Shown here: piece after piece, positions 1 to 64,000 of the stretch | How the letters are laid out: every line of letters begins with the position of its first letter | Position numbering within the stretch: the stretch's first letter is position 1 | DNA from: a virus | DNA: 64,000 nucleotides | Strand: one strand, 5' to 3' | IMG/VR virus record: IMGVR_UViG_3300032288_004702 | Location: 64,001-128,000 of that record | Translations under genes and position numbers: made by a program | Notes under the pieces: generated by a model | Databases searched by the model: none | Told to the model about the DNA's origin: nothing | The model's input: only the letters and a program-made list of their open reading frames with translations

Positions 1-804
1 CATGGCCTCAATTGCGACAGTCCCAAATGGCTCAACGTATATTGTTGGAGTGAAAGTGGCTATTGCTCCACCCATTAATTTTGCTCTCTCTTCAGTCCCT
101 ACTACGCCAACATACTCACCGTATTCCGGGGGTATTCCCTGACCTGCAATAATTAACCGCTTCCCAAGGTGTTTGCAAACATCTACAGCAATTTGATAAC
201 CCTTGCGCTCTATTAGTCTTCCGATGTAGAGGTAGTAGTCATCTGGTTCTATTTGTGTCGGAAAATCATCGACATCTATATAGCTAGGTATTACGGTATC
301 GTAGAACTTGCCATCTAGTACATGCGGGTCAGTAACTTTGGAGCCATAACAGGAGTGCATCCATGCATACGACTCAAAAACTTTGTACTTAGCGAAAGAA
401 CCGCCGTATCCAATTCCGAACTCTACGCTTAGCTCGTCTGGAAAAGCATCTGCAATTGGCTTAGAGGCATAACCGGCGATGAGGCAAATAAAGTCCTTGT
501 GCTCAAGACGCTTACGCATCTGATAAATAACATTTCCATTAAAAGTAACCCAGTGGGGCAGATTCCAGTCAAATGATGCTGCTGAATAGTGATTTTGCCC
601 AACTGCTTGCAGCCGCTGCTCCTCGGTAATGCACATAATATGCTCATCACATGACGCTTCATTGAACTCTCCACCGTAAAGAAACACGGTATGGCCCAAG
701 TTCTTCATCATTATGCAGAACTTGCGGACCTTCTCCGTATAAGCGCAGGCTGTAAATTCTTCAGTAGTGTTGGTGTGTGGTAGTGAAACTACGTGGAAAC
801 GCAT
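1..804 (-). CDS. Glycosyltransferase family 4 (runs off window start)
   Basis: Not in the ORF track. Hand translation from ATG at 804: MRFHVVSLPHTNTTEEFTACAYTEKVRKF...YIGRLIERKG...YVEPFGTVAIEAM, with GT-B motifs GRL..RKG and EPFG..IEAM. Confidence 0.85.
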   Translation of the reverse strand, partial: MRFHVVSLPHTNTTEEFTACAYTEKVRKFCIMMKNLGHTVFLYGGEFNEASCDEHIMCITEEQRLQAVGQNHYSAASFDWNLPHWVTFNGNVIYQMRKRLEHKDFICLIAGYASKPIADAFPDELSVEFGIGYGGSFAKYKVFESYAWMHSCYGSKVTDPHVLDGKFYDTVIPSYIDVDDFPTQIEPDDYYLYIGRLIERKGYQIAVDVCKHLGKRLIIAGQGIPPEYGEYVGVVGTEERAKLMGGAIATFTPTIYVEPFGTVAIEAM

Positions 805-813
805 TAAACCATC

Positions 814-1782
814 TTAATACTTGATAATGTAATTAACCGTAAGCATGGGCTGGATGTTTTCAACTGCGGAACTGGCCGTATACCCACCGTCCGTCGTGTT
901 TGACGTGCTCGGTCCGCCTGTTGTTAGGTTGTTTGTATCAACCGTGACTGTATGTGCATGGCTATTGACACCATGCGAATGGTCGGAACTATGTCTATGG
1001 TCGTACATGCCATGGTTGTGGTATGGGTTTGAGTCGCCAGAGGTGCCGTTTGTGAACGAATGTTGATGGCTTCCTTCGTACTCCGATATTCCATAATTGG
1101 AAAGGTTTTGGCCCGATGCCGAAACCCTGGCTCTTGCCGTTCCCGACCCGGCATCAGTTACAAAATAAAGCCTATGCTCGTGATAGCCGGCTGAGTAATG
1201 GGTGTGGTCGACGCTGTGGTTGTGATTAATCGATACCGACTCTGTTCCGCTGGGGCTGGGAGAGCCTATTCCTGCAGATGCGGTGGTCGTACTGGTGGAT
1301 GTACCACCACTATTTCCCGTATTTGTTCCCACAGTATGGGCATGGCTGGCACTGTGGGTATGGCTATTAAGGCCATGGACGTGCGCCGGCATATTGTTGG
1401 CCACTAGCGTTACGGATTCTGTTCCATACCAAGAGCCCAATGCCCTATTGGTAAGAGTAGAGCCGCCCGATATTGCCCCGGATGACGCAGAGGTGCCACC
1501 GCCAGAACCCTGACCGGCCCCAACTAGCGTTCGTCCTTTTGTGTTTGGAACATGAAAGGTTGTACTTCCGTCGCCAGCTCCAAATGTGGTTGATATTGCT
1601 GCAAACAAGTTTGCATAGGTTGTTCTTGAATATGTAGAACCATCGCATAGCAGCCAACCGTCGGGGGCAGACGAGCCTGCATACGGCATCATCGCACCCG
1701 GAGGTATCAATTCAAATCCAGCAGGAACAGAGTCTGTCGATACGGTAATCCCGTCCTTTACGGCAAATTTAGTTCTCGGCAT
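814..1782 (-). CDS. Phage tail-collar domain protein, His/Ser/Thr-rich
   Basis: PPGAMMPYAGSSAPDGWLLCDG...YANLFAAI...FHVPNTKGR collar motif; C-terminal NIQPMLTVNYIIKY. Confidence 0.85.
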   Translation of the reverse strand: MPRTKFAVKDGITVSTDSVPAGFELIPPGAMMPYAGSSAPDGWLLCDGSTYSRTTYANLFAAISTTFGAGDGSTTFHVPNTKGRTLVGAGQGSGGGTSASSGAISGGSTLTNRALGSWYGTESVTLVANNMPAHVHGLNSHTHSASHAHTVGTNTGNSGGTSTSTTTASAGIGSPSPSGTESVSINHNHSVDHTHYSAGYHEHRLYFVTDAGSGTARARVSASGQNLSNYGISEYEGSHQHSFTNGTSGDSNPYHNHGMYDHRHSSDHSHGVNSHAHTVTVDTNNLTTGGPSTSNTTDGGYTASSAVENIQPMLTVNYIIKY

Positions 1783-2140
1783 TCCGGTCCTCCTGCTGTG
1801 CGAGCTTTTGTTCGCTAGTCATTGCTGACCATGTTGACTCAAATGCATCAATATCCCAGTTTGCCCAAGTTGCAGGGACGCCCTGCCCAGGTAATGGACC
1901 TAGGTCTACGACATATGGCAATGGACTCTCAACAGTACTTGTTATATCCCGAACCCCTTGTCTCCAGATTCTCCAGTCATTTTTTATTTCATCAGACAGT
2001 GGGGAATCCGGTGATTGAGTCCAATCGCTTTCTTTTAACAAAACATCCCTCATCTGACGCAAAGCAGCCAATAGCTCTTCCTGTGTTGTCGCTGGCTTAT
2101 CAAACGGCGCAAGTGGCCAGCCATATATCTGAATTCTCAT
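1769..2140 (-). CDS. Tail fibre assembly chaperone-like protein
   Basis: RDVLLKESDWTQSPDSPL...WRIWRQGVRDI motif; adjacent to the collar protein. Confidence 0.75.
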   Translation of the reverse strand: MRIQIYGWPLAPFDKPATTQEELLAALRQMRDVLLKESDWTQSPDSPLSDEIKNDWRIWRQGVRDITSTVESPLPYVVDLGPLPGQGVPATWANWDIDAFESTWSAMTSEQKLAQQEDRNAEN

Positions 2141-2304
2141 GATTTATGACTTCCTTGCTCTTTTTCTTTTCTGATACTGTCTATGGCGGCTTTTGTCGTA
2201 TCAACGTCACCACCAAGGTGGTGTTTGGCAAACTGCTCCAGCATTGCCAGTTCCACGATTTCAACATCGCTATACACGACTACTTCTTTTTGAATATTTT
2301 CCAT
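2137..2304 (-). CDS. Hypothetical protein
   Basis: MENIQKEVV...; overlaps both neighbours in the operon. Confidence 0.5.
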   Translation of the reverse strand: MENIQKEVVVYSDVEIVELAMLEQFAKHHLGGDVDTTKAAIDSIRKEKEQGSHKS

Positions 2305-3065
2305 CTTTTTTTCCCACCATTTATAGGGCACTCGCTCAACATTTTATCAACCTTTATGCGTTCGCGCCTGTATGGACCCGCCGTTCCATCATGTGGCGCT
2401 ATGTGCCCCATCCCAAAACCAGTAGTGGCGACGTATTTAAAGTAGGACTCATCGTTGAAAACGATTTCCTCAAAATCTGAGTCTCTCTTAAACGGAATCA
2501 ACTGTGCAATTGGTGTTCCGACTTTTATGGAGAATGGGGCATTCCCCGTTATGTTTAGAACGATGTTGGCCAGGTGGTAATAATCTGTATTTATTATTGC
2601 CGGAAGAACTGAGAAGTTTTCATTCGGCTCCCAGTGAATAGGCAGAAGAATGGTTGACCACCCAGGCGCAGTCTCGAATCTCCAGGGGTTCACGAGTTTC
2701 GGATACTGCCCTGTTTCTATTTGCCTCATATCGGTTACTGGACACGAGCCGGTTGACTCATAAGCAAAGCCCTGAACGTTGTTGATACCAGCCTGGGGGC
2801 TGAAGTCATCCCCGCCCGTCTCCCAAGCTCCATGAGAATCTGGTCTAAATCGGTAGTTTGTCCAAAGGGGAAGGGTTACACCTGCCCCTAGATAATCGAT
2901 TGTCCCTGCGCAGCGCCTGATGGAGCCCTGATGTTTCCCAATTCTTTTAAACCATGAAGGCTGATTGGTAACGCTGTTTACGAATGGCGGAAACTCCATC
3001 ATTCTGTTGTCAACTGGAGTAAATCTAATTTGACCGGGTTTTACAGGGGGGAGCTTATGGCTCAT
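2280..3065 (-). CDS. Conserved phage hypothetical protein (possible dUTPase-like beta fold at the C-terminus)
   Basis: About 261 aa; PKLVNPWRFETAPGWS...PAIINTDYYH...IKVGTPIAQLIPFKR. Confidence 0.6.
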   Translation of the reverse strand: MSHKLPPVKPGQIRFTPVDNRMMEFPPFVNSVTNQPSWFKRIGKHQGSIRRCAGTIDYLGAGVTLPLWTNYRFRPDSHGAWETGGDDFSPQAGINNVQGFAYESTGSCPVTDMRQIETGQYPKLVNPWRFETAPGWSTILLPIHWEPNENFSVLPAIINTDYYHLANIVLNITGNAPFSIKVGTPIAQLIPFKRDSDFEEIVFNDESYFKYVATTGFGMGHIAPHDGTAGPYRRERIKVDKMLSECPINGGKKRWKIFKKK

Positions 3066-4603
3066 TTGTACAACCATTCTTCATCGGGAGACGAAAGCTC
3101 TCTTAAAGCGGTTGCGTGGTCAACTAATTCATGGTTGTGTCTGCCCTGTCGCATTTTATCAATTTCGTAAAATACCTGTTCACGTATGGCCATCATATTC
3201 ATAGCGCGAGTGCAGGCATCTTTGCTTATTATTCCCTGGCCTTGGGCCACGTGGGCCAGGTGTGGAGCTTGGAACATTTCTCCTGAATTTGATTCGAAGT
3301 CATAACGTGACGGAGGTTTTTCTGACCAAAGCTCTATCAATTCTTGCAACTCTTCATTTATTGGCATGTTCGACATTTCTTTCCAAAAGGGAGTATCTTG
3401 TCTGTCGGTATAATAATGAAGCCTAATCATTGTCAGTATGTTGCGCATCATTTTGTCAAAACCCTTATTGAAATGTTTTTGCGACGCCGTGTGTCCCGGT
3501 GCGTAGGATGCAATATATGGAATTGACTGCCTAACTTGTTGAATCGTCGAACCAATGCTTGTCGCCTCAAGTGGCTCGACAAAAGAAGAAGCTAAACCTA
3601 TTGCTATGCAGTTTTTCACCCATGAATTTCTCAAATATCCGGCATCAAATGAAATTATTCGCGGATTTTCTACTTTGTATCCGGTCATTTTTTCTGCTTC
3701 AGCGATTGCCTGTTCCGGTGCCAAAAACTCGGAACAGAATACATAACCGTTTCCTCGACGCTCTTGAGTAGGAATCTCCCACATCCACCCCGAAGAAGCA
3801 GCCCTTGCTCTGGTGTATGGCCGTATCTTCCCATTTGGGTCACTTTCAGTTGGGAAAGGTATCGCTGTGTTGCTAAGAAGATACTTATTAAACGAAACCC
3901 ATTCTGTGTTGCCTAGCTTTGTCATCAAAAGTCTATTAAATCCACTCGCATCAAACCAAAAATCTGCATTGACTTCATCGCCTTGTGCAGTCTTTATTGA
4001 CTTAATGTTCCCATTTTCCGGGTTGACCAATACTTCCGAAACATCTCCATCGACAAACTTGACAGAACGCTTGAATGCGAGTGAAATAAAATACTCGTTT
4101 AGCTTAAACGTGTCAAAATGAAACTGATTCGTACTTGAGTGCAGTCCATTACGGCTTATTTTATCTTTTATGATTCCAACGCTTGATGTGTTTGGGGTAA
4201 ATAATCTGTCCTGCTCCATTAATCCCATGTAGGTTCCATAGAGACCAAAAGCAAAGATGTCGTCTACGGCCCCAACGCTGTGAAAATAGTCTGGATTTTT
4301 ATTGCACCAGTTTTCATACCTAATCCCATATTTATGGGTGGCGGATGTGGCGACAATCATTTCCTCCAAAGGGATTTCGCATATATCCATGAACTGGCGC
4401 CAATGCTCAGTGGAGCCCTCACCAACGCCGATTATTCCAATCTTTGATGAAGAAACTACGGTTATTTCAGATAGCGGAAAGGCTTTTCTGAGCAGCAAGG
4501 ATGCGATAAGACCGGCAGTGCCGGAGCCAACAATTGCTACTGATTGCGGCTTTTGACCAATTCCATTTGTGCGAATGTTTGTTAGGTCTTGGTTAGTCAC
4601 CAT
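3062..4603 (-). CDS. Flavin-dependent halogenase (tryptophan halogenase family)
   Basis: GSGTAG FAD motif, IGVGEGS, catalytic Lys context ATHKYGI, WMWEIP (WxWxIP), FVEPLEATSI. Confidence 0.9.
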   Translation of the reverse strand: MVTNQDLTNIRTNGIGQKPQSVAIVGSGTAGLIASLLLRKAFPLSEITVVSSSKIGIIGVGEGSTEHWRQFMDICEIPLEEMIVATSATHKYGIRYENWCNKNPDYFHSVGAVDDIFAFGLYGTYMGLMEQDRLFTPNTSSVGIIKDKISRNGLHSSTNQFHFDTFKLNEYFISLAFKRSVKFVDGDVSEVLVNPENGNIKSIKTAQGDEVNADFWFDASGFNRLLMTKLGNTEWVSFNKYLLSNTAIPFPTESDPNGKIRPYTRARAASSGWMWEIPTQERRGNGYVFCSEFLAPEQAIAEAEKMTGYKVENPRIISFDAGYLRNSWVKNCIAIGLASSFVEPLEATSIGSTIQQVRQSIPYIASYAPGHTASQKHFNKGFDKMMRNILTMIRLHYYTDRQDTPFWKEMSNMPINEELQELIELWSEKPPSRYDFESNSGEMFQAPHLAHVAQGQGIISKDACTRAMNMMAIREQVFYEIDKMRQGRHNHELVDHATALRELSSPDEEWLYK

Positions 4604-5300
4604 GTTTGACATATACGGTAAACGCTATCTGTGTTGGGATGTGGAAAGAAGTGAACAGCCCGGAGTTTAGTATCTGCTGATGTACTAGATATGCGCCAGT
4701 TTCATCCCCGTTTTCATAGAGATTCCCCAAATCTGAAGCATTTGAAACAACCAAAACACCATTGCTGTTCAGCGAAGAGATGACAGCATCTAGCAGATGC
4801 TCGTTAAAACCGAGAGACTGACAATAAACGAGAGCCATATCCTGTGTTCCAGCAAGAGAGGCAATATCAGAATAATTGACGGTTGTAAAGTTATCAAAAA
4901 TTGAAACATCTGAATACTTGCACACACTTTGTGTGATAATCGTATTTAAGACAGTAACTTCGTCAATATATGGGGCAACCCTTGTTAGGCTTTCTAAGGC
5001 ACCAACAACAAACATTTTCTGCGGTTGGCGCATTCTCACAAGGGCTTCGACTATGTCTACACATGCAGCAATTAGGTTTCTGAATTCTGCATTGTCGTCT
5101 GAGCCGAGAATGAACGAATGGAACTCGTCTACAAAAATAACGCGCTCTAATGGTATGCCTGATGAGTCATATACTTGACGCATCTTGACATAGATATTTT
5201 TCAGTTCGTTATCAGAAAGAACTGGGGCAGAGTCACCGTTAGCCCTAGTGTGCATGGACCTGGCAATGCGAGACATTTCCTCAATTGTGAAATTAGGCAT
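4593..5300 (-). CDS. Hypothetical protein, possible SAM-methyltransferase-like fold
   Basis: 235 aa ORF in the operon; C-terminal 'SSLNSNGVLVV' resembles an MTase strand; weak. Confidence 0.5.
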   Translation of the reverse strand: MPNFTIEEMSRIARSMHTRANGDSAPVLSDNELKNIYVKMRQVYDSSGIPLERVIFVDEFHSFILGSDDNAEFRNLIAACVDIVEALVRMRQPQKMFVVGALESLTRVAPYIDEVTVLNTIITQSVCKYSDVSIFDNFTTVNYSDIASLAGTQDMALVYCQSLGFNEHLLDAVISSLNSNGVLVVSNASDLGNLYENGDETGAYLVHQQILNSGLFTSFHIPTQIAFTVYVKHGD

Positions 5301-5529
5301 TTGTTGCCTCCTCGATTAATGGCGCAAGGAATTTTGCAAAATATAGATGACGCAATTCTCCGTATGCCCGGTTGTACTCTGCAGGGGTGAGATTTGACCT
5401 TAGCCCGCTTTTGACAGTTTTATAGTTTTCCTCGGTTACGGTCATATCCGAAACTCCGGCTAGTCCGCAGATGCGAATCATTCTTGTTTCCACATACTGC
5501 ATGTGGTCCTCTAGCGAATAGCTAATCAT
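5293..5529 (-). CDS. Hypothetical protein
   Basis: MISYSLEDH...; coupled to its neighbours. Confidence 0.55.
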   Translation of the reverse strand: MISYSLEDHMQYVETRMIRICGLAGVSDMTVTEENYKTVKSGLRSNLTPAEYNRAYGELRHLYFAKFLAPLIEEATNA

Positions 5530-5779
5530 CGTCTTCCTCTTGTTTAAATGACGGCATTGGCGTCGACATGAAAATGCACCTAAACTTATCACCTTCTGAG
5601 TCGATGACAGCATGTTGGGTTAGGTCGTATTTTTTGGCTACCCACTCCATCTCGTCGTAATCTGCTTCAACCAGGTCTTGGTGGTCTTTTTCTTTTAGTG
5701 AATCGCCATCCCATGGCCTTCTATTTCTTATGTTTCCTATTGGTCTAAAATGCGATGAAAAATAACTGAATATACTCAT
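5522..5779 (-). CDS. Hypothetical protein
   Basis: 85 aa with overlapping start/stop coupling. Confidence 0.55.
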   Translation of the reverse strand: MSIFSYFSSHFRPIGNIRNRRPWDGDSLKEKDHQDLVEADYDEMEWVAKKYDLTQHAVIDSEGDKFRCIFMSTPMPSFKQEEDDD

Positions 5780-6357
5780 CTAAACCACGTCACTAACGAA
5801 TATTTAGTCCCAGCGACCACGGGGTGCGCTATATGGAGATATGGAAAATTGCTAGGAAACATAACTACCGAACCTGCTTCGCATTCTACGGTTGTATCAA
5901 ATAGGGGGAACTCTAAACTTCCGCCCGATTCGGGGGAAACAAGGTTTGCAACCATACTGAAAACTCTGGCGTTATCCCTGAAATGGTCATAGTGGCTATG
6001 GTATTCAGACTCTGGCAAATATTTGAGCACTTGATACGGCTCGAACACTGCGCTCGCTATTAAATATTCTTTTCTATAGTCTTCCGCAACCTCAGCAACC
6101 TGGTCTCCTATTGTTCTTTGAAAAAACTTAGACAATTCGGTTTCTGGATATGGTTTCATAAATGAAACTAACGAGCAGGATAAAGAAGTGCGATATTGCG
6201 TTATGGCACCCTGGCCAACACCAGACGAACCCCATCCGAGCTCTGACCATTCATTTTCAATTTCTTCATTAAGCATATTTATAAAAGATTTCGCCATATC
6301 TGGCTCGAAAACTTCTTTATATACGGTTATGCAGGTTGCTGGTTTTTCAATTTTCAT
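5776..6357 (-). CDS. 2OG-Fe(II) oxygenase, prolyl-4-hydroxylase-like
   Basis: HxD (HYDH), GGSLEF, GSVVMFPSNFPYLH..HPV..GTKYSLVTW. Confidence 0.88.
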   Translation of the reverse strand: MKIEKPATCITVYKEVFEPDMAKSFINMLNEEIENEWSELGWGSSGVGQGAITQYRTSLSCSLVSFMKPYPETELSKFFQRTIGDQVAEVAEDYRKEYLIASAVFEPYQVLKYLPESEYHSHYDHFRDNARVFSMVANLVSPESGGSLEFPLFDTTVECEAGSVVMFPSNFPYLHIAHPVVAGTKYSLVTWFR

Positions 6358-6776
6358 ACAACCTCAAAGGAAGATACTAAAAATTTTTCATCATTATCGA
6401 ATATGGCAAATTCATATGTGCCTGCTTCATGGAAGCGAGTTCTAAACTTTACGACGTGGCGCTCCAGGACTGTTGGTTTATGGCTAGTTTTAACCCCGGC
6501 TGGCGAAACAGTTTCCATTCTTGTTTCTCGGCCCATATTGAGAAATTCGTTTGTTACGTCTACAGAAAAAATACGGCCGGACTTAACTGTCTCGTCGTGG
6601 TTGGCGGCACAAAACTCAGGAACTGAAATAATAGAAATTGATTCCTTATTTATACCGTCTCCAATGGAGCCAGTCCTGATTGACAGCTGGGCATCTTTTG
6701 CGAGTTTTTCAGCTTCTTTTGGTACTACCAAATCATTTTCAACTAGAAAATGCGGGACATAGACAAAACGTTTCAT
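6354..6776 (-). CDS. Hypothetical protein
   Basis: 140 aa, coupled in the operon. Confidence 0.6.
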   Translation of the reverse strand: MKRFVYVPHFLVENDLVVPKEAEKLAKDAQLSIRTGSIGDGINKESISIISVPEFCAANHDETVKSGRIFSVDVTNEFLNMGRETRMETVSPAGVKTSHKPTVLERHVVKFRTRFHEAGTYEFAIFDNDEKFLVSSFEVV

Positions 6777-7009
6777 TGAAGCTCATTTAGCTTACTTTCA
6801 ATTAGCTCCAAGGCCGAAACAAGACCCCTGACCCTATTGTATTCACCGGCAAATGAACCATCCGTTGATGTTGGAAGCTCGTCAACAGAAGCAAAGGTAT
6901 CCGGGTCTATGCCTAGGCGAATAAGGATGTTGTAAATCTCTGTCGTGATTCCGGCTTTCGAGTTCCGAAGGGCCATCTCTTTTTGTTGATTTGTCAAACC
7001 AAGGTCCAT
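6773..7009 (-). CDS. Hypothetical protein
   Basis: 78 aa, coupled in the operon. Confidence 0.6.
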   Translation of the reverse strand: MDLGLTNQQKEMALRNSKAGITTEIYNILIRLGIDPDTFASVDELPTSTDGSFAGEYNRVRGLVSALELIESKLNELQ

Positions 7010-7017
7010 TTTTTCTC

Positions 7018-8769
7018 CTAAACATTCAGTAGGACATAGGAACTTCCAGAAGATGCGGAAAAATTATCCGAATCGGCCGTAAGACCAGCCCTTGTATCAT
7101 ATGTAATCGTAGCATCTATGGAGTCGGTAAGGACGAGGATTGAGCCCCCTCCACCTGCTCCACCACGCTTTCCAGTTGAGCCTATTCCGCCTGTTCCCCC
7201 TGCGCCACCCGCTCCGCCGGCGCCCCCTGCTCCGCCTGCCCCTCCAGCCCCTCCGGCGCCCCCCACTCCGCCTGGTCCGCCTGGTCCACCTGCATAGTGG
7301 CTATTGGGGTTCGGGTGTGTATGTGGTGCTACGTGGTGATGGTGCCAGGTGGGTGTAGTTGTTGGATGGTGTGCATGTGTGTGGCTATGGTGCGGAAGGC
7401 CAAAATGAGCATGGACATGTCCATCGTGTCCGCCAAACGAACCGTGATAAACGCCTGAGTGGTGATACCCGTTTCCGTCTCCATGGCTATGGCCACCGTG
7501 GCCGTTCGGCTTTTGGTGGTAGTGGGGGAACGGGTGACTGTGGCTTATCTGGAAATAAGCATGCCACCAATGACCATCCCAGTGATGAGCGCCACCATGT
7601 GGACCATCATTATGCGGGTGGTGATAGTGACCAGCATGGTGATGGTGTGGTCCTAGATAGTGATGACCCTTGCCGCCATCAACGTGGGCCCTAACGGAGT
7701 GCGCATGCCGGTCTGAGTGATTTGTGTAATGGTGATGGTGGGAATAATTTCGCGCATCAGGGTTTGGTACGGAGGTTGCCGGGTTTGAGTGAGTAATTCC
7801 AGGCGCTGCAGAGCCGGGAGTTCCTGCAGAGCCGGGAGTTCCTGTGGCCCCAGATGCTCCAGGAGAACCGCTAGCCCCACTTGCGCCAACTGCTCCGGTT
7901 GTTCCAGGGCTTCCAGCAGAACCCGTAGAACCGGACATTCCTAGTGAAATAAATTTTCCCGAACCTGTGATGTACTTTGCCACAATGCAGACAACGCCAC
8001 CACCCATCCCGCCAGTTCCTCCAGCGCCTCCAGCTCCACCAACGCCAGAAGCACCAGGACTACCACTAGCACCACGATTTCCACTAGCACCCGAAGCGCC
8101 CACGGAACCAGGTGAACCCGAAGCACCTGGATAGCCTTTTCCACCAGAAGCGCCAACGGTTGAAGCATTTGGTGGATATGCGCCATTAGCCCCTGGAGTG
8201 CCAGTAGCACCAGCGGAGCCAGCAGAACCAGGAGAGCCAGTAGCACCAGGAGAGCCGGTGGCACCAGCAGAACCAGCAGGCGAGGAACCGGATGCGCCCA
8301 CCGAACCAGTTGAGCCGCGCGAGCCACCAGACATTGGTGAAACACCAAGTGTTGGGTCAATCATTAATCCACCAGACATGGCACTAATGTCTTTATATAG
8401 GTAGGAAGGCAATGCTGTAACGCCGGGGTTGGTCCCACCGCCACCCTGACCGCCGGTTCTGTATGTTATTGCGCCAGAAGTATGACCCTTTAATGTCCCA
8501 TCAGAAACAGCACTTGCTGGCTCCCCTATGGTTCCCGATGTAACGGAACCCAAACCAATGTACCCATCGTTAACTAAAGTGTTTTTTACAAAGACTCTGT
8601 AACCGTTTGTATTGAGAAAAACGCCAGAGTTAACGGTCAAATTATTGTAATACATGTCTGAAGTGATTGATGTATCAGAAGTGATTGTTACGTCGCCGTC
8701 TGTTCCACTCCCGTAGATTCCGTCATTTCCAGAACGACCGACACTTGACTCAACCCTATTGATAGCCAT
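7018..8769 (-). CDS. Gly-rich virion protein with Gly-X-X repeats and a His-rich insert
   Basis: GAS/GSP/GAT and GGA repeats flank an approximately 150-aa His/Gly segment; N-domain paralogous to 8772..9536. Confidence 0.75.
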   Translation of the reverse strand: MAINRVESSVGRSGNDGIYGSGTDGDVTITSDTSITSDMYYNNLTVNSGVFLNTNGYRVFVKNTLVNDGYIGLGSVTSGTIGEPASAVSDGTLKGHTSGAITYRTGGQGGGGTNPGVTALPSYLYKDISAMSGGLMIDPTLGVSPMSGGSRGSTGSVGASGSSPAGSAGATGSPGATGSPGSAGSAGATGTPGANGAYPPNASTVGASGGKGYPGASGSPGSVGASGASGNRGASGSPGASGVGGAGGAGGTGGMGGGVVCIVAKYITGSGKFISLGMSGSTGSAGSPGTTGAVGASGASGSPGASGATGTPGSAGTPGSAAPGITHSNPATSVPNPDARNYSHHHHYTNHSDRHAHSVRAHVDGGKGHHYLGPHHHHAGHYHHPHNDGPHGGAHHWDGHWWHAYFQISHSHPFPHYHQKPNGHGGHSHGDGNGYHHSGVYHGSFGGHDGHVHAHFGLPHHSHTHAHHPTTTPTWHHHHVAPHTHPNPNSHYAGGPGGPGGVGGAGGAGGAGGAGGAGGAGGAGGTGGIGSTGKRGGAGGGGSILVLTDSIDATITYDTRAGLTADSDNFSASSGSSYVLLNV

Positions 8770-8771
8770 AA

Positions 8772-9535
8772 CTACACCCGCGTAATGTAGATATATGTTC
8801 CAGGATTTTGACCAGTCACATCTGTTGATATTCCACTAGGAAGAGAGGAACCGGAAGAAACAACAATAATCACTCCGCCACCAGCAGGAGCTGTTCCTGG
8901 TGCTTTTATATATGCCGTTCCAGAAGAAGGTCCAGAAATGTATCTTGCTGCGATTATCACAACACCACCGCCAGCCTCGCCTGCACCGCCGGCACCTCCA
9001 CGTAGGAAACTTGGTCCACCGGATGCCGTAACGGCATAACCAGTAATAGCCTGATGTGCAACTCTGAAATAGTTTGGGCCACCCATCGCATCAGTTGGAG
9101 CCGTTGCCGAATATCCAGTAGCTGAGCCACCGAGAGAATGCGTTACAGCAGTTGCTGCTTCACCACCCTGCGCAATAGAACCAGCGGTTGAATAACCAGA
9201 CGTATATCCGATTGTCGCATTCGTTCCTGCAAACTTAAGAGTCCCCTTAACGAACACCCTGTATCCGTTCGGCTGAAGACGACAGCTTGTGTTGATTGTT
9301 AGGTCGTTGAAGAACATATCGCGCGTCATTGTGTAGACGCTTGCAGAAGGGCCCATCCCAAGTATGGTTGTTGAGCCATCAAGAACAACATCACCATCCG
9401 AGCCGTTGCCGTACACAATGTCAGCACCTTCGTTGTAGTAGGCAACCCACACAGAACCATCCCACTGCCAACTCTTTGAACCGACAGTATAAATCTGGTT
9501 TGTGTATGGAGAAGACGGAAAAGTAATCGCAGGCA

Positions 9536-9536
<1 letters not shown>
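8772..9536 (-). CDS. Gly-rich virion/tail protein
   Basis: FPSSPYTNQIYT...WQWDGSVW N-terminal motif shared with the next gene; YGNGSDGDV...NGYRVFVK shared with the previous gene. Confidence 0.7.
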
Positions 9537-13532
<3,996 letters not shown>

Positions 13533-13578
13533 GACCTCAATCGCTTCCTTATGAAACCCCCCTCAAGGGGCTATAGGG

Positions 13579-13767
13579 CTACTTTGTTTTGCCGAACGCT
13601 GCGTCGTTCTTGTTAAAGTAACGCATTGCAACGGGGAGAAGTGCAGCCCATAGCGCATTAAGTGCAGCTTTTGGGTCGCCTGTTGCAGCATATGCTGCTA
13701 CTGCTGCACCAATAACGCTTCTCGCATATGATGCGACCATTGCTTTTTGCTGGACTGATAGCTTCAT
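13579..13767 (-). CDS. Small membrane protein, holin-like
   Basis: 62 aa, two hydrophobic helices, ends in NDAAFG. Confidence 0.55.
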   Translation of the reverse strand: MKLSVQQKAMVASYARSVIGAAVAAYAATGDPKAALNALWAALLPVAMRYFNKNDAAFGKTK

Positions 13768-13776
13768 AATTATTCC

Positions 13777-15096
13777 TTATCCAGTTACAACGATTGTGTA
13801 ATCATTGGCCGAAATTGTTCCGTTCATCACAACAGTAACAGTGTTTACGTTTGCGCGAGTTGTATCTGCAAAAACCGTTGCGCCTGTGGCAACTTCATAC
13901 ACTTGAACCATTACATCAGTTGTATTAAAATTATGGGTTACAGTTGTTGTTGAAACACCTACTGAAGATGCAGCACATCCCTGCTTCGCAACTCTTGCCA
14001 GCGCCGGAGTGCTGGTCGTACGGCCAGTTGCCTCTGATGCGGCAGAAGCAAGGTTTGTTCTTGCACCAGACTCTGAAGATGAGCCAGTACCGCCGTCAAC
14101 AACGGCGATGTCAGTGCCATTCCATGTACCGGTAGTAATAGTGCCGAGGGTCGTAATGCTTGATTGACCAACATATGTTGACGCGATATCAATCGAGTCG
14201 GCATTGACGGTTATTCTGTCGGATGTTCCGACGGCATCAATCGTATTGCCAGCTTTAGTAAGACCGGCTCCAGCAGTGATTTGTCCAGCACCAGAAAACT
14301 GCGCCCAGTTGATTGCATCGGTTCCAACAGTAATTGGGCCATTGCTTGTTACTACCCACCCGCTATCTGCGTTTGTGGTTCCCTCTTCAACAAAAGTAAA
14401 CGCCCCACCAGATACTTCGCCGGCACCATCGAAATCTGTAGCACGAACCGCCGCACCGGTCTCCTGAACAACATAAATGCCGTTTTCTGATGCTGTGGTC
14501 TGATTCTTGACAAGGACTCTGTCTCCAGCAACTAGTGTTACTGTTGTGTCAATTGTGTCGCCGGCTTCAAGTTGGTTTGCAAGGTTTACTGGACCAGTTG
14601 TTGCCGCTCTAACTGATTGCTTTACGTCAAGGCCAGAGCGTGCAGCGTCAACATACCCCTTTGTGGCGGCATGAGCTGGGTCTGTTGGTGTAGCAACTTT
14701 TATATTTCCGCTTGCATCGCGGATAACTAGCTTACTTGCAGTTGCCTCGGATGTTGCATCACCAAGTTTTGTAAAATCTGATGACGTCATCAAACCAGCG
14801 CTTGCTGATGTAGCAAGATTTGGGGTGATAGTTATCTGTCCGCCAGACTCGGTTATTGTCAGGGCAGTTGAGTATGAGCCCCCAGACACAACACCCGCAT
14901 CAGCGCCAATGCCAGCAACTATTTTTCGCCATGCAGCTGCCGTCGCGTCATATACTTTAATAACGCCATCAACGCTATTGAAGTACATGCGACCATCGAA
15001 CAGGTTGGTATTCGGGTCAGACGCAAGAACCTCGAATGTCGCATTCAGAATTTGATTCTGATTTAGGTCAAGATTTGTTACGAATTTTGTTGCCAT
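13777..15096 (-). CDS. Virion structural/fibre protein
   Basis: AATKGYVD...VKQSVRAATT...GDRVLVKNQT..SENGIY phage fibre motif. Confidence 0.75.
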   Translation of the reverse strand: MATKFVTNLDLNQNQILNATFEVLASDPNTNLFDGRMYFNSVDGVIKVYDATAAAWRKIVAGIGADAGVVSGGSYSTALTITESGGQITITPNLATSASAGLMTSSDFTKLGDATSEATASKLVIRDASGNIKVATPTDPAHAATKGYVDAARSGLDVKQSVRAATTGPVNLANQLEAGDTIDTTVTLVAGDRVLVKNQTTASENGIYVVQETGAAVRATDFDGAGEVSGGAFTFVEEGTTNADSGWVVTSNGPITVGTDAINWAQFSGAGQITAGAGLTKAGNTIDAVGTSDRITVNADSIDIASTYVGQSSITTLGTITTGTWNGTDIAVVDGGTGSSSESGARTNLASAASEATGRTTSTPALARVAKQGCAASSVGVSTTTVTHNFNTTDVMVQVYEVATGATVFADTTRANVNTVTVVMNGTISANDYTIVVTG

Positions 15097-15108
15097 TTGT
15101 CCTTGCCT

Positions 15109-15420
15109 TTAGGTCAGATAAGCGAATCCCGAAAATGCCGACGTGAACTCCACCTTTATTTGGGAATCACTAATATATGTTACCTCACCAATAACTACGG
15201 TATCTGCAGTATCAACAACGGTTATTGACGGACGACCCCCCAGCGAGTGGCTAATTACCCACTCTTCTGAGGCAACTGGCTGACTGTGAACATGTCTTCT
15301 TGTGTTGCCGCCATTTGCCGCTAAACGAACTACAACTTGATTTGGTGCATCCTGGTTTACGACAACTTTATTCGCCGTATCCTCGGTAACAATTACGTTA
15401 TTTGGGACGCTATTGCTCAT
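15109..15420 (-). CDS. Putative structural protein
   Basis: WVISHSLGGRPSITVVD...FSGFAYL. Confidence 0.6.
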   Translation of the reverse strand: MSNSVPNNVIVTEDTANKVVVNQDAPNQVVVRLAANGGNTRRHVHSQPVASEEWVISHSLGGRPSITVVDTADTVVIGEVTYISDSQIKVEFTSAFSGFAYLT

Positions 15421-15800
15421 CTCGTAACCTCTGGACTGAGATTAAAAGTTCCCTGCAAAACTCTTGACACAACATTCTGTGCGCTGATTATCTCTACGTC
15501 ATAAACTCCGCTTGTCGATACGGAGGCAGTAACATCAGCCGAGGCGTGTATCAGTATTTTATTTGTATCGCCTGCTACTGGGTTTATAGTTAGGCCGCCA
15601 TTGCCGGTCGTTAGTTCAAGAAGAAAGTTAGATGAGTCAATAGTTCTTCTAACTTGCATTCTTGCGGAGTACCCGGATAGGTCAAACGGTATAAATGTTT
15701 GACCTGATGGGTCGGTTGCTAGGTCTGGCTGCTCTATTTCAATCGTGCGAGAAAAAGTTGACCCCTGTTGGCACGTCATGTTGTAGTTACCGGCCAACAT
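15417..15800 (-). CDS. Putative structural protein
   Basis: QGSTFSR...DLSGYSARMQVR...GVYDVEI...RVLQG; start at MLAG (15800) or 15818. Confidence 0.65.
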   Translation of the reverse strand: MLAGNYNMTCQQGSTFSRTIEIEQPDLATDPSGQTFIPFDLSGYSARMQVRRTIDSSNFLLELTTGNGGLTINPVAGDTNKILIHASADVTASVSTSGVYDVEIISAQNVVSRVLQGTFNLSPEVTR

Positions 15801-15955
15801 TGCAGAAACTGCCTCCAAAATAAACGACTACACCAATGATTGTAGATTATTCAGCTCCCTAGTCAGCTCAAGTATTTACTGCATCTGCCTTTAATTGTCT
15901 CAATATCTATTTATGTTCAAGGTCCGCAATTTTAGAATAGTCTTGAGAAGATTTT

Positions 15956-17047
15956 ATGAAGAAGCCGCAAAAACCTACAGTTGCATTTCTCACGCATGAC
16001 TGGGCGTGGGGAACCGACCCACTCCAGCCAAATGGATGTGCATGGTATAGATGCAAGCTCCCGTCAGATGAGCTCAATAAGCGTGGATGGTTTACCGCAA
16101 CTGGTTTCCCTGGATTTAACAACCAGCGAGGATTTGGGATGTTGGTGGACGGGGGGAGGGCTGTTCACGGCTGGGACATAATAGTTTTAAAACTGTTGAT
16201 GCAGAAAGAGATACTCGAGTCAATCCCAAAAGCTCAAGCTATGGGCCAAAAAATAGTTGTAGATATTGACGACTGGTTTGACGGATTGTCTAAGTCGAAC
16301 AGGGCGCATGAAGCAACAGACCCAAAGAAGAACCCTGCGTCAAATAGGGAAATCTATGCCCAAATAATTATGGCAGCAGACGCTGTCATCACGTCAACAC
16401 CGTTTCTTTTCGAGTACTACGGCAAAAAGCGTGACAATGTATTTATGGTCAGAAACGGCATAGACCTTGATAGATGGAAGAAAAAATCAATAACAAATAC
16501 GCGAAAGACAAGAGTTGGGTGGGTTGGGGCAACCCACTGGCGGTCAAACGACCTAGAACAATTGTCTGGCTTTATGGGGAAATATATAAGGTCTCGCAAT
16601 ATTCTATTTCATCATTCGGGGCATAACGACAGTGCGCCATTGGCCAGCGAACTAATAGGTGTTGATAGGTCTCTGTCAAAAACGAGCCCAATGGCCCCAA
16701 TACTTCAATACCCGGCGTTATTAACTCCGATTGATATTGGAATTATCCCACTTAACAACATTCAGTTCAACCATGCTAAATCTTTTATAAAAGGCCTTGA
16801 GTATGCCGCTGCTGGCGTCCCTTTCATTTCTTCATACTCACCCGAGTATCAGTATTTAGCAGACAACGGAATAGGACGCATAGCTAATACAGAAAAAGAA
16901 TGGATATATCATTTAGACGAATTGCTAGACATCAATAAAAGACGGGATGATGCATTGGAAAACCTTTCGCACATACACAAGTTTTCAATGGATTCTCGAG
17001 GGGACGACTGGGACGCAACAATGAGATTTATAAAGGACAACATATGA
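15956..17047 (+). CDS. Glycosyltransferase (GT-B, GT4-like)
   Basis: VVDIDD, VGWVG, DIGIIPL...FNHAKSFIKGLEYAAAGVPFISS. Confidence 0.85.
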   Translation: MKKPQKPTVAFLTHDWAWGTDPLQPNGCAWYRCKLPSDELNKRGWFTATGFPGFNNQRGFGMLVDGGRAVHGWDIIVLKLLMQKEILESIPKAQAMGQKIVVDIDDWFDGLSKSNRAHEATDPKKNPASNREIYAQIIMAADAVITSTPFLFEYYGKKRDNVFMVRNGIDLDRWKKKSITNTRKTRVGWVGATHWRSNDLEQLSGFMGKYIRSRNILFHHSGHNDSAPLASELIGVDRSLSKTSPMAPILQYPALLTPIDIGIIPLNNIQFNHAKSFIKGLEYAAAGVPFISSYSPEYQYLADNGIGRIANTEKEWIYHLDELLDINKRRDDALENLSHIHKFSMDSRGDDWDATMRFIKDNI

Positions 17048-17865
17048 ATACTGAATATAAAGAACACCTTGAAGCACAGTACGCAGAACTAACAGTTCCG
17101 GCTCCAGAACCAGGGCCAGCGGACTGGAATGACGATGGTTTTGTAATCAAGAAGGGGTTGATACCGGAAAATCTGATGGAAGAGTACGAGGCATGTTGGA
17201 TTGACAACAATGCAGAGTACGTAGACGGGAAGCTATCAATGACACGGCCCGGCGGATGGCCAGACTGCACACCGTACCGCAGACATCAAGAAGTGATGGA
17301 CATCCTCACCTATAAGGAAATATCCGACACAATGGAGGAGCTAATAGGCGAACCAGCTGCTGTTCACCTAAACCTAACTGGGTGGGTAACAACAACTAGA
17401 GATTGGCACCAAGATACGTATCTCAATCCTCCGCATGTTGGCGATTACTACGTGGCAATCTGGATAGCACTAGAAACGATAAATCCAGATTCTGGGCCAT
17501 TTCAACTGGTTCCAGGCTCGCATAGATGGCCAACTGTTACTCAGGAAAAAATCCTTAACGCTCTTCCAGAAGATAAACGCGATTATCGTTGGCCTCGATT
17601 CAGTGAAGAAATACTGACTCCAATATTTACGCACGAAATAGAAAAAAGAAATGCTGAAGTTTTGACTTATTTACCGGAGCGTGGAGACGTTCTCTTTTGG
17701 CATGGTCGACTGCTTCATAGGGGTTCAAAGCCAAATAATCCATCGCTTGCGCGTAAATCGCTGATTGCTCACTATTCAGGAATAAACCACAGACAGGATA
17801 TGCCAAAAGCATTAAAACACGTAGATGGATGGTACTTTCCAATAGATGGGGGTAATAACGTATGA
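17044..17865 (+). CDS. Phytanoyl-CoA dioxygenase (PhyH) family 2OG oxygenase
   Basis: WHQD, IWIALE...GPFQLVPGSH, GDVLFWHGRLLHRG. Confidence 0.85.
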   Translation: MNTEYKEHLEAQYAELTVPAPEPGPADWNDDGFVIKKGLIPENLMEEYEACWIDNNAEYVDGKLSMTRPGGWPDCTPYRRHQEVMDILTYKEISDTMEELIGEPAAVHLNLTGWVTTTRDWHQDTYLNPPHVGDYYVAIWIALETINPDSGPFQLVPGSHRWPTVTQEKILNALPEDKRDYRWPRFSEEILTPIFTHEIEKRNAEVLTYLPERGDVLFWHGRLLHRGSKPNNPSLARKSLIAHYSGINHRQDMPKALKHVDGWYFPIDGGNNV

Positions 17866-18440
17866 GCAACTATCTAAACGCTGGATGTGGAACGCATTAC
17901 GCAAAAGGTTGGATAAATACAGATACATGGGAGACAGACGACACAACCCCAGATGTTCGTGTTGAGCCAGGAAAACCGTACCCATTCGAGGAAAATTTTT
18001 TTGATGCCGTATTTCTGGGGCATGTTCTGGAGCACATTCCATGGAAAGAAGTTCCGGCATTCCTCGCAGATATGAAGAGGGTCGCAAAACCGGGAGCAAA
18101 GTTTTTAATATGTGGTCCCGACGTCTTCAAGACAATCCATAGATGGGCGAATGGGCAGGAACCATGGGAAATGGTTATGTCGGTATTGGAGCATCTTGAC
18201 GTAGAGAATCACAGCGTGCCTGGTCTTGAGTGGTGGGATGGGGCACATCATCATTGGAATTGTCATAACGACCGTGTTGTAAAACTGCTTGATTCATGTG
18301 GTTTCTCGAACATTACTGACGTATTTGATGTAATTCCAAAGAATCCTCTTGGGAAAAACTGGAATGACGGGAAAATAAACTGGCCAGTCGTCGGTCATTG
18401 GCATTGGCACTTTGCGGTTACTTGTATAAACAATAAATAA
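17862..18440 (+). CDS. Class I SAM-dependent methyltransferase
   Basis: LNAGCG, FDAVFLGHVLEH, RVAKPGA. Confidence 0.85.
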   Translation: MSNYLNAGCGTHYAKGWINTDTWETDDTTPDVRVEPGKPYPFEENFFDAVFLGHVLEHIPWKEVPAFLADMKRVAKPGAKFLICGPDVFKTIHRWANGQEPWEMVMSVLEHLDVENHSVPGLEWWDGAHHHWNCHNDRVVKLLDSCGFSNITDVFDVIPKNPLGKNWNDGKINWPVVGHWHWHFAVTCINNK

Positions 18441-18475
18441 TAATACTGTAAAATTGCTCCGGGTGTATCGGAGGA

Positions 18476-20584
18476 TTGATGGCAGAGCGTTTATTACGCA
18501 TTTCACGAGCTCTTATATGGCTACCAGCATGTCTAGCGCTAGCAATAAGCTTATTTATACCAAATGCTTTTGCTTCCTCTGAAGTAGAGCCAGGGATTGC
18601 TCTTACTGTATATAACAATTTTGGTTACAACAATGCTCCGCCTATGCCGGATGTTTCTGGAAGACCAATAGTCGGGACAACAACAGTTCTGCAAGTTAAT
18701 CAAAACTTTGACCAATATCCATTATTCAATATGTATGAGGACTTTATTGTCCATTACGAGGGATATATAACACCAAGCGTTTCCGGAAGTTTTAGATTTT
18801 GGCCACAGGCAGACGATGGAACAAAACTATATATAGATGATGTGCTTGTTCAAAACGACTGGAGAGATAAGGGTGGCGGCGGCGCTTTATCTAGTTATGT
18901 CACGTTTGAAGCTGGCGTATCTAAAAAGTTTGAGATGTGGTTTTATGAAAATGGAGGCGGTGCATGGACAACGCTTTATTGGGATATTGGTTCTGGCTGG
19001 GAAATAGTTCCAGAGTCGGCTTTCACTAAAACAGTTGTACCAACAACTACAACCACAACAACAATACCTAAACGCCTTGGGACGCCAACAAATATTTCCC
19101 TAGCAGATACCGGCCATTCAATAATTGTTGATTGGGATGCAGCGAGTGATGATTCTGGAATTTCTCCAGAAAGATATGCAGTTTCTTGGGCTACTGGGCA
19201 GCTTGGATGGGGGTTGCCTACTGGAAATGTTGGCGATATTAATGCATTAAATACCGAACTAGAACTTGATTATTCATTATTTTCCTCTACTGGAGGAATT
19301 GATTCAGAGTACGAAATAAGAGTAAGGGCTGATAACGACACAGACGCAACTTACTCAGAATGGTCGCTCTCCGTACAGTTGAAGATTGGGACTACCCCAA
19401 CTCCGCCAACAACTACAACAAGTACTACAACTACGACTAGTACTACGACTACAACAGTTCCTGAATCATCAACATCTATTGATGAGCCAACTACTACAAC
19501 AATTCCAGTAGAAGACCCTCTTCCGACTCCCACTCCTCTTCCGGAATCGGAAATGCCTCGAACTGACACACAGCCCGCAGAACAACCAAAAGAGGAAGGG
19601 CAAATAGAAGTCCCAACAGGGACAACACAACCAGAAGAACAACCAGAAAATTCACCTGACAATTCTATAGTCCCAGAAGATACTCAAGACTCTATTAATC
19701 AGCAAGAAGATGTCACAAACGAGGTTCCAGTCGATGAAGACCAGCAGGCTGATGTATCTGTAAATAATATTGAAGAAATAACAGCTGATGAAATTACCCC
19801 AGAAGTTGCAAACGAAATAGTTGATGTTCTTACTAGTGGAGAAGCAAGCGAAGAACAAATTGTTGCAGCTGTTGACGCTCTTCTTGAATCAGAAAGCATC
19901 GATAATGAACTGGCAGCAGAACTTGCCACATCTGAAGAAGTACTACAGGCAGTTACAGAAGAACAGGCAGAAGAAATTTTTGATGCTATTGATGAATCAT
20001 CTCTTACGGAAGAAGAAGCACTAGCAATTGTAGAAGCAGTACAGGAAGCCCCTGATGAGGTACGTGAAACGTTCGAAGACACGGTTGACCTATTTAGTGG
20101 AACTTTTGACACGTATCAGATGGTTGGCCAGACAATCAGTGTTGGGGAACGTAGGACAATCGTTGCGGTAAACTTAATTGCAGCAACTGCAACCGCAACT
20201 GCCCTTGCCGGAGGCGCCCCAGGCCCTACTGGAGGCGGCGGTGGCGGCAGCTCGCCTTCCGGGGGCGGAACACCAGGAGGTTCTTCTGGGAAAAAGCCAG
20301 AAGAAGGCGAAGAAGAACAAGAAATGGCCGGGGAGATAGCCGGGGATGGCGTCAACTGGGTATCACAGATAAGTATCTATAAAACCGTAGGCGAGGAGAG
20401 AGTCTTGGATTTGAAGGCATTCATTAAGAAGTTTTGGCTAGGAGTCCTGAACCTGGGGTTCACGATTGCTGGCTCCGTAGTTGTCTACTTCACGCTTTCT
20501 GGGCCAATTCAGAAAATAGCCCTAGTGTCAACCATTCTTGCTTTTGCTTCATCTATGTACTTGCATATGAAAGAGCCAGATTAA
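18476..20584 (+). CDS. Secreted/membrane protein: PA14 domain, FN3-like domain, Thr-rich linker, acidic region, C-terminal TM helices
   Basis: Signal peptide; ADDGTKLYIDD...FYENGGGA PA14 motif; YEIRVRA; two C-terminal hydrophobic helices. Confidence 0.8.
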   Translation: MMAERLLRISRALIWLPACLALAISLFIPNAFASSEVEPGIALTVYNNFGYNNAPPMPDVSGRPIVGTTTVLQVNQNFDQYPLFNMYEDFIVHYEGYITPSVSGSFRFWPQADDGTKLYIDDVLVQNDWRDKGGGGALSSYVTFEAGVSKKFEMWFYENGGGAWTTLYWDIGSGWEIVPESAFTKTVVPTTTTTTTIPKRLGTPTNISLADTGHSIIVDWDAASDDSGISPERYAVSWATGQLGWGLPTGNVGDINALNTELELDYSLFSSTGGIDSEYEIRVRADNDTDATYSEWSLSVQLKIGTTPTPPTTTTSTTTTTSTTTTTVPESSTSIDEPTTTTIPVEDPLPTPTPLPESEMPRTDTQPAEQPKEEGQIEVPTGTTQPEEQPENSPDNSIVPEDTQDSINQQEDVTNEVPVDEDQQADVSVNNIEEITADEITPEVANEIVDVLTSGEASEEQIVAAVDALLESESIDNELAAELATSEEVLQAVTEEQAEEIFDAIDESSLTEEEALAIVEAVQEAPDEVRETFEDTVDLFSGTFDTYQMVGQTISVGERRTIVAVNLIAATATATALAGGAPGPTGGGGGGSSPSGGGTPGGSSGKKPEEGEEEQEMAGEIAGDGVNWVSQISIYKTVGEERVLDLKAFIKKFWLGVLNLGFTIAGSVVVYFTLSGPIQKIALVSTILAFASSMYLHMKEPD

Positions 20585-20731
20585 GCCAATATTGTGACTG
20601 TCTTTTTGTAAGACTCAATTTTTAGCAAACTTTCTTATTGTACAATTGGTTTTATGGCGCTGCGACGGAAAGACAATAAGCCCCAGAGCCCCAAACCCGT
20701 ACAAACACTCCCAAGAAGGAAGGCTAAAAAA

Positions 20732-21325
20732 ATGCCATCTAAGTACCCATACAAGAAAATGGTTCTTCCCAAAGAGGTTGAAAAAGTTGGGAATGGGAAG
20801 CTCACGCCGGAAATGCTTAAAAAGGTCAAGACTGGCGGGCAGATGTGGACGTGGGCAGCAATTGCTTTCAACCAGATGTACGTAGATGCCGAAAAAGCCG
20901 GGTTTGTTCTTAAGAATGTCGGAGATTTCCGCCCATTTGATGCTCAGCTAGCGATGTTCAAGGACCGCTACAGCGTCAAAGACGAGGGCCGGAAGCCGCA
21001 GGTCACCAGAGAGTATGAGGGTAAAAAGTGGTACCTCAAGCCTGGTAAAGCCCCCAGCTCCACGCCGGGCAAGTCAAATCACGGTTTCGGACTGGCTATT
21101 GACCTTGGTTACGACGTGAAGGGGAAGCTCACATCAATGGGCGGCAAGTGCCTCGACTGGATGTGTGAAAACGCTCCGAAGTACGGATTCTACCTACAGG
21201 GCGATGACCCGAAGTCACCAGAATTTGAAGCGTGGCACTGGCAGTACGTGTGTGGCGACAATCCTCCAGCAGAAGTCAAAACTCGCTACGAAGAGCGTCA
21301 AGCAGCTAAAGCAGCTGGCCAGTAA
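20732..21325 (+). CDS. Endolysin, peptidase M15 (D-Ala-D-Ala carboxypeptidase/VanY-like)
   Basis: FRPFDAQ, SNHGFGLAIDL, EAWHW zinc motifs; RBS AGAAGGAAGG before ATG 20732. Confidence 0.85.
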   Translation: MPSKYPYKKMVLPKEVEKVGNGKLTPEMLKKVKTGGQMWTWAAIAFNQMYVDAEKAGFVLKNVGDFRPFDAQLAMFKDRYSVKDEGRKPQVTREYEGKKWYLKPGKAPSSTPGKSNHGFGLAIDLGYDVKGKLTSMGGKCLDWMCENAPKYGFYLQGDDPKSPEFEAWHWQYVCGDNPPAEVKTRYEERQAAKAAGQ

Positions 21326-21340
21326 AAGACTTAGATATCA

Positions 21341-21589
21341 GTGGAAGCTGTACTTGTTGCAATAGTTGGCGTCATCGGTGCCATTGCGGTTGCCTTAATT
21401 GAATCAGGGCGGCGCACAAGCAAGGCTAGATGGGAAGAAAACAAAGCAGACCATAACTTTGTTGTAGACAAGATTGAAAACCTTGGCAAAAGCCTTGGAA
21501 TATCTATTGACAGAGTTGAAAAAGGCGTAGAGCGTACAGAAGCAAAGGTCGACCAACACATTCGTGACCATGCAAAAGGGGATGTGTAG
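21341..21589 (+). CDS. Membrane protein of the lysis cassette
   Basis: N-terminal TM helix plus coiled coil ending in HIRDH. Confidence 0.6.
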   Translation: MEAVLVAIVGVIGAIAVALIESGRRTSKARWEENKADHNFVVDKIENLGKSLGISIDRVEKGVERTEAKVDQHIRDHAKGDV

Positions 21590-21816
21590 TGAAAATAAAA
21601 GATAAGTTAATGATTTACATAACGCTTGGAATACTTGGTTTTATTGGTCTCGTTGTTATCGGTGAATACTCGTCAATGCTTGCACAGCAGTTTTCTACTG
21701 GTGAAAAATACAGTACAAACTCTGACGCTATTGCTCTTGTCCAAAACGCTCTTGTTGGTCTTATTGGAATCATCGGTGGATATTTTGCTGGTAAAAGCAA
21801 GAGTGATGGAGAATAG
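21589..21816 (+). CDS. Two-TM membrane protein, holin-like
   Basis: Two hydrophobic segments, IIGGYFAG. Confidence 0.55.
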   Translation: MKIKDKLMIYITLGILGFIGLVVIGEYSSMLAQQFSTGEKYSTNSDAIALVQNALVGLIGIIGGYFAGKSKSDGE

Positions 21817-21818
21817 TA

Positions 21819-22028
21819 ATGGCTAGTAAGAAACCTGCTAAACCAATTGCTGGCCAGTCAAAGCAAGTGACACAAGACCCTGCAGTTTACGGCTCTCCGC
21901 TTATGTTTATTGGCGGCAAAAGCGCATCATGCGCATGCAATAAATGCGGAAAGCTAACTGTGCGAGGAATGGTCAGAGTTAAAAACGATGCCTACTACTG
22001 TTCCGCGGGGTGCGCTTCACGTTCGTAA
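21819..22028 (+). CDS. Small Cys-rich protein
   Basis: CNKC...YYCSAGC. Confidence 0.55.
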   Translation: MASKKPAKPIAGQSKQVTQDPAVYGSPLMFIGGKSASCACNKCGKLTVRGMVRVKNDAYYCSAGCASRS

Positions 22029-22064
22029 GTTATAAAACTTAATTTTTCACACAAGGAGAGAGGT

Positions 22065-23513
22065 GTGTCTGTTTTGGGGATGTCATTTAAACGTTTTATT
22101 GGGGCTGTTTGTTTAGTAGCCGCTGCTGCTATTCCGTTTTCAGTATCGGTTTCACCAAGTGATTCAGGATTGCTCATTGGAGGCTCGCCGGCAAAAGCGA
22201 CGACCGGAGGTGGCCCAATAGTTCTCGACGGCATGGACCCTGTTTGCCACTCTGGGTATGAAGGAACATGGGGTTATATAGCTCAAGTTCTAAAGAAAAC
22301 ATACGACTCAGTAACTTCTATCAATAATGGAACAATTGCTGTCCTTGGTGCTAATGGTGCAAATAACTCGTGCGGTGGAAACTGGAATACACTTCTTACA
22401 ACAAAATATCTAGGCCAGTTCACTACTGCGCCAACGGTTAACTTCTATAACTCAACAACACAAGTAACAGACTTTTTCACAAACATAAACACTCTTAAGC
22501 CAGCAATAATTTGGATACCAGACAACTGGAGCCGTTCTTCTGCCGTTGAGGCACTGTTCACGTCAAATGCTGAAGTTATAGCTGACTTTGTAAACTCCGG
22601 TGGCGGCATTTTTGCCAACATGGGAACTTATGGATGGCTAACTGCGCTATTGCCAAGCGCCGTATATAACAATGGCGGATGCAATGGTGGGCCAGATGCA
22701 ACTGCAGATGGAACTGCAGATTTTGGCCTAACAAACACAATGGTCGCGGCCTGTTGGCACGGCTACTTCACAGGGAATGTAGGAACGTTAAAGACTCTTG
22801 TTGATTACCCATATCCCTCTATAACGAGCACACGGAAAGCCGTGTCAATTGGCGGGGGGAGCGTAAGCCTCCCTAGTTCTTTCACATTGGCAATAAGCCC
22901 AACATCCCCAAATGCTGGCGAAGATTTAACAATTACTGCTACTGCACAAACGCTCGCTGGAGTTCCACAGGCTGGCGTCACCGTAACAGTAACAGTAAGC
23001 GCCGGGCCGGATGCCGGTCAGACGTTCACTGCAACCACAAATGCAAGTGGTGTTGCAATAATAACCGTGCGAACTAATTCAACAGGCTCAGCCACCTATA
23101 CAGCTAATGCAACTGTGAATGGTGTGTCAAAAACAGTTTCGGCAACTGTTTCATGGAATCCTCCAACAACAACTATTGCTCCGAGCACAACCGAGGCTAC
23201 GACTACAACTGTTGCCCCAACTACAACAGCCCCAAGTACAACTATTGCGTCAACAACCACACAAGTGCAAATACCGAGCACAACCCAAGCAGTAGTAGTC
23301 CCTCAAACTTCAGTACTTCCCACAACATCTACGCCTCCAGAAACAAGCACTACACAGCAATTAATAGTACCAACAACAGTTCATGACCATAGTTCACATT
23401 CTCATGGACCGCTCCCGACAACTGGAGCAAATGCAAAAGCTATGTACGTGCTTGCTCTTCTTCTGTTTGCAACCGGCGTGCTTTTACTGGGATTTAAAAA
23501 GGAGAGAAGATGA
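22065..23513 (+). CDS. Surface protein with Ig-like (Big_1-like) domain and LPXTG sorting signal
   Basis: Signal peptide, Ig-like segment, Thr-rich stalk, LPTTG followed by a TM helix and KKERR. Confidence 0.8.
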   Translation: MSVLGMSFKRFIGAVCLVAAAAIPFSVSVSPSDSGLLIGGSPAKATTGGGPIVLDGMDPVCHSGYEGTWGYIAQVLKKTYDSVTSINNGTIAVLGANGANNSCGGNWNTLLTTKYLGQFTTAPTVNFYNSTTQVTDFFTNINTLKPAIIWIPDNWSRSSAVEALFTSNAEVIADFVNSGGGIFANMGTYGWLTALLPSAVYNNGGCNGGPDATADGTADFGLTNTMVAACWHGYFTGNVGTLKTLVDYPYPSITSTRKAVSIGGGSVSLPSSFTLAISPTSPNAGEDLTITATAQTLAGVPQAGVTVTVTVSAGPDAGQTFTATTNASGVAIITVRTNSTGSATYTANATVNGVSKTVSATVSWNPPTTTIAPSTTEATTTTVAPTTTAPSTTIASTTTQVQIPSTTQAVVVPQTSVLPTTSTPPETSTTQQLIVPTTVHDHSSHSHGPLPTTGANAKAMYVLALLLFATGVLLLGFKKERR

Positions 23514-23842
23514 AAAAAGAGATATTCGCAAACATATTGATGCGCATTGTTGCAACTTTTGCCGCATCAGGGCTCGGCGTCATAGGTGCGGGAACTATTG
23601 CTGGCGTCCCAGTGTGGAAGTCGGTATTTATGGCCGGGATTGCCGGCGTAGCAACGGTGATTGAGGGTTTGTCGCGCGCCTTCCTTGACGATGGCAAGCT
23701 GACAGCAAAAGAAATAAATGCAGTCTTCTCTCGTTTTGATAAAAAGGGAGCAGCGGTAAGCGATGAAGAAATCTCCAACCACGAAGAGACCGTCGCGAAA
23801 AGAGTTCGCGCTAGCAAAAATACTTCTGCCGCAGGGGAATGA
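23510..23842 (+). CDS. Holin-like membrane protein
   Basis: Two TM helices, DDGKLTAKEIN. Confidence 0.55.
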   Translation: MKKEIFANILMRIVATFAASGLGVIGAGTIAGVPVWKSVFMAGIAGVATVIEGLSRAFLDDGKLTAKEINAVFSRFDKKGAAVSDEEISNHEETVAKRVRASKNTSAAGE

Positions 23843-23922
23843 ATAGTGGTAATTTGTGATTAGGCCCTGCCGTCTGTAAAGGGACGTAGTGATTTTTTCA
23901 AATTTATCCGAAGTGACACAAA

Positions 23923-24267
23923 ATGGCGAAAAACCAGGAAGTTGACCAGGTTTGGCACAACGACGGGCACACTCTTCAACTCCGAATAAACAAAGGAGAA
24001 CTAGAGGTCCTCGAAGTCACCTGTCCTCACGAAGAAAACGCCGCATGCAAGAACATCGCCGGGGACTGCGCCGTGACATGGTTTGTGAATCGTTTTGGGA
24101 TGGAGTGCAACGGCGGGATATGCCCTCCGAGTGAATTCCTAGAAATATCATGGACACTGGTTGGGGACATAAATAATTTCGACTCATGCCAGGTTTGGTT
24201 CATGCCCCTGACTGACGAAATCTTTAATGCCTGGGTAGTTGCAAATAGCCAGTCTATACAGGCGTAA
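23923..24267 (+). CDS. Hypothetical protein
   Basis: 114 aa ORF. Confidence 0.6.
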   Translation: MAKNQEVDQVWHNDGHTLQLRINKGELEVLEVTCPHEENAACKNIAGDCAVTWFVNRFGMECNGGICPPSEFLEISWTLVGDINNFDSCQVWFMPLTDEIFNAWVVANSQSIQA

Positions 24268-24727
24268 TTTTTTTATACTTTTTCTTATTGTTGCGCTTGC
24301 GGATTAAGTCCTCAATCTGATTAAGAATCTTATCTTCTGCGTCAAGCTTTTCCATCAAAGTCATTGTGCTGCTATTGATGATTCTAATTTTTTCGTAGGC
24401 GTTTTCTAGGTAATTTACGCCAACCGTTCGCCACCTAAATTCCCTGTAATGGGCGGCAGCCTCAATCATTGCCTTTACGCCTGCCTCGGTAACTAACCAA
24501 GTATTCGCATCTATGCGCTCAATCAAACCAGCTTTTCTTAGTTTGTTTGCTGGGACTAGAAAGTCTTGATTTGTTTTTTCGTTAGGGAACAGGCCACTCA
24601 AGCATCTTTTTATCTCTTGAGTAGTGAACTTGCATTTTCTCGATGTCCCGTAATAGAGAATTGTATAAGCCCTGCTTTTATAGGGGAATACGGGCCTTGC
24701 GCTTGTGACAATCCGCGAAGAAACCAT
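24254..24727 (-). CDS. Hypothetical protein, possible winged helix
   Basis: LRKAGLIERIDANTWLVTEAG. Confidence 0.5.
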   Translation of the reverse strand: MVSSRIVTSARPVFPYKSRAYTILYYGTSRKCKFTTQEIKRCLSGLFPNEKTNQDFLVPANKLRKAGLIERIDANTWLVTEAGVKAMIEAAAHYREFRWRTVGVNYLENAYEKIRIINSSTMTLMEKLDAEDKILNQIEDLIRKRNNKKKYKKITPV

Positions 24728-24742
24728 GCAGCGGAACTTTAC

Positions 24743-25195
24743 CTAGAATGGAGCCGATTCACTACCTTGTTCTGAAACTTCTGCTTGCTCATTGATGCTC
24801 GACCTGAGCATAGATATAGCACGCAAAAAGTTATGTATATCAGGTTGCTCTAAAATTGATTTGTTGTTACATCTGTAGACATTTTGGCGATTGACTTTTG
24901 TCTTTGTAATTAGCCCTGAATTAATCAACTGCTTAACTGTTTTATCAATCATCGTTTCACTTAGGTCCAGATAAACAGATATGGCCCTGATTGTCATTGT
25001 TGGGTCTTCGATAATCGCTGAAAGAACACGGCCCGTCGTTGACAGAAGACTTACTTCATGTTCCTTGTGGTATCTAAGTATTTTTTTGCTGTCTAGCGTT
25101 TGCATCACTTTTTCTATAGTGACGTCATTTCCGCCTTCTTGAGCAATGGCTTCTTCCAGTGCTTTTTTAATATCTTCGACTTTTTGAGACCTCAA
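24743..25195 (-). CDS. Winged-helix DNA-binding protein
   Basis: PTMTIRAISVYLDLSETMIDKTVKQLINSGLI...RQNVY. Confidence 0.7.
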   Translation of the reverse strand: MRSQKVEDIKKALEEAIAQEGGNDVTIEKVMQTLDSKKILRYHKEHEVSLLSTTGRVLSAIIEDPTMTIRAISVYLDLSETMIDKTVKQLINSGLITKTKVNRQNVYRCNNKSILEQPDIHNFLRAISMLRSSINEQAEVSEQGSESAPF

Positions 25196-25313
25196 GAGAT
25201 ACCTACACCCATGTAGTTTGATGGTGTACTATGTGAACAACGGTGTGAACATCATTGAGAGCACCACATAAAAGAACAATCACAATCCGACAATAGCAGG
25301 AAGAGGGGGGCGC

Positions 25314-25592
25314 GTGCTCAAAGATTCACTACAGAAACTTATTGACAATCCGGGCAGGGAGAGGGATTGCAAACTTGGGAATATTATTAATTCCCTTGAT
25401 AAAGATACCGCCACAATTCTTGTCGACGCCTTAAAAAGCGACGCTTCGACAATGGGAATAGTGCGAGCCCTGAAGGATGAAGGTCTTCCGGTCAGCAGGG
25501 AGTACTTGGGCGAAAAAAGGAATACGTGCTTCAAGGCCGGTTCCCCAAGCTGCTGCCTAACTCAGACTGAAGCGAAAACAGAGGTAAAGTAA
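25314..25592 (+). CDS. Hypothetical protein
   Basis: 92 aa with RBS GAAGAGGGGG. Confidence 0.6.
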   Translation: MLKDSLQKLIDNPGRERDCKLGNIINSLDKDTATILVDALKSDASTMGIVRALKDEGLPVSREYLGEKRNTCFKAGSPSCCLTQTEAKTEVK

Positions 25593-26806
25593 TGTCAACA
25601 AAAAAAGATGGGCTTAAATCAACTCTTAAAAATATTGCCGATAGCGCTAATCGGGAGTCGAACAGCAAAAAGGTCCTCAATGACATTGCGGCCATGCTGG
25701 AACGCAAAGGCATCGACCCCAGCGAAGTGGGGAACATACAAAAGGTATCCCTCTATCAGTCGGTAACAAAGAACCCAGATACAGGGGAAGCAATTGTTCA
25801 CGACCTGCAGGCAATCCAGTTTAGTCCTTCTTGGGAAACCGGACCGCAGTGGCCCGTTATCCAGCAAGGCCCCAAAATACAACTACAAAAGCCAAGGACA
25901 AAATCGGGCACCCCAAAGCAGTGGGAAACGGCAGTCATCGTCCCTGATATACAAATAGGTTTCTACCGCAAATCAATAGATTCTGTAGAGCTTGAGCCAA
26001 TTCATGACGAGTCAGCAATAGCTGTTGCCCTTGCCGTTATTGAGGAAATGAACCCAGACCAAGTTGTAATGGTCGGCGACAACCTCGATTTCGCCGAATT
26101 AGGCAAATATCTCACTGCCGCACCATTTAAACAGATGCTTCAGGCGTCTATCGATAGGGCAACAATGCTTTGCGCCCAAATGAGGGCAGCCGCACCAAAT
26201 GCGAAAATCACTTGGATTGCTGGCAACCACGAAGCAAGAATGGCTAGATATATCCAAACGAATGCAGAAGCGGCATTTGGAATCACTAGAGGCAAGGCAA
26301 ACGATGAACTCCGCGAGGGGTGGCCAGTGATGTCTGTACCATTCCTGTGCCGAATGGACGAATTTGGCGTTGATTACCTGCCCGGATACCCGGAATCAGC
26401 CCACTATTTGAACTCAAATCTTGTCGTTGTACACGGTGACAAAGTTGTATCAAACAACTCAACCACTAAAAAGTACCTAGACAACGAAAGAATTTCGGTG
26501 ATATACGGACACATCCACCGCAACGAGCTTGCCTACCGCACCTATCGGACCGACCAGGGGCCACGGACAATTATGGCCGCAAGCCCTGGTTGTCTCTGCA
26601 GGGTGGACGGCGCTGTTCCCTCCACGAAATCTGGAATGGATGAATTCGGTAGGCCAATTCTCCAGGGAGCAGAGAACTGGCAGCAAGGACTAGGTGTAGT
26701 TACCTATCAGCCATTCGGCTCCGGAAACGAGTGGTTCAACTATGAGCCAATGTGGATATACAAGGGCAGAGGAATTCTTCGAGGCAAGGAATACGTCGCA
26801 GAATGA
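25592..26806 (+). CDS. Calcineurin-like metallophosphoesterase
   Basis: PDIQ, GDNLD, GNHE, HGD, GHIHR motifs. Confidence 0.85.
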   Translation: MSTKKDGLKSTLKNIADSANRESNSKKVLNDIAAMLERKGIDPSEVGNIQKVSLYQSVTKNPDTGEAIVHDLQAIQFSPSWETGPQWPVIQQGPKIQLQKPRTKSGTPKQWETAVIVPDIQIGFYRKSIDSVELEPIHDESAIAVALAVIEEMNPDQVVMVGDNLDFAELGKYLTAAPFKQMLQASIDRATMLCAQMRAAAPNAKITWIAGNHEARMARYIQTNAEAAFGITRGKANDELREGWPVMSVPFLCRMDEFGVDYLPGYPESAHYLNSNLVVVHGDKVVSNNSTTKKYLDNERISVIYGHIHRNELAYRTYRTDQGPRTIMAASPGCLCRVDGAVPSTKSGMDEFGRPILQGAENWQQGLGVVTYQPFGSGNEWFNYEPMWIYKGRGILRGKEYVAE

Positions 26807-27042
26807 GCCAAGATGAGCCTTTCGATTACGAGAGGTACACAGAGCAAGACCTTTACAGGGACCTAGAAGTTCTCAGGAAAGCTGGAATTATCCAAATAGA
26901 GGGTATCTCGGACGACGGTCAGTGGCTGTATAGCATGACCGAAGTCGGCAAAGAACTCATGACTAATTCGATTGACGAGAACTACGAAGTACTTGCACGT
27001 ATATTCGAGAGCATTGAAAGAATCGATGAACAGGACGAGTAA
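26803..27042 (+). CDS. Hypothetical protein
   Basis: MSQDEPFDY...; start overlaps the upstream stop. Confidence 0.55.
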   Translation: MSQDEPFDYERYTEQDLYRDLEVLRKAGIIQIEGISDDGQWLYSMTEVGKELMTNSIDENYEVLARIFESIERIDEQDE

Positions 27043-27047
27043 AACAA

Positions 27048-27680
27048 ATGACAACAGTTATAGCGATACAAGGAGAAGGATTCGCAGTCCTCGCATCTGA
27101 TACAAGAATCACGTCCTTCTCCGACGATGGGCCCGCATATCACATGGCCACGCTTGGGTCTGGGGTATCCAAGATAGCCACAAACGGCAAATACCTAATA
27201 GGGACAGCTGGTGACCTTAGGGCCATAAACCTTCTCACCCACGCCTTCTCCCCGCCACCCGCTCCGGTTGGCATAAAAGGCAAGAAGCTCGACCAGTTTA
27301 TTACAGCTAAATTTATCCCATCGCTGAGAGCATGCTTTGACCTGCACGGCTACTCGCCCCCGGAAAACAAAGAGAATAAGAATCACAACGCCGAGCAGGG
27401 CTCGTCAATTCTTCTCGTTGTCAATGCCACTATTTACATGATTGACAACGACTACTCCTGGCTAAGCGATGCTTCTGGCTACTATGCAGTAGGCAGTGGT
27501 TCGGACTACGCGCTCGGAGCCGTGAATGCCCTTGCTGGAGGCAAGAAACTTTCCCCAGTTCAGGCAAAAGGTATTTGCCTCAAGGCCCTTAGTATCTCTG
27601 CCAAGCTAGACCCACATACCGGCTCTCCGTACCACACGTACATCCAGACAATGGAACCAAAGACGCCGGCCAAGAAGTAA
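27048..27680 (+). CDS. Ntn-hydrolase, proteasome beta/HslV-like peptidase
   Basis: N-terminal (M)TT, ASDTRIT, SKI, GTAG, AVGSGSDYALGA. Confidence 0.8.
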   Translation: MTTVIAIQGEGFAVLASDTRITSFSDDGPAYHMATLGSGVSKIATNGKYLIGTAGDLRAINLLTHAFSPPPAPVGIKGKKLDQFITAKFIPSLRACFDLHGYSPPENKENKNHNAEQGSSILLVVNATIYMIDNDYSWLSDASGYYAVGSGSDYALGAVNALAGGKKLSPVQAKGICLKALSISAKLDPHTGSPYHTYIQTMEPKTPAKK

Positions 27681-27692
27681 GTAGATAAATTT

Positions 27693-27950
27693 ATGAGCGA
27701 AACAACATGGACATGGCTACTTTTCTTGATGGAAATAGTAGGCGTATACGGAAGCTATACCGTCGGGAACAAGCGGTGGCACGGGCACATGATTGTCGCG
27801 CTCCACTCATTCCCATGGGCTATCTACTCGATATTGTTTGACAAGCCAGGCTTTCTTGCTATGTGGCTTCTATGGCAGTGGGTCCACTGGAGAAACATGT
27901 ACAAGTGGCTCAAGGACGGAAAACAAGGCCCTGCCCCACACGGACATTAG
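27693..27950 (+). CDS. Small multi-TM membrane protein
   Basis: Trp-rich hydrophobic helices. Confidence 0.6.
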   Translation: MSETTWTWLLFLMEIVGVYGSYTVGNKRWHGHMIVALHSFPWAIYSILFDKPGFLAMWLLWQWVHWRNMYKWLKDGKQGPAPHGH

Positions 27951-28214
27951 ATAAATCTATCTGCGAAGTAGATTTACTTTTGCTATAAGGGCTACTAGCG
28001 ATATTGCTATTAGATGCATATGACCTCCGCATAGATAGTACTCAGGTCATTTAGCGCTAATCGCACCAAACATGTAGACATTCGGCACGACCCCTGGACC
28101 AAATAGGGGTAAGGCAGAGTAGATAAGTGTCAGTAGGGACAAGGCAGGGCATAAAACGCTGCCAAAAACATGCGCCGCATCATTCCTTCCACGTTTCTGA
28201 ATTCCGCGTAAGCC

Positions 28215-28301
28215 TCATATGCCAAATACACGGAGTAACAGAGAAGCTATAGGAACTACATAGAGGGAGATAAAGACAATCTCCTTTTTTGCTTTCTTCA
28301 C
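28215..28301 (-). CDS. 28-aa single-TM peptide
   Basis: AAAGGAGG RBS then GTG: MKKAKKEIVFISLYVVPIASLLLRVFGI. Confidence 0.45.
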   Translation of the reverse strand: MKKAKKEIVFISLYVVPIASLLLRVFGI

Positions 28302-28471
28302 CCAAGACCTCCTTTGTTGGCTGGTTGCCTCAGATAGTGCCGGGAATTTCCTCTAGCGCATACTCCACCTACCACAAAAGACACAAAAACTACTAGACAC
28401 GCACGACACCACACTTATGGTGTAGAAATATAAAAGGAGAGAAAAAAGGGGAGATTTCTCAGGAGACTCAC

Positions 28472-28822
28472 TTGTCAGACGCCGGCAAAAAGCCCACACA
28501 AAAATCACCCAATAAAAATGGGCAACCAGATACAGGACTAGATATACCTCGTAAGTCTTGGTTTGACCTTGCTAGTTGCAAAGGGAAAACCGAACTTATG
28601 TTTCCCAAACAACATAAGGACATTACATACATTGCGCAGGCGCGAGCCATCTGCAAATCATGCCCAGTGAAGAAGGAGTGTTTGGAGTACGCCCTAGAGT
28701 TCCCACCGGCAGATATGCATGGGGTATGGGCTGGTTTGACTAGTAGGCAGCTGGCGGCCGAACAGCGAAGACGCAAGATAAAGCCAACCCGACCAACCCT
28801 TGCACAGATGTGGGGGGACTAG
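28472..28822 (+). CDS. whiB: WhiB-family transcription factor
   Basis: C..(ASCKG)..CKSCPVKKECLEYAL..HGVWAGLT: four Cys plus a GVWxG turn. Confidence 0.92.
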   Translation: MSDAGKKPTQKSPNKNGQPDTGLDIPRKSWFDLASCKGKTELMFPKQHKDITYIAQARAICKSCPVKKECLEYALEFPPADMHGVWAGLTSRQLAAEQRRRKIKPTRPTLAQMWGD

Positions 28823-28905
28823 TGATTGGGACCCTGGTTACATTCGCAGTGGTAATCGCCGGCATTATCTATATGGAGAGAGGGCTCTTCAAAGATAAAG
28901 ACTAG

Positions 28906-28980
28906 TGGAGCCCTCGGTCAGGATTGAACTGACGACCTACCGCTTACAAGGCGGTTGCTCTACCACTGAGCTACAAGGGC
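28906..28980 (-). tRNA. tRNA-Thr (TGT)
   Basis: GCCCTTGTAGCTCAGTGGTAGAGCAACCGCCT-TGT-AAGCGGTAGGTCGTCAGTTCAATCCTGACCGAGGGCTCCA: cloverleaf with encoded CCA. Confidence 0.95.
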
Positions 28981-29165
28981 AAGTGTCAGGCAGAAGCCAA
29001 AGGTTCGAACAATGCACCCACCTGACAGGGGAATGGTAGCGCAGGAATAATCAAATCATCAACCGAATAAAGACGCAAAAAGGGCTGGAAAGTTACCGCC
29101 CGCGTCGGATTTTCAAATTTTTTAAAATTTTGTAATTGCTAATTACCGATTGTCAAGAGTTGCGG

Positions 29166-29510
29166 CTACTGAATTCTCAGATTGCAAGTCTCACAAAATT
29201 GCATGTCATTTAATTGGGTAATTTTTTTGTCGCACTCTTTTTTGCCGCACGGCTGCAGGATGTGCTCTCCCCGGATGTAGGCCAGCACGGTCTCTTCTAC
29301 TGTGGGGATAGAGAACTGTGCGGAGCCGGCGTTGGGTATCCCCTTGTCAGCCCGGATGAATTCCCAGACGGCGTACAAGATGACGTCATTTACTGCTAAA
29401 CCCTTTTTGCGGGCATAGTCGATTATCTCGTTTTTCTGTTTGCCCTTCATGCGGACATTCAAGACGACGTACTTATCTACAAAGCGCGTCTTTTCTGCGC
29501 GCCGGCCCAT
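29166..29510 (-). CDS. Ribbon-helix-helix-like protein with C-terminal Cys cluster
   Basis: VVLNVRMKGKQKNEIIDYARKKGLAVNDVI; C..C..CETC. Confidence 0.6.
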   Translation of the reverse strand: MGRRAEKTRFVDKYVVLNVRMKGKQKNEIIDYARKKGLAVNDVILYAVWEFIRADKGIPNAGSAQFSIPTVEETVLAYIRGEHILQPCGKKECDKKITQLNDMQFCETCNLRIQ

Positions 29511-29674
29511 CAGCTGTCGCGTTCGACTAGGGCTTTGATGTAGTCAGTGAGGGTGAGGTCTACTGCCTCCGCCTGGGCAATGAGTTTTTCTTTGAACTCT
29601 TTACTTACTCGGAGAGTGAGGGTGACTACCGGTTTTGTTGGTTGTGTAACAGGGCGGCCGGGATTGCGCTTCAT
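29510..29674 (-). CDS. Small ribbon-helix-helix protein
   Basis: Hand translation MKRNPGRP...VTLTLRVSKEFKEKLIAQAEAVDLTLTDYIKALVERDS. Confidence 0.7.
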   Translation of the reverse strand: MKRNPGRPVTQPTKPVVTLTLRVSKEFKEKLIAQAEAVDLTLTDYIKALVERDS

Positions 29675-29846
29675 GCCCCGAATTTACTGCAATACGAATA
29701 GCCTCATTGCAACAACGATGCAAAACACGCATACTAGCCTAAAGAACAAATCAAAAGGGGAGTACATTATTTTCCAAATCAAAGTTGTGGAACAAATGAG
29801 AGCAAGTATTTTGAGAAACAACATTTGGGCAACTCCAATTGGGTAA

Positions 29847-30341
29847 TTATTTTTGGGCAATCTTTTTTGACGGGGGGTCTGGTACAGCGTACTTATCTCC
29901 CTCGAGCTGGGAGACAATCTTTTCGTACATCGAGCAGAATGCTGCCCTGTCTGCATTGGTGTGGAGGTTATAGGCAGACTGGCCCATTGCCTGAACGGTT
30001 TTAGAGAGTGCCTCTGATACCTCTATGGACGGAGGCATACCAGAGTTGACCTCCTGGGATAGGGTAATCCATTTACCCCAAGCAATAAGGGGGTCATCGA
30101 ATGGGGGTATTTTTGTGGTGTTATCAATTGTGGCTTTTCTGAGCTCACCTGGTCGGGGCATAAAGTCTCGAGTTACTGCCATATTGCGGAAAGAGCGCTT
30201 GACATCTGCGAGCTCGAGGTCGTGCAGGAGCTCGTACCATGCATTGAGGAGAGCCTGAACCTCTTCGTCCTTTGTGGGCATCTCTAGGCGGTAGGTGGCA
30301 TAGGCCTGGTCTACTAGCTCTACCAGCTCTGACTTGTTCAT
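29847..30341 (-). CDS. Replicative helicase loader/inhibitor (SPP1 G39P-like)
   Basis: AWYELLHDLE...FMPRPGELR motif. Confidence 0.6.
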   Translation of the reverse strand: MNKSELVELVDQAYATYRLEMPTKDEEVQALLNAWYELLHDLELADVKRSFRNMAVTRDFMPRPGELRKATIDNTTKIPPFDDPLIAWGKWITLSQEVNSGMPPSIEVSEALSKTVQAMGQSAYNLHTNADRAAFCSMYEKIVSQLEGDKYAVPDPPSKKIAQK

Positions 30342-30721
30342 TCGTTTGCCCAGTTAGATTTAGCTGATTTATTGCCGGCGTCGTACAGCTCCTGGAACTT
30401 CTCTACATGAGCTGCATCTCGGAATATGACGGATATGTCATTGTAGGCAGTCTTCTGTTTGTTCTTCCCCATATGGAAGTCTGACAGTGCACAGCCGGCG
30501 ATGGCCTCTTTGCAGCCCTCGACGTTGTATACGGCGATTGCCCATCTGAGGTCTCTCTCGCGCTTGATGTCGAGCTGGGCGCGCTTCTTGCCCATTGTGT
30601 GCTTCCAGTATTCGAAGACTTCCAGCACCAGAGGGAAAGCTACTTTCTTTCCAATCTCTACTTTGTTCTTATTGTGGGCATTTGGCCCACGCCCCTTCTT
30701 TTCAGTACTCATCTTGTCCAA
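30338..30721 (-). CDS. Phage replication-initiator C-terminal-like protein
   Basis: VFEYW...CKEAIAG...FHMGKN...IFRDA.HVEKF; lies upstream of the G39P-like gene. Confidence 0.5.
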   Translation of the reverse strand: MDKMSTEKKGRGPNAHNKNKVEIGKKVAFPLVLEVFEYWKHTMGKKRAQLDIKRERDLRWAIAVYNVEGCKEAIAGCALSDFHMGKNKQKTAYNDISVIFRDAAHVEKFQELYDAGNKSAKSNWANE

Positions 30722-31161
30722 TCTAGTTGAAGTCTTCCGCCACCGTCAAACAAATTCGGGAAAATCTGATTTTGGACAGACTTCACCTTAAGTCCCTTTG
30801 TCACTTTGGTAGGAGATTTAACTCTCGTTATTTCCGTGAATGGAATCTATTGCCGCTTGGCCAGTAAAGATACTTTGGAGGGGGGTTCGGGGGGAACCTT
30901 TACAAATGTTTTGCAAAAGGGCAACCCGAAAAACACCTCCCCTCGAAGGTGTCGAAAAATTCTGTAGGCGTGACGCTGGCCGGCGTCTGGAAATTTCCAA
31001 TTTCGCTCTATCGAGCTAGATGGTCGATGACGATAGCAGGCTCTTCCACCACCGTCAACCACTACCCGGGGATTTTTTATTTTTCTCCACGGCCGCCGGG
31101 CCGGCGCGGAAAAATCTGACAAAACTTGCAAGCACGACTAATTACATCGTGGTAAGTTAGC

Positions 31162-31260
31162 GGGGCTTCTTACGGGTTCCCCCTTTCGCCCGGAAAGAAG
31201 TAGCCCCCGGGTTGAGTTCGTTGATGGGTTGGTAGGTGGCCGTCTTCGACTCCCCGGGGG
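31162..31260 (+). ncRNA. Candidate two-hairpin small RNA
   Basis: Follows TGG-TAAGTT; loops TTCCCCCTTTCG and GTTGGTAGGTGG; a G-U pair favours the + strand. Confidence 0.5.
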
Positions 31261-31274
31261 CACCTTCGCTTTAT

Positions 31275-31691
31275 CTACTCTCCACCCCAGTAGTCTTTGT
31301 TCTTTTTCTTGCTGCTGTGCCGCGGGAGGAATTTTGATGATGCTGCTTCCTGCTGCAGCTGCGCCTGCCGCTGAGCTGCACGTGGGTCTGAGAGTTTGGC
31401 AAGAATTTCCTTGGTCTCGCCATCGAGGCCGCCACCGACAGTCTTCGAGTAATTCGACGGGTGCTCCATCCGGTTGCGTGCTTTTTCTTTTATTTCCTCT
31501 TCGAGAAGAAATTGCTGCAGCTCTAGCTCGAGCAGGGTTTGTGCGTTTTTTTCGATATTCCGCGGATTCGTCAGTGTCCGGTATTTAAATCTATCCAGGT
31601 ACCTGCCGGCGACGCCGGCCATGGCAGCAATAAAAACGATAATTGTTGCAACTGCTGCCGCGGTGAGAATCATTGAGATAAATGTGTTCAT
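31275..31691 (-). CDS. Membrane-anchored hypothetical protein
   Basis: N-terminal TM helix; RBS AAAGGA; stop lies inside GTAGATAA. Confidence 0.6.
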   Translation of the reverse strand: MNTFISMILTAAAVATIIVFIAAMAGVAGRYLDRFKYRTLTNPRNIEKNAQTLLELELQQFLLEEEIKEKARNRMEHPSNYSKTVGGGLDGETKEILAKLSDPRAAQRQAQLQQEAASSKFLPRHSSKKKNKDYWGGE

Positions 31692-31964
31692 GATTGTTTT
31701 TTCCTTTGTTCAAATTTATTGATTATTTCTTCCAGACGGCCGTCGTTTACTCGAGGGACCAGCCAGAAAAAGAACCAGAAGACCATGGCCATGTATGAGA
31801 AAAATGCAATTTTCATTCGCCGACCTCGTCGAGGTATGAGTCCCTAAGACCATCGCAATAATCCTGATATTGCGCTTTTATCTCGGCCTCACGTAGAAGA
31901 TGGTCATCCCGACGGCTTTCCTCAAAAGCCAGGAATTCTGCATTGATGTTTTCAGGGCCCATGG

Positions 31965-32237
31965 TTACCTGCCGGCGGCCAGAAGTTCTTCGTGTTTTTC
32001 CACAGTTTCTAGATACGTGTCGACTACACGTATGAAAGTCGCAGAGAAAACCATCCGTGTAGCCATCGACATATCGTCGATTTTTTCGAATATTCCCCCC
32101 ATGACAAGAAGCTTCTGTCTAACCGCATCCAGATTTTCTGCACGCTCTTCAGGAGCATAGGGATTACCAGTTATCTCGTCATAGAGAATTGCATCTTGCA
32201 ACTTTTCGGCGAGGAGCTCTGAGTTAAAGTTTTCCAT
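31965..32237 (-). CDS. Hypothetical protein
   Basis: 90 aa ORF. Confidence 0.55.
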   Translation of the reverse strand: MENFNSELLAEKLQDAILYDEITGNPYAPEERAENLDAVRQKLLVMGGIFEKIDDMSMATRMVFSATFIRVVDTYLETVEKHEELLAAGR

Positions 32238-32265
32238 TTATCTAGTACCTGTCTTTTGAAGTTAT

Positions 32266-32529
32266 CTACTGGCCGCGCCGGCCGCGAAAACTTTTCCTTT
32301 TTTTGATTTTGTAGCCGGCGAGCTCGAGCTCTTCGATTACATGTGCTGGGATTCCCGCCCAAACGACGACACCTTTATGTACCAGTGCACGTGCGATTGC
32401 TGCCTGCTTTCCTGGGAGTTCATCAATTCGTTGATGGAGCGCTGCCGGCGTGACGGGGTGTCTTGGAATCGGAGAGCTATTAAAAACTTCCCAGGGGTCA
32501 ATGTCTTCGCGGTCTTCCACCACCGTCAA
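32266..32529 (-). CDS. Hypothetical protein
   Basis: 87 aa; stop lies inside GTAGATAA; start uncertain. Confidence 0.5.
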   Translation of the reverse strand: MTVVEDREDIDPWEVFNSSPIPRHPVTPAALHQRIDELPGKQAAIARALVHKGVVVWAGIPAHVIEELELAGYKIKKRKSFRGRRGQ

Positions 32530-32538
32530 TCCCTTTCC

Positions 32539-33228
32539 TTAGATGTCTTTGGTTAAATCTAACAGAAACCAGCCACGTTCCCACATCATGCCGATAGCCG
32601 AGTATCCGATGATGTCGGTGTATGTATCTGTTAGAGATTCATTGGCCGCCTTGCCGCTGCGCGCCAGATGCAGATTCTTCAATCTTGCGATTTTGTCATG
32701 TGTCCGGACAACCAGGCCTCGACGTCCAAAACGTGCAATATTGTGATGTCCGTAATCTGACTGCTTTCGAATCAGGGTTTCTGTGATGTCTTCCCGAATC
32801 ATCCAACTATCGAAGACGCCGGCTGCGGATGCTGAATTATTTGAAATTTCTGGATGGCCGCCAGGGCCGCGGGACGGAAATAAATTCCCGTTTTTCATCC
32901 CAACAGCTGCAGCTATAGAACCGAGAATTCTCCATTCTTCAACCCAGTACATCTCGTCCGCCTGAAACCAGTCCATGGTCTGGACCATTCCCTCAAAATG
33001 GTTATCTACCATCGAGAGTCCCTCGAGTACAGAATTTAAAAAATCGTCGATTTCTGCCGCCGGGCCGCTCGAGCTGATAATTCTCTTTTTTCCGTTTTCT
33101 TCAAAGTTCCGGAGGTGCACCAGGGGTGCATCCGCTCTATTGAAAATCTCAGAAACGCAGATTGCTGCAGCTTCTTGCCAGCTCCTTGGGTGCTCTGGTT
33201 CGAGCTCTTCCACCACCGTCAACATCAT
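32539..33228 (-). CDS. DUF1599/Nmad1-like nucleotide-modification-associated domain protein
   Basis: RKQSDYG..NI...GLVVRTHDKIARLKNL...ESLTDTYTDIIGYS. Confidence 0.7.
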   Translation of the reverse strand: MMLTVVEELEPEHPRSWQEAAAICVSEIFNRADAPLVHLRNFEENGKKRIISSSGPAAEIDDFLNSVLEGLSMVDNHFEGMVQTMDWFQADEMYWVEEWRILGSIAAAVGMKNGNLFPSRGPGGHPEISNNSASAAGVFDSWMIREDITETLIRKQSDYGHHNIARFGRRGLVVRTHDKIARLKNLHLARSGKAANESLTDTYTDIIGYSAIGMMWERGWFLLDLTKDI

Positions 33229-33251
33229 TTATCTACCTTCGGACTTATCTA

Positions 33252-33713
33252 CTACTCCCCCGCCAGCAGGTCATCCCAGCTAGCAGGAGGGTTCGCCTTC
33301 ATTTCCACTCTAACCATTTCGGCCAGCTCTTCCAACTGCCCAACCCAGAAAGCGTCGGAAACTCCAGGGAGCCCCGTCTTTTTTTCCATTGAATCGACGC
33401 TGTCGAGGCGCTCTGCAATGAAATCACGGGAAAAGGCAGCGATGATTGATTTGTCCCCAGCTCCACGCATGAGTACTGGACCGCTTTGTCCATCCAAGGC
33501 CTCGGACGGAACATGTATCCCCGTCACAACATATTTGTTGTCATCTGTGAAAATGAAAATAATGTTGTTGTTCTCTTCGTCAACCAGGGAAAGCTGGCTA
33601 GCCACTTCGGCCGCCACGTCTTTCGAAATATCTGATTTTTCAAGCATCGCAATGAGCTCTTCTTTGTTGAATTTCTCTGAATTCCCCACTGGGTCCCAGT
33701 AGCTGTCTCTCAT
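33252..33713 (-). CDS. Hypothetical protein
   Basis: RBS AAAGGA before MRDSYW; stop lies inside GTAGATAA. Confidence 0.6.
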   Translation of the reverse strand: MRDSYWDPVGNSEKFNKEELIAMLEKSDISKDVAAEVASQLSLVDEENNNIIFIFTDDNKYVVTGIHVPSEALDGQSGPVLMRGAGDKSIIAAFSRDFIAERLDSVDSMEKKTGLPGVSDAFWVGQLEELAEMVRVEMKANPPASWDDLLAGE

Positions 33714-33879
33714 ATTTTTTCCTTTTTTATTTCGTCGATGGCCGACGTCGTTTCGACGAAGCCAGGGATATGTGCTGGTAAACCACATAAATCGCAAATT
33801 GCGTTTGTCGAGCTCTGGGTTGAGTTTTTGATTTTCTCAAAAAGAACAGAGCCGCACTCGAGGCATTCGTGTGCTGGCA

Positions 33880-34113
33880 TCAGGCTGGAGTCGCCGATGT
33901 CTCGAAAACCATGTAACCCTCAATGGCTGTGTGTCCCCAGTCGAGTGGGTCGCACTGAACAATGCCAGTAACCCACGCTCTTTTAGGCATGGGCGCTAGT
34001 GGGTCTTCGCCGATTTCTTTTCGGACTTTTTCTATTGCGTCACCAAGTGCACGCTGCGGTGATTCTGACTCAACATCAACACCGACCATTACCTGAACTC
34101 TGTAAGTAGGCAT
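33880..34113 (-). CDS. Hypothetical protein
   Basis: RBS GAGGAGGGG before MPTYRV. Confidence 0.55.
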   Translation of the reverse strand: MPTYRVQVMVGVDVESESPQRALGDAIEKVRKEIGEDPLAPMPKRAWVTGIVQCDPLDWGHTAIEGYMVFETSATPA

Positions 34114-34291
34114 TACCCCTCCTCGTATTCGCATTTTTGACCATCGCAGCTGCCGTACTGTCTGCAAAAAACTGAATAATTCAGGCAGTTCGGGTCACGT
34201 GAATCTTCCGCCTCAGGCTGGCTGCGCTCAGCTTTACGGCGTCCACGGGATTTACCTAGTTTGTAGACGACTAGGTGACTGACAAGTCCCA

Positions 34292-34516
34292 TTACTTATC
34301 TACTGCCTCTTCACTGACAGCCAGCGAGATGCTTTCCCACAGGTCGTTTTCGGGGTGTTCGTCAAACGCTTGACAAATCTTCTCCCATGCTTCTTGGGTC
34401 AGTTCCACTTCGTCATCCGCTGAGTAGTCAAAGTCGCTCTTCGTGTAGACGACTGCGCAGATTTCCTCTGCGGGATTCAGTTTCTGTAAAGCTTTGATGA
34501 GTGTTTGGACTTGCAT
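34292..34516 (-). CDS. Hypothetical protein (likely leaderless)
   Basis: TTGACA-17-TAGAGT lies 6 nt before the ATG. Confidence 0.6.
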   Translation of the reverse strand: MQVQTLIKALQKLNPAEEICAVVYTKSDFDYSADDEVELTQEAWEKICQAFDEHPENDLWESISLAVSEEAVDK

Positions 34517-34631
34517 GACGACACTCTATCCACCACCGTCGGTTTTGTCAACCTCTTTTTAAATCTGTCCAGTAAATAAAAAATGAGATTCTGCAAGCGG
34601 GCGAACATGTGTTCGTACTAATGTCTCATTC

Positions 34632-35006
34632 ATGGACAACAGCACAAAATTCAATATGTATGTGGAAGCCCTCGAGCTGTACATTTCAAAAAATGGAAAT
34701 TCTAAAATTCCAGCATCACATGTTGAAATCGTAAATGAAAAAACAATTTCTCTTGGCGCATGGGCCGGATACATCCGTCAGAGATTTCGCAAAAATCAAC
34801 TTCCCGCAGCACGTGTAGCCAGACTTGAACAAATCAACGGCTGGCAGTGGGGGCCATTTCAGCCAGGGCCGGCGACGGATTCTGCAAGAAATGAATCAAT
34901 TCGCGAGCTTCGCATTCAGGGCAAGTCTCTTCGGGAAATCGCAGATGAGTTTGATTTGTCGCGGCAGCGCGTACATCAAATCATCAAAAAGATGAAAATT
35001 TCGTAG
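34632..35006 (+). CDS. Helicase-associated (HA) domain fused to a sigma-region-4-like HTH
   Basis: LELYISKNG...LGAW...RQR...RVARLEQINGWQW, then GKSLREIADEFDLSRQRVHQI. Confidence 0.75.
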   Translation: MDNSTKFNMYVEALELYISKNGNSKIPASHVEIVNEKTISLGAWAGYIRQRFRKNQLPAARVARLEQINGWQWGPFQPGPATDSARNESIRELRIQGKSLREIADEFDLSRQRVHQIIKKMKIS

Positions 35007-35056
35007 GGCCGTCCGGTCTTCCACCACCGTCATTAAGTTTCCGCGAGGGGGAAAAC

Positions 35057-35368
35057 ATGGTTTCTCAAAATTGGAAAAATACGAACAAAACTTCTGGGTC
35101 GTTTCCTCGGGCTTTCCGAGATTCGCCGATTTCGGGCGGGGCTCCCACCCCAAAGAAGGGTGGTCGTGACAGCCGGCGAGAGGGGAACGCATTTCTTGGA
35201 TTTCTGTTGCTCGTCGGGATACACACCGTTCTGCTGTGGCTTGCCGTGCGTGTCGCAGAATCGGCAGGAATCGTGACATGGAATGTCGGCTGGTGGGATT
35301 CACTGAAACTCGCCACGCTGTATGTCGTGTGGAAGGCTGTCGCTCTCATGGCTTGGAATCGCCACTGA
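35057..35368 (+). CDS. Membrane protein
   Basis: Two C-terminal hydrophobic helices. Confidence 0.45.
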   Translation: MVSQNWKNTNKTSGSFPRAFRDSPISGGAPTPKKGGRDSRREGNAFLGFLLLVGIHTVLLWLAVRVAESAGIVTWNVGWWDSLKLATLYVVWKAVALMAWNRH

Positions 35369-35632
35369 CGCACCGAGAGAGACTTATCTACTCCTAGTAC
35401 CACTGGCGATACATGCATGCATGACGCATGCACCGAGCATGCCGTGAGCATGCCTGCCAGCACGAACAGGAGCAGAGTAGATAAGTGGGTCACGAGCGGT
35501 ACTCTGCCCACGGGTCACGCCCTGCGCTCAACTCTGCCTGCTCCCATTCCAGCAACGCATACGCCCATGAATCGCACTGTGCGCATGGACACTTGCTCTC
35601 ATGTCCTTCGGGCTGTTCGGGTCGTGGTGTCC

Positions 35633-35872
35633 TCACGATTCGCTCACTTTCTGAAACATGTCTGCGAGAATCGGCAGAACGCTCATTCCTTCGTTGTATG
35701 TGAGGGCAGTCCAGTCACGCTCTGCTTGCTCTCTGCTGTATTCGCCTTTCGCCAACTCTCGCTTCATGCCTTCGTAGTAGTGGCAGAGATTCGTGAGAGC
35801 GTCGTACAACTCGTCCAGCAGTTCCTCTTCGTCCATTGTGTCGTCCCCATGCGTGTCTAGTAGTGATTCCAA
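35633..35872 (-). CDS. Hypothetical acidic protein
   Basis: RBS GAAAGGGGGG upstream. Confidence 0.5.
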   Translation of the reverse strand: MESLLDTHGDDTMDEEELLDELYDALTNLCHYYEGMKRELAKGEYSREQAERDWTALTYNEGMSVLPILADMFQKVSES

Positions 35873-36036
35873 GTTATCTACTTCCCCCCTTTCCCACTAC
35901 CCCTTGCGGAGAATCAAAGGAGCGTGACTCTCACGCTCGGGGCAGTGGTGGTACACAGAGTAGATAAGTCTCTGTGACCATTCCCCTCGGGCGGTGGTGG
36001 GTGTCCAAGCCCACCACCACCCTCTCGGGAAGTTAT

Positions 36037-37605
36037 CTACTCCCTCTCGGGGAGCGGTGTCCCCATGTGCTGATAGTAGATGTTTCGGAACATGTACGGA
36101 TACACGCTCTGTGCTTTGCCGTTCACTTTGAGGTTGCGCAACTGCTCAATGGCTTCCTCAATGTGGGGAACCACGATGTAGCGGTGCTGTCGTGCGTAGG
36201 TAATGCACTGCATGGCAAGCAGGTCGGAGAATCCGTCATTTGCTCCACACACTCCACCGTCTGTGACCCACACAAGCGGAGTGTTCTTGTATTGACGATT
36301 CTGAACGCCCCACTCAATAGCGGGGAAGTCCACGCCGTTGCCGTGTCCGTAGTCAATGTATTCCACATTCTCCACCATGCGTCCCTTGTCTGCAACGACC
36401 CATGCGTTCGCACGGTCGCCAGTACCACGACCACGGTCGGAGTAGATGAGGACAGTAGCCCCAGGAGCGTTCTCAATGATTTCTGCGATTTGCTCCGTAG
36501 TGAACGACATGGAACCGCTTGCGTCAATGATGACCATGCCACCACTGCCACGCACCGTCTTGTCAAAGACACGCTTTGCAGGGTCGGTCATGTAGCGGTG
36601 CATGCGCCGTGGGCGAATACCGACATTCGTGGCGATTCGCTTCTTGCCCATTGAGCCGTAGTGGTAGCGAGGCAACGGTTCACGACTGACGACAAGTTCT
36701 GCCCACCGTGTCGCTCCACCGTGTTCTGCTGGTGTCACCTTGCCGTGTGGGTTTCCGTCCCTGTCGCCGTCCTTGCTTTCGCCTTCCTCGTACTCGGCAG
36801 AGTGTTCCTCTTGCTCGTCACCCGATTCGGACTTATCTACTCCCTTTGCGCCAGCCTTGCCAGCCTTCCCCTTCTTGGGGTCGTTCTTGCGAGACTTCGG
36901 CGGTGGGAATGAGGCGAGCCTGTCCACCCACTCTGCCATGCGCTCGGTGTGAATGAATCCGTATGGAGCGACACCCTCGTAGGTGTCGGTGCTTGCGAGT
37001 GTGCGTGTCTGATGAGCCTTGCGCATTTCCTTCACTGCTCGCTTGCCAATGTCCACAAGTGCGTCACCCCATGCTCGGTTGTGCCTGCGGATTCCGTTGA
37101 GGAATGGCTTGTGTCCAGCCGTGTTCGCCGTGGCGATACACATGGCAACTGCGCCTGCCCAGTCTCCCGACTGTGCAAGTTTCTCGCCTGTGGCGAGTTC
37201 GCTTCCGTCAGAGAGGTGCGTCTTGACATCAAAGCCAGCCTGCTGACAGAGGTAGTTCACTCGCAGTTCCTCAACGACTGTCATGGCAGTCTCGGACGCA
37301 ACAGAGCGACCGACAAAGACTTCCATTTGTTCGGTGGTCGGAGACACCTTCGCATGCATCATTTCGTGCGCACGAACGACACGCTCCATTTCACCGTCCA
37401 CGGACGGAGCGAACATGACACGGTGAGTGACATCAGTGCGAGGCTCGCCACGCACTGCACGGCAGTCCTCAACAGTCCAACGCTCATGGGCGAGGTCTTT
37501 ACGACCAAGCATGTTCGGTTCAGGGCGGTGCGCCCCCTTCTCAGACTTATCTACCTGAGAAGGGAACGCCTTGCCCCTGCTGTTCTGTGCAGGAGAGAAC
37601 GACAT
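36037..37605 (-). CDS. HExxH metallopeptidase-like plus VWA domain protein
   Basis: AHEMMH; MIDAS motif IIDASGSM; WVTDG. Confidence 0.75.
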   Translation of the reverse strand: MSFSPAQNSRGKAFPSQVDKSEKGAHRPEPNMLGRKDLAHERWTVEDCRAVRGEPRTDVTHRVMFAPSVDGEMERVVRAHEMMHAKVSPTTEQMEVFVGRSVASETAMTVVEELRVNYLCQQAGFDVKTHLSDGSELATGEKLAQSGDWAGAVAMCIATANTAGHKPFLNGIRRHNRAWGDALVDIGKRAVKEMRKAHQTRTLASTDTYEGVAPYGFIHTERMAEWVDRLASFPPPKSRKNDPKKGKAGKAGAKGVDKSESGDEQEEHSAEYEEGESKDGDRDGNPHGKVTPAEHGGATRWAELVVSREPLPRYHYGSMGKKRIATNVGIRPRRMHRYMTDPAKRVFDKTVRGSGGMVIIDASGSMSFTTEQIAEIIENAPGATVLIYSDRGRGTGDRANAWVVADKGRMVENVEYIDYGHGNGVDFPAIEWGVQNRQYKNTPLVWVTDGGVCGANDGFSDLLAMQCITYARQHRYIVVPHIEEAIEQLRNLKVNGKAQSVYPYMFRNIYYQHMGTPLPERE

Positions 37606-37607
37606 GA

Positions 37608-38333
37608 CTACTTCACTCCGTCCACTGCGAGAGCGTCAAGAATCTGCTTGGCACGGTTGCCGAATGTCAGTTGGCAGGCTCGCTCCATTCCGACCGACTT
37701 GCGCAACTTGTCCAGTGCCATGAAAGCACGGAGAGAGATACGAGCCTCGCCACCGTCAGCCATGCGAACGGCATAGCCACGCAGGTCGGGAGACAAGCGG
37801 AGAAGTGCGTTCGGGTGCGGTTCGTTGATTCGGATACGAATGGGGAAACGGTCTGCGAGAGCCGTGGGCAGTTCGCTCATGTTCTCAATGTTCGTGGTCA
37901 TCACGGCAGAGAATCCGTCAAGAGGGCGAACAGTCTCGCCAGTCTCGGGGTGCTGGAAGGAAGCCGATTCGGGAGAATCCAGCATGGCGAGGAGTGTTGC
38001 GAACACATCGCCACCTGCCTTATCTACTTCGTCCACGATGAGGCGACCGCCCTTCGTGCCGTTGCCCTTCCATGCTTTGAGAGCCGAGCCGTCAAGCCAC
38101 TGGAAGCCACCGTTCGCTGACGGCATGAAACCGCCCGTGACATCCATGTTGGTCATGTCCTCTGTGCAGACGAGGCGGTATGCGCCAGCCTCGGTGTCTC
38201 CGAACGACAGACCTGCGTAGGTCTTGCCAGTTCCAGCAGGACCGAACAGAATGATTCGGTCAATGCCTGCGTCAAGTGCGTCCTTGACATCTTGCCAGCA
38301 CTGCGGAAGTGCTGTCTCTTGGGTGGTGTCCAT
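37608..38333 (-). CDS. MoxR/CbbQ-type AAA+ ATPase
   Basis: GPAGTGKT, LIVDEVD, MTTN, ALADRF; paired with the VWA gene. Confidence 0.85.
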   Translation of the reverse strand: MDTTQETALPQCWQDVKDALDAGIDRIILFGPAGTGKTYAGLSFGDTEAGAYRLVCTEDMTNMDVTGGFMPSANGGFQWLDGSALKAWKGNGTKGGRLIVDEVDKAGGDVFATLLAMLDSPESASFQHPETGETVRPLDGFSAVMTTNIENMSELPTALADRFPIRIRINEPHPNALLRLSPDLRGYAVRMADGGEARISLRAFMALDKLRKSVGMERACQLTFGNRAKQILDALAVDGVK

Positions 38334-38653
38334 GTTTGCTCCTTTGTAAGCGGTTGGTAGGGACACCCACACAATACCACCTATGGGACAGACTTCCCAA
38401 ATCGCTTGACACCTTGTGGGGCAAGGGTTTCCGACTTATCTACTCTGTCTGTCTGCCGTGGTGCGCCCGACTTATCTACTCCTGCTGTGGGGTGGTGCGG
38501 TGGGTCTGCGCCGTGCGCCCGACTTATCTACTATCCCCCCGTGCGCCCCTCGCCCACCTCGCCCTCGGGCGTGGAGCCCCGCTGTCTTTGGGGGTCTATT
38601 CGGGCCGGGGCTTCGAGCTACTTATCTACTCTGAAAGATGAAAGGAGACTTAT

Positions 38654-39142
38654 CTACTCTTCTTCGTCTTTGGGGTCTGAGATTCGCCACAGACCTTTCT
38701 TGACCTTGATGTAAAGCGGTGATTCGCTGATGTATTTCAGCGTTGTTTGGTATGAGAAACCAGAAACCTCAACAAGTTGTTCAGTGGTGTATTCCTCGCC
38801 CTTATGTTCGTCTGCCCATGAATCAAACTGGCCGTACTTGTCCTTGCGTCGTTCGGTCTTGATAACTCCAGTATTTACTGCGTTCAGGTGCGAGAGGTAT
38901 GACTTGATAAAGGTTGTTAGTACTTCTTCGCTAACGGAGTAGTAGCGGAGCATTGCTGTCGGGTTCCCATTACACCCTTCTCTTTGCCACTTCTCCATGA
39001 CATACAGCGCACGGATAGTTTCCGCTATGCGCCATCTCTCTGCTTGGTTCGCATACCTGTCTTGTGGCTTCTTGTACTTCTTGTCAAACTCTCCGTACAG
39101 CCGTGCGTTCTCTGCGTGTACGAACTCAATAGTAAAGTTCAT
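38654..39142 (-). CDS. Hypothetical protein, C-terminal winged-helix-like
   Basis: YTTEQLVEVSGFSYQTTLKYI...KVKKGLW. Confidence 0.6.
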   Translation of the reverse strand: MNFTIEFVHAENARLYGEFDKKYKKPQDRYANQAERWRIAETIRALYVMEKWQREGCNGNPTAMLRYYSVSEEVLTTFIKSYLSHLNAVNTGVIKTERRKDKYGQFDSWADEHKGEEYTTEQLVEVSGFSYQTTLKYISESPLYIKVKKGLWRISDPKDEEE

Positions 39143-39510
39143 AACATTTCTCCTATTCCGACTTATCTACTACTCCCCCGCGTGACACTATCACCACTCG
39201 GACAGGCTTCCCAAAGTTGCAAACAAAAACTGAGAATCTGCAAAAAAGAGAAAAATCCTGCTGCCAGTAAGCCCTAGGGCTTGCCTTCCGCCACCGTCAT
39301 TCGGATTTATTTGATAAATCTCCGCCGCCAGCTCGAGCGTCCTTCTGCGAAAAAATCAAAAAATCGTCAGAGATTTAGACAACCAAGAAACCAATACCGC
39401 GTTTCAGCGGGGCTCCACCCCAGGGAAACGGACCGATGAAGAAAGGGGAGTGCTACCGCCCAACCGAACGGCAACACTCCCCGAGTAGATAAGTGAAAGG
39501 GGGGACTTAT

Positions 39511-39720
39511 CTACTCTGACCCGATGACCTCAAAGCGGTCGCCCGCTTCCTCTACAAGCCCGAGCCCGCTTCCGCTATCCCACTGGACGAACACTGTTCC
39601 CCAGTCGTCTACGAAATCCACGGTTCCTTCCTCTCCTGCTTTCAGGAGCGTGTAGGGGTCGGAGCAGTAAATGAGTCTGACTCTCTGCCCGACTAGGTGT
39701 TCGTTTCTTGCCCGTCTCAT
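39511..39720 (-). CDS. DUF4314-like protein
   Basis: GQRVRL...DPY..L..GEEGTVDFVDDWGTVFVQWDSGSGLGLV..GDRF. Confidence 0.8.
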   Translation of the reverse strand: MRRARNEHLVGQRVRLIYCSDPYTLLKAGEEGTVDFVDDWGTVFVQWDSGSGLGLVEEAGDRFEVIGSE

Positions 39721-39873
39721 GCTGGAATCTCACTTTCTGTGTTGGTGGTGATGAGAAGTATGCGAATGTCCAAGAGCAGGTCAGTCATCTCTGCCGATGA
39801 CACGATGTCCCTGCCCGAACAGTGGGCTATGGCTTTGTCCACTAAGGCGACCAGTTCCTCGTCCATGACTTAT

Positions 39874-40566
39874 CTACTCCCCTTTCTTTCGCTTGGGAGC
39901 CTTGTCAAGCATTTCCTTGTAGGCAACCGTCTTGGTGGCGAGTTGCATGTAGCCGACCGTTGCCAGCAGTGCGTCAGGCAACTTTCCGTGCGATTCAGCC
40001 TCGGGGTTCACATTCCCGACTGAACACATCGGTTCTTCGTCAAATACGGGAAGTCCGTGGTCGTCATAGCGGTACATGCTGGTGATAGACCAAACGCATG
40101 TTGCGTTCCAGTCCACGGCGGTCAAGATGATTCCTTCACGGACTGTTGAGAACGGATTCTCCTTGTAGTCCTTCTCAAAGTCACCCCTGTCGTGGTTCTG
40201 TGCTTCCTCGTCAGTCATGTCCTGCTTTGCGTAGCCCTCAACGAGAACCATGATGAAGTCAAACGGACGAATCGGGAGAGCCTTCACGACATCCTCAAAT
40301 GCGTCATAGATGTCCTCTTTGTGAATGAGGGGAATCATGGCAAGGTGGTACGGCTTTGAGAGTGAGAACTCCTGCTGGTAGTCCAAGCATGCGTCATGGT
40401 CGGGATTCGTTTCGTTGCTCTCAACGGCAACGAGAAGCAGAGGGGGACTGTCCTGCATGGGCTCGTCCTTGCACATTTCCGTCTTGGCAAAGACGGCTCG
40501 GTTGAGCAAATCTTCCATGATTTGCTTCATGTCGTGGTCTATGACCTCGTTATCTCGTGGTTTCAT
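39874..40566 (-). CDS. Hypothetical protein
   Basis: 230 aa behind the conserved promoter and RBS GAAAGGGG. Confidence 0.7.
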   Translation of the reverse strand: MKPRDNEVIDHDMKQIMEDLLNRAVFAKTEMCKDEPMQDSPPLLLVAVESNETNPDHDACLDYQQEFSLSKPYHLAMIPLIHKEDIYDAFEDVVKALPIRPFDFIMVLVEGYAKQDMTDEEAQNHDRGDFEKDYKENPFSTVREGIILTAVDWNATCVWSITSMYRYDDHGLPVFDEEPMCSVGNVNPEAESHGKLPDALLATVGYMQLATKTVAYKEMLDKAPKRKKGE

Positions 40567-40686
40567 TGGTTGCCCCTTTCAGGCGGTGTGGTTGGTACTG
40601 GAAGCATACCATGTCAGGTACAGACTTCCCAAAGTTATCTACTGACAGTAGGGGTCGGTACAAGCCCCTACACGCCAGCATGATTC

Positions 40687-40908
40687 CTACTTCTCTCCGA
40701 GCAGGTTGTTTACCGAAACTCCGAGAGCAGTGCTTACGGCGAGCAGTGTTGTCACGCTCGGTGCGAATCTTCCGTTCTCAATACGATTCACCGTCTTTCG
40801 GTCAAGCCCTGCACGGTTGGCAAGTTCCAACTGTGACCAGCCCTTCTCTGACCTGTGAACTCGTACTGATTCTGAGATTTGCTCTGTTGATGTTGCTGAT
40901 GTTCCCAT
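40687..40908 (-). CDS. XRE-family HTH protein
   Basis: GWSQLELANRAGLDRKTVNRIENGRFAPS. Confidence 0.85.
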   Translation of the reverse strand: MGTSATSTEQISESVRVHRSEKGWSQLELANRAGLDRKTVNRIENGRFAPSVTTLLAVSTALGVSVNNLLGEK

Positions 40909-40956
40909 TTGGGATTCCTTTCATTTGGGGGGTTTATGGAGTTATCTACTCCGTTT

Positions 40957-41697
40957 CTAGATGGACGAAATGAATGTGCGTGGCGTTCTCCCTTCTTTCT
41001 TGCAACGGCGAACATAGGCGAGGTGCTTCTTGTATTCCTTCATGCATGTCAGCATGTCGTCATCGCACTGCTCCATGAGATAGTTATTCCACTCGGAATG
41101 GGCTTCCCACCAAGTCTCCAATGCGTCATCGTCTGCGTCCTCTGCTTCTGCCTTGTCAGACAGTTCTCGCAACTCGGGGGTGAGGAAGTTTGGGTCACGC
41201 TCACCAGCCTCAATGACAGTTCCGTTATGAAACACAGACCAGCAAATGAAGGCTCGGGATTCTTCATCCGAGGAAACACCAAAGATGAGGTTCGGATAAA
41301 TCGCAGAAATCTTCTGAATCAGTCCGTCGCAGGGTGACCATGCTGATTCGTACCGTATGGTAATCATGTTTCCAGCAGGTGTCGGGTCGTCTATTTCGGG
41401 TCGGCATGCTCCCCACTTGCTTCCCCAAGTTTCGCAAGCGTCAAGGTAGCCGTCAAAGCCGTCCTTCTCTTTCGTGGCAAACACGCCCATAGTGGTCGTG
41501 ACTTCTTTGCCCTCTGCGTCCTTGTGAGTAGTGGTGATTTCCTTGTGACCCCTCGGGTCAAGTGGAACGAGTTGATTCAGTTCGTACTCGGGGTAGGAGC
41601 GTTCGTTGCTTTCTGCAACCGTTATGTCCTTGACGAACTTGGCGATTTCTCGCTTTGTCCCCATGACTGTCATGTAGTTGTAGCACCAGTTCGGCAT
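40957..41697 (-). CDS. YubB/DUF1281-like (ferredoxin-like fold) protein
   Basis: MPNWCYN...WGSKWG...YESAWSP; true start follows the promoter and RBS. Confidence 0.75.
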   Translation of the reverse strand: MPNWCYNYMTVMGTKREIAKFVKDITVAESNERSYPEYELNQLVPLDPRGHKEITTTHKDAEGKEVTTTMGVFATKEKDGFDGYLDACETWGSKWGACRPEIDDPTPAGNMITIRYESAWSPCDGLIQKISAIYPNLIFGVSSDEESRAFICWSVFHNGTVIEAGERDPNFLTPELRELSDKAEAEDADDDALETWWEAHSEWNNYLMEQCDDDMLTCMKEYKKHLAYVRRCKKEGRTPRTFISSI

Positions 41698-42282
41698 TTG
41701 TCTTTCCCTTTCGGCTTGGTGGCTATTCGTACTGTACCACCAGTCGGACAGACTTACATAACTTCGCTCTTCCACCACCGTCATTGAGTTATCTACTCTC
41801 GTTCGGGTCTGCGGGATTTATCTACCAGCCCCCCGACCTGCGCCTTCCCCCCAACTTATCTACTACCCCCCCGCTCCGCGCCCCCACCGCCCCTCGGGAC
41901 GGAGCCCCGGCTCGGTTGCGCAATGCGGGGCTCCAAGCTGGAACCCAACGAACGAGTGAAAGAAGTTATCTACTCTGCGATGGATGCGTAGATAAGTGAC
42001 ACGCTGGCGAATGAATGTCCAGCACCACGGCCGTACTTGATGAATCGGAGAATCCCACGGATTCCATCGGGCAGGTGCGTGAAGGCTTCGTCCGACCAGC
42101 CGTAGTCATCAAATGGAGAGTTATCTACTGGTTCAGGGGCAAACGAAACGATACGAATCTGAGGCTCGTACTCCCACGCCCAGCGAACATTGCACTCAGC
42201 ACCGACCAGGAGAAGTTCTTTGTGGAAGAACCGATGACGGAAGTACGAGATGATGAGCGAAATGTAGAGAGCCATGAGTTAT

Positions 42283-42555
42283 CTACTTCTCATTCCATTC
42301 GGCATAGACACGAATCGCCGACTTTCGCCTGTCATCGGCAGGCATGTTCTTCACGAACTGTGTAAGCGAGGAAAGAATGTCCAGAATGTCGTCCTCTGTC
42401 ATGTCGTGATTCTCCGACATGGATTCGGCAAGCGTCCCATTGGCGTATTCGTCCCAAATAATCGCCATTGCCTCTACTGCGTTCGTGGACAGCGTGAAGT
42501 AGTTGTCCCACAGCATGTCCATTACTTCTATGCGGTCTTGTTCTGTAATCACCAC
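42283..42555 (-). CDS. Hypothetical protein
   Basis: 90 aa; stop lies inside GTAGATAA. Confidence 0.55.
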   Translation of the reverse strand: MVITEQDRIEVMDMLWDNYFTLSTNAVEAMAIIWDEYANGTLAESMSENHDMTEDDILDILSSLTQFVKNMPADDRRKSAIRVYAEWNEK

Positions 42556-42788
42556 AGAACCTCTTGGTGCTTCTCGGTCGTGACTTCCTGAATCTCGGAT
42601 TCGTCAATGCCGTGCTTTATCGCAATGTGCGCTTCGCTCATGTCCTCGGCGTCCTGAATCTCATCGCCTTCTGCGTAGGCGTAGGCGGTGAATGTCTCCA
42701 CCTTCTCGTTGCGCTTCACGATGACCGTTGTGCGGTACAGCACTGGGTCTTTCATGAATGACCGAACCCTGTCGTTGATGGCTTCCAT
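42549..42788 (-). CDS. Hypothetical protein
   Basis: MEAINDRVR... Confidence 0.5.
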   Translation of the reverse strand: MEAINDRVRSFMKDPVLYRTTVIVKRNEKVETFTAYAYAEGDEIQDAEDMSEAHIAIKHGIDESEIQEVTTEKHQEVLW

Positions 42789-42945
42789 TCTCACCACTGC
42801 TCCTTCTTCCAGTTGCGCTTCTCCCGTGTACGGAGAATCCTATGCCACTTCTTGCAGGAATGCTTGCTTCCACGCCCTTTGACGAAATCGCCACAGCAAC
42901 CCCACGGGCAGGACTTGGCGTTCCTCTGTGAGTACATCATGTTGC

Positions 42946-43134
42946 TCACTTATCTACTCCTTCGCACTGACAGAAATCCGAAACATCGCACTGACACCAG
43001 TCAGCAGGCATTTCGCAATAGAAGCAATACTTCTCATTGTAGGCGTTCTTGTTTGCCGGAATCATGCCACAAGTAGGACACATGGGACGGAACATATCGT
43101 CCAGCATTTCGGAGATGCGCTTCATTTCACCCAT
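42946..43134 (-). CDS. Small Cys-rich protein
   Basis: CPTC, CFYC, CQC. Confidence 0.5.
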   Translation of the reverse strand: MGEMKRISEMLDDMFRPMCPTCGMIPANKNAYNEKYCFYCEMPADWCQCDVSDFCQCEGVDK

Positions 43135-43406
43135 CAGAAATCGTCGTCCTCTTCCTCGTCCTCGTCCCAGTCGTCCTCGTAGTCATCGTCCAACTGCTGG
43201 TCCACGGAGAACCAGCGCATGACCGTCAGCAGAAGGTTGTCGTAGTTGCCCGAGGTTGCTTCGGCGTGGAAGGCTTCCACTTCGTCACGCAGACCATTCT
43301 GCTTCATGATTCGCTGGACACGCCCGAGAATGGAGAAGGCGTTGCCGTCCTCTCCAACGAGGGGAATGTTGATGTGCGGATACTTGGGTGAGGTGATGTT
43401 GCTCAT
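43134..43406 (-). CDS. Conserved phage hypothetical protein
   Basis: LVGEDGNAFSILGRV...ATSGNYDNLL; ATG lies 6 nt after the -10 box (leaderless). Confidence 0.7.
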   Translation of the reverse strand: MSNITSPKYPHINIPLVGEDGNAFSILGRVQRIMKQNGLRDEVEAFHAEATSGNYDNLLLTVMRWFSVDQQLDDDYEDDWDEDEEEDDDF

Positions 43407-43724
43407 GCCCTCATCATACCAGCCGTGGTACAGGCTTCCCAAATCAGCCCTTTCAACCACCGTCAATGTGTTGCGAGTTATCTACTACCCCCCCCAGCGC
43501 GTTCCGATTTCCAAAGATTTCCACAACTCGGATTTATCTACTACACCCCCGACTGCGCCTCGCCCCTGTCCGCAGGGAGCCCCGGCCGTTGCAGGGTCCA
43601 GAATCAGGCGGGGCTCCACCCCCAAACGCCCCCACCTGACTGCCTCGGGGTGGGGACTTATCTACTCTGCTAGTTCTCCCCCCTCGCCCAACCGAAGCGA
43701 GAGGAGAGAGACCTAGTAGATAAG

Positions 43725-44036
43725 TCAGAGCGAGTGCCGACCGCCTCGGGTCTCGTATCGGGAGACCGCCTCGGTGATGTTCTCGCAGTAGTCGCCACTT
43801 CCGAACGACCAGCCATCGGGTCGGTCTATCGCCGTCCATACGGCGAACGGGTGACGGGGGTTGTGGGGCAGGTGGCACAGCACAGTCCACATGGCGTATG
43901 CGTCCACATCGCTCGGGCGCAGAAGCCAGCAAGCGAGAACGGTCACGGCATTGTCCATGCTGGCAGGGGTGACTACCTCTCCCACGCTCAGGGTGCGCAT
44001 GGGATAGGTGTCGGTGGGGGACTTATCTACTCCCAT
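43725..44036 (-). CDS. Hypothetical protein
   Basis: HPFAVW...GDYCENITEA. Confidence 0.5.
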   Translation of the reverse strand: MGVDKSPTDTYPMRTLSVGEVVTPASMDNAVTVLACWLLRPSDVDAYAMWTVLCHLPHNPRHPFAVWTAIDRPDGWSFGSGDYCENITEAVSRYETRGGRHSL

Positions 44037-44038
44037 GT

Positions 44039-44491
44039 TCACGCCCCCTCTCCGTTGAGCCATGCGTCAAACTCTTCATCGGTGAAAGCGGTGATGGTCG
44101 GCGGCGTGGAAAGGACTTCCTGAACAGCGAGAGCGAGAGCCTTCATCACATTCTCGTCAGCGAGCAGGGTCTTGGAGAGTGTCTCCAAGTAGGACGGGTC
44201 GTACTGCTCGGGAACATCGTGGTTCTCTCCGTCATAGTCACCTTCCTCGTTGAGTGCGCCAAGAACGACCACATCGCCCACGAGAGGGCGACCGAACATG
44301 AGGCTTGCGAGAGCGTTCGGTGCGAGTCCGATGAGGAGTCCTTCGTCATTCACATACGCAACAAGGTCATCAGTGCGAACGCAGTCAAGCCAGCCACCAC
44401 AGAGTTCGTTCAGAACGAGGTGACCGCCTTCCTCGGGAACGGTGGTGACTTCCACCTCTCCCGTGGTCTTGATGAGTAGTGCTGTTGCCAT
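44039..44491 (-). CDS. DUF3846-like protein
   Basis: CGGWLD...YVNDEGLLIGLAPN..AS....LVGDVVVLG. Confidence 0.75.
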   Translation of the reverse strand: MATALLIKTTGEVEVTTVPEEGGHLVLNELCGGWLDCVRTDDLVAYVNDEGLLIGLAPNALASLMFGRPLVGDVVVLGALNEEGDYDGENHDVPEQYDPSYLETLSKTLLADENVMKALALAVQEVLSTPPTITAFTDEEFDAWLNGEGA

Positions 44492-44815
44492 TGCTAACCC
44501 CTTTCAGGTTGTGTGTATCGGTGGCGACCACAGAGTACCACCATTAGGACAGGCTTCCCAAACTTATCTACCACTCCCCCGCGTTGCCCTCGCCTTGCGT
44601 GTGGGGTGGAGCCCCGGGGTGGCTGGGCTTCGGGCGGGGCTCCTGCCCCAGCCCTTGCCCCTCGCTCGGACTTATCTACTCTCCCCGAACACGCCTGTTC
44701 CCCCGTGCGCCTTGCGGACACTCGGGGGACAGACGGAGTAGATAAGTGTTGGGGTGGGGGACTTATCTACTCCACTCGGCTCGGGGGCTTGCGCCCCCTT
44801 GCCTTGCGTGTGGGG

Positions 44816-45217
44816 TCAGACCGCCTCGGACTTGGCGGTGGGCTTGACTGCGCCCTTCGCTGGGCGAACCAGCACTCGGACTGACGAGGTGACGGACACG
44901 ACTGCCTTCACGACCTTTGCGGACACCTTGCCTTCCTTCACAGCCCTATCCCATGCGGAAGTGTCCACGGTGGGCTTGGTGACGGTGCGGAACAGCGGTG
45001 CGCTGATGAGTCCACGCAACTTCTCGGTGTCAAACGAACGGCGGTCGCTCGGGCTGACCTTGATGTTGAGTTCGGCATAGTCCAGCGTGTCCACGCCGTG
45101 CTTGGCGTACACAGCCAGCAAGAGTTCACGAGCCTCGTCGTGAGCCTGCTCTGCCTGCTCTCGGGCGGTGAGTGCGTTCAGGAACGCCTCTGTCGCTTCC
45201 AATACTTCCTTCTCCAT
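44816..45217 (-). CDS. Hypothetical protein
   Basis: Follows the conserved promoter and CGAAAGGGG. Confidence 0.7.
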   Translation of the reverse strand: MEKEVLEATEAFLNALTAREQAEQAHDEARELLLAVYAKHGVDTLDYAELNIKVSPSDRRSFDTEKLRGLISAPLFRTVTKPTVDTSAWDRAVKEGKVSAKVVKAVVSVTSSVRVLVRPAKGAVKPTAKSEAV

Positions 45218-45775
45218 TTGGAACCCCTTTCGGTTTGGTTGGTGGAGAACCACACGCCGTGTTGCTTGTGGCTTGGCACAAGCATACACCCCCTCGGACA
45301 GACTTCCCAACTTCGCTTGACACTTATCTACTCCCCCTAGTTCCCCTGCCAGCCAGCCCCACAGGAGTACGGTTATCTACTACGCCCCCGTGTTGCGCCC
45401 ACAGCCCCCCTCGGGGGCGGAGCCCCGCTGGTTTGTCGGTCAAGGCCGGGGCTTCTGCCCAGAACTGCCGTCTAGCCCGAACGGGGGAGTATTAGATAAA
45501 TGGAGATTTATGTTTGGGATTACGAGGGTCGGCTGGCTCGGGTTCGGGAACTGACCTGCGAGGCGAACAGGCTGACTGCCCTTGTGCGCCGTGCCAACGA
45601 GAACACCCGTGCGAGCCTCACTCGTGGCAGTTTCAGAGTTATCTACTCCGACAGTCCTGCCCTTCCCCCGATAGAGAGTAGATAAGTCGTGGAATGGGGA
45701 AAGGGGCTGGCTCACCTTCTTGGCAAGCCAGCCCCTCTCGGGTGAAGTCCTCGGGGGGGGGTGTGAGGAAAGGGG

Positions 45776-46222
45776 TTAGAGGTACTTCACCACGCTGTGG
45801 TAGGTGCTGGTGGACACCACTTCTTGGTCGGACATTTCCAGCACTCGGATAGCGTTCTCCAACGCTTCCTTGTCCTGACGGTACTCCCACTCCTTGTAGA
45901 GGTCAGGTCGCTGTGGCTCTGCCACGAGGATTGCCTTCGGAACTTCCAGCACGAGTTCCACATTGGTTGTCGTGTCGTTCCTGTCGGAATGGTGACGGTA
46001 GTAGTGGGTCTCGGTTGCCTTCTTGGGCTTCGCCTTGCCGTTCTTGACGAGGGCGACAACAGCCTTCGTGAAGTCGGCTTCCCACTTGGCGTGAGCCTTC
46101 TCAAAGTCGGCTTGCGACTTGTCGTTGGTGGCAAAGCGTTCCTCACGCTCTGCGAGTGCCTTACGCAAGGCAGAGATGAGAACGCTCACCTTCACCTTGA
46201 CGCTGATGTTCTTGTTGGACAT
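45776..46222 (-). CDS. Hypothetical protein
   Basis: 148 aa behind the conserved promoter. Confidence 0.7.
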   Translation of the reverse strand: MSNKNISVKVKVSVLISALRKALAEREERFATNDKSQADFEKAHAKWEADFTKAVVALVKNGKAKPKKATETHYYRHHSDRNDTTTNVELVLEVPKAILVAEPQRPDLYKEWEYRQDKEALENAIRVLEMSDQEVVSTSTYHSVVKYL

Positions 46223-46430
46223 TTGGTTTCTCTCCTACCGACAGGGTTGGTGATGTCGGCACACGCACAGTACCACTCGTTGGACAGACTTCCCAAAGTT
46301 ATCTACTACTCCCCCGCGTTCGGTTTGCCCGTGTTTGGAGTGGAGCCCCGGCTGTTCGCCGATAGTCGCGGGGCTTCTGCCCCAAAGTCGGGCTGGCGTG
46401 GCGTGGGGGGTTGGTAGATAAGTCGGGCAG

Positions 46431-46462
46431 TTTCCCACTTTCCCACTTTCCCACTTTCCCAC
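46431..46462. repeat. Tandem repeat (TTTCCCAC)x4
   Basis: Read directly from the sequence. Confidence 0.9.
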
Positions 46463-46577
46463 ATTTGGACTTATCTACTCTCCCCTGCGCTCGCCTCAAT
46501 GGAGTAGATAAGTAGATAAATGACGAAGCCCCCAACAGTCGGGGGGTGACTGTCGGGGGCTTGCGCCGTGCTGGGGG

Positions 46578-47045
46578 TCAGCGTTCGCTTGCGCCTTGTG
46601 AAACGAACTTCTTGATGGCGTCTGCGAGTGAGCCTGTGGCTTCGCCAGGGTCGGTGATAGGTTCGTTCGGCTCGTCTTGGAAACGGAGAACGCTCGCCAC
46701 GCTCTGACGGTTCGCCACGACAGCGAGACGGACACGCCTACGGAGTGCGTGTTGCGAAGGTGCGCCTTCCACTTCGCCGTTGGCATTGAGTGGGGCAGCC
46801 CAACCTGTCGTCACGACAAGCGTGTAGGCGAAGCCCGAAGCCACGACTGCGTTCTTGGTGTCAGCCAGCAGGTCGTACACATCGGCGTGTGAGGTGATGA
46901 AGTCAATGACGACTTCGCCCTTGTCACCGAAGTGAACGCCGTAGAGCCGTGCGCCTTCCAGCGAGTAAGGGTCGTACTTGGGTGTCTCCCCAAGCAGGTC
47001 GTGGAGTTTGCTCTCCACCTGTTCGGCAATCTGAACCGTGTCCAT
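46578..47045 (-). CDS. Hypothetical protein
   Basis: TTGWAAP...PSQHALRRRVRL; follows promoter and RBS. Confidence 0.7.
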   Translation of the reverse strand: MDTVQIAEQVESKLHDLLGETPKYDPYSLEGARLYGVHFGDKGEVVIDFITSHADVYDLLADTKNAVVASGFAYTLVVTTGWAAPLNANGEVEGAPSQHALRRRVRLAVVANRQSVASVLRFQDEPNEPITDPGEATGSLADAIKKFVSQGASER

Positions 47046-47392
47046 GTTGTTCCCCTTTCGGAATGGTTGGTAGGACACCGTCAGCGTACCACGCTGGGGA
47101 CAGGCTTCCCAAACTTATCTACTCGGTTCTTCCACCACCGTCATTCATTTGAGAGAGTGGGCAGAGACAGCCCTTGGGAAATCCCGACTTATCTACCACG
47201 CCCCCGTGTGGTGGCTCGCCCCAGCCCCAGCCCCCGTTCGGGGTCGGAGCCCCGGCGTCTCCAAGCGAAGCGGGGCTCCTGCCCCAACTTTGGGTCAGAC
47301 GAACAGGTGTTCGGTCTGTGGGGTCGGGGACTTATCTACTCCCCCAATGGAAAGGGGGGCAGGGGGAGTAGATAAGACCCGAACGCCTAGCC

Positions 47393-47689
47393 CTACGGTG
47401 TGGTAGGGCGAGGCGAGGCTATGGGCAGGTGAATGGTCTGCCATGTGTCTATGTCCGTGCCGTACATGGCTACGAGTGTGTCAATGACGGCAGACACTTC
47501 GCCCGAACAATGGGCGTGGGCGATGTCGTAGATAGTGTCCCCACTCTCCACATTCACGGTAGGCGTATCGCACGAGTAGCGAGGTGGCTCGGTCACTTGA
47601 CGGACAGACCACAAGGCGACCCACGCTAGGGCGATGATGAGAGGCGAGAACACCACGAAACGGCGCACGATGAACTTATCTACTCTCAT
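47393..47689 (-). CDS. Membrane-anchored LysM-like protein
   Basis: TM helix, then VESGDTIYDIA...IDTWQTIHLP. Confidence 0.65.
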   Translation of the reverse strand: MRVDKFIVRRFVVFSPLIIALAWVALWSVRQVTEPPRYSCDTPTVNVESGDTIYDIAHAHCSGEVSAVIDTLVAMYGTDIDTWQTIHLPIASPRPTTP

Positions 47690-48135
47690 GCTTCCACCTC
47701 TTTGAGTGCGATGCTCTCCCACGGAAATGCGTTCTCGTACACCGTCACATCGTTGCCGTTCTCGTCTCGCTCAATGCGCCGAACTTCCAGAATGGTGTCG
47801 TGAATGATGTAGAGCCATTCAGCCCATGCGAGGTCTGTGTCGTTCTGTGTGAACGGCTCGGTGTCCTCTATGGTCACATCGGTGTGGGCGTATCCGTAGC
47901 CCTCAACGAGTGCGTGTTGTTCGTAGAGGTTCGGCACTCCACTCTTTGCGAGTGGCTCTATTTGTGACCATGAAGGCGTGTCGGTGATGAGTGTCTGAAT
48001 GACCTTATCTACTCCGTCTCGGGTAACTAGTTCGCCCAAGACATAGACCATGCGCTCGGGATAGTTGTCCCAATGGGTGTAGCGACCTTCCCACCCCTCG
48101 CTAGTTGCTCTCGCAACTATTCCTCGTGTTGCCAT
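47686..48135 (-). CDS. Conserved phage hypothetical protein
   Basis: MATRGIV...YTHWDNYPE...AEWLY. Confidence 0.7.
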   Translation of the reverse strand: MATRGIVARATSEGWEGRYTHWDNYPERMVYVLGELVTRDGVDKVIQTLITDTPSWSQIEPLAKSGVPNLYEQHALVEGYGYAHTDVTIEDTEPFTQNDTDLAWAEWLYIIHDTILEVRRIERDENGNDVTVYENAFPWESIALKEVEA

Positions 48136-48589
48136 TGTTGTCCCTTTCGTTTCGGTTGGTAGTGGACACCAGAACTGTACCACGCACGGCACAGGCTTCC
48201 CAACTTCGCAAGATGTGGAGAGTTATCTACTACCCCCCCGTGTTCTCGGCACAGCCAGCCAGCCCGAGTTGTGGCAAGAAGCCCCGCTTCGCTACCCGAA
48301 CCGGCCGGGGCTCCTGCCCTAAACTGCCGTGGGCAGGTGAACGGGGGAGTCGTAGATAAGTTGGCAGTTCAGCCCGATTCTCTTTGTCCCGATTCGGTGG
48401 CGGTTGGCGGTGGCGCACCACACAGCCACGCACACGCCCGACAAGCCTCTCGCATGAGACTCACGCAAGCGCACACGCACCCCGACAGCCTCGCCATGAG
48501 AGTAGATAAGTGTCGGGGGCAGGCGCACGAACACGGACTCACCCACCCTGCCCGTGCGCTAGGCAGAGTAGATAAGTCCGTGTCTTGGG

Positions 48590-48859
48590 TCAGTCTTGGC
48601 AGGTACAGGCGGGGAACTCGGCGGTGATTCCGTTCAGGTACTTGACATGGGCAACGGCGCAAGCCTTGTCCTTTGCCAGCCACGGCGTGTAGGGGTCGTC
48701 CTCTTTCGTGAGAAACTCGCCGTCAGAGCCTTCCACGCCGATAGCCCACGCCGTACCAACGCCGTCAGGGGTAATGAGCGTTATCGGCTCAACGAAGTAC
48801 CACGGAGACGGAACGCTCGGGGTCGGTGCGGAAATGGGATTCAGGGTACTGATGTTCAT
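48590..48859 (-). CDS. Hypothetical protein (leaderless)
   Basis: ATG lies 6 nt after the conserved -10 box. Confidence 0.55.
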   Translation of the reverse strand: MNISTLNPISAPTPSVPSPWYFVEPITLITPDGVGTAWAIGVEGSDGEFLTKEDDPYTPWLAKDKACAVAHVKYLNGITAEFPACTCQD

Positions 48860-48925
48860 GCCATGAGTGTACCACTAGGGGTACAGACTTCCGAAAGTTA
48901 TCTACTCCCCTAGCGGGGGACTTAT

Positions 48926-49324
48926 CTACTCGGATTCGTCTGCCACCAACGGGCGCACCACGCTTGCGCTACCCGTAGGTGCGTCATGGTGGGACAGCGA
49001 GAACTCAACTCGGTCAGCGAACACTTCGTAGCGGAGAATCCATTCGCTATTGACGGTGATTCCACGCACGAACTCGGCAACCGTGGTGGCACGGAAGATA
49101 GCGTCAAAGTCTCCGTTCCAGAGACGGACAGCCTCAACTCGGAACCATTCGGACTGTGCGAGGATTCCCTTCACGCACTCGCCAAAGAACTCCAACTCGG
49201 AATCCCAACAGTCTCCGAAACAGTCGGAAGTCGGCAGGAACTCACCCGTCGTTTCGTCAAGTACGGAACAGGTACAGGTATTCGTCAGTTCGCCGTAGGC
49301 GATTCGTGTCTCGGTGGTGGTCAT
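48926..49324 (-). CDS. Hypothetical protein
   Basis: CTC..CFGDCW..SHHDAPTG; follows the conserved promoter. Confidence 0.7.
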   Translation of the reverse strand: MTTTETRIAYGELTNTCTCSVLDETTGEFLPTSDCFGDCWDSELEFFGECVKGILAQSEWFRVEAVRLWNGDFDAIFRATTVAEFVRGITVNSEWILRYEVFADRVEFSLSHHDAPTGSASVVRPLVADESE

Positions 49325-49583
49325 GTCCAAGCCTTTCGGTTGTGTTGGTGGGACAGCCACAGAGTACCACGCACGGGACAGACTTCCCATTCTCGGACTT
49401 ATCTACTATCCCCCCGTGTTGCGCCTGCCCCCACTTGGGGTGGGAGCCCCGGCCCTGCCGAGCGCAGCGGGGCTTCTCCCCCGAAGGCAACGCCTCGGCG
49501 CACGGGGGAATGGTAGATAACTCCCATCAAAGTTTCTTTCTCGGCGTTTGACATTCGGACACGCAACGCACCTTCTACTAAGT

Positions 49584-49784
49584 GTGAAACGCTACTACTT
49601 CCGACATTGTGGTTCTCTCCACCCCGTAGACCGTGACATGGTGTTCGGCAAAGACGGCAAGCCAAAGGACTACCACCCACTCGTGGGTTGCCCTGTGTGC
49701 CGAAAGATTTGCTGGCTGTCCCATGTGACGGAGATAGGGGAAGACGACACGCCCGACACGGAGACAGACGGCGAGACAGAGTAG
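49584..49784 (+). CDS. Small Zn-ribbon-like protein
   Basis: HCG...CPVC; stop lies inside GTAGATAA. Confidence 0.45.
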   Translation: MKRYYFRHCGSLHPVDRDMVFGKDGKPKDYHPLVGCPVCRKICWLSHVTEIGEDDTPDTETDGETE

Positions 49785-49852
49785 ATAACTTCGGGCGCAG
49801 ACTTATCTACTCCCATTCACGCCACGAACGAGAGTAGATAAGTCGGGCGAGG

Positions 49853-50155
49853 CTATTCGCTCTCGCAACGCCCACAGAGGTAGTCAGCACCCCAAGCGTC
49901 ACCAATGTAAGTGCCGTGCTTACAGTAGAGGCTCTTCTCGTACTCACGCTCACGCTCAATGAGAGCCTCGCAACGCTCGTAGTACGCCTCGTAGTGCTTC
50001 TCGCAACGGGGGAACACTACGAACGCACCGTTCCCACGCCAGCGCACGGGGTGGGTCAAGCGGTACTCCACCACGCCTTCGCACGGGCTGTCCTCGTGGT
50101 GGTGGTCAAGGCAGTCCTCGTGCGTGAGTTCGGGAGTCTCGTGGTCAATGCTCAT
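49853..50155 (-). CDS. Cys/His-rich hypothetical protein
   Basis: 100 aa ORF. Confidence 0.55.
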   Translation of the reverse strand: MSIDHETPELTHEDCLDHHHEDSPCEGVVEYRLTHPVRWRGNGAFVVFPRCEKHYEAYYERCEALIEREREYEKSLYCKHGTYIGDAWGADYLCGRCESE

Positions 50156-50157
50156 GG

Positions 50158-50337
50158 TTATTCTTCCCCTTCTTCGGTGTCGTCTTCTTCGTACTCGTCT
50201 TCTTCGTAGAAGTCAGAGTCGTAGTCAGGCTCGTCTGCGTAGTAATCGGCGTAGCGGTCTTCGTGCGCCTTTATGTACGGTGCTTCCTCGTTCCAATGCT
50301 CGTAATCAGACGGGCTGGAATGGCGTTCGTTCGGCAT
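50158..50337 (-). CDS. 59-aa highly acidic protein
   Basis: Hand translation MPNERHSSPSDYEHWNEEAPY...DEPDYDSDFYEEDEYEEDDTEEGEE. Confidence 0.55.
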   Translation of the reverse strand: MPNERHSSPSDYEHWNEEAPYIKAHEDRYADYYADEPDYDSDFYEEDEYEEDDTEEGEE

Positions 50338-50354
50338 GACTTATCTACTCCCTT

Positions 50355-50843
50355 TCAGACTTTCTTCGCACACACTGGACCGATACCACGCTCAATGCTC
50401 GTGGGGTCGGTGAGTTCCGCACCGCACACGACACACACGCCGTGTTGTGCGCCCAACTCAACCGCTTCTGCGAGGGTAATGCGGTGTTCGGGCGTGAGGC
50501 TGTAAATAGCACCACGCTCGTAAGAGAAACGCTCGGACTTGCGCTCTGCGTCAGGCACGAAACGCTCGGCGTAGAAACGACCTGCCTTGCTCTGCTTCAC
50601 ACGGAACACGCCCTCGTCATTGCGATAGATACCGCACTCGGTGACGGGGTTCGCTTCGCTCTTGACACGCTGTGCGTCACGCTCACGGTCACGCTCAATG
50701 CCACGCAGAACGGCGAGTATCTGCTTCTCGGACAGAACGCCCTTGCGCTCAAACTGCTGGAACAGGCTCGCATAGAACTCGTTGCGAGTGTGGTTCGCTC
50801 GCAAGTAGTCATACGCCTTGTCAAAGTCGGCTGGTGTGGTCAT
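50355..50843 (-). CDS. DUF6011-like Zn-binding protein
   Basis: CVVCGAELTDPTSIERGIGPVCAKK. Confidence 0.75.
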   Translation of the reverse strand: MTTPADFDKAYDYLRANHTRNEFYASLFQQFERKGVLSEKQILAVLRGIERDRERDAQRVKSEANPVTECGIYRNDEGVFRVKQSKAGRFYAERFVPDAERKSERFSYERGAIYSLTPEHRITLAEAVELGAQHGVCVVCGAELTDPTSIERGIGPVCAKKV

Positions 50844-51291
50844 GGTGTCCCCTTTCGTTGGTACGCCCAAACTGTACCACGCACGGGACAGGCTTCCGTG
50901 AGTTATCTACTCTGCTTGTGGGTCGTTCGGCGGTCGGAGTTATCTACTCCGTCAGGTGGGGGCTGGGGCTGTGTCAGGGCGTGGGGCTGTGCCGTAGGGC
51001 GGTCGCCGTCAGGCGCACGACTTATCTACCACGCCCCCGTTCACCGCCACACCCCGTGTGGGGGTGTGGGGGCGGAGCCCCGCAGGGTACGGCGCAGCCG
51101 GGGCTCCCGCCCCGAACTCGGCGCACCGAGCACACGGGGGATTAGTAGATAACTCTCATCAAACAGCCCTAGCCAAACACGCCACAGACACACTCTGCCT
51201 AATCGGGAAATAAATGTCCCATTCCGACACTTAGAGCACCTTCTAGTAAATGAGACCTTGTATTAGGCGTGAGACAGAAAGAGAGAAATAA

Positions 51292-51528
51292 ATGATTCGT
51301 GACCGATACGACCAAGAGACCCATGTCGGAGAAGTCTTGTATGACGAGATTCGTGACGGGTTCATTTGCGCCTACTGCCTAGACGACTTCACCCATTCGC
51401 AACTACACGCAACCTACGGTGGCAACATCCTGCCGATTACCGTGCGTCTATCACGCAAGTTTCTCAAAGCATTACGCAACGAGCCGTGCCTAATCTGCGA
51501 CCTGCCGTGTTCACGATTCGTGGACTAA
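51292..51528 (+). CDS. Small Cys-rich protein
   Basis: CAYC...CLIC; purine-rich RBS. Confidence 0.5.
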   Translation: MIRDRYDQETHVGEVLYDEIRDGFICAYCLDDFTHSQLHATYGGNILPITVRLSRKFLKALRNEPCLICDLPCSRFVD

Positions 51529-51591
51529 CGCCGAGACTTATCTACCCCCAATGGAACGCACCCAAAGAGAGTAGATAAGTCTGCGAGAGCG

Positions 51592-52116
51592 TCAGCAGAT
51601 AGAGAAACCGCCTGATTCTGCGAGGAAGTCTGCGAACTCACGGACATTCTCTTCGGAGAAGGGGTAGGACATCCCGAACGACTCCCGTGTGCCAATGCCG
51701 TTACAGCCATTACACCAGCCGTGTGTGCGACCCGTGAGAATCTGAATCTCCGTCGGGAGTTCTTTCGTGGGTTGCCCCATGTCCTCGCCAATAGCGTCGG
51801 TGCGGATTCCCGTTGCGCCACAGAGGTCACAGTCCTCACGAGGAAGGCTCGCAAGGTACTCACGGTGCTTCTGTTCGTATTGAGTGGTGCGACCAGACGA
51901 GAGTTCCTCACGGAGAATCTCTGCGAGAGCGAGAGCCATGACTCCGTCAAGACCTGCGCCGTCGTTGTAGTGACCACTCTCTGCGAGCGATTCGCCAATG
52001 ACTTCTTCTGCCACTCCACAGCAGTAGTCCCACAGGGGTCGCCACCACCACACATTGTTGCGGAAGTACTCGCCCCTCTTGCTGGTCGGGTTCTTCCCGT
52101 ACACATCCATTCCCAT
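51592..52116 (-). CDS. Conserved hypothetical protein with a DnaJ-type Zn finger insert
   Basis: MGMDVYG..YFRNNVWWWRPLW..CDLCGATG..CNGCNGIG..SGGFSIC. Confidence 0.7.
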   Translation of the reverse strand: MGMDVYGKNPTSKRGEYFRNNVWWWRPLWDYCCGVAEEVIGESLAESGHYNDGAGLDGVMALALAEILREELSSGRTTQYEQKHREYLASLPREDCDLCGATGIRTDAIGEDMGQPTKELPTEIQILTGRTHGWCNGCNGIGTRESFGMSYPFSEENVREFADFLAESGGFSIC

Positions 52117-52539
52117 TGTCTTGCCCCTTTCGGCTTGTTGGACACACAGAGAGTACCACCAACGGGTCAGGCTTCCGAAAGTTATCTACCACTCCCCCGA
52201 CACACAGCATGCTGTTGTTTGGGGCAGGAGCCCCGCTGGGGCAAGGCATTGTGCCGGGGCTCCTCAGTTCGGCTCGCCTCCTCGCGCGCGATGCCGTGAG
52301 ACTTATCTACTCTCGGTCATCGCACCCGTGGGGGCAGGCTCCCGAAATGGGAACCTCTCCGCACTCCCAGCATTGGACACGGTTCGCCCAGTCCCTCTCA
52401 CGAGCCTGCTCTGCGAGGTCGGCAGCGATGACCTGCTGACAGGGCTGGCAACGAATCGCCTGCCCATCGCACGAGCAGTCATCGGGAATCGGGAACTCTC
52501 CCGAATCATCGGGAATCGGGGTGTTGTGAATCGCTCGCA

Positions 52540-53019
52540 TTAGAACGCTCCTTCTTTGTCTGCGAGGAACTCCTCGTAGCGTTCCTCATCTGTCTTGTGC
52601 TCCTCGGACACCCACTCGTGACCGTTGGAGCAACGCCAACCGACATCAACGCCGTCACGAACAATGGGCTCAACTTCGCCGTGGCATGGAACGATGTTCC
52701 ACAGGTCTGACGGCTGGTCAGGCTCGGGATTACCCGAAGGGACTTCCACCTGCCAGTCGCAGAGAGGAGTCCAACCGATAGAGGCACAACGGAACGCTTG
52801 TCCATCTACTTCCACGACATCTCCGACAGAGAGTGCTGTGTGTGTGCGGTCTTCCCACAGCAGGGGCTCAATGATGTCCCACAGCGAACCCTGGTAGCGG
52901 TTGGTGTCCGCAAACACTCGGTCGCAAATAGCGAGTGCTGAGTCATGCGTGTCAAGTACGAACTCAACGAATGAGTCGCCTCCGAATGCGCTCCATGTGA
53001 CTTTGATGTTCTTCTTCAT
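52540..53019 (-). CDS. YodL-like domain protein
   Basis: RTHTALSVGDVVEVDGQAFRCASIGW. Confidence 0.6.
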   Translation of the reverse strand: MKKNIKVTWSAFGGDSFVEFVLDTHDSALAICDRVFADTNRYQGSLWDIIEPLLWEDRTHTALSVGDVVEVDGQAFRCASIGWTPLCDWQVEVPSGNPEPDQPSDLWNIVPCHGEVEPIVRDGVDVGWRCSNGHEWVSEEHKTDEERYEEFLADKEGAF

Positions 53020-53301
53020 TGGTGTTTCCCCTTTCGGGCAGGTGGCTCCTGCCCACCAGAAATGTACCACTAAGAGGACAGGCTTCCGAAAGTTATCTAC
53101 TACATCCCCGTGTGGTGTGCTGTCGCGCGGGAGAAAGCCCCGCGTTGCTCGGCGAGATAGCCGGGGCTTCCGCCCAGAACTGGCGCACGGCCGTGCTGTG
53201 AACGGGGGAGTCGTAGATAAGTCGCACACTTGGGAAGGCTGTACCTATTGAGGTATGCTTCGGGTGGCCATTCGGCCGTATCCAACGAAAGGGGATAGCA
53301 A

Positions 53302-53904
53302 ATGAAGGTATTGGAAGTCAGCGCACGAAAGGGTGGCGTCGGCACAACGACTGTGGCCTGCGCTCTCGCACTCAAACTCGCAGAGCACAACCGAGACAAG
53401 GTTCTGCTCATTGACACTTCGGAGAACACCGAAGCGTTCTCTGTTCTTGGCGTCGCAAACCCCATTGGGCGAAACTCCATCTCGTTCGGTGAGCACAACC
53501 TGACAGTCGTGAACATTCCACTCGCAGAAGTGAACAACGGCCTGTCTGTCTCGCAATACGAGTTCGTCGTCATTGACGCTGGCAAGAGTGAAGTAGATAA
53601 GTCATACTTCGGCCTGACTCCGTTCCGTGTGGCCGTCGTGCGTAACTCGTACCTCTCACTTCGGGCCGAGTCCATAACACGAGCGAGCAAAGACGCAGTC
53701 GTCTCCATTCACGACGACAAGAATGTCCTGACTGTCGGTGACACCGAGAATGTGCTTCGTGGGTCAGCCGTTACCGTTCTCCCTCTTGACGAGGCCATCT
53801 CTCGTGCCATTGACGCAGGCCTGTTCTCGTCTCGTGCGAACCTGTGGAGCAAGACGGCAGACGAGTTCGTTCGTCGTCACGAACTCTCCACGGCCTCGGT
53901 CTAG
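53302..53904 (+). CDS. ParA/MinD-family P-loop protein
   Basis: Deviant Walker A KGGVGTTT, VLLID, VVIDAG. Confidence 0.75.
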   Translation: MKVLEVSARKGGVGTTTVACALALKLAEHNRDKVLLIDTSENTEAFSVLGVANPIGRNSISFGEHNLTVVNIPLAEVNNGLSVSQYEFVVIDAGKSEVDKSYFGLTPFRVAVVRNSYLSLRAESITRASKDAVVSIHDDKNVLTVGDTENVLRGSAVTVLPLDEAISRAIDAGLFSSRANLWSKTADEFVRRHELSTASV

Positions 53905-54127
53905 TCCGAAGGCCCACCTACTCAGAGTAGATAACTCTCGGTGGGTGGGCCGAAGGGCAGAGAAAGCCCCGCTACGCTCCCCCGAAGCTGCCGGGGCTCC
54001 TGCCCGAAAGTCGGGGGCGACATCCAGCGCACGGGGGAGTGGTAGATAAGTTCGGGATTTGGGAAGGCTGTCCGTGCTGTGGTACATTCGTGTCGCCAGC
54101 AACCACCAACCGAAAGGCAGGCACACA

Positions 54128-54556
54128 ATGTCCGAAGTCACCCCACTCCACCCGCTGACCACATCGGTCGAGCGCAACTACCCGACCGTCAAGCCCGAAA
54201 CGCTCTTGGAGCGTGGCGAGTTCCTGTCTGCCATTCTCGGTTCGGCATGGGAGTCATGGGACTGGTGGAAGGCTGTGGACTACACCGCACCGTTTGACTG
54301 GGACAACCACCCCAAGACGAACGACCGCCCATTCCTGACCATCTTGGCAGACGACCCCGATGGTGACGAGGGCGAGACCGTGAAGGTCTCTCTCACCGTG
54401 GCAGACCTCTACGAGGCATACATCTCGGTCTGCTCTGCCAACAGCGAGGACTTGGGCTACTACGAGAACTACGGAATCCACGACCTTGACTTGGACGCCA
54501 TTGAGGGCGACCACATCATTCAGTTCGCCGTGTTCGGAACGCTCATCTACGGCTGA
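54128..54556 (+). CDS. Hypothetical protein
   Basis: Ends in DAIEGDHIIQFAVFGTLIYG; follows the conserved promoter. Confidence 0.7.
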   Translation: MSEVTPLHPLTTSVERNYPTVKPETLLERGEFLSAILGSAWESWDWWKAVDYTAPFDWDNHPKTNDRPFLTILADDPDGDEGETVKVSLTVADLYEAYISVCSANSEDLGYYENYGIHDLDLDAIEGDHIIQFAVFGTLIYG

Positions 54557-54662
54557 CCGTAGGGGAGTAGATAAGTCCCCTATCGGAGTAGATAAGTTTC
54601 GGAAGTCTGTCCTACCCGTGGTACATTATGGGTAGCCACCAACCAACCGAAAGGAACGGCAC

Positions 54663-54926
54663 ATGAAACAGCGCAAAGTGTTCACACACGAGGAAGTCAT
54701 CGCACTTCTCTGCTCGCCTAGCCCGAAGGCAGAGGCAGTCCTGCTCTATCTGACGACAGTCAAGCAGGCAACGACAGGCGAGATAGCGAAGGCTCTCTGC
54801 TGGGACAAGAGCAACACGGGTCGCAGGCTGGAAGCACTTGCCGAGGACGGATTCGTAGAGTGCGTAGACGACAGCCACCACGAGGGCAACAGGGGTCGCC
54901 CTGCCCGACTGTGGAGAGTCCTCTAA
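54663..54926 (+). CDS. Winged-helix (TrmB/ArsR-like) protein
   Basis: ATTGEIAKALCWDKSNTGRRLEALAEDGFV...GRPARLW. Confidence 0.75.
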   Translation: MKQRKVFTHEEVIALLCSPSPKAEAVLLYLTTVKQATTGEIAKALCWDKSNTGRRLEALAEDGFVECVDDSHHEGNRGRPARLWRVL

Positions 54927-55145
54927 CGAGACCCCCGACTTATCTACTCCCCATGCGCCGACCGTGGTGGAGTAGATAAGTCACCCACGGGGCGAGTTCG
55001 GGGCGGGAGCCCCGGCTGGACAGCCGAGCGCAGCGGGGCTTCTTCCCGGAACTCGGCCAGAGCACACGGGGGGGTCGTAGATAAGTTGGGAAGTCTGTCC
55101 CGACCGTGGTACACTTCATGCAAGCCAACTGAAAGGGGCAACGAC

Positions 55146-55487
55146 ATGAGCAAGACGCTCGCCGATTACTGGGACGATGTGGAGGACGCGGTGCAGGACG
55201 CACACCTCATCGCGTGGGACACCTGCCACAAGATTTACCTCGCGATGGACGAGGCCGAGGCCAACTGGTTCCGCGAGAACTACGCGCCCGATGTGGTGAC
55301 GGGAACGCCCGAGGAACTGCTCGCCACTCTCCGCGAGTGGTACGAGAACTCCTGTGGTCTCCGCTTCATTCAGGCCGTGACGCGTGACGAGGAAGACCCG
55401 AACAGGGGATTCACCAACCTGATTCCCCAGGGAGCCGACTGGGAGGACGAGGAAGACGAAGACGACTACGAGGACGAGGAGGAGTAG
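55146..55487 (+). CDS. Acidic hypothetical protein
   Basis: WDTCHKIY..SCGLRFI; acidic tail; stop lies inside GTAGATAA. Confidence 0.7.
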   Translation: MSKTLADYWDDVEDAVQDAHLIAWDTCHKIYLAMDEAEANWFRENYAPDVVTGTPEELLATLREWYENSCGLRFIQAVTRDEEDPNRGFTNLIPQGADWEDEEDEDDYEDEEE

Positions 55488-55494
55488 ATAACTC

Positions 55495-55833
55495 ATGGCG
55501 ACCGAAACAACACCCGATGAGTTCGCCCTCATGGACTCACGCAACGCGTTCGCGTGGAACCTGCTAACCGAACTGCGCGAGCGTTCCACGAAGCCCGAGG
55601 TCGTAGAGGCCTCTGAGATTCTGCTCGCGAACATCGCCGACCCGACCGATTACGCGGTCATCGTGTGGCCGAACGAGGACGACCTCCGTTCGTTTGACGA
55701 GACCGAATGGGGGACGGACGAGAACGGTTATTGGAGCGACTGCTACGAGACCCCTCTCGTGTGGTGCGACCGACAGGACGAGCACTCGCTCATCGTCTGG
55801 TACTCAGCGAAGTACGGCCAGACAGGGGAGTAG
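55495..55833 (+). CDS. Acidic hypothetical protein
   Basis: 112 aa; stop lies inside GTAGATAA. Confidence 0.6.
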   Translation: MATETTPDEFALMDSRNAFAWNLLTELRERSTKPEVVEASEILLANIADPTDYAVIVWPNEDDLRSFDETEWGTDENGYWSDCYETPLVWCDRQDEHSLIVWYSAKYGQTGE

Positions 55834-56035
55834 ATAAGCACCCCCCGCTTATCTACTCCCCTTTGGTATACCCCGAACCAGAGTAGATAAGTGGCAAGAA
55901 GCCCCGCCTCTTTACGGGCAATGGAGCGAAGCGGGGCTTACCCCCGTGTAGGTCATTGCACGACGGGGGAGTAGTAGATAAGATTTCGCAATCGGCACAA
56001 GCCGAGCTGCCACACAGACTCAAGGAGAGAAGAAC

Positions 56036-56398
56036 ATGGCAACACAAAAGAAGAAGCCCGCGACCAAGAAGGTCGTAGCAAAGAAGAAGCCAGCAGCCAA
56101 GAAGCCGGCGAAGAAAGCACCGGCAAAGAAGGCCGCCGCCAAGAAGGCCGCCGCCAAGAAGGCTGTCACGAAGAAGGCTCCCGCCAAGAAGACGCCGGCC
56201 AAGAAGGCTGTCGCGAAGAAAGCCACCGCCAAGAAGGCGGCTATCCCCAGCAGAAAGGCAAAGACCATCTCAAGCTCTGCCACCGCAACTTCCACGTCAT
56301 CCAGCGCTACACGTGTGAAGATTTCCCCAATCACGAAGACCAGCACCACGTCGTCCGTCCCTGGCGCGAAGGTCACTTACAAAGTCATCAAAAAGTGA
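56036..56398 (+). CDS. Histone H1-like Lys/Ala-rich DNA-binding protein
   Basis: PAKKA/AAKK repeats; RBS AAGGAG. Confidence 0.8.
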   Translation: MATQKKKPATKKVVAKKKPAAKKPAKKAPAKKAAAKKAAAKKAVTKKAPAKKTPAKKAVAKKATAKKAAIPSRKAKTISSSATATSTSSSATRVKISPITKTSTTSSVPGAKVTYKVIKK

Positions 56399-56649
56399 GC
56401 GAGCCCGAGACTGTCAAGGGTCCTTCATTCGAGGAATGGATGGCCTACGGAATCGGACAAGGGTGGTGCGGACCTCCCGTGTGCTACGTGCACGACGGGT
56501 TACCGACCGCCCCCGAAGAGGACGATGAATTTGATGAGGGCGGAGACCCGTGTATTCATGTCATTCGCATGTATGAAAGCGATGAGCAGAAGAAGTCAAT
56601 CGAGGATGCCCACTCGCCATCACAGTGGCGAAATCATTACACCAAGTAG
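56395..56649 (+). CDS. Conserved phage hypothetical protein
   Basis: GWCGPPVCYVHDGLP...GDPCIHVIR. Confidence 0.65.
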   Translation: MSEPETVKGPSFEEWMAYGIGQGWCGPPVCYVHDGLPTAPEEDDEFDEGGDPCIHVIRMYESDEQKKSIEDAHSPSQWRNHYTK

Positions 56650-56658
56650 ATAACTAGG

Positions 56659-56780
56659 GGCAGCAAGACCGTCGTGGACCGCGGCGGAGTCTTCGCGAAC
56701 TAGGAGCTTCGGAAACAGGGATGGCCCGGGTTTTAGGTTGCCCGGGTTGTCTCTGTTCATCCGGCTGCTTTTTCTTTCTT
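56659..56780 (+). ncRNA. Structured RNA or terminator candidate
   Basis: GCAGC...GCTGC closes two G-U-rich hairpins, followed by a T-rich tract. Confidence 0.4.
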
Positions 56781-56844
56781 CCCATATCGCTATTTTCTCA
56801 TATTTCCGAGAGCGCTATGGGTACGTAGTAGATAAGTCGAGTCG

Positions 56845-57045
56845 CTAAAAAAGTGGGATATCCGTGCTGACCGGCTTGTCGTTACAGAACTCGTGCTTGT
56901 ATTCGTGGAGTTCCTCGACGATGCGGTTGACGGTTTTCCCGTTCGCTTTCAGCCAAACGACCGTCTTTCGCTCGACGGTATTGTCTCCGGGGCGGAGCGA
57001 CAGCCCACACACGGTACACGTGAAGAGTGGCGGCAGGGAGCTCAT
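56845..57045 (-). CDS. Small Zn-finger-like protein
   Basis: CTVC...HEFC. Confidence 0.5.
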   Translation of the reverse strand: MSSLPPLFTCTVCGLSLRPGDNTVERKTVVWLKANGKTVNRIVEELHEYKHEFCNDKPVSTDIPLF

Positions 57046-57122
57046 TTAATCCTCAAATCTCTTTGACTGCTTGATGAGTAGATAAAACAACGATAGGGCC
57101 ACAACGCCAAGTACGGTGCCGC

Positions 57123-57299
57123 TCATTTGCGCCAGTCCGTTACGAACCCGTCCATGTAGTCCTCCATCGCTTCGTCGGTTCCACAAGAGGAGCAGATTTC
57201 TGTCTTGTTATCCAGCCGCGACAGGGCCCCAATGTAGGCCCCAGGGGTGTCGTTATTGGGAATAAATCCCCCACATCGGGGGCATACCGGCTTGCTCAT
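57123..57299 (-). CDS. Small Cys-rich phage protein
   Basis: CPRC..GALSRLDNKTEICSSCGTDEA; RBS GGAGAG. Confidence 0.6.
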   Translation of the reverse strand: MSKPVCPRCGGFIPNNDTPGAYIGALSRLDNKTEICSSCGTDEAMEDYMDGFVTDWRK

Positions 57300-57410
57300 T
57301 TTCTCTCCAAAATGTCTAGTAGTTGGTACTCCCGACACGATAGCCCATGACGGGGAAATTTGCAACAGTTTGTTTTGCCGGCCCTATGTGTGGTTAGTAT
57401 GTGCCTAGGA

Positions 57411-57469
57411 CCGGTGGGGCTCGCGCAACCTCTCTCCTTTCGGTACATCCCCAGTGCGAGCCTCGCCGG
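57411..57469 (+). ncRNA. Hairpin with an anti-Shine-Dalgarno-like loop
   Basis: 16-bp stem with three G-U pairs on the + strand; loop AACCTCTCTCCTTTCGGTACATCCCCA. Confidence 0.45.
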
Positions 57470-57489
57470 TTTCTACTATTCTGTAGACG

Positions 57490-59406
57490 ATGAGGTTGTA
57501 CCTAGACAAGAACGAGATAGTGCTGGACTTCCCGTATGACCAGCAACAAGTTGCCGAACTCAAACAAATAAGGGGCGCACGATGGGACAAGAGCTCAAAG
57601 CTATGGCGTGTACCAGTAACGTCCCTCGCCGAGGCGCGAGAGTTCGCCATCAAGCATGACTTCGACGTGACAATAGACGTGCTGACGTTCAGTGCGCCTC
57701 GCCCTCGAACCGGAACAGCAAGCGTATCCCTAGACGATGGGATGATTGCCATCCGTGTCCCGTACGAAAGAGTAATCGTCAAAGCGGTGAAGCAGATACC
57801 GGCCGTATCGTGGAACGCGAAGAAGCACTACTGGCAAGCGCCAACATCTTCCGTACTAAATGCAATCGAGTGGGCAGAGAAGTTCGACGTCCCCGTGGAG
57901 CCCGATGTGGCGGCTTTATCCGACGAAGTGACCACGCGAATGAACGAGTTCATCGAGGCGTCTCGCTCGGTAGACGCAGAAGTAGACATCCCTACATTGC
58001 AGGGAGAGTTGCTTCCATACCAGCGCGCAGGGGTTATCTACGCATCAAACGCTCGCAGGACATTCATCGCGGATGACATGGGTCTAGGAAAGACGCTCCA
58101 ATCTATCGCAACGCTCGAGTACGTTATGGATTCGTATCCGGCGGTAGTTGTATGTCCGCCAAGCCTTGTTCTCAACTGGGTGTCTGAATGGAACCGGTGG
58201 CTACCGAACCGACGCGTCGTCCCCGTTACGAATAGAAAAGACTTTCCGGAGCGCGGTTCTTACGATGTTGTCGTCGTTGGATACAGCAACATTTCGCATT
58301 GGGAAAAGCGCCTCGCCGGCCATCGCGCATACGTGTTCGACGAGAGCCACTACGCAAAGACTCCAACGGCGCAGCGCACAAAGGCGGCTGTGAAGATGGC
58401 AAAGTCGGCGCACAAAGACGGACTAGTACTGTGTCTCACTGGGACACCAGTTACAAACCGCCCGAACGAGTACGCGTCTCAATTGGAGATTCTCGGTCGC
58501 CTGAAAGACTTTGGCGGGCTGTGGGGTTTCTACCGGCGCTACTGTGCTGCCTATCAAGACAACTTCGGGCAGTGGAACATCAGCGGCCACTCGCACCTAG
58601 ACGAACTCAATGAGCGTTTACGTGGAACGTGCTACATCAGACGCACCAAAGACCAAGTTCTCTCTGAACTGCCACCAGTGATTCACAGCAAGCTTCTTGT
58701 CGAGGGTGCATCGTCAGTGATGAAAGAATACGCAAAGGCGGAAAAGGACATCTTGTTGTACATTGCCGAGCGTGCGCGGCAGTTGGCGCTCGAGCAGGGT
58801 AAGCCATCGTATGGTGCAGCCATCGCCGCGATGATTAGGGCAGAGGCTAACGAACACCTTGTTCGCTTGTCCGTACTCAGGAAGATTGCCGCCAAAGCAA
58901 AGATGGACGTAGCAGAGGAGTGGATAAATGCTCGAATCGAGAACGGCAAGAAAGTTGTTGTCGCTGCTCACCATCGTGACATCGTTGATGAACTCGCTCG
59001 CAAATACGGCAATCTTCGCATTCAGGGTGGGATGGCGGTCGAGGAAGTGGAGGAGAACAAGCGCCTCTTCCAAACTAAGAGCGTTGAGGATGCGCCTGTT
59101 ATGGTGCTCTCAATACAGGCGGCGAAGACGGGACACACTCTGACTGCATCAGAGGAATGTCTTTTCCTAGAACTCCCGTGGACACCCGCCGACGTAGACC
59201 AAACATACAGTCGGCTTCATAGGCTTGGACAAAAGGGAAGCGTGACGGCGACATACATGCTTACATCGGGGACGATAGACGAAGAAATCTATGACATCAT
59301 CGAGAAGAAGCGTTCGGTTGTCGGTGCGGCAGTCGATGGAGGGGAAGTAGATAACTCCGACCTATCTACGCAGATGATTCTGAGCCTGCTCGACAAACTC
59401 AGTTAG
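57490..59406 (+). CDS. SNF2-family helicase with two HARP-like N-terminal domains
   Basis: DDMGLGKT, DESH, LTGTP, QTYSRLHRLGQ; repeated 'KQI.GA.W....K.W..P' modules. Confidence 0.9.
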   Translation: MRLYLDKNEIVLDFPYDQQQVAELKQIRGARWDKSSKLWRVPVTSLAEAREFAIKHDFDVTIDVLTFSAPRPRTGTASVSLDDGMIAIRVPYERVIVKAVKQIPAVSWNAKKHYWQAPTSSVLNAIEWAEKFDVPVEPDVAALSDEVTTRMNEFIEASRSVDAEVDIPTLQGELLPYQRAGVIYASNARRTFIADDMGLGKTLQSIATLEYVMDSYPAVVVCPPSLVLNWVSEWNRWLPNRRVVPVTNRKDFPERGSYDVVVVGYSNISHWEKRLAGHRAYVFDESHYAKTPTAQRTKAAVKMAKSAHKDGLVLCLTGTPVTNRPNEYASQLEILGRLKDFGGLWGFYRRYCAAYQDNFGQWNISGHSHLDELNERLRGTCYIRRTKDQVLSELPPVIHSKLLVEGASSVMKEYAKAEKDILLYIAERARQLALEQGKPSYGAAIAAMIRAEANEHLVRLSVLRKIAAKAKMDVAEEWINARIENGKKVVVAAHHRDIVDELARKYGNLRIQGGMAVEEVEENKRLFQTKSVEDAPVMVLSIQAAKTGHTLTASEECLFLELPWTPADVDQTYSRLHRLGQKGSVTATYMLTSGTIDEEIYDIIEKKRSVVGAAVDGGEVDNSDLSTQMILSLLDKLS

Positions 59407-59855
59407 TCGCTCTTTGCTTCTTCGCCTTCGGTGTCGATGCCGGAAATAATTTCCTGAGCAATCAACTTTGCATACTTGCGACGAAGTCTCCAAATCTTTC
59501 GATTCATCTCTACAAGCTCTTTGCTCATTCGCGCTTTGATAATCGCGTCGTCATCGAACACGCCATGAATGTTAAACAATGCGTCGTGTAGTTCAGTGTC
59601 CTCTATGAGAATGTCAGAAATCCAGCCAGCACGGTTGTCGATGGCCATCATCAACTCGCACATTCCCTCCACACCGAATTCGTCATAGAGACGGTTTACA
59701 ACAATGGTGCAAAAGTGTGACCGGTACAAGCGCTTAGCCTTCTGTGATTGCGACATGAACTCAGAGAGCCACACCGCGAGTTCGCCACTAGAAAAGTCAC
59801 TAACATCATCTGAGGCGGAGTCAATAAAGTCGTCATCATCGCCGTCTTCTCTCAT
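59403..59855 (-). CDS. Hypothetical protein
   Basis: 150 aa with RBS GGGAGG. Confidence 0.6.
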   Translation of the reverse strand: MREDGDDDDFIDSASDDVSDFSSGELAVWLSEFMSQSQKAKRLYRSHFCTIVVNRLYDEFGVEGMCELMMAIDNRAGWISDILIEDTELHDALFNIHGVFDDDAIIKARMSKELVEMNRKIWRLRRKYAKLIAQEIISGIDTEGEEAKSD

Positions 59856-59905
59856 GACGCCTCCCCGTAACTAGAACTGTACACAAATGATAACAGCGTC
59901 AATCG

Positions 59906-60931
59906 TTACACCGCTGACAAGAGATAATCCTGGGCTTTCATTTTCGCCCGAGTCACCCATGAGTTTGCACTCATTGACGCCAGTGCTCGCTCTGTCTGCG
60001 TTGCATCACGATAATGGTCGAGGTATTCACCCACAGCGTTTACGAGTGACCAAGCGTTGTAGCCATAGTTCTTTGCGTTGTTGTCATTTACGTAAATCGC
60101 ACGAACTAAGCCCATGACATCATCTCGGTTTTTTTTCTGTCTCTCCGTTGCATCTTTCGATGTTGGGAACACAGCGTCAAGTGTCTTGTCGAGAATCTGC
60201 GATGATGCTGGAACGTTTATTGACAGCAATCGCTCTGCCGTTGCTGAGAACTCTCTCGCCCACTCTGTCGAGATGTTGAGTACTTGATTCGCTTGCTCGA
60301 TTGCTCTGTCGGCATTTCGGGTGTGTCGTGCAGTGAATACTCGCTTCGCTGATGAAACGCCAGCAATCACTGTGTTTTTGCACACCGCACGAATGCTGGT
60401 ATTCGCAAATGTAATCGCCGTCTTCCCGTCATGTCCGTTATGCACGAGTAGATAACGCTCGATGGAGTCATTCACTCCGTTCGGGTCGATGATGAGTGCG
60501 CCCATGTCAATAGACGCAAAGAACTCACGCCCACCGTGCAGAACTCCACAAGTATCCACGACTGCGTCTCCGCCGGAAGCTCCAACAATGTCGAGTGCGT
60601 AGTCAAGACATTCACGATTTTGTTGCACCACGTAGCGCGTGCCGACAGTGGCGAGACCATCGAATGAACCATCTGCGTTCACCCGTACTGTCGCCCGTGA
60701 GTCGGGGACAAGAATCGGAGTTCCATCAGGCTGTCGTATCGGCTCGCCGTTATCGTCACATACCGCAACACGCGTTGTCACCACGTCGAAATCAGCCTGC
60801 GCCGCTTGGAGCATTGCCTCCGCCGTTTGTAGCCCTTTCATTGGTTTTCCGAGTCTGTGCCACGGAATCTCTCGGTCTGCGTACGCCATGCGCACTGTGC
60901 CGTCGTCGTTGATTTCTAGTTGATGAGCCAT
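59906..60931 (-). CDS. DUF932-family protein
   Basis: PWHRLG, RYVVQQN, NGHDG, IRAVCKNT, RHT, NAVGEYLDH. Confidence 0.85.
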   Translation of the reverse strand: MAHQLEINDDGTVRMAYADREIPWHRLGKPMKGLQTAEAMLQAAQADFDVVTTRVAVCDDNGEPIRQPDGTPILVPDSRATVRVNADGSFDGLATVGTRYVVQQNRECLDYALDIVGASGGDAVVDTCGVLHGGREFFASIDMGALIIDPNGVNDSIERYLLVHNGHDGKTAITFANTSIRAVCKNTVIAGVSSAKRVFTARHTRNADRAIEQANQVLNISTEWAREFSATAERLLSINVPASSQILDKTLDAVFPTSKDATERQKKNRDDVMGLVRAIYVNDNNAKNYGYNAWSLVNAVGEYLDHYRDATQTERALASMSANSWVTRAKMKAQDYLLSAV

Positions 60932-61143
60932 GATGTCTCCGTCTCTCTATCGTGTAGATAAATCTATCTGAAAGGTGCGCCTCGTAGGGGAAGGGAAATA
61001 ATGCGGGGCTCCCGCAGGGAGGGGACACCCCCACCCCACGCAACGGGGATGTAGTAGATAAGTCTCATCTTTCGGAAGCCTGACCCACCCGTGGTACGCT
61101 GGCGGTGTCGGGGGGGACGGTCTCCCCCGACGAAAGGGGAGCC

Positions 61144-61701
61144 ATGCTCAGGATTGAGACGGAGTGCGAGTTGAGGGACGGGCGCGTCCTGTACGAGGGC
61201 GAGGTCGTCCTCACGGTGGACAGCGTGGACGGCGACTCCGTCACGGGCTGGTTCCGCCCCGACTGGTGGGACCGCAACACCGCCCGTGCGCTGGTGCTGG
61301 ACACCCCGTGCAAGTACGAGGGCAAGCCCGTGCCGTGCGACGAGAACGGCGAGTGGACGAACACGCTCGCCTGCGAGTGCGCCACCTGCCTCGTGGACGA
61401 GTTCCCGTACGACGACTGGGGCTGGCACGGTGCTGGCGCAGAGGTCACCCTGACCCTCCCCAAGACGGAGGCGAAGAAGGGCGACCGCATCGTCGTCGGA
61501 GTCCTGCTCACCCGAGAGAGGCTCACGGGTGGGTACGACCGCCACGGCATCACCAGCGGACTCTCGTCCACGACCTACTGCGGAAGCGTCTCGTGGGACG
61601 AGTGGCAGGCGTTGGAGGCGTGCGAGACGACCCGAGGCTGGCTGGCGTACGACGCACAGATTCGGGAGGACGAGAACCCGACCGAACACAGGGACTGGTG
61701 A
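61144..61701 (+). CDS. Hypothetical protein
   Basis: Follows the conserved promoter and CGAAAGGGG. Confidence 0.65.
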   Translation: MLRIETECELRDGRVLYEGEVVLTVDSVDGDSVTGWFRPDWWDRNTARALVLDTPCKYEGKPVPCDENGEWTNTLACECATCLVDEFPYDDWGWHGAGAEVTLTLPKTEAKKGDRIVVGVLLTRERLTGGYDRHGITSGLSSTTYCGSVSWDEWQALEACETTRGWLAYDAQIREDENPTEHRDW

Positions 61702-61989
61702 CGGGGAGAGTAGATAACCCCGAACGGAGGGACCGCACACCCACCCCACAGGCGCACACCCACACCCACGCCACACGCCCGAACACCCACGGCAACCCAC
61801 GCCACACAGGCAGAGGGCAAACCGTGCGAAGCACGGTGCGCCAGCCCAACGAGCGAAGCGAGGCGGGAGAAAGCGAGGAAACGAGCGGGGCTCCACCGGA
61901 GCAAGGGCGCACTGGCGCATGGCACACGGGGTGGTAGTAGATAAGTCGGCAGGTTGGGAAGGCTGTCCCCACGGTGGTACAGTTCAGGC

Positions 61990-63195
61990 ATGAACGAAAT
62001 CTCGTCCGCCTCACTTGCCTTTGACCTCCACACACAGTTGGTGGAGTACCGCGCCAGTCACCCGACGGCCGACCGACTCCTACACCACGGCTACTACCGC
62101 GCCTTTGTCGGCGGAGAAACCACCGACACCGTGTCACGCGCAACGCTGGAAGTGGCGATGAAGGAAAGCCACACTTACCACGAGGTCGCGCGAACGCTTG
62201 ACGACGCGATTCTCACCCGTGCTGACACCGTGTTCCTCACCGACGACCTGCGCGAGTTGGTCAAGACGGCAGAGGCCACAATGCCCGACGAGGTTCTGTT
62301 TGACACGGACATTTACACCCCGTGCGGATTCATCGTGATGGAAACGCCACTGCGATACGATGTTCTGTCGCGCACGAAGGCAAGCGAGTTTGAGAGCCTG
62401 CTCGCTCTCGTTCACAAGCACGGCGGAACCGTGACAGGGACGCGCACACATGAAACGCCCGACCAGTTCGGTGATTACATCGGCGCGGAACACTGGGAGG
62501 TTCGCGCGTTCGCTTGGGCTGATGTAGATAAGGTCAAGCCCGAAGCACTGGCCGACATTGAGAAGCGATTCGGCACGAAGTCTCCCGAGTACGCGTTCGC
62601 ACGGAGCGTGATGCTCGCCCCCAACGGGGACAAGGGACTGTATGTCCGCGTGTTCGGCTCCATGACGGCCACAAGTGTGGACGGAGTGACCATTGAGGTT
62701 CCTGCCATCTCGCGCGAGTTGCGACTGATGGACATCTACGCATTCTTCTACGGGGAGGACGGACTGCGCGAGGAGACGGCACTGTACGAGCCGACAGGAC
62801 GCGTGACGGACGAGATGCTCAAAGCGTCGTGGGAACGCTCACGCTCCATTCGTCGTTTCCTCGTCGCTCTGTTCCGCTTGATGGAGGAGTATGTGGAAGT
62901 AGATAAGTCTCCTCTCCATCGCGCACACGGCCGTCGTGCCTCCCGTGTTGGTCGCGGTGGCGACTTGCGGAATGTCACGATTCTCTCACTGCGTCGCGCG
63001 CTTGGCGATGACGAAGATGGAGGCGGTGTCGGCCACAAGGTCACGCTCGCCCATCTCGTCCGTGGCCACTGGCGCAACCAGTGGTATCCATCGCAAAGGC
63101 AACACCGCGCGAAGTGGATACGCGCACACCGTCGCGGTGGGAACGCTGGCGATGTGGTGACCGCCCGTCCGCGAATCATCAAGGTAGACCGATAG
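61990..63195 (+). CDS. Hypothetical protein with a C-terminal VRGHWR motif (leaderless)
   Basis: HLVRGHWRNQWYPS...WIRAHRRG; ATG lies 6 nt after the -10 box. Confidence 0.7.
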   Translation: MNEISSASLAFDLHTQLVEYRASHPTADRLLHHGYYRAFVGGETTDTVSRATLEVAMKESHTYHEVARTLDDAILTRADTVFLTDDLRELVKTAEATMPDEVLFDTDIYTPCGFIVMETPLRYDVLSRTKASEFESLLALVHKHGGTVTGTRTHETPDQFGDYIGAEHWEVRAFAWADVDKVKPEALADIEKRFGTKSPEYAFARSVMLAPNGDKGLYVRVFGSMTATSVDGVTIEVPAISRELRLMDIYAFFYGEDGLREETALYEPTGRVTDEMLKASWERSRSIRRFLVALFRLMEEYVEVDKSPLHRAHGRRASRVGRGGDLRNVTILSLRRALGDDEDGGGVGHKVTLAHLVRGHWRNQWYPSQRQHRAKWIRAHRRGGNAGDVVTARPRIIKVDR

Positions 63196-63263
63196 AGCAC
63201 GCGACACCTTATCTACTCTCACCCGTGGCCAGTGAGTGAGAGTAGATAAGTGTCAGAGCGTCG

Positions 63264-63455
63264 CTAGGCGCGCTTGGCGACGATGGAGTATTCCACCGTG
63301 TCCTCTCCGATGTTCGGAGCAGGGAAGTAGAGCGCGAGGCCGAGGTACTTCTCTGCGTCGCGCTTGGTAGCGAACACCTCGTTGAGAACGGTTCGGCTGA
63401 TACGGCCGTCCGTGAGACGCGCGGTGCGCTTGATGATGAATGTTTGTGATGCCAC
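63264..63455 (-). CDS. Small hypothetical protein
   Basis: GTG follows CGAAAGGGG and the conserved promoter. Confidence 0.55.
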   Translation of the reverse strand: MASQTFIIKRTARLTDGRISRTVLNEVFATKRDAEKYLGLALYFPAPNIGEDTVEYSIVAKRA

Positions 63456-63694
63456 TGTGAACCCCTTTCGTTCGGCAACACCAAGACAGTACCACACATC
63501 GGACAGACTTCCCAAAGTGGTGGTGCGCTCCGGTGGGAGCCCCGCCCCTGACGCCCTCACTTCGTTCGGTTGTCCTCGCGCTGAACGAGGAGAGTCGCGC
63601 GCAACAGTGAGAGTAGATAACGGCAGAGACACCGTGCCGACACTTATCTACTCTCATAGACGGTGCCGACACGGTGCGTGCGCCGTGTACCGAA

Positions 63695-64000
63695 TCAGTA
63701 CGCGTGCGGTGCGTCCACTGTCATCGGAGCGCGACACGCACGGCAGACGGGAGAGTCTGAATCGCTCTCACCGTAAAGCGGTGTTTCATCGTCTGCGAGT
63801 GAGTACCCGTGAACGAGTGACAGTGCCTCGCCGTAGACAACTTCTACCGAGTGTTCTTCATCGTTCGGACAGTGAACCGAATAGTTCGCGTTGTCGTACG
63901 GGAACGACTCTGCCATGTCCACCGTGATACGGAACGCGCGCGGTGCCGTGTATCCACCGCGAACATCGCAACCCCCGTGAATCTGTAAGAGTGTGAACAC
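63695..64000 (-). CDS. Hypothetical protein (5' end outside window)
   Basis: LLQIHGGCDVRGGYTAPRAF motif. Confidence 0.6.
   Translation of the reverse strand: MFTLLQIHGGCDVRGGYTAPRAFRITVDMAESFPYDNANYSVHCPNDEEHSVEVVYGEALSLVHGYSLADDETPLYGESDSDSPVCRACRAPMTVDAPHAY

Follow-up and report, generated by a model that had tools for sequence, protein, structure and literature searches.

The genome of an uncultured phage of freshwater actinobacteria (156,276 bp) raises the question why one 8-mer, GTAGATAA, recurs many times in a single part of its sequence and what might read it. In the stretch of DNA analysed here, referred to as the window (64,000 nucleotides), 111 exact copies were counted between positions 27681 and 63651 (39 on the plus and 72 on the minus strand) and none in positions 1-27680, compared to a chance level of 0.97 +/- 0.98 (maximum 4) obtained from 100 dinucleotide shuffles of the window. 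These values agree well with the first-pass annotation, which had reported about 105-110 copies in both orientations between 27.7 and 63.7 kb, none in the 27-kb structural and lysis region and about one expected by chance. It had placed the highest density at 38-56 kb, and we find 13-19 copies per 4 kb at 36-56 kb. The word is not distributed genome-wide. The complete genome contains 119 copies, 117 of which are confined to one 40-kb domain (genome 91.7-131.3 kb, corresponding to 27.7-67.3 kb in the window), at a density of one copy per 350 bp, and the array extends about 3.3 kb beyond the end of the window. The domain is also distinct in its G+C content (0.53-0.60 vs 0.43-0.51 elsewhere in the genome). 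Four-bp palindromes are avoided in the domain alone.

The word is all-or-none, since its one-mismatch forms stay at background: pooled, the 24 such words number 20 in the domain, a count at the background rate, and 92 outside it. No degenerate halo of weaker sites was detected, and a search with the 12-mer allowing two mismatches or fewer gained no sites. The full site is asymmetric, not palindromic, and comprises about 13 nt, (G)GA-GTAGATAA-GT(C). Two copies are located outside the domain, near the portal and the terminase genes, and two per 115 kb correspond to the chance level; the one that was checked, at the start of the portal gene, is still GTAGATAA at the matching position in the relative G1. 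About 5-7 of all copies are coincidental. In a relative with a different array word, those at 27681, 29473, 57078 and 60954 are still GTAGATAA, and the copy at 38020 corresponds to the conserved peptide DEVDK. Taking the coincidental copies into account, the true array begins near 31.3-32.3 kb and not at 27.7 kb as previously annotated, the copies at 27681 and 29473 not belonging to it.

According to database searches, the phage collection searched holds no near-identical phage records, and a literature search for the word itself matched only primers. ENA contigs that seemed to represent strain variants were rejected as scaffold gaps.

In related phages the positions of the sites are conserved and the word co-varies by lineage, the types found among them being GTAGATAA, GTAGGTAA, ATAGATAA and CTAGATAA. 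The change is concerted: AGTAGATAA occurs 96 times in G0 and TGTAGGTAA 77 times in G1, with intermediates present 0-2 times. At 39 G0 sites the orthologous position in G1 reads GTAGGTAA, and sites of the promoter class change to GCAGGTAA, the promoter core remaining constant across the switch. Sites within genes switch despite the resulting amino-acid change, which is VDK to VGK or, at the C-terminus of the acidic protein p230, E to V (KGE* in GTAGATAA phages, KGV* in GTAGGTAA phages). VDK copies under protein constraint do not switch. An abundant word of G3 was rejected as the counterpart of GTAGATAA; it is the promoter box of G3. Its invariance, its restriction to one domain, its conserved position in the relatives and its covariation with lineage are those of a specific recognition site, and we regard the word as a real signal for a putative factor. 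The earlier suggestion of binding sites for a protein that coats the domain is thus retained with regard to specific recognition, whereas coating as such is not supported.

The placement of the copies, which is based on gene calls made in this analysis, links them to transcription units. Non-coding DNA makes up 25% of the domain and holds 70% of the copies. The domain contains 23 near-identical promoters, 22 of which have a copy within 140 nt upstream; in about 20 the copy closely precedes the -35 box, the spacer being 1-3 nt in 11 promoters (about -39 to -46) and 8-10 nt in six. Nine promoters show a GC-rich, terminator-like hairpin, in each case upstream of the copy, which therefore need not be transcribed. 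Only at the promoter of the p162 gene does the word lie downstream of the -10 element, within the 5' leader at 39163-39170. Many copies are located directly upstream of terminator-like hairpins, the 8-mer itself being neither promoter nor hairpin. With about 110 copies vs 23 promoters, a role as one operator per promoter is not enough, as the first-pass annotation had argued from the excess of copies over promoters.

Seventeen copies supply a stop codon, others are located at gene junctions or in 3' untranslated stretches, and eight fall 0-3 nt ahead of a start codon, between ribosome-binding site and start. Copies within genes read as Val-Asp-Lys and are found in sense orientation 15 times vs three times in antisense, with one frame open in sense and three in antisense. 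Relative to the local gene, 77 copies are co-oriented and 19 opposed; 12 of the latter are partners of inverted pairs and sit 19-36 nt from sense copies. Genes of opposite strand nested in an arm (49584-49784, 51292-51528) bear opposite-strand copies, and the array as a whole changes from minus to plus at 53.1 kb with a further, third flip at 63.6 kb. This orientation, which follows the direction of each gene, argues against a polarity serving translocation, injection or segregation, which would follow the DNA ends or the origin. Among the roles proposed initially, silencing or transcription control fits best. Representative sites and the genes discussed below are listed in Table 1.

Table 1. 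Positions in the window of the domain, of selected copies of the word and of associated genes.
Feature	Position	Strand	Remarks
Coincidental copy, outside array	29473..29480	-	Encodes FVDKY in Arc-like repressor; unchanged in all relatives
Motif-saturated domain	31271..64000, on to ~67342 (genome 131.3 kb)	.	~105 copies in 31271..64000; ~80 mostly small genes without assigned function
In-gene copy, 522-aa protein beside AAA_5 ATPase	36833..36840	-	VDK in G0, G6; VGK in G1, G4
Five co-oriented copies, from stop codon of gene 38654-39142 to AAA_5 ATPase promoter	38436..38657	-	GC-rich hairpin between
p162, family-wide winged-helix protein	38654..39142	-	Fold is a generic winged helix only
Junction-class copy, TAG is p230 stop codon	39870..39877	-	Next ATG 3 nt on; flank GGAG can act as ribosome-binding site
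p230, acidic protein, pI 4.6	39874..40566	-	No family match; lead for reader
Inverted pair, 13-bp arm hairpin, GGAGTAGATAAGT ... ACTTATCTACTCC	44735..44773	.	One of 18 pairs
Typical promoter-class site, GTAGATAA at 46299-46306	46270..46306	-	2 nt upstream of box TTGGGAAGTCTGTCC, then N6, TGGTAC (extended -10); gene start 46222
Divergent promoter pair, array switches from - to +	53079..53250	.	Promoter-class copies 53093 (-), 53213 (+)
In-gene copy, SNF2 helicase, read Val-Asp-Asn	59347..59354	+	GTAGGTAA in G1, G4, read Val-Gly-Asn

Our tentative preference, which we hold at slightly below an even chance, is that the copies are docking sites for a lineage-specific factor controlling transcription of the domain, most similar to the operator/stoperator arrays of cluster A mycobacteriophages. 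Such a factor would read the site of about 13 bp on DNA and thereby control one 40-kb block of early-type genes that is presumably transcribed by the host RNA polymerase. The copies adjoining the -35 box would be the operators, and those found at junctions, within genes and in 3' stretches in the orientation of the gene may form orientation-dependent blocks to the elongating polymerase or to read-through, similar to stoperators. Jointly they would switch off the whole domain or insulate many small transcription units. Three points of this reading are inferred: a protein as the reader, recognition on DNA and not on RNA, and repression as the effect. Neither an integrase nor a resolvase was found in the phage, and no prophage copies of it were detected in 185,579 genomes; thus, there is no obvious lysogeny to maintain, and its life style seems to be lytic. 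This counts against the operator/stoperator reading, as do the density of the copies and the negative search for the reader described below. In addition, a roadblock looks redundant at copies just upstream of terminator-like hairpins, and inverted pairs and triplets of copies are not stoperator features and fit RNA structure equally well.

The search for the reader covered known repressor types as well as the DNA-binding proteins of the phage. Among about 48 domain proteins compared with PHROGs and Pfam, no match to an L5-type or gp71-type immunity repressor, the latter a monomer with an N-terminal HTH and a stoperator domain, was obtained, nor was a gp71-type repressor found in the PDB with the p162 or p230 profiles. 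For an MrpR-type reader, PF00589 was without match in the complete genome, although 14 of 14 control genomes were matched. None of the binders named in the first-pass annotation (34632, 40687, 38654, 54663) was retained: the recognition helices of the XRE (40687) and HA-HTH (34632) proteins do not differ between phages that use different words, the helix of the winged-helix protein p162 (GFSY[QP]TTLK) hardly varies over 80 loci comprising many word types, and the winged-helix protein at 54663 lacks an orthologue in the relatives. Two RHH proteins and WhiB were likewise rejected, as they carry no type-specific substitutions. In every recognisable DNA-binding protein, substitutions tracking the word switch were absent. 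A scan for type-segregating substitutions (G0 identical to G6, and differing from G1, identical to G4) placed the 522-aa neighbour of the AAA_5 ATPase first and singled out no recognised DNA-binding protein.

The protein p230 may be regarded as a lead for the reader. In a set of 80 related loci, all 33 evaluable ones with an xTAGATAA-type array encode it and none of 45 others does, a co-occurrence that represents a single split of the family tree. For this reason, and due to its acidic nature and the lack of a match in Pfam, PHROGs or PDB sequences, p230 was set aside as a demonstrated reader. The best hit of a PDB fold search was to pilins (Z 7.7), which is within noise, and a protein atlas gave no match. 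A p230-like fold in phage Catdawg (E 1.4e-5, TM about 0.5) is a lead only.

A serious, if unlikely, rival is a signal at the RNA level, in which the transcript, or the non-template strand in the transcription bubble, would be read by a phage RNA-binding protein or endoribonuclease. Early mRNAs might then be processed, stabilised or shut off, similar to the action of RegB or RegA in T4, with inverted pairs sequestering or exposing the word. The strict sense orientation, which includes the copies within genes, would suit such a signal, and the eight copies 0-3 nt before a start could permit a translation block or an mRNA cut. The 18 inverted pairs (arms of 12-15 bp) and four sense/antisense/sense triplets could form alternative hairpins, a non-consensus base being kept paired on both arms of the pair 55830/55849, and the word switch is tracked by no DNA-binding protein. 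However, the copies with the strictest placement have a terminator-like hairpin on one side and the -35 box on the other, and are not part of the RNA made from that promoter. A local stem-loop display of single copies was rejected, since the complementarity of their flanks equals that of shuffled controls (G0, G1, G6). Furthermore, an Rfam search gave no match, and the copies include no stand-alone antisense copy that could serve as a trans-acting RNA gene.

It is likewise doubtful, to a similar degree, that the word constitutes a domain-wide punctuation code of a lytic phage with a new kind of reader, acting on RNA or the non-template strand or as a p230 complex. The domain would then be a first-entering early block free of restriction sites, and the two-letter switches between sister genomes, without intermediates at about 80-100 sites, might reflect fast turnover of specificity or active templated rewriting.

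We consider it improbable that the word or its cassette is a crossover point at which small gene cassettes are exchanged between co-infecting relatives, as proposed by analogy to the PeSL cassettes of T4-like phages and with phages of different words not exchanging cassettes. Of 30 ends of homology blocks shared by G0 and G1, 12 are no more than 30 nt away from a copy (5.1 expected, P = 0.004, by a statistic blind to gene ends) and 8 no more than 9 nt; the domain is pieced together from ORFan cassettes that each carry a hairpin and a promoter, and indels are likewise marked by PeSLs and by cluster O repeats (PMC2839356, PMC4122927, PMC4351075). However, the copies are located at gene boundaries, where breakpoints occur anyway, 13 bp are short for homologous exchange and a site-specific recombinase was not found in the phage. 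The orientation with transcription, the exact 8-mer, the copies within genes and the fixed spacing to the -35 box would all be left unexplained.

Even less probable is a second class of promoters with the 8-mer as a minimal element, comparable to the T4 late promoter TATAAATA and used by the host polymerase together with a phage factor. An invariant AT-rich 8-mer that is oriented with the genes and often lies upstream of starts would be consistent with it, the promoter-class copies then being tandem promoters. Yet about 80 genes face 110 copies, many of which are located at gene 3' ends or directly upstream of terminator-like hairpins, the 12 antisense partners lie close to their sense copies, and no gene for a sigma region 2 or a single-subunit polymerase was found. 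Moreover, the 8-mer does not match the actinobacterial -10 element, the consensus of which is TANNNT.

Least probable of all is a polar DNA-handling signal as put forward in the first-pass annotation (centromere-like, translocase-guiding, Chi-like protective or injection-related), possibly tied to the ParA-like ATPase (53302-53904) or to the first entry of the domain into the cell: exactness and strand polarity recall Chi, KOPS and SRS, themselves exact short motifs with strand polarity, the reversal of orientation at 53.1 kb falls at the ParA-like gene and the avoidance of 4-bp palindromes resembles that in the first-entering DNA of some phages, but the orientation flips with individual nested genes and again at 63.6 kb, the sites are placed relative to promoters and codons and not evenly, the ParA-like protein is 46-48% identical to that of a same-word and a different-word relative alike, and the only ParB_N protein is encoded in the packaging module (genome 39965-40843, beside a PAPS-reductase gene).

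Tests of dispersed, oriented operator arrays are so far limited to temperate mycobacteriophages and SPbeta. If our preferred reading of the word as an operator/stoperator-like array holds, the same logic would operate here at a roughly fourfold copy number, in uncultured freshwater actinophages of an abundant family and in a compositionally distinct early-gene domain. The sister genomes provide a natural experiment: dozens of orthologous sites differ by a clean switch of two bases, with amino acids sacrificed for the word, so that co-evolution between about 100 sites and their reader becomes directly testable; binding to the cognate vs the non-cognate 14-mer (GGAGTAGATAAGTC vs GGTGTAGGTAAGTC) would be a simple assay for the reader. 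Should the reader act on RNA or have a new fold, it would represent a new mode of phage gene control.

Among the known systems, Chi, KOPS and SRS differ in that the orientation here is set by single genes and not by replication direction or DNA ends, and the parS/ParB centromere in that the site is not palindromic and no ParB is encoded next to the ParA-like gene. In the PeSL cassettes of T4-like phages a hairpin and an early promoter flank small variable genes, with homology breakpoints at the repeats (PMC2839356, PMC4122927). The stereotyped hairpin-plus-promoter architecture around small variable genes in a plastic region is shared, but the 8-mer comes in addition to hairpin and promoter, is also found by itself, within genes and at stop codons, and differs between lineages whose promoter core is the same.

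The SPBRE elements of the temperate Bacillus phage SPbeta (15 bp) are bound by its master repressor MrpR (YopR), which has a tyrosine-recombinase fold; they are located in promoter regions, and about ten regions gave binding peaks (PMC10516654). Common to both phages is a dispersed, phage-private element in many promoter regions, which in SPbeta is served by one master regulator; the present genome encodes no Phage_integrase-family protein. The non-temperate cluster O phages (Corndog, Catdawg) carry more than 30 invariant copies of a 17-bp repeat that is dyad-symmetric, follows no orientation rule, is denser in the non-structural arm, lies within genes in one third of cases and in some cases flanks indels, its role being not known (PMC4351075). 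Many invariant copies in the non-structural region of an apparently non-temperate actinophage, some of them in genes, are found here as well, but the site is asymmetric, oriented and three times more numerous.

In cluster A phages (L5 gp71, Bxb1, the TipsytheTRex repressor) the arrays are built of an asymmetric 13-mer that is found at promoters and in short gaps between genes and points in the direction of transcription; its copies hardly vary in any one genome, and related phages have different cognate motifs (PMC9283540, PMC6550527). The system goes with a temperate life style (integrase or parABS) and repressor-mediated immunity, the bound protein blocking both initiation and elongation. 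L5 has 'more than twenty' of these sites per genome (PMC9283540), whereas about 110 sites within 40 kb amount to about four times the copy number of the known arrays. They occupy one domain only and not both arms, often lie within genes or in inverted pairs, and a gp71-type repressor (among the about 48 domain proteins compared), an integrase and a parABS cassette were not found, the ParA-like ATPase standing alone without an adjacent ParB. The host is a freshwater member of the Actinomycetota and the genome measures 156 kb, binding and silencing being putative. Nevertheless, both systems share an asymmetric site of about 13 bp in many transcription-oriented copies, its location at promoters, in short intergenic spaces and over start or stop codons, and a motif variant particular to each lineage, to which in the present phages the orthologous sites switch together.

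The window carries 111 copies of the 8-mer GTAGATAA (hereafter the word) against 0.97 expected, an exact count that bears out the first-pass annotation, in which more than 100 copies had been reported from the right-hand part only. In the complete 156,276-bp genome 117 of the 119 copies fall into one block (genome 91.7-131.3 kb), and hence the word is not equally frequent genome-wide. The G+C content of this block is 0.53-0.60 compared with 0.43-0.51 in the remaining genome. Words with one mismatch, all pooled, occur 20 times in the block, at the same rate as outside, and a search for 12-mer near-cognates returned none. With its flanks the full site reads (G)GA-GTAGATAA-GT(C), with A at position -1 in 91 and T at position +9 in 95 of the 111 copies. 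Two other repeats, CAACTGGAGCAA and CAACTGGCGCAA, are found some 25 times, all outside the domain, and may represent coding repeats or a late-gene signal.

According to gene calls by our own codon model, which largely match those on identical ENA contigs, 82 copies lie between genes, 17 overlap with a stop codon in the sense orientation, 15 sit within genes in sense, all in the sole open frame (Val-Asp-Lys/Asn), and three lie within genes in antisense. As 75% of the domain is coding, this corresponds to an approximately three-fold intergenic enrichment. Where the local direction is unambiguous, 77 of 96 copies point along transcription; the 19 opposed copies include 12 partners of inverted pairs and three over an uncalled plus-strand ORF. 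Two plus-strand genes embedded within the minus arm bear plus-strand copies. In the direction of transcription a typical spacer begins with the stop codon and between one and three copies of the word, frequently as an inverted pair, followed by a GC hairpin, a promoter-class copy, i.e. one just upstream of a promoter box, the promoter, the leader and the start codon. No local stem-loop displaying single copies was found.

The domain contains 23 near-identical promoters composed of TTGGGAAGYCTGTCC, N6-7, TGGTAC (extended -10, fixed 21 nt), a leader that contains CCACCAACC and GAAAGGGG, followed by the start codon, their core being identical in the phage under study (G0) and its relatives G1 and G6. 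A copy of the word is located at most 140 nt upstream of 22 of them, the spacer between copy and box measuring 1-3 nt in 11 promoters and 8-10 nt in six. In the promoter-class copies the left flank is extended (ACACGGGGGNGTN). A regular expression located the GC-rich hairpin AGCCCCG...CGGGGCT at nine promoters, inspection by eye added others, and the copy is always downstream of the hairpin. Only the promoter of the winged-helix protein p162 has the word downstream of its -10 element.

The 15-nt promoter box is much longer than a -35 hexamer and is kept in G1 and G6; in the clade of G3 it is swapped for TAGGAAACTCCAGCC-N6-GGTATAG (33-45 copies). The long box and its replacement suggest a phage-encoded promoter-recognition factor. 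The intergenic inverted repeat AGCCCCG-N16-24-CGGGGCT, with about 27 half-sites, is common to the family and may act as a terminator or as the binding site of a dimer. Furthermore, the element (A/T)TGACGGTGGTGGAAGA occurs seven times; each copy opens at a start codon and codes for MTVVEE. Two of these copies form mini-ORFs of 9-10 codons directly upstream of promoters, and for one mini-ORF the TAA of a GTAGATAA copy serves as the stop codon. In many relatives without a GTAGATAA-type array this element outnumbers every other word.

Relatives were surveyed at 17 loci centred on the SNF2 gene and at 80 centred on p162. The habit is common in the family, lineages having a private word each in the corresponding domain: GAGTAGATAACT in G6 (70 copies), GGTGTAGGTAAGT in G1 (80 copies) and likewise in G4, and AATAGATAAGT, CTAATAGATAACT, ACTAGATAAGT or AAGGATAATG in the remaining lineages. 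At these loci one further clade has no comparable word. Synteny is maintained between G0 and G1 at roughly 75% nucleotide identity, and the G0-type site GGAGTAGATAAGTC corresponds to GGTGTAGGTAAGTC in G1, the switch concerning the bases at -1 and +5. Among the 68 alignable G0 copies 39 read GTAGGTAA in G1, while about ten promoter-class copies read GCAGGTAA; four remain GTAGATAA and are therefore assigned outside the array. G0 contains AGTAGATAA 96 times and TGTAGGTAA never; G1 contains TGTAGGTAA 77 times, and the mixed forms AGTAGGTAA and TGTAGATAA zero times and twice, respectively. In-gene copies follow the switch at the expense of the protein sequence: EVDNS becomes SVGNS in SNF2, GVDKS becomes GVGKS in a 522-aa protein beside the AAA_5 ATPase, GVDKV becomes GVGKV in gene 47686, and the C-terminus of the acidic protein p230 changes from KGE-stop to KGV-stop. 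In contrast, the peptides FVDKY (Arc-like protein) and DEVDK (AAA_5 ATPase) stay fixed in all relatives compared. Together, these comparisons argue that selection acts on the nucleotide word itself, in co-evolution with something lineage-specific.

The window spans bases 64001-128000 of an IMG/VR phage record whose ends overlap by 123 bp. The phage was found in more than 40 metagenome assemblies at 99.2-100% identity, and the matches in bacterial genome assemblies were two short MAG contigs, of which one carries the label Actinomycetota; the phage itself encodes a WhiB protein. Because the genome search revealed no tyrosine or serine recombinase, no sigma region 2 and no single-subunit RNA polymerase, the phage looks lytic and reliant on the host polymerase. 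The domain alone avoids most 4-bp palindromes (observed/expected 0.06-0.58 for 12 of 16 words; in window 31000-64000 TATA 0.06, ACGT 0.23, ATAT 0.31, AGCT 0.36, TTAA 0.37, TCGA 0.39), the ratio being about 0.8-1.2 in the remaining genome, and GATC does not occur anywhere in the 156 kb. Palindrome avoidance and host-type promoters together suggest that the domain is an early block subject to host restriction, the sort of block that the phage would later have to shut off.

Searches of about 48 of the roughly 80 domain proteins against PHROGs and Pfam identified an XRE HTH, an HA/sigma-r4-like HTH, two RHH proteins, WhiB, and ParA-like ATPase, replication-initiator-like and helicase-loader-like proteins, and no immunity repressor. 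A reader of the word was not found among the domain proteins examined. The binders proposed in the first-pass annotation fared poorly: XRE and HA-HTH have the same recognition helices in G0 as in G1 although these two phages use different words, and the p162 winged helix (38654) is nearly invariant across the 80 loci. In the known DNA-binding proteins no substitution was common to phages with the same word yet different in phages with other words. The p230 gene occurs in 33 of 33 evaluable loci with an xTAGATAA-type word; it is missing from all 41 loci that lack an abundant word and from all four with unrelated words. As this co-occurrence equals a single split in the p162 tree, we regard p230 as a candidate reader in the sense of a lead only. 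The protein is acidic (pI 4.6) and has no informative family or fold match; its predicted structure (pLDDT 88) resembles uncharacterised phage proteins only, including one from the cluster O mycobacteriophage Catdawg, and cluster O phages likewise have their own unexplained invariant repeats.

Other genes also deserve mention. A 120-aa protein encoded within the domain (pI 11.7, AKK/PAKK repeats) is similar to histone H1 or the mycobacterial HupB tail and is a candidate DNA-coating protein. The small ParA-like ATPase has no adjoining ParB gene and shares only 46-48% identity with its counterparts in relatives, whereas neighbouring genes share 75-90%. The packaging module encodes, downstream of portal and large terminase, a ParB_N-domain protein lying closely upstream of a PAPS-reductase-family protein; the two may form a DNA-modification pair.

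Positions of features in the window unless stated otherwise
Feature	Position	Strand	Remark
tRNA-Thr (TGT)	28906-28980	-	single; just left of domain
(A/T)TGACGGTGGTGGAAGA	31044, 32515, 33208, 35019, 41770, 43452, 47130	-	
Near-identical promoters	38389-63515, continuing to 65656		
GC-rich inverted repeat	38560-38610, 41870-41910, 44600-44640, 54000-54035, others		
p162	38654-39142	-	
p230	39874-40566	-	
Nested genes	49584-49784, 51292-51528	+	
ParA-like ATPase	53302-53904	+	exactly where transcription diverges
120-aa protein	56036-56398	+	
ParB_N/PAPS-reductase pair	L145 7965-10189 (genome 39965-42189)		outside window

All evidence is comparative, and we infer roles in binding and transcription from sequence. 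Tentatively, the copies may be docking sites of a phage factor controlling transcription of the domain. The main alternative, that the word is read at the RNA level, is favoured by the sense orientation, the copies at ribosome-binding sites and the alternative hairpins; it appears less likely, being weakened by the copies that have a fixed place in front of promoters, past the terminator-like hairpins. Some support exists for the word as a crossover point for cassette exchange, as in the parallel case of PeSLs (PMC2839356, PMC4122927): 12 of 30 ends of G0-G1 homology blocks are at most 30 nt away from a copy (P = 0.004, the copies themselves being at gene boundaries), but exchange leaves invariance and orientation unexplained. 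A polar DNA-handling signal, including the translocation, injection or segregation signal of the first-pass annotation, is disfavoured because copy orientation tracks individual genes.

Docking sites are favoured for their match with the operator/stoperator signature of cluster A phages, i.e. asymmetry of the site, placement at promoters and junctions, orientation along transcription and lineage-specific cognate variants (PMC9283540, PMC6550527), all four of which recur here. The resemblance to SPBRE/MrpR (PMC10516654) is looser. The present array differs from both systems in that neither a gp71-type or recombinase-fold reader nor any sign of lysogeny was found here, and furthermore in its approximately four-fold higher copy number, its restriction to one domain and its frequent inverted pairs.

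Follow-up and report, generated by a model that had tools for sequence, protein, structure and literature searches.

A two-hairpin element in the stretch of viral DNA analyzed here (the window, 64,000 nt) is supported, from its own sequence and those of its relatives, as a conserved and structured RNA gene of the plus strand that is preceded by a predicted promoter. The element is real, conserved and structured, and it most likely encodes a plus-strand sRNA, for which the cassette leaders are the best candidate targets. Its loops are complementary to two motifs in the short 5′ leaders of a set of phage gene cassettes, and the predicted ~110-nt RNA would probably damp the translation of ~16-20 of these cassettes together. 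For the full model, in which the element acts in trans as an anti-leader sRNA that represses cassette translation, we put the chances at about even.

A conserved two-hairpin element in a gap between minus-strand genes

The window corresponds to bases 64001-128000 of the complete 156,276-bp genome of an uncultured virus with direct terminal repeats. No match to this genome was found at the DNA level among isolated phages, and the best identity of its SNF2 helicase to the helicases of Arthrobacter phages was 34%. The metagenomes that yielded related contigs are taken to be freshwater, from their sample identifiers alone. The element occupies a 550-bp ORF-free gap (30722-31274) inside a run of minus-strand genes (Table 1). 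No coding potential was found in this gap, and the indels between relatives within it have lengths that are not multiples of three. The gene upstream in the minus-strand run encodes a 138-aa protein, homologues of which (57-62% identity) occupy the same position in relatives, and its TAG stop codon falls within a copy of GTAGATAA (31271-31278). The match of the O-like protein encoded on the other side of the gap covers just the C-terminal third of the replication-initiator profiles (positions 187-266 of the 315 in phrog_16167), and the upstream 550-bp gap encodes no N-terminal DNA-binding part for it. Two promoters within the gap, P1 and P2, are both conserved and serve the minus-strand genes downstream of the element.

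Table 1 Features of the element, its neighborhood and example target leaders (window numbering)
Feature	Position	Strand	Basis or remark
-35-like hexamer TTGCAA, conserved	31126..31131	+	alignments of relatives
Extended -10 box TGGTAAGTT, predicted sRNA promoter	31150..31158	+	TGnTAAnnT in 10/10 distinct homologues
Predicted sRNA, ~100-112 nt	31164..31275	+	fold, covariance-model matches, no ORF
Hairpin 1, C/U-rich loop TTCCCCCTTTCG at 31177-31188	31165..31201	+	folds
Hairpin 2, ~20 bp, G/U-rich loop GTTGGTAGGTGG at 31228-31239	31203..31261	+	folds; possible terminator
Invariant 3′ arm and tail (GGGGG CACCTTCGC TTT)	31256..31272	+	invariant in relatives' alignment A1
Gene for 138-aa protein with hydrophobic N-terminal segment	31275..31691	-	convergent with the predicted RNA, upstream in the minus-strand gene run
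O-like replication-initiator gene, 124 aa, ATG at 30712	30338..30712	-	phrog_16167, E 7e-15; syntenic anchor
Promoter P1: TTGACG, 17 nt, TATCGT with TG	31058-31030	-	divergent; opens a conserved non-coding stretch
Promoter P2: TTGACG, 18 nt, TAGATT	30749-30720	-	precedes the O-like gene
Example target leader	47046..47083	-	10-nt loop 2 match, 9-nt loop 1 match; ATG 47045; rank 1/198
Example target leader	54627..54665	+	strongest loop-2 duplex, -25.6 kcal/mol
Example target leader	53020..53061	-	9-nt loop 1 match, 7-nt loop 2 match; rank 3

The gap holds further conserved features. P1 and an intrinsic terminator (a hairpin plus U5, 30935-30965) bracket a conserved ORF-less minus-strand RNA of ~90 nt (30925-31058, fold z -2.1); its terminator hairpin has an SD-like loop (UCGAGGGG) that could base-pair with loop 1 of the plus-strand RNA. 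Between P1 and P2 lies a conserved, non-coding tract that reads C6-GAA-C6-TCC on the minus strand (plus strand: GGAGGGGGG TTC GGGGGG; 30860-30900).

The original prediction had placed two adjacent hairpins behind an extended -10 box, and these were present as claimed (31164-31261, plus strand). With its extended -10 promoter, the element would be a stand-alone gene whose transcription starts 6-7 nt past the -10 box, near 31164. The conserved TTGCAA hexamer precedes the -10 box by 21 nt in the window lineage and by 18 nt in the G006 and L038 lineages; a spacing of 21 nt would be too long for a classical sigma-70 promoter. The predicted transcript 31164-31281 folded with -52.6 kcal/mol (z -3.0), and another fold gave -47.9 kcal/mol (z -2.2). 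The RNA probably ends at or just past hairpin 2, beside the stop codon of the convergent upstream gene, with an uncertain 3′ end within 31262-31275. As a terminator, hairpin 2 offers a strong stem, and the U-run of the plus strand begins 9 nt past this stem, so that the terminator would be non-canonical; a terminator scan flagged just a weak alternative 5-bp hairpin (31255-68). The 3′ tail may belong to a terminator or may serve as a third single-stranded seed. Two pairings that involve the tail were considered and rejected. A pseudoknot between loop 2 and the tail (AGGUG with CACCU) is ruled out by geometry, since the tail begins at the base of the 20-bp stem, and pairing of the 5′ end with the tail in a closing helix is ruled out by uncompensated changes in three lineages (L031, L033 and L034).

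Relatives of the locus were collected by two routes. The neighboring O-like protein, used as a query, retrieved eight loci (79-90% identity), and additional contigs were found with a DNA pattern based on the loop-2 core plus the tail. The collection contains 10 distinct versions of the element, 67-80% identical to that of the window, and the entire gap is alignable among relatives (73-77% DNA identity). A covariance model matched the element with 81-137 bits in all relatives and in a single copy per genome (exactly one each in G000, G001 and G002); no such RNA was found with this model in three distant contigs that bear an O-like gene (L050-L052). The position of the element is constant, between a small membrane-protein gene and the O-like replication gene, and the order of membrane protein, RNA, two minus-strand promoters and O-like gene is kept even in the more distant G006 lineage. 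The element was absent from the 185,579 prokaryote genomes searched. When the whole window was compared with Rfam 15 at the gathering threshold, only a tRNA-Thr was found, and a search with 30700-31350 at E values up to 10 returned chance-level matches (14-17 bits versus cut-offs of 40-60); the element matched no Rfam family, including C4, OOP, 6C and RsaE. An exact 18-mer of loop 1 (GGGTTCCCCCTTTCGCCC) occurs in the loop of a terminator hairpin in an unrelated 12-kb viral contig (L009 2760-2830). We set this contig aside as a relative of hairpin 1, because one match is about the chance level for a collection of this size and is probably due to chance.

The structure of the element is maintained among the relatives. 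Single-sequence folds of 10/10 homologues gave the same two hairpins, and in all 10 the TGnTAAnnT box lies at an identical distance from hairpin 1, while the DNA farther upstream diverges. A plain MAFFT alignment followed by RNAalifold produced a misleading consensus in which stem indels were misregistered, and it was replaced by the single-sequence folds and a model-guided alignment. In the latter alignment, 85% of the cells were paired and 13/31 pairs were altered on both sides. These values were reached in 0/500 shuffles, and sliding the partners by 1-3 columns gave 2-5 double-changed pairs. Hairpin 2 (helices 4-6) had 88-99% of its cells paired and 7 pairs altered on both sides, and the inner stem of hairpin 1 showed a G-C to A-U compensation in the L014/L027 group. 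Invariant columns accounted for 70% of loop 1, 83% of loop 2 and 86% of the 3′ tail, compared with 63% of the stems and 21% of the other unpaired positions. Only lineages retrieved through the neighboring protein entered these figures, so that the RNA itself played no part in their selection, and the core of loop 2 shows no change among them. The pattern that fixes the loop-2 core and the tail supplied six of the ten lineages, in which constancy at those positions is not independent. Loops and a tail that stay constant amid variable, compensating stems form the pattern expected of pairing seeds.

We also compared the two strands. The minimum free energy was lower on the plus strand than on the minus strand in 10/10 homologues, by 4-22 kcal/mol, and the composition-corrected z favored the plus strand in 8/10 (medians of about -1.9 versus -0.6); the folding z-scores, at -0.6 to -3.2, are modest, and in two homologues the plus strand does no better than the minus strand. 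The original argument that G-U pairing favors the plus strand held for the window element, with 3 G-U pairs in the plus-strand structure, and in the alignment of homologues G-U cells numbered 41 versus 14 A-C cells. On the minus strand there is no ORF, and no start codon follows the SD-like motif in any lineage; in the window, where the lack of such a start codon had been claimed, the first ATG is >30 nt off and a stop follows it immediately. A -10 box of the cassette type (see below) is likewise absent from the minus strand in every lineage. Taken together, the promoter, the fold, the covariation, the strand bias and the minus-strand features favor a plus-strand RNA of ~100-112 nt.

The cassette leaders and their complementarity to the loops

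Between about 38 and 66 kb lie 22-25 stereotyped promoters, each consisting of a GGAAGyCTGTCC box, six bases and then an extended -10 box, GTGGTACnnT. Most of these cassette promoters are followed by a leader of 22-39 nt, in which a C/A-rich element (CCAAC core) precedes (C/T)GAAAGGGG and the start codon lies 5-8 nt farther on; four give rise to leaderless mRNAs without either motif. The GAAAGG-type RBS is confined to the cassette genes, as it occurs in 0/90 other long ORFs, which have GGAG-type sites or none at all. Most of the cassette genes examined have no known function; they include those for DUF6011, DUF3846, a ParA-like ATPase and an AAA ATPase. The motif CGAAAGGGG is present in 9 copies in the window (0.56 expected), 7 of them on the minus strand, including the one at 31180-88. 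Exact copies of CCTACCAACC are restricted, within the window, to 31227-36, 38352-61 and 47065-74, all on the minus strand, that is, to the element and two cassette leaders.

The same promoter-leader system accompanies the RNA in G001, G002 and G006, and thus all four sufficiently sequenced RNA-bearing lineages, including G000, possess it. In G010, a distant relative that is 92% complete, neither the RNA nor the cassette system was found.

Several other features of the cassette zone were recorded. The word GTAGATAA has 119 copies in the genome, 111 of them in the window versus ~1 expected, from 27681 to ~67.3 kb (window numbering, past the end of the window at 64000); many copies provide a gene with its stop codon or directly precede a cassette promoter, and some are arranged in inverted pairs. 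At the same places, the cassette boundary word is GTAGGTAA in G001/G002 and GTAGATAA in G006, indicating that the word varies between lineages and the architecture is constant. A 16-bp motif, TGACGGTGG(T/C)GGAAGA, recurs on the minus strand at 30720-30749, 31042-31058, 33210-33236, 41770-41796, 43460-43485 and 47125-47150. In two of these places it serves as the -35 region of a sigma-70-like promoter, and in the others it is found ~20 nt upstream of cassette promoters. G006 has it too; it may be a regulator-binding site. Across the structural and lysis part (1-36000) the G+C content is about 43-50%, and it increases to 55-60% in the cassette zone (36000-64000). For the O-like gene (30712-30725, minus strand) and the cassette promoters at 43413, 48866, 61983 and 65628 (window numbering), the start codon lies 6-7 nt past the -10 hexamer, and their mRNAs are therefore probably leaderless. 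Leaderless mRNAs, extended -10 promoters and hairpins without U-tracts would at most hint at an actinobacterial host.

Loop 1 had been proposed to be complementary to the cassette RBS CGAAAGGGG, and loop 2 to the leader element CCTACCAACC. Both complementarities were confirmed in the sequence, and the leaders that had been quoted before 47045 and 54663 read as given. We then quantified the loop matches in 19 leaders, each at least 17 nt long. At least 7 contiguous Watson-Crick matches to loop 1 were present in 16/19 leaders (2.3% of random 35-mers from the same zone), and loop 2 matched at least 6 nt in 13/19 (background 6.3%) and at least 7 nt in 10/19 (1.5%). In comparison with dinucleotide-shuffled leaders, the duplex z for loop 1 was -11.3 in the window genome, -11.0 in G001 and -9.7 in G006, and that for loop 2 was -7.5, -4.4 and -3.1, respectively, with the loops and leaders of each lineage itself used for G001 and G006. 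The complementarity of loop 2 declines in relatives, and the leaders of G006 retain just CCAAC.

The original prediction expected cassette leaders to be the top predicted targets. When strict loops were scored against translation starts, all of the cassette leaders scored (14/14) fell within the top 18 of 198 translation starts (Mann-Whitney p = 5e-10), and the start at rank 2 of 198, scored as non-cassette, also sits behind a variant cassette promoter. This procedure replaced a cruder genome-wide duplex scan with the loops and their stem flanks, in which the leaders were not singled out and G-runs competed. The original suggestion that one RNA could shut off the whole cassette regulon goes too far, given the four leaderless mRNAs without motifs, which cannot be targets, and the 3/19 leaders without a good loop-1 match.

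The conserved loop seeds of the element are complementary to the translation-initiation regions of the predicted targets, as in trans-acting base-pairing sRNAs. The orientation suits a two-site contact, since the leader reads 5′-C/A element, SD-3′ and the RNA reads 5′-anti-SD, anti-C/A-3′. At the one position of loop 1 that varies between lineages, G000 has a G opposite a leader C/U (15/16 can pair) and G006 has an A opposite mostly U (10/13; Fisher p = 0.007). This co-varying position would fit pairing, and descent or concerted evolution of the leader copies would account for it as well.

We consider it unlikely that the plus-strand RNA serves other targets, as a cis-acting or OOP-like antisense RNA to the 3′ end of the convergent upstream gene, a transcription-linked controller of the adjacent replication module or origin, or a regulator of host mRNAs, and that its match to the leaders is a relic of its origin. 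The locus has the geometry of lambda OOP as described in PMC12197685: it lies immediately upstream of the O-like gene, runs in the opposite direction and stops where the preceding gene has its 3′ end. The loop 2 core and the 3′ tail also vary less than the matching leader motifs, and no partner was identified for the tail. However, the overlap with the upstream coding sequence amounts to a few bases at most, which leaves little to be antisense to, loop 1 matches an RBS type found only on cassette genes, the leaders top the ranking of all phage translation starts, and the RNA and the leader system co-occur.

That the locus contains no dedicated RNA regulator, and instead a bidirectional terminator or insulator that separates the membrane-protein operon from the replication module and has loops that are protein sites on DNA or RNA, appears quite improbable to us. 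A terminator needs no invariant loops of 10-12 nt, no second hairpin and no conserved extended -10 box 6 nt upstream, and the loops correspond base by base to two motifs that are found together only in leaders. Punctuation of this kind would account for the placement of the element exactly between two transcription units, for the long and GC-rich hairpin 2, which is like the AGCCCCG...CGGGGCT hairpins at cassette ends that also lack U-tracts, and for the conservation of the surrounding promoter-rich 550-bp gap throughout.

The leader-like minus strand and the proposed mode of action

The leader motifs within the element lie on the minus strand, the strand of most cassette leaders, and follow the same order, so that the plus-strand antisense is the back of a leader-like sequence. 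The alignment of the minus strand with the cassette unit at 47083 starts at GTAGATAA, includes the box-like GCGAAGGTGCCCCC (-35 box) and extends to the leader. When it was aligned with all cassette units, the mean score had a z of 4.7 over shuffles, whereas the reverse complement remained at background. As a promoter-leader unit, the minus strand differs from the cassettes in having no -10 box, in the spacing of its motifs (41 nt versus 0-10) and in having no start codon in any lineage. It looks like a diverged copy of a cassette promoter-leader unit.

The functional strand might be sought on this side: an ORF-less leader paralogue in the 3′ UTR or read-through of the upstream gene, with both leader motifs displayed in hairpin loops, could act as a decoy for leader binders (ribosomes, a protein or an RNA) or simply as the terminator of that gene. 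Besides the strand and order of the motifs and the alignment with the unit at 47083, this proposal could draw on hairpin 2 directly following the stop of the minus-strand ORF, on a U-rich stretch after the hairpin on that strand and on the slightly better minus-strand z in two homologues. It is rendered improbable, in our estimate, by the weaker fold of the minus strand (10/10 by energy, 8/10 by z), by the ratio of G-U to A-C cells (41 to 14), by the absence of a cassette-type -10 box from that strand in all lineages and by the conserved extended -10 box, which points the opposite way. Moreover, if hairpin 2 terminates the upstream gene, the SD-like loop would be left untranscribed on the minus strand.

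A copy of a cassette promoter-leader unit that was later read from the opposite strand is the most likely origin of the plus-strand RNA gene. In the simplest history, the leader copy would have lost its -10 box and gene, gained stems around both motifs and acquired a promoter on the opposite strand. Since the minus strand is leader-like, the complementarity of the loops may be inherited rather than selected for pairing. Against this, one would not expect a relic to preserve unchanged loops, stems with compensating changes and a promoter that faces them in lineages whose sequences differ by 20-33%.

In the mechanism that we propose for the plus-strand RNA, each hairpin would expose a single-stranded seed, loop 1 being anti-CGAAAGGGG and loop 2 being directed against the C/A-rich CCTACCAACC and its variants. 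Because both leader elements co-occur in order only in the short 5′ leaders of cassette promoters (~16-20), one RNA could pair with all of them. In vivo, the loop-to-leader pairing would cover the RBS through loop 1 and the upstream C/A element through loop 2. As a result, the translation of the promoter-proximal cassette genes would probably be lowered as a group, and mRNA stability probably too. The position of the pairing suggests repression rather than activation, and the timing later in infection that the original prediction gave for this action is a conjecture.

Comparison with known regulatory systems

To our knowledge, the known phage antisense RNAs (c4, sar, OOP and aQ) each control one gene, mostly in temperate phages, and we know of genome-wide shut-off of early genes in phages only through proteins (T4 RegA and RegB). 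If the model is correct, one phage RNA that addresses ~20 independently transcribed cassettes would represent a new regulatory layout. Comparable seeds are found in host-encoded multi-target sRNAs that regulate host metabolism: RsaE/RoxS and the actinobacterial 6C present C-rich loops to G-rich SDs, and GcvB uses a G/U-rich region against C/A-rich enhancers. The predicted RNA is like these in setting a C/U-rich loop against the RBS and a G/U-rich seed against a C/A-rich element in many mRNAs. It differs from them in that it is phage-encoded, would act on the phage's own cassettes, combines both seed types in one RNA and shows no homology to them.

Cluster K mycobacteriophages have conserved motifs, SAS/ESAS, spanning the RBS of some non-structural genes (PMC3203893). 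In addition, SAS has one orphan copy per genome away from gene starts, and whether RNA or protein binds the motif was left open, with no partner RNA proposed (PMC3203893). The present system is like SAS in the placement of the motif, its restriction to non-structural genes and the single orphan copy per genome. The sequences differ: SAS is the 13-bp motif GGGATAGGAGCCC, 3-7 bp before start codons, whereas the leaders here carry CGAAAGGGG and a C/A-rich element, and the orphan copy resides inside a conserved structured RNA gene, on the opposite strand. An anti-leader RNA, if it exists, would explain the uniformity of such leaders, a question left open for the Cluster K SAS motifs, and one RNA together with a few reporter fusions would then suffice to test it directly.

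In T4, many early mRNAs are inactivated together by RegB and RegA, which recognize a short motif in the translation-initiation regions of these mRNAs (PMC3014915). The role proposed here is the same, but RegB is an endoribonuclease and RegA an RNA-binding protein, whereas the predicted regulator is an RNA; it would be the RNA counterpart of T4 RegA/RegB. More broadly, large phages whose accessory or early genes are organized as promoter-leader cassettes might also encode a dedicated anti-leader RNA, a back-read leader copy that addresses the whole set, a generalization to which we assign somewhat less than an even chance. Under such an arrangement, a new gene landing behind the standard leader would be controlled automatically, and the RNA and the leader would constitute a portable, co-evolving address system. 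The leader tag and the anti-leader RNA could also provide a compact orthogonal RNA switch for synthetic biology.

Lambda OOP is a short RNA whose promoter lies beside the O gene, which runs against the operon flow and which ends at the 3′ end of the preceding gene (PMC12197685). The predicted RNA would share the promoter position, direction and end point of OOP; however, OOP is a cis-antisense RNA that overlaps cII, while the predicted RNA hardly overlaps the upstream gene, and its conserved unpaired segments match leaders far away instead. Of the systems described so far, the c4 RNA of P1/P7 comes closest: stretches displayed in its loops pair with two target sites, one of them around the RBS, and block translation (PMC12197685). 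Like c4, the element would be a small, structured, phage-encoded RNA with short complementary stretches in its loops. However, c4 acts in immunity on a single operon (icd-ant) and derives by processing from the transcript of its target, whereas the RNA predicted here would have its own promoter and act on ~16-20 separate transcripts through their common leader.

Follow-up and report, generated by a model that had tools for sequence, protein, structure and literature searches.

What arrangement could keep a long row of unrelated small viral genes within nearly identical control DNA, and by what route might such a row be rearranged? The question is raised by a locus in a 64,000-nucleotide stretch of DNA, here termed 'the window', from a tailed phage of ~156 kb (whole genome 156,276 bp). 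Because the phage encodes WhiB, an actinobacterium is indicated as its host; the recovery of relatives in bins of Actinomycetota metagenome-assembled genomes points the same way, and the hosts are freshwater actinobacteria. At least 122 relatives carry arrays of like design, and distant lineages also possess a stereotyped early promoter of their own.

Anatomy of the array

The first-pass annotation had described a unit in which a palindrome, a promoter and a leader recur in front of unrelated genes. That unit is real: the window holds 111 copies of the core motif GTAGATAA (0.97 expected), 22 near-identical promoters, 26 CGGGG-N2-8-GTAGATAA elements (none expected) and 15 inner palindromes, along with a shared leader. 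The original description stands as regards the recurring scaffold, and needed amendment in its detail, as the motif zone is wider (27.7-67.4 kb), the repeated 'word' is ~13 nt long (GGAGTAGATAAGTC, around the core GTAGATAA) and four cassettes (P43439, P48892, P61957 and P65654) are leaderless. In all, the array comprises about 24 self-contained promoter-leader-gene units (22 promoters in the window and two just past its end), and the proposal of autonomous units with one promoter each is supported. Its arms diverge at 53.09/53.23 kb, conserved genes, among them those for an SNF2 helicase and a DUF932 protein, fill a gap at 56-61 kb, and the array runs on past the end of the window to ~65.7 kb (Table 1).

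Table 1. Coordinates of array features in the window; promoters are predicted and named by position
Feature	Coordinates	Strand	Remarks
Cassette array as first flagged	38371..63545	both	minus arm 38.4-53.1 kb, plus arm 53.2-63.2 kb
Zone of GGAGTAGATAAGTC	27681..64000	both	reaches to 67.4 kb, beyond window
Candidate small RNA	31159..31268	+	two hairpins; outside flagged span
P38397	38371..38400	-	-35 TTGGGA, spacer AAGTCTGTCC, extended -10; would drive AAA_5 ATPase and 522-aa gene
P39211	39185..39214	-	motif downstream of -10
P40629	40603..40632	-	
P41757	41731..41760	-	variant -35; Cro/C1-type HTH gene 40687-40908 in cassette
P43439	43413..43442	-	leaderless
P44558	44532..44561	-	
P45307	45281..45310	-	
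P46293	46267..46296	-	
P47109	47083..47112	-	
P48200	48174..48203	-	
P48892	48866..48895	-	leaderless
P49387	49361..49390	-	
P50897	50871..50900	-	
P52176	52150..52179	-	cassette missing in closest complete relative, G004
P53087	53061..53090	-	left half of divergent pair
P53233	53230..53259	+	right half of divergent pair; ParA-like cassette; inverted on other arm in R1, G005
P54062	54059..54088	+	cassette 54042-54624; inverted, other arm in G004
P54601	54598..54627	+	winged-helix gene; cassette in 0/7 relatives compared
P55089	55086..55115	+	
P61074	61071..61100	+	cassette in 0/7 relatives compared
P61957	61954..61983	+	leaderless
P63512	63486..63515	-	
Inner palindrome, GCCCCG-N24-CGGGGC	38576..38611		
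Inner palindrome, N16	41904..41931		
Inner palindrome, N24	43579..43614		
Inner palindrome, N18	44611..44640		
Inner palindrome, N19	45422..45452		
Inner palindrome, N18	46345..46374		
Inner palindrome, N16	47249..47276		
Inner palindrome, N19	48281..48311		
Inner palindrome, N16	49446..49473		
Inner palindrome, N16	51077..51104		
Inner palindrome, N19	52230..52260		
Inner palindrome, N19	53137..53167		centre of divergent promoter pair
Inner palindrome, N20	53966..53997		
Inner palindrome, N19	55009..55039		
Inner palindrome, N25	55901..55937		

Promoter and leader follow a single consensus, ACnCGGGGGnGTAGTAGATAAGTTTGGGAAGnCTGTCC-N6-GTGGTACnnT ... GGTGTCC..ACCAACC..AAGG..ATG, in which the -35 (TTGGGA), the spacer (AAGYCTGTCC) and the extended -10 (TGGTACnnT) contain invariant columns across 24 promoter copies. 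Judged by their sequence, these near-identical promoters are of the host sigma-A type and are predicted to be strong. Most cassettes share a common 5' leader, CCUACCAACC ... GAAAGGGG (the latter with the Shine-Dalgarno function), and GAAAGGGG occurs 19 times in the window against an expectation of 2.4. Behind each leader lie one to four small genes, largely ORFans; most have no Pfam or PHROG family, and the recognised cargo consists of AAA_5, HTH_3, DUF3846, DUF6011, ParA-like, winged-helix and H1-like proteins.

The inner palindromes (GGAGCCCCG-N16-25-CGGGGCTCC, that is, AGCCCCG..CGGGGCT) all lie at 38.5-55.9 kb, at distances of 50-180 bp upstream of a promoter; a pattern search of the whole genome found none outside that interval. 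They are the centres of nested inverted repeats of 110-140 bp, in which an outer TTATCTAC-n-CTCCCCCGT ... ACGGGGGAG-n-GTAGATAA pair encloses the palindrome. The 15 GC-rich palindromes (dG ~-20 kcal/mol) and at least 16 hairpins formed by pairs of words sit between units; U-tracts are missing from these hairpins, and there is no excess of canonical terminator patterns. The GC-rich hairpins probably insulate neighbouring units, as putative terminators or attenuators.

Cassette turnover among relatives and its probable route

Full synteny among relatives, or breakpoints independent of the repeats, had been named beforehand as the outcome that would speak against a shufflable platform. The relatives are not syntenic: cassette order is permuted, and individual cassettes flip between arms or are gained, replaced or lost. 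Homologs of the first ORFs of the 24 cassettes number 20 in G004, 16 in G005, 14 in R1, 13 in G006, 10 in G007 and 9 in each of G008 and G009. The window's genome shares the order P45307-P46293-P47109 with G004, G005 and G006; in R1, G007 and G008 it is P47109-P45307-P46293. The P53233, P54062 and P53087 cassettes lie on the opposite arm in some relatives, and cassettes that switch arms are always inverted, so that they stay co-oriented and retain their promoter. Turnover is densest in the repeat-rich 42-56 kb, and the flanks are collinear.

The expectation that breakpoints would fall at repeats is supported by two near-identical pairs of genomes that differ by exactly one cassette, each bounded by direct repeats (46-87 bp) of promoter or scaffold DNA. 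In one (L023 versus L024), an extra promoter-ORF-hairpin-palindrome unit is flanked by a duplicated motif and promoter of ~46 bp; in the other (L054 versus L050 and L046), one additional unit has ~87 bp of repeated scaffold at its flanks. The search for dedicated machinery, extended from the window (where none had been noticed) to whole genomes, was likewise negative for tyrosine and serine recombinases and for HUH transposases: neither the genome of the window nor any of four complete relatives contains Phage_integrase (PF00589; a control matched 14 of 14 genomes), Resolvase is missing from the genome of the window, and the Y1 HUH transposase (Y1_Tnp, PF01797) from five genomes. No RecT- or YqaJ-type phage recombinase was found.

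The best explanation, which is considered probable, is that at least 24 autonomous units are shuffled by homologous recombination, in the manner of the 'PeSL' (promoter-early stem-loop) cassettes of T4-type phages, with the word and a small RNA as additional layers. The 100-200 bp of control DNA, repeated ~24 times, would be the substrate for crossovers; recombination between copies would delete, insert or permute whole cassettes, crossovers between the two divergent arms would invert them, and each cassette that moved would bring its own promoter along. This homologous pathway between repeat copies is suggested by the sequence of the junctions, whose direct repeats are the kind of trace that homologous recombination leaves and which thus argue against an integron mechanism.

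Three other accounts of the same repeats must be weighed against homologous shuffling. The integron analogy of the first-pass annotation would make the word and the nested inverted repeats into recombination sites (attC-like, possibly folded as single-stranded hairpins), which a dedicated, lineage-specific recombinase or nuclease would cut in order to move cassettes site-specifically. The word does occur at cassette and gene joints and as inverted pairs, its lineage-specific spelling (described below) implies a co-evolving reader, and a comparison of the window's genome with G004 places 12 of 30 homology breakpoints no more than 12 bp from a copy of the word (random expectation 3.4, P<1e-4). 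However, that enrichment is marginal when the control is restricted to intergenic DNA (12 versus 7.5, P=0.05), and crossovers need not occur at the word itself; Phage_integrase, Resolvase and the Y1 transposase are absent from the genomes searched for each, the indel flanks consist of long promoter or scaffold repeats and no short core site, every cassette has its own promoter, and words are found within ORFs as well. As a mechanism, the analogy is therefore not sustained, and this reading is regarded as very improbable. A second account takes the scaffold as purely regulatory, with a strong promoter, leader and insulator reused and the rearrangements as ordinary illegitimate or gene-boundary events independent of the repeats. 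Breakpoints would be expected at gene boundaries in any case, and the enrichment over intergenic DNA reaches only P=0.05. Insertions outside the array, such as those in L040 and L055, display 5-bp microhomology and no scaffold repeats. Against this, both array indels in near-identical genomes are exact repeat-to-repeat units with duplicated flanks, arm-switching cassettes are invariably inverted with their promoter kept, and turnover is focused on the repeat-dense interval between collinear flanks; a purely regulatory scaffold is thus judged unlikely. Lastly, the nested blocks, together with a lineage-specific repeat spelling reminiscent of REP/RAYT pairs, might suggest selfish miniature elements (MITE- or REPIN-like), carrying promoters by chance as they dispersed across the early region. 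Such elements are an extremely improbable explanation, given that a RAYT/Y1 transposase is absent from five genomes, that no target-site duplications were seen, that the clearest symmetric block is merely the divergent promoter pair 53087/53233, and that single word copies stand without the rest of the block at ~90 places.

A respelled word and a candidate small RNA

Across the whole genome the core GTAGATAA is present in 119 copies, 117 of which fall within window coordinates 27.6-67.4 kb (2.9 per kb, versus 0.017 per kb elsewhere). The word is confined to early genes, where it is found beside the -35 or on it, at the junctions of genes, within a few genes and in the arms of hairpins; many copies lie between a stop codon or Shine-Dalgarno sequence and a start codon, and in G005 the -35 itself is the word. 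Its orientation follows transcription (in the minus-gene arm 60 copies are minus and 19 plus, in the plus-gene arm 23 are plus and 3 minus, and a third gene-orientation block has 8 and 2), and for 16 of 24 anti-oriented copies a sense copy no more than 60 nt away provides the other arm of a hairpin. The spelling of the word changes in concert between lineages: at 35 or more orthologous sites, including some within ORFs, GGAGTAGATAAGTC in the window's genome is GGTGTAGGTAAGTC in G004, and each of five complete genomes holds 78-119 copies of its own spelling, with the spellings of the others only at background.

This concerted respelling implies a co-evolving, lineage-specific reader. The word would then be the site of a putative phage-encoded factor, most likely a DNA-binding operator and 'roadblock' protein that would shut the early region down in the manner of a stoperator system. 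The five recognisable DNA-binding proteins (WhiB, two ribbon-helix-helix proteins, an HA+HTH protein and HTH_3) keep their DNA-reading segments invariant across lineages with differing words, and relative-rate and phyletic screens for a reader returned no candidate. The only array protein whose presence tracks the word is an acidic protein of 230 residues (39874-40566), which gave no informative fold match.

A reader acting on RNA has instead to be considered, with the word marking early transcripts for cleavage, processing or translational repression and recognised by a phage endoribonuclease, an RNA-binding protein or an antisense RNA (compare T4 RegB/RegA and the RNase III sites of T7). Co-orientation with transcription, antisense copies that mostly serve as partners in 12-bp RNA hairpins, placement ahead of start codons and restriction to early genes would all suit such a role. 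It is nevertheless thought rather unlikely: 26 copies lie upstream of a -35 and hence outside the transcript of the adjoining promoter, the G005 word is a -35, the structural context of the copies is not uniform (32 paired, 36 in loops, 49 mixed), a whole-genome Rfam search found no ribozyme or known RNA, and the anti-word tail of the small RNA described next is not conserved in relatives.

That candidate small RNA is predicted from sequence to form two hairpins, with loops (CCCCCUUUCG and GGGUUGGUAGG) complementary to the common cassette leader (CCUACCAACC ... CGAAAGGGG). It is kept in four genomes, its stems show compensatory changes, and array leaders surpass 156 other 5' regions in pairing with the two loops (P=2e-4 and 3e-7). 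By pairing with the leader, it would repress translation of the array.

Relation to known early-gene and cassette systems

Large virulent phages have host-takeover and early-gene clusters, such as the SPO1 terminal-redundancy module and the early regions of T4, that contain many short operons with strong host-sigma promoters and strong ribosome-binding sites, encoding small proteins mostly of unknown function. The present array also consists of many short early operons of small-protein genes, each with a predicted strong host-sigma promoter; it differs in a much higher identity from unit to unit, and in the addition of the word and of a candidate small RNA directed at the leader. With integrons it shares rows of unrelated small genes split by structured repeats and the gain, loss and reordering of whole cassettes. 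In contrast to integrons, it has no IntI-type recombinase in the genomes searched, one promoter per cassette rather than a common Pc, long direct repeats at its junctions, and repeats that seem to be promoters and leaders rather than attC sites.

The word most resembles the stoperators and operators of Cluster A mycobacteriophages (L5 gp71), which are asymmetric 13-mers present in ~20-36 copies over a 50-kb genome (PMC9283540, PMC6550527). In that system a cognate monomeric HTH immunity repressor co-varies with the site, and its binding blocks both initiation and elongation. Both are asymmetric 13-mers in many copies, located at promoter -35 elements and in narrow intergenic gaps that overlap stops and starts, with an orientation tied to transcription, a consensus that varies by lineage, and actinobacterial hosts. 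The word differs in its concentration (80-120 copies within ~40 kb of early genes) and in its many inverted pairs; its binding and roadblock functions are putative, and neither a repressor resembling gp71 nor an integrase came to light.

The closest known system is that of the PeSL cassettes of the T4-type phages RB49 and phi1 (Arbiol et al. 2010, PMC2839356; Comeau et al. 2014, PMC4122927), which follow the same logic; the first-pass annotation had recognised no described phage system in the locus. Each consists of dozens of repeated units that combine a strong host-type early promoter with a GC-rich stem-loop, a Shine-Dalgarno sequence and a start codon (promoter and terminator activities in the present array being predicted), and both cluster in hyperplastic regions that are rich in ORFans. 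In the PeSL class the stem-loop acts as a terminator or attenuator, and excised cassette minicircles are a further mark. In both, close relatives differ by one ORF, with two repeat copies versus a single copy, and the L023/L024 and L054 indels share their topology with that of RB49 ORF192 versus phi1 (PMC2839356). The present array belongs to an actinobacterial, WhiB-encoding phage family with an unrelated host; its hairpins have no U-tracts and are set 50-180 bp upstream of the promoter, not inside it, and its units add a long common leader, a nested inverted repeat and the lineage-specific 13-nt word. 'PeSL-type' is a functional class and not a homology family, and the array is a variant of it in an unrelated phage family. 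It is probably the early, ORFan-rich, hyperplastic region of an actinobacterial tailed phage, and its less ordinary features are the word, respelled from lineage to lineage, and a conserved, candidate two-hairpin small RNA complementary to the common leader.

Cassette exchange among relatives of the phage

The view of the first-pass annotation that this region forms a possibly ‘shufflable’ platform with one promoter per cassette is borne out, since the order, the arm and the content of the cassettes all vary among relatives. A pattern scan and a protein-based scan gave more than 120 related contigs, and six complete genomes (G004 to G009) and R1, a 32.5-kb composite assembly, were compared with the window; the flanks are collinear in these relatives, and the 42-56 kb part is not. 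Homologs of the first ORFs of 24 cassettes number 20 in G004, 16 in G005, 14 in R1, 13 in G006, 10 in G007 and nine each in G008 and G009. Three cassettes (named by the window position of their promoters) stand in the order P45307-P46293-P47109 in the window’s genome, G004, G005 and G006, and in the order P47109-P45307-P46293 in R1, G007 and G008. Others (P53233, which encodes a ParA-like ATPase, P54062 and P53087) are found in some genomes in the opposite arm, always inverted, so that their orientation matches that of the new arm; one segment inverted in G004 spans the distance from the upstream word of one promoter to the next promoter.

The elements that had been listed for the repeating unit are all present, far above chance. 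The core GTAGATAA of a repeated 13-nt word was found 111 times in the window against about one expected, CGGGG-n-GTAGATAA 26 times against none, and GAAAGGGG 19 times against 2.4. Alignment of the units gives the consensus ACnCGGGGGnGTAGTAGATAAGT-TTGGGAAGnCTGTCC-N6-GTGGTACnnT, then GGTGTCC..ACCAACC..(G)AAAGG(GG)..ATG, and 22 cassette promoters lie inside the window and two just past its end. In a search for AGCCCCG..CGGGGCT that allowed gaps of N6-34, palindromes of the form GGAGCCCCG-N16-25-CGGGGCTCC (n=15) were found only upstream of promoters, at distances of 50-180 bp, with no copy in the rest of the genome, and none had a gap of N2-12. Around many palindromes, CGGGGG-n-GTAGATAA is repeated in inverted orientation as a nested inverted repeat of 110-140 bp, the clearest of which is simply a divergent promoter pair.

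The sequence TTGGGA, followed after 18 bp by TGGTACnnT, corresponds to a promoter of the sigma-A type whose -10 element is extended. Actinobacteria typically have TAnnnT hexamers and G-rich Shine-Dalgarno sequences. A scan for promoters and terminators with the E. coli consensus misses the cassette signals and carries no information on such actinobacterial elements. A phage sigma region 2 (Sigma70_r2) was not found, and a T7-like RNA polymerase (PF00940) gave no match, but the control for the same search was silent. Four units with an ATG 6-7 nt past the -10 element are probably leaderless. Two distant relatives (contigs L073 and L087) have early promoters of the form GGTTGT-N17-GATAAT or CATAAT, with an ATG 5-8 nt after, and most of their early mRNAs are probably leaderless too.

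Products of the cargo genes mostly belong to no family; those recognised are an AAA_5 ATPase, a Cro/C1 HTH protein, DUF3846, DUF6011, an Api92-like domain, a ParA-like ATPase, a MarR-like winged helix and an H1-like protein, and a conserved gap in the array holds a SNF2 helicase and a DUF932 protein. The source genome is a complete IMG/VR record of 156,276 bp with direct terminal repeats, and the window covers its bases 64,001-128,000. The WhiB gene, the ribbon-helix-helix and HTH regulators and the binning of the relatives’ contigs, which are short and lie mostly in Actinomycetota MAGs, indicate a tailed phage that infects Actinomycetota of fresh water. There is no sign of integration or of a prophage link, and when 12 kb was searched against INPHARED by megablast, none of the deposited phage genomes proved to be a close relative. 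The early array (36000-64000) has a G+C content of 55-60%, against 43-50% in the structural half (1-26000), and the AT-rich 13-nt word forms islands that stand out in this GC-rich DNA.

Features of the early region and of related loci (window coordinates unless stated otherwise)
Feature	Position	Strand	Remark
WhiB gene (regulator locus)	28472-28822	+	
tRNA outside the ten-gene cluster	28906-28980		single tRNAs elsewhere also
Regulator locus	29166-29674	-	
Candidate two-hairpin small RNA	31159-31268	+	folding, loop complementarity, conservation
Second oriented word	33210-33228, 41770-41790, 43450-43470, 47125-47145, others		also in related contigs L039, L061, L071, L082
Regulator locus	34632-35006	+	
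GCATGC-rich block	35400-35470		
Extended -10-like element and word	35950-35975	+	
Acidic array protein, 230 aa	39874-40566	-	
Regulator locus	40687-40908	-	
Clearest nested inverted repeat	53.09-53.23 kb		
Segment inverted in G004	54042-54624		
Conserved gap	56-61 kb		
Ten-tRNA cluster	genome 137.8-141.3 kb		L150:9788-13331
Outside-array insertion	L040:15110-15557		compared with L039
Outside-array insertion	L055:15806-16748		compared with L045

Junctions and the route of exchange

Pairs of closely related contigs display the gain or loss of single units at base level. L023 differs from the near-identical L024 by one complete extra unit, comprising a promoter, a leader, a 75-codon ORF, a word hairpin, a palindrome and an upstream element, and flanked by a duplicated word and promoter of about 46 bp; L054 likewise has a single unit that L050 and L046 lack, with about 87 bp of repeated scaffold at its flanks. 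The junction topology is the same as in the promoter-early stem-loop (PeSL) cassettes of T4-type phages, where the corresponding difference, RB49 ORF192 against phi1, was attributed to recombination between PeSLs (PMC2839356). Indels outside the array are without such flanking repeats. Two insertions of this kind between near-identical relatives (L040 and L055 in the table) place membrane-protein genes directly after ATGACGGTGGTGGA..., with only about 5 bp of microhomology, a mode of insertion that differs from that of the array indels.

When the window’s genome was aligned with G004, 12 of 30 homology breakpoints fell within 12 bp of a copy of the word, where 3.4 would be expected at random (P<1e-4) and 7.5 if only intergenic positions are considered (P=0.05). 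The enrichment over the intergenic control is marginal; therefore, the breakpoints are placed at cassette joints, and the word is not established as the crossover point. Searches with positive controls showed Phage_integrase and Y1_Tnp to be absent from five genomes (complete genomes in the case of Phage_integrase) and Resolvase to be absent from the window’s own genome; RecT and YqaJ were also absent. The comparison with an integron cassette array that had been drawn from the sequence thus holds for the outcome, cassette exchange, and fails for the mechanism, because no dedicated recombinase was found among the families tested. That interpretation was partly right: the array is best seen as a form of the PeSL principle already known, probably operating through repeat-mediated recombination, and not as integron-like.

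The 13-nt word and the search for its proposed reader

The full word is (G)GAGTAGATAAGTC, and 117 of the 119 copies of its core in the whole genome lie within one 40-kb zone. Twenty-six copies are found directly upstream of a -35 element (in G005 the word sits exactly at -35), and others occur at gene joints, where the upstream ORF often stops at the word’s own TAG or TAA, within a few ORFs in a Val-Asp-Lys frame, in inverted pairs that form 12-bp stems, and (16 copies) 0-4 nt before an ATG. A role as a start-codon signal was rejected, as those 16 are the only copies of 119 so placed before a long ORF, and the corresponding number in G006 and G007 is only 2-3 of ~78. Orientation tracks the genes: 60 minus and 19 plus copies in the minus-gene arm, 23 plus and three minus in the plus-gene arm, and eight minus and two plus in the minus-gene block beyond it, with 16 of 24 anti-oriented copies being hairpin partners.

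Each lineage has its own spelling (GGTGTAGGTAAGTC, AGGTAGATAAGTC, AATAGATAAGTC, ACTAGATAAGT, CTAATAGATAACT, AAGGATAATG and others), and each complete word-bearing genome carries 78-119 copies of that spelling and others at background only; foreign spellings that might trace the transfer of cassettes between lineages were not seen. In G004, the closest complete relative, whose proteins are mostly 70-98% identical, two positions of the word are changed at 35 or more orthologous sites, in-ORF copies included, and the more distant G008 and G009 have only the stereotyped promoters. Conversion cannot homogenise short tracts that lack homology on either side, and the concerted change therefore implies a reader that acts in trans and is specific to the lineage.

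Several further arrangements were observed. A plus-strand extended -10-like element, TGGTGGTACACA, is followed at once by GAGTAGATAAGTC, and is kept in G004 with that genome’s own spelling; judged from sequence, the word may overlap a transcription start there. A GCATGC-rich block (TGCATGCATGCATGACGCATGC...GAGCATGCCGTGAGCATGCC), also kept in G004 and flanked by oppositely oriented words, could represent an origin or a cluster of operators. A second oriented word, (T)TGACGGTGGTGGAAG(A), is family-wide, including lineages that lack the 13-nt word, and usually lies just upstream of a promoter or sometimes opens an ORF as ATG-ACG-GTG-GTG-GAA (MTVVE).

The closest parallel to the word is provided by the operators and ‘stoperators’ of Cluster A mycobacteriophages (PMC9283540; PMC6550527), which resemble it in their sites, orientation, lineage spelling and position at -35. 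In contrast to that system, the word has three to four times as many copies and is restricted to early genes, and no protein that reads it was found among those tested. A speculative reading, which is considered unlikely to be correct as a whole, is that a phage factor specific to each lineage, and outside any recognisable family, acts at the word, that 80-120 oriented sites silence the early region in the manner of stoperators, and that respelling also acts as a barrier of incompatibility. The roadblock would then operate in a large phage in which no integrase has been found; and since the same word would mark every cassette joint, its simultaneous respelling from GAGTAGATAAG to GTGTAGGTAAG at every site would constitute that regulatory barrier.

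The word may instead be read at the level of RNA; copies located outside transcripts speak against this, and the searches gave neither a ribozyme nor a known RNA. A trans-acting ribozyme was set aside, as Rfam identified only tRNAs (12 in the whole genome); two matches to the hammerhead core pattern in the window are no excess over the 0.9 expected by chance. For the reading that invokes a phage factor, the candidates aligned were WhiB, an Arc-like protein (114 aa), a ribbon-helix-helix protein (54 aa), an HA+HTH protein (124 aa), an HTH_3 protein (73 aa), two zinc-ribbon proteins, a replication-initiator-like protein (124 aa), basic proteins of 82 and 165 aa and a winged-helix-like protein (162 aa), none of which co-varies with the word. 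The DNA-reading segments of WhiB, of two ribbon-helix-helix proteins, of the HA-domain protein with a sigma-r4-like HTH and of the Cro/C1 HTH protein are invariant across all lineages, and these regulators presumably read family-wide sites rather than the lineage-specific word. A relative-rate screen on the G004 branch brought only structural or unclear proteins to prominence. Four proteins occur in each of the five word-bearing genomes and in neither of the two that lack the word: a thioredoxin, a 228-aa protein encoded beside the major capsid gene, an acidic protein of 130 aa outside known families and an acidic array protein. The last gave a confident model (pLDDT 88) with weak, generic fold matches only (Foldseek E of at least 1.5e-3, not below the cut-off of 0.001; VIA Z of at most 5.8, to pilin-like folds). 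A literature search on the word itself returned nothing relevant.

A candidate small RNA matched to the shared leader

The cassette principle was already known from PeSLs; what is new here is the respelled word and a candidate small RNA that matches the leader, the 5’ sequence shared by the cassettes. The candidate is preceded by a TGG-TAAGTT extended -10 element (TGGTAAGTT), and its loops, CCCCCUUUCG and GGGUUGGUAGG, show complementarity to the leader sequences CGAAAGGGG and CCUACCAACC. G004, R1 and G005 share the element, with no change in the loops and with five stem pairs that differ in a compensatory way. Mean pairing energies of the two loops are -12.1 and -15.6 kcal/mol with the array leaders, versus -8.4 and -10.8 kcal/mol with 156 other 5’ regions, and both pairing thresholds are passed by 11 of 24 leaders and by six of the 156. 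Such pairing would explain the conservation of the leader, and this complementarity suggests that one RNA might control about 20 early genes together.

The respelling of the word at about 100 sites between sister lineages offers a clean natural experiment on how a regulator and its sites evolve together, and identification of the reader could reveal a new factor for early-gene shut-off or immunity. If the proposed barrier is real, it would separate sister phages that otherwise exchange cassettes. At base level, the junctions reveal ORFan genes being traded along with their own expression signals, and promoter-cassette shuffling of the PeSL type is thereby extended beyond T4-like coliphages to large actinophages of fresh water, a family that is abundant and uncultured.

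Follow-up and report, generated by a model that had tools for sequence, protein, structure and literature searches.

What kind of site is the short palindrome that recurs along the gene array of this uncultured large phage? The window, i.e. the whole 64-kb stretch of DNA that was analysed, belongs to a phage genome that is complete at 156 kb. A search of it with the pattern AGCCCCG-N(10-40)-CGGGGCT returned exactly 15 elements, all within 38575-55938, as compared with 0.00 in the shuffled window; AGCCCCGC occurs 22 times versus 1.87 expected. These counts bear out a preliminary description of the locus, which had noted an inner palindrome with a conserved one-base asymmetry in both orientations. 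The inner palindrome is a pair of head-to-head copies of AGCCCCG, placed in front of the early-gene cassettes of a clade of uncultured large phages. The positions originally given for it mark outer arms; one has to go 43-59 bp inward to reach the inner arms. Listed without strand, the palindromes are:

38575-38612: inner palindrome 1; plus strand AGCCCCGC..GCCGGGGCT, C/C at base 8, spacer 24
41903-41932: inner palindrome 2; reverse polarity, G/G, spacer 16
43578-43615: inner palindrome 3; reverse polarity, G/G, spacer 24
44610-44641: inner palindrome 4; G/G variant AGCCCCGGG..GGCGGGGCT, spacer 18
45421-45453: inner palindrome 5; C/C, spacer 19, inside a two-armed element
46344-46375: inner palindrome 6; G/G, spacer 18
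47248-47277: inner palindrome 7; G/G, spacer 16
48280-48312: inner palindrome 8; C/C, spacer 19
49445-49474: inner palindrome 9; G/G, spacer 16, inside a two-armed element
51076-51105: inner palindrome 10; C/C, spacer 16
52229-52261: inner palindrome 11; C/C, spacer 19
53136-53168: inner palindrome 12; C/C, spacer 19
53965-53998: inner palindrome 13; C/C, spacer 20, upstream of the rightward promoter 54062
55008-55040: inner palindrome 14; G/G, spacer 19, upstream of the rightward promoter 55089
55900-55938: inner palindrome 15; symmetric C/G, 8-bp arms, spacer 25

Seven copies (38575, 45421, 48280, 51076, 52229, 53136 and 53965) read AGCCCCGC..GCCGGGGCT, and six (41903, 43578, 46344, 47248, 49445 and 55008) are the exact reverse complement, AGCCCCGGC..GCGGGGCT. 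The seven forward copies originally counted thus stand, while six of the seven reverse copies are exact and the remaining one, at 44610, with G/G at base 8 and reading AGCCCCGGG, is only a variant of that class. The one symmetric copy that had been described is the inner palindrome at 55900 (AGCCCCGC..GCGGGGCT). Within the window, orientation is independent of gene direction, as had been stated: polarity is 6:6 within the leftward gene block, and both kinds occur within the rightward block. Oriented copies share a weak 5′ spacer consensus, TGCGCTCGG, so that the asymmetry exceeds one base. Whether it would be lost in a larger homolog set had been posed as a test; clade-wide it persists, though weaker (51% exact, 80% unpaired). 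Of 80 copies that form an ascertainment-free set, 41 were C/C at base 8, and Watson-Crick pairs at this base were found in 16 versus 30 expected (P about 0.0008). No inward pair follows the heptamers in 88 of 105 copies, and usually just one arm per pair reads AGCCCCGC. As a rule, the typical pair has AGCCCCGC in one arm and AGCCCCGG in the other, i.e. non-identical half-sites and an inverted repeat that ends at 7 bp. The single extrahelical base proposed earlier fits this phage and its relative G001, where a bulge geometry with C8 pairing to G9′ across a bulged C holds in 19 of 21 arms. It does not fit the arm of the relative G002, CCCGGGGCT, so that what holds in general is an unpaired base 8. 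At orthologous sites polarity has mostly been inherited, and at some it has changed; palindromes 8 (48280) and 10 (51076), for instance, are of the base-8 class opposite to that of their G001 orthologs.

The heptamers themselves are fixed. Their seven upper pairs never vary in 39 oriented copies from four genomes, and across 16 lineages we counted 92 perfect pairs versus about five real one-arm variants, with no compensated stem variant of the family. The same two heptamers occur in related uncultured phages and are invariant although the cassette proteins have diverged to 35-55% identity. Covariation was to be distinguished from fixed sequence: the sequence is fixed, and no covariation particular to single copies was seen in the flanks, which gave 466 pairs versus 464.7 on within-locus shuffles. 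Spacers measure 16-20 nt in 72 copies and 24-27 nt in 26 (together 98 of 105), and none was shorter than 16 nt in a search that allowed 0-60. Spacer length is near-uniform in several lineages and spacer sequence is unconstrained; that of palindrome 6 (46344) is identical at 15 of 18 positions to the orthologous G002 site. Gene order is largely collinear among the relatives, and copies of the element occupy orthologous positions in genomes with 10-50% protein difference. Some cassettes have moved together with their element: that at 53965-54556 lies in G001 between the orthologs of 48590 and 48926, and at rearranged junctions in G002 the element goes with the downstream gene.

The palindrome is the centre of a composite element, in which it is preceded by an outer arm (operator-like TTATCTAC plus a CCCCCG box) and followed by the mirrored outer arm. 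Complete two-armed composite elements, again without strand, lie at:

45371-45502: holds palindrome 5
46296-46425
48220-48362: decayed -35-like box after the right arm
49396-49524: holds palindrome 9
51019-51156
53090-53224: where cassette transcription diverges

The outer-to-inner distance had been put at mostly 43-48 bp (range 43-59), and 14 of 20 distances indeed measure 43-48 bp. Most copies have 25-31 nt between the stem and the CCCCCG box; in smaller groups this distance is 36-41, 49 or 68-69 nt. Outer arms are lineage-specific; the core palindrome is clade-wide. All elements are intergenic and lie upstream of nearly every cassette promoter; each promoter is followed by a leader of ~35 nt, an RBS (CGAAAGGGG) and ATG. 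The promoters are:

38375-63512, no strand given: 18 cassette promoters, TTTGGGAAGYCTGTCC-N7-GTGGTAC
Leftward promoters, first G: 38397, 40629, 43439, 44558, 46293, 47109, 48200, 48892, 49387, 50897, 52176, 53087, 63512
Rightward promoters, start: 54062, 54601, 55089, 61074, 61957

From palindrome to conserved promoter box the distance is 48-190 nt rather than fixed, and direct contact with RNA polymerase is therefore unlikely. Palindrome 12 is flanked by divergent cassette promoters, 53087 (minus) and ~53229 (plus); in G001, a palindrome (32909) is likewise retained between divergent promoters. An orphan ParA-like gene sits at the divergence point.

Outside its zone the word is missing. With both strands searched and single copies counted, AGCCCCG scored 0 versus 10.5 expected in the genome's other 115 kb, and it alone did so among 105 permutations of the same composition (median 11). 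The heptamer is limited to one zone in seven relatives, among them G001, G003, G005, G006, G008 and G009. Single half-sites were also found:

35137-35143, minus strand: single half-site; plus strand reads GCGGGGCTCCCACCCC
39408-39414, minus strand: single half-site; plus strand reads GCGGGGCTCCACCCC
61004-61010, minus strand: single half-site 63 nt upstream of rightward promoter 61074; orthologous site kept in G001 and G003
61886-61892, minus strand: single half-site 64 nt upstream of rightward promoter 61957; kept in G001 and G003
63538-63544, plus strand: single half-site 25 nt upstream of leftward promoter 63512; kept in G003

In three genomes GCGGGGCTCC is retained at orthologous places, and the surrounding flanks do not align. 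The invariant arms, the conserved single half-sites, the purging of single copies and the usual restriction of AGCCCCGC to one arm all favour two non-identical half-sites, one of the readings originally offered.

The array resembles the promoter-early stem-loop (PeSL) cassettes of T4-like phages (Arbiol et al., 2010, PMC2839356; Comeau et al., 2014, PMC4122927). In both, composite motifs are repeated among small ORFan genes, a G/C-tract stem-loop is combined with an early promoter, SD and start codon, and the motif moves with the gene it precedes and bounds indels and rearrangements with no dedicated recombinase. In contrast to PeSLs, whose stem-loop lies within or next to the -35/-10 boxes, the palindrome here is 48-190 nt upstream; one heptamer is invariant across lineages at 35-55% protein identity, the loop never falls below 16 nt, single arms are conserved, the word is kept out of all other parts of the genome, and a second, lineage-specific pair of outer arms encloses the palindrome. 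PeSL G/C-tract stem-loops reduce reporter expression as strongly as rrnB T1 (PMC2839356).

We favour, at somewhat less than an even chance, the reading that the inner palindrome is a two-part double-stranded DNA site for a putative sequence-specific protein and the core of a cassette boundary module. Its arms are copies of one invariant word, (GG)AGCCCCG, that face each other head to head, 16-20 bp apart or, in some lineages, 24-27 bp apart. The module lies on the 5′ side of early-gene cassettes, travels with the downstream cassette, and has a PeSL-like layout of stem-loop, promoter, RBS and ORFan. We infer that the binder, which may be a phage early protein, a virion protein or a host factor, would act on the duplex, and that the site may insulate or regulate the cassette promoter jointly with the lineage-specific, operator-like outer arms. 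The sites between divergent promoters (53136, and 32909 in G001) count for a protein site, because nothing there needs terminating. On the other side, a spacer that ranges over 16-20 bp in one genome would turn the half-sites relative to each other by up to about 140 degrees, and a rigid dimer would not easily accommodate this; Pfam and PHROGs gave no DNA-binding annotation among the cassette proteins examined; the promoter distance varies (48-190 nt); and PeSL stem-loops terminate in vivo (PMC2839356).

The last point leads to a less likely contender, namely that the palindrome is an RNA hairpin that causes attenuation or termination of transcripts reading through from the cassette upstream, as the stem-loop half of a PeSL-type cassette, and that its sequence was kept through common descent and inter-cassette recombination alone. 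Its intergenic position upstream of nearly all cassette promoters, its GC-rich stem, the match to the PeSL layout and the presence of few other terminators within the array all fit; RNA from either strand carries identical stems, and independence of polarity is therefore compatible with an RNA-level role. However, none of the 15 copies passed a consensus intrinsic-terminator scan (loop of 3-8 nt, then a T-run). Direct reading shows flanks of the form 5′ TTYGGGG..CCCCRAA 3′ on each strand, with YCYNCCC on the 3′ side and no U-tract directly after the stem. A short terminator-type loop (about 3-8 nt) was not seen, the spacer being at least 16 nt in all 105 copies, and the 7-bp stem is never extended; terminator-like hairpins that pass the T-run criterion lie separately, upstream of two elements (39482-39445 and 46562-46526). 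Stability is ordinary, with Z-scores for single-stranded DNA folding of -0.6 to -3.1 and most copies no better than composition-matched shuffles. Further points against a hairpin are the lack of compensatory change in > 90 copies despite deep divergence, the lack of G.U excess on the sense strand (44 versus 65), retention between divergent promoters, and the conservation of single arms together with the purging of single heptamers from late regions on both strands. T4 RegB acts on GGAG in early mRNAs, and the palindrome could also be an RNA-level tag on early transcripts, read by a ribonuclease or RNA-binding protein, of phage or host origin, that times mRNA decay or processing; we regard this as improbable. 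If the element times early-mRNA decay, late mRNAs must lack the word, and confinement to the early zone, purging from late regions and the invariant stem sequence agree with this; read-through transcripts would carry the element in their 3′ parts. But the elements lie upstream of promoters, so that they are transcribed by read-through alone, one stands between divergent promoters, AGCCCCG and its complement are both absent from late-region DNA whichever strand is sense, and no nuclease candidate for such a tag was found.

Little speaks for the view that a MITE- or REP-like selfish element, a miniature inverted repeat, colonised the early region in either direction. The many copies, the two polarities and a composite palindrome that measures about 130 bp and has inverted arms at its ends would suit this view, but the positions are orthologous in genomes with 10-50% protein difference, spacers differ between copies, no target duplications are visible around the elements, the core is shared across the clade but the outer arms differ by lineage, and no transposase was found. 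Least credible is a folded single-strand recombination or transposition site for cassette exchange (attC, or an IS200/IS605 or REP end), with the extrahelical base setting strand choice. Such a site would account for the arrayed short cassettes, between which lie nested inverted repeats that vary at their centre, for the asymmetry conserved at the stem top, and for whole cassettes having moved with their element between positions in relatives. Like attC, the repeats are nested and imperfect, with an unpaired base in the stem region; like REP/BIME with RAYT and IS200/IS605 ends, they are short, GC-rich, imperfect and intergenic, and a fixed asymmetry defines their two orientations. Yet the complete 156-kb genome had no match to PF00589 (tyrosine recombinase; positive controls matched in 14/14 genomes) or PF01797 (Y1 HUH transposase, TnpA/RAYT; controls matched in six genomes), and no serine recombinase or IntI. 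The attC core sites R″ (RYYYAAC) and R′ (GTTRRRY) are absent, the arms being AGCCCCG/CGGGGCT and the outer arms TTATCTAC..GTAGATAA, and no GTAG-type guide or cleavage motif was seen at the elements. Instead of promoterless cassettes in one orientation, there are 18 cassette promoters in the window, one per cassette, and polarity is mixed 7:7. Whereas attC conserves structure, sequence is conserved here, with no covariation and weak single-stranded stability; the spacer is 16-27 nt as compared with the short loop of REP/BIME and IS200/IS605, positions are orthologous and stable with gene order largely collinear, and the bulge model fails in G002. The attC- or IS200/IS605-like hairpin of the preliminary description is thus not supported.

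To return to the protein site, the SAS/ESAS of Cluster K are repeated short asymmetric words that go with transcription units. Cluster A mycobacteriophages have their stoperators, which are likewise many short asymmetric words associated with transcription units and differing by lineage (PMC9283540). The outer-arm word GTAGATAA and its substitutes also differ by lineage, but the likeness is limited to the outer arms; the inner palindrome is a clade-wide inverted pair. By analogy with chromosomes, the AGCCCCG pairs might be sites of a putative protein that marks the ~40-kb early region, probably the first-entering part, as a distinct domain, although we consider this unlikely. The chromosomal organisers matS/MatP and parS/ParB use words of 13-16 bp without a long spacer. 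In common with them, a short word occurs many times in one part of the replicon and is missing elsewhere, here in palindromic arrangement; in contrast, the sites here coincide with promoter-upstream regions of the phage early region. If true, such marking would amount to a viral version of the matS/MatP or parS/ParB type, in which the non-identical half-sites would give each site polarity and the ParA-like gene at the divergence point would possibly be involved, and it may serve the timed shut-off, protection or positioning of the early region.

The phage genome is complete, measures 156,276 bp and carries terminal repeats; the window covers its bases 64001-128000. A pattern search of the window for AGCCCCG-N(10-40)-CGGGGCT returned 15 inner palindromes, all within 38575-55938, and none in shuffled sequence. 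Seven of the 15 read AGCCCCGC..GCCGGGGCT and six the exact reverse complement; palindrome 44610 is a G/G variant, and palindrome 55900 is symmetric. Remeasurement bore out the preliminary description in its coordinates, its counts and its spacing from outer to inner arm, which is 43-59 bp and mostly 43-48. A fixed total length from outer arm to outer arm was dropped, the summed distances being 84-101 bp without clear phasing. When the window was searched with a covariance model built from 39 copies (the 15 window copies and 24 from three relatives), exactly the same 15 palindromes were recovered, the next match scoring 11.5 bits (E 0.22). No Rfam family matched at 30-64 kb at E values up to 1.

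Searching IMG/VR by pattern and MAG contigs by protein placed the window phage in a clade of uncultured phages; the inner palindrome is real and extends to this clade. Two relatives' genomes, G001 (158 kb) and G003 (145 kb, in inverted orientation), are collinear with the window, and a third, G002, is a 58-kb fragment partly rearranged relative to it; protein identities of these three to the window phage are 50-95%. Cassette proteins are 35-80% identical in the more distant members L014, L020, L024, L035, L055, L066, L085, L093, L109 and L152-154. The pair AGCCCCG..CGGGGCT is kept in all these relatives, whereas outer arms and frequent words vary by lineage; the palindrome is therefore clade-wide and the outer operator lineage-specific. 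The phage collection gave no DNA or protein match for the window phage, and hence neither a cultured relative nor any annotation that could be drawn on. Host assignment through MAG contigs carrying a conserved AAA protein was rejected, as the taxa were inconsistent (Actinomycetota, Gammaproteobacteria, Planctomycetota, Verrucomicrobiota, Acidimicrobiia); palindromes are absent from the Acidimicrobiia loci with this protein.

The palindromes lie in an array of small genes, mostly ORFans, which run leftward up to ∼53.1 kb and rightward beyond. Annotated members include DUF3846, DUF6011, DUF932, an Api92-like domain, an AAA_5 ATPase, an SNF2 helicase, a ParA-like gene and an H1-like protein. Eighteen window promoters share the layout TTTGGGAAGYCTGTCC-N7-GTGGTAC, a ∼35-nt leader, CGAAAGGGG and ATG. 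By eye, these promoters have no conserved -12 GC or CGTC box, and a sigma-54 or ECF reading was rejected; no sigma70_r2 gene was found in the genome. Going upstream from a cassette promoter, one meets an operator-like arm, CGGGGGAGTnGTAGATAAGT, then the inner palindrome and, in six elements, a mirrored outer arm beyond its far side. The word GTAGATAA has 119 genome copies, 117 of them in the 27-68 kb zone (window coordinates); from 27681 to 63655 and beyond it is co-oriented with transcription, switching strand at ∼53.1 kb. Outside the zone two copies were seen versus 2.1 expected, i.e. it is enriched in the zone without being avoided elsewhere. Its places are taken by GTAGGTAAGT and CGGCAGGTAG in G001 and G003; the outer-arm or frequent word is TTATCGGAAGC in L035, and L014 and L055 also use other words. 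GTAGATAA looks like a lineage-specific, stoperator-like operator. Several further features were seen in the array.

Further features of the array (window coordinates)
39445-39482 (-) and 46526-46562 (-): long hairpins that pass the T-run criterion of the terminator scan (5 T in 8) and look like ordinary terminators; each directly follows a stop codon, the first lying upstream of a single half-site and the second upstream of palindrome 6
40585-40631 (-): region of promoter 40629, which has no canonical palindrome; a different 7-bp hairpin, GTAGGGG..CCCCTAC, lies 33 nt upstream, and a flanking GGGGCT lies at a similar distance from the matching promoters of G001 (GTGGGGGCT, 36 nt) and G003 (35 nt)
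45501-45686 (+): opposite-strand ORF of 61 codons, conserved at 79% over 52 aa in G001 and at 62% in G002, with no cassette-type promoter in front; its ATG adjoins the right outer arm of palindrome 5, whose GGGGGAG could serve it as SD
46432-46461: three tandem copies of TTTCCCAC in a short run that separates the right arm of palindrome 6 from the operator word that follows; the run's start looks like a decayed -35 box belonging to a back-to-back promoter
53302-53904 (+): ParA/MinD-like P-loop protein, encoded by the gene that opens the rightward block where the array diverges; a partner gene was not recognized
54940-54985: example of the operator-word inverted pairs (ACTTATCTACTCC..GGAGTAGATAAGT) that fold into hairpins of their own close to the 3′ ends of some units and are a palindrome class separate from the inner palindrome
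56036-56398 (+): 120-aa lysine/alanine-rich protein built of KKAAAKK-type 15-bp repeats, with a weak, below cut-off match to histone H1-like HC2 (E 3.6e-9); it may be a DNA-coating protein

On whether the palindrome is a covarying structure or a fixed sequence, a check proposed at the outset, the evidence favours fixed sequence. The seven upper stem pairs are unvarying in 39/39 copies, and 16 lineages hold 92 perfect pairs and ∼5 true one-arm variants, with no compensated stem variant belonging to the family. Outside the heptamers, 466 flank pairs were observed versus 464.7 ± 12.1 with partners shuffled within the locus; flank complementarity is explained by the consensus of each lineage. The 39-copy count does show a modest pairing excess (5/500 shuffles), which results from a lineage-level co-change in G002, GG/CC to AA/TT, as would also be expected of a palindromic protein site. 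There is no excess of sense-strand G.U pairs (44 versus 65). Folding energies of the 15 cores in single-stranded form are -10 to -19 kcal/mol, with Z-scores of just -0.6 to -3.1 versus composition-matched shuffles, and two of the minimum-energy folds do not use the heptamer stem.

The asymmetry at base 8, the first base inward of the heptamer, was scored in 80 unique copies that had not been retrieved by a pattern fixing this base.

Base 8 in 80 unique copies
C/C (G/G on the other strand): 41 copies
Watson-Crick: 16 copies
C.A / T.G: 10 copies
G.A / T.C: 7 copies
other: 6 copies

Watson-Crick pairs are thus seen 16 times versus 30 expected if the arms were independent (P about 0.0008), and 88 of 105 copies show no inward extension of the inverted repeat at all. 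The asymmetry described as conserved in the window therefore survives in the larger homolog set, though only in the form of a tendency: it is exact in 51% of copies, and base 8 is unpaired in 80%. Near-absolute asymmetry is limited to the window phage (14/15) and G002 (6/7). The position-9′ G needed by a 'bulged C' model occurs in 19 of 21 arms of the window phage and G001, whereas the G002 arm reads CCCGGGGCT. When copies are oriented by base 8, a weak spacer 5′ consensus, TGCGCTCGG, emerges (0.2-0.4 bit per position, about one third of copies). Polarity in the window is indeed independent of gene direction: the leftward block holds six copies of each polarity, and the rightward block a mixture. 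In three close relatives the AGCCCCGC arm is more often promoter-distal; read in the sense direction, their 24 copies comprise 17 C-first, five G-first and two T-first. Orthologous sites mostly keep their polarity, and their spacers align (e.g. 15/19, 12/16, 13/18, 15/18). Compared with G001, sites 48280, 51076 and 53136 have another base-8 class, as do 38575 and 45421 compared with G002; in these orthologs the spacers have diverged too far to separate loop inversion from replacement. The ortholog of window 46344 at L112:400-431, from a G002-lineage relative, has perfect 9-bp arms (AGCCCCGGC..GCCGGGGCT) and is one case of lost asymmetry by conversion of the site.

The heptamer itself is confined to one zone. 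AGCCCCG has 39 copies in the early zone (27000-68000, window coordinates) and none on either strand of the remaining 115 kb, versus 10.5 expected. Among 105 same-composition permutations it is both the commonest within the zone and the sole word with zero copies outside (median 11). This confinement is common to seven relatives, including the following.

Heptamer copies in relatives' genomes and contigs
G001: 38 copies, all in 10.6-47.1 kb of 158 kb
G003: 17 copies, all near the two contig ends
G005: 18 copies, 0.8-18 kb of 104 kb
G006: 56 copies, 10-42 kb of 90 kb
G008: 32 copies, 2.3-33 kb of 46.6 kb
G009: 39 copies, 0.4-17.1 kb of 38.8 kb

Single half-sites, GCGGGGCTCC, lie upstream of promoters at 61004, 61886, 63538 and, just past the window end, 64834; they are kept at orthologous places in G001 and G003, where the flanks are unalignable. 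The spacer is bimodal (72 of 105 copies at 16-20 nt, 26 at 24-27 nt, seven longer) and never shorter than 16 nt, in a search permitting 0-60. Within lineages it is near-uniform: 17-18 nt in G002, 17 in L055, 16-17 in L014, 24 in L154 and 24-27 in L024. The element is retained between divergent promoters (53136 and G001 32909), and the whole composite stays with its downstream promoter and gene across rearrangements (the G002 counterparts of window 46344 and 47248 are 46290 and 49846, respectively). The cassette 53965-54556 is found elsewhere in G001, inverted.

The best-supported mechanism, which we advance tentatively and at somewhat less than even odds, is a putative two-part protein site in duplex DNA whose halves are not identical and which lies where early cassettes have their 5′ boundary. 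A predicted protein would read the invariant AGCCCCG word as duplex DNA; conserved half-sites, zone confinement, the bounded spacer, retention between divergent promoters and travel with the downstream cassette are counted towards this. Two non-identical half-sites had been one of the alternatives of the preliminary description, and this alternative fits, the half-sites being conserved singly and base 8 mostly unpaired. Pfam and PHROGs searches of 30 cassette proteins gave no candidate binder of the word. The main rival, an RNA attenuator, is less likely and could coexist with reading of the site as DNA. For plain terminators the loops are long, and none of the 15 palindromes passes the terminator scan (loop 3-8 nt, then a T-run). 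Furthermore, 5′ TTYGGGG..CCCCRAA 3′ surrounds the element on both strands, which puts the T-rich side 5′ of the stem, and separate terminator-like hairpins that pass the scan lie upstream of elements (39482-39445 and 46562-46526). The suggested likeness to integron attC sites or IS200/IS605 ends is not supported: neither a tyrosine recombinase, a serine recombinase nor a Y1 HUH transposase was found in the complete genome, polarity is mixed, every cassette has its own promoter and gene order is largely conserved.

The closest known system to the putative protein site is the promoter-early stem-loop (PeSL) cassettes of T4-like phages, in which a G/C-tract stem-loop, an early promoter and an SD precede ORFans that move unit-wise, and whose stem-loop was shown to terminate (PMC2839356, PMC4122927). 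The layout here is that of PeSL. In contrast to PeSL, the palindrome here lies 48-190 nt upstream of the promoter, its word is invariant despite deep divergence and exclusive to one zone, the spacer is both long and bounded, conservation extends to single arms, and a second, lineage-specific arm pair encloses the palindrome.

If a protein does read the word, it would be a conserved regulator or organizer of the early ('host take-over / anti-defence') region, shared by an entire clade of large uncultured phages that is not represented by a cultured member in the collection of phages searched. The heptamer pair provides a simple sequence tag by which early regions and the boundaries of their cassettes can be located in this clade's metagenomic contigs, and the ORFan cassettes, with their exchange and control, thereby become open to direct test. 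A PeSL-like layout is also shown to exist outside the T4-like phages, in a form whose 'stem-loop' behaves like a fixed DNA word and not like a structure.
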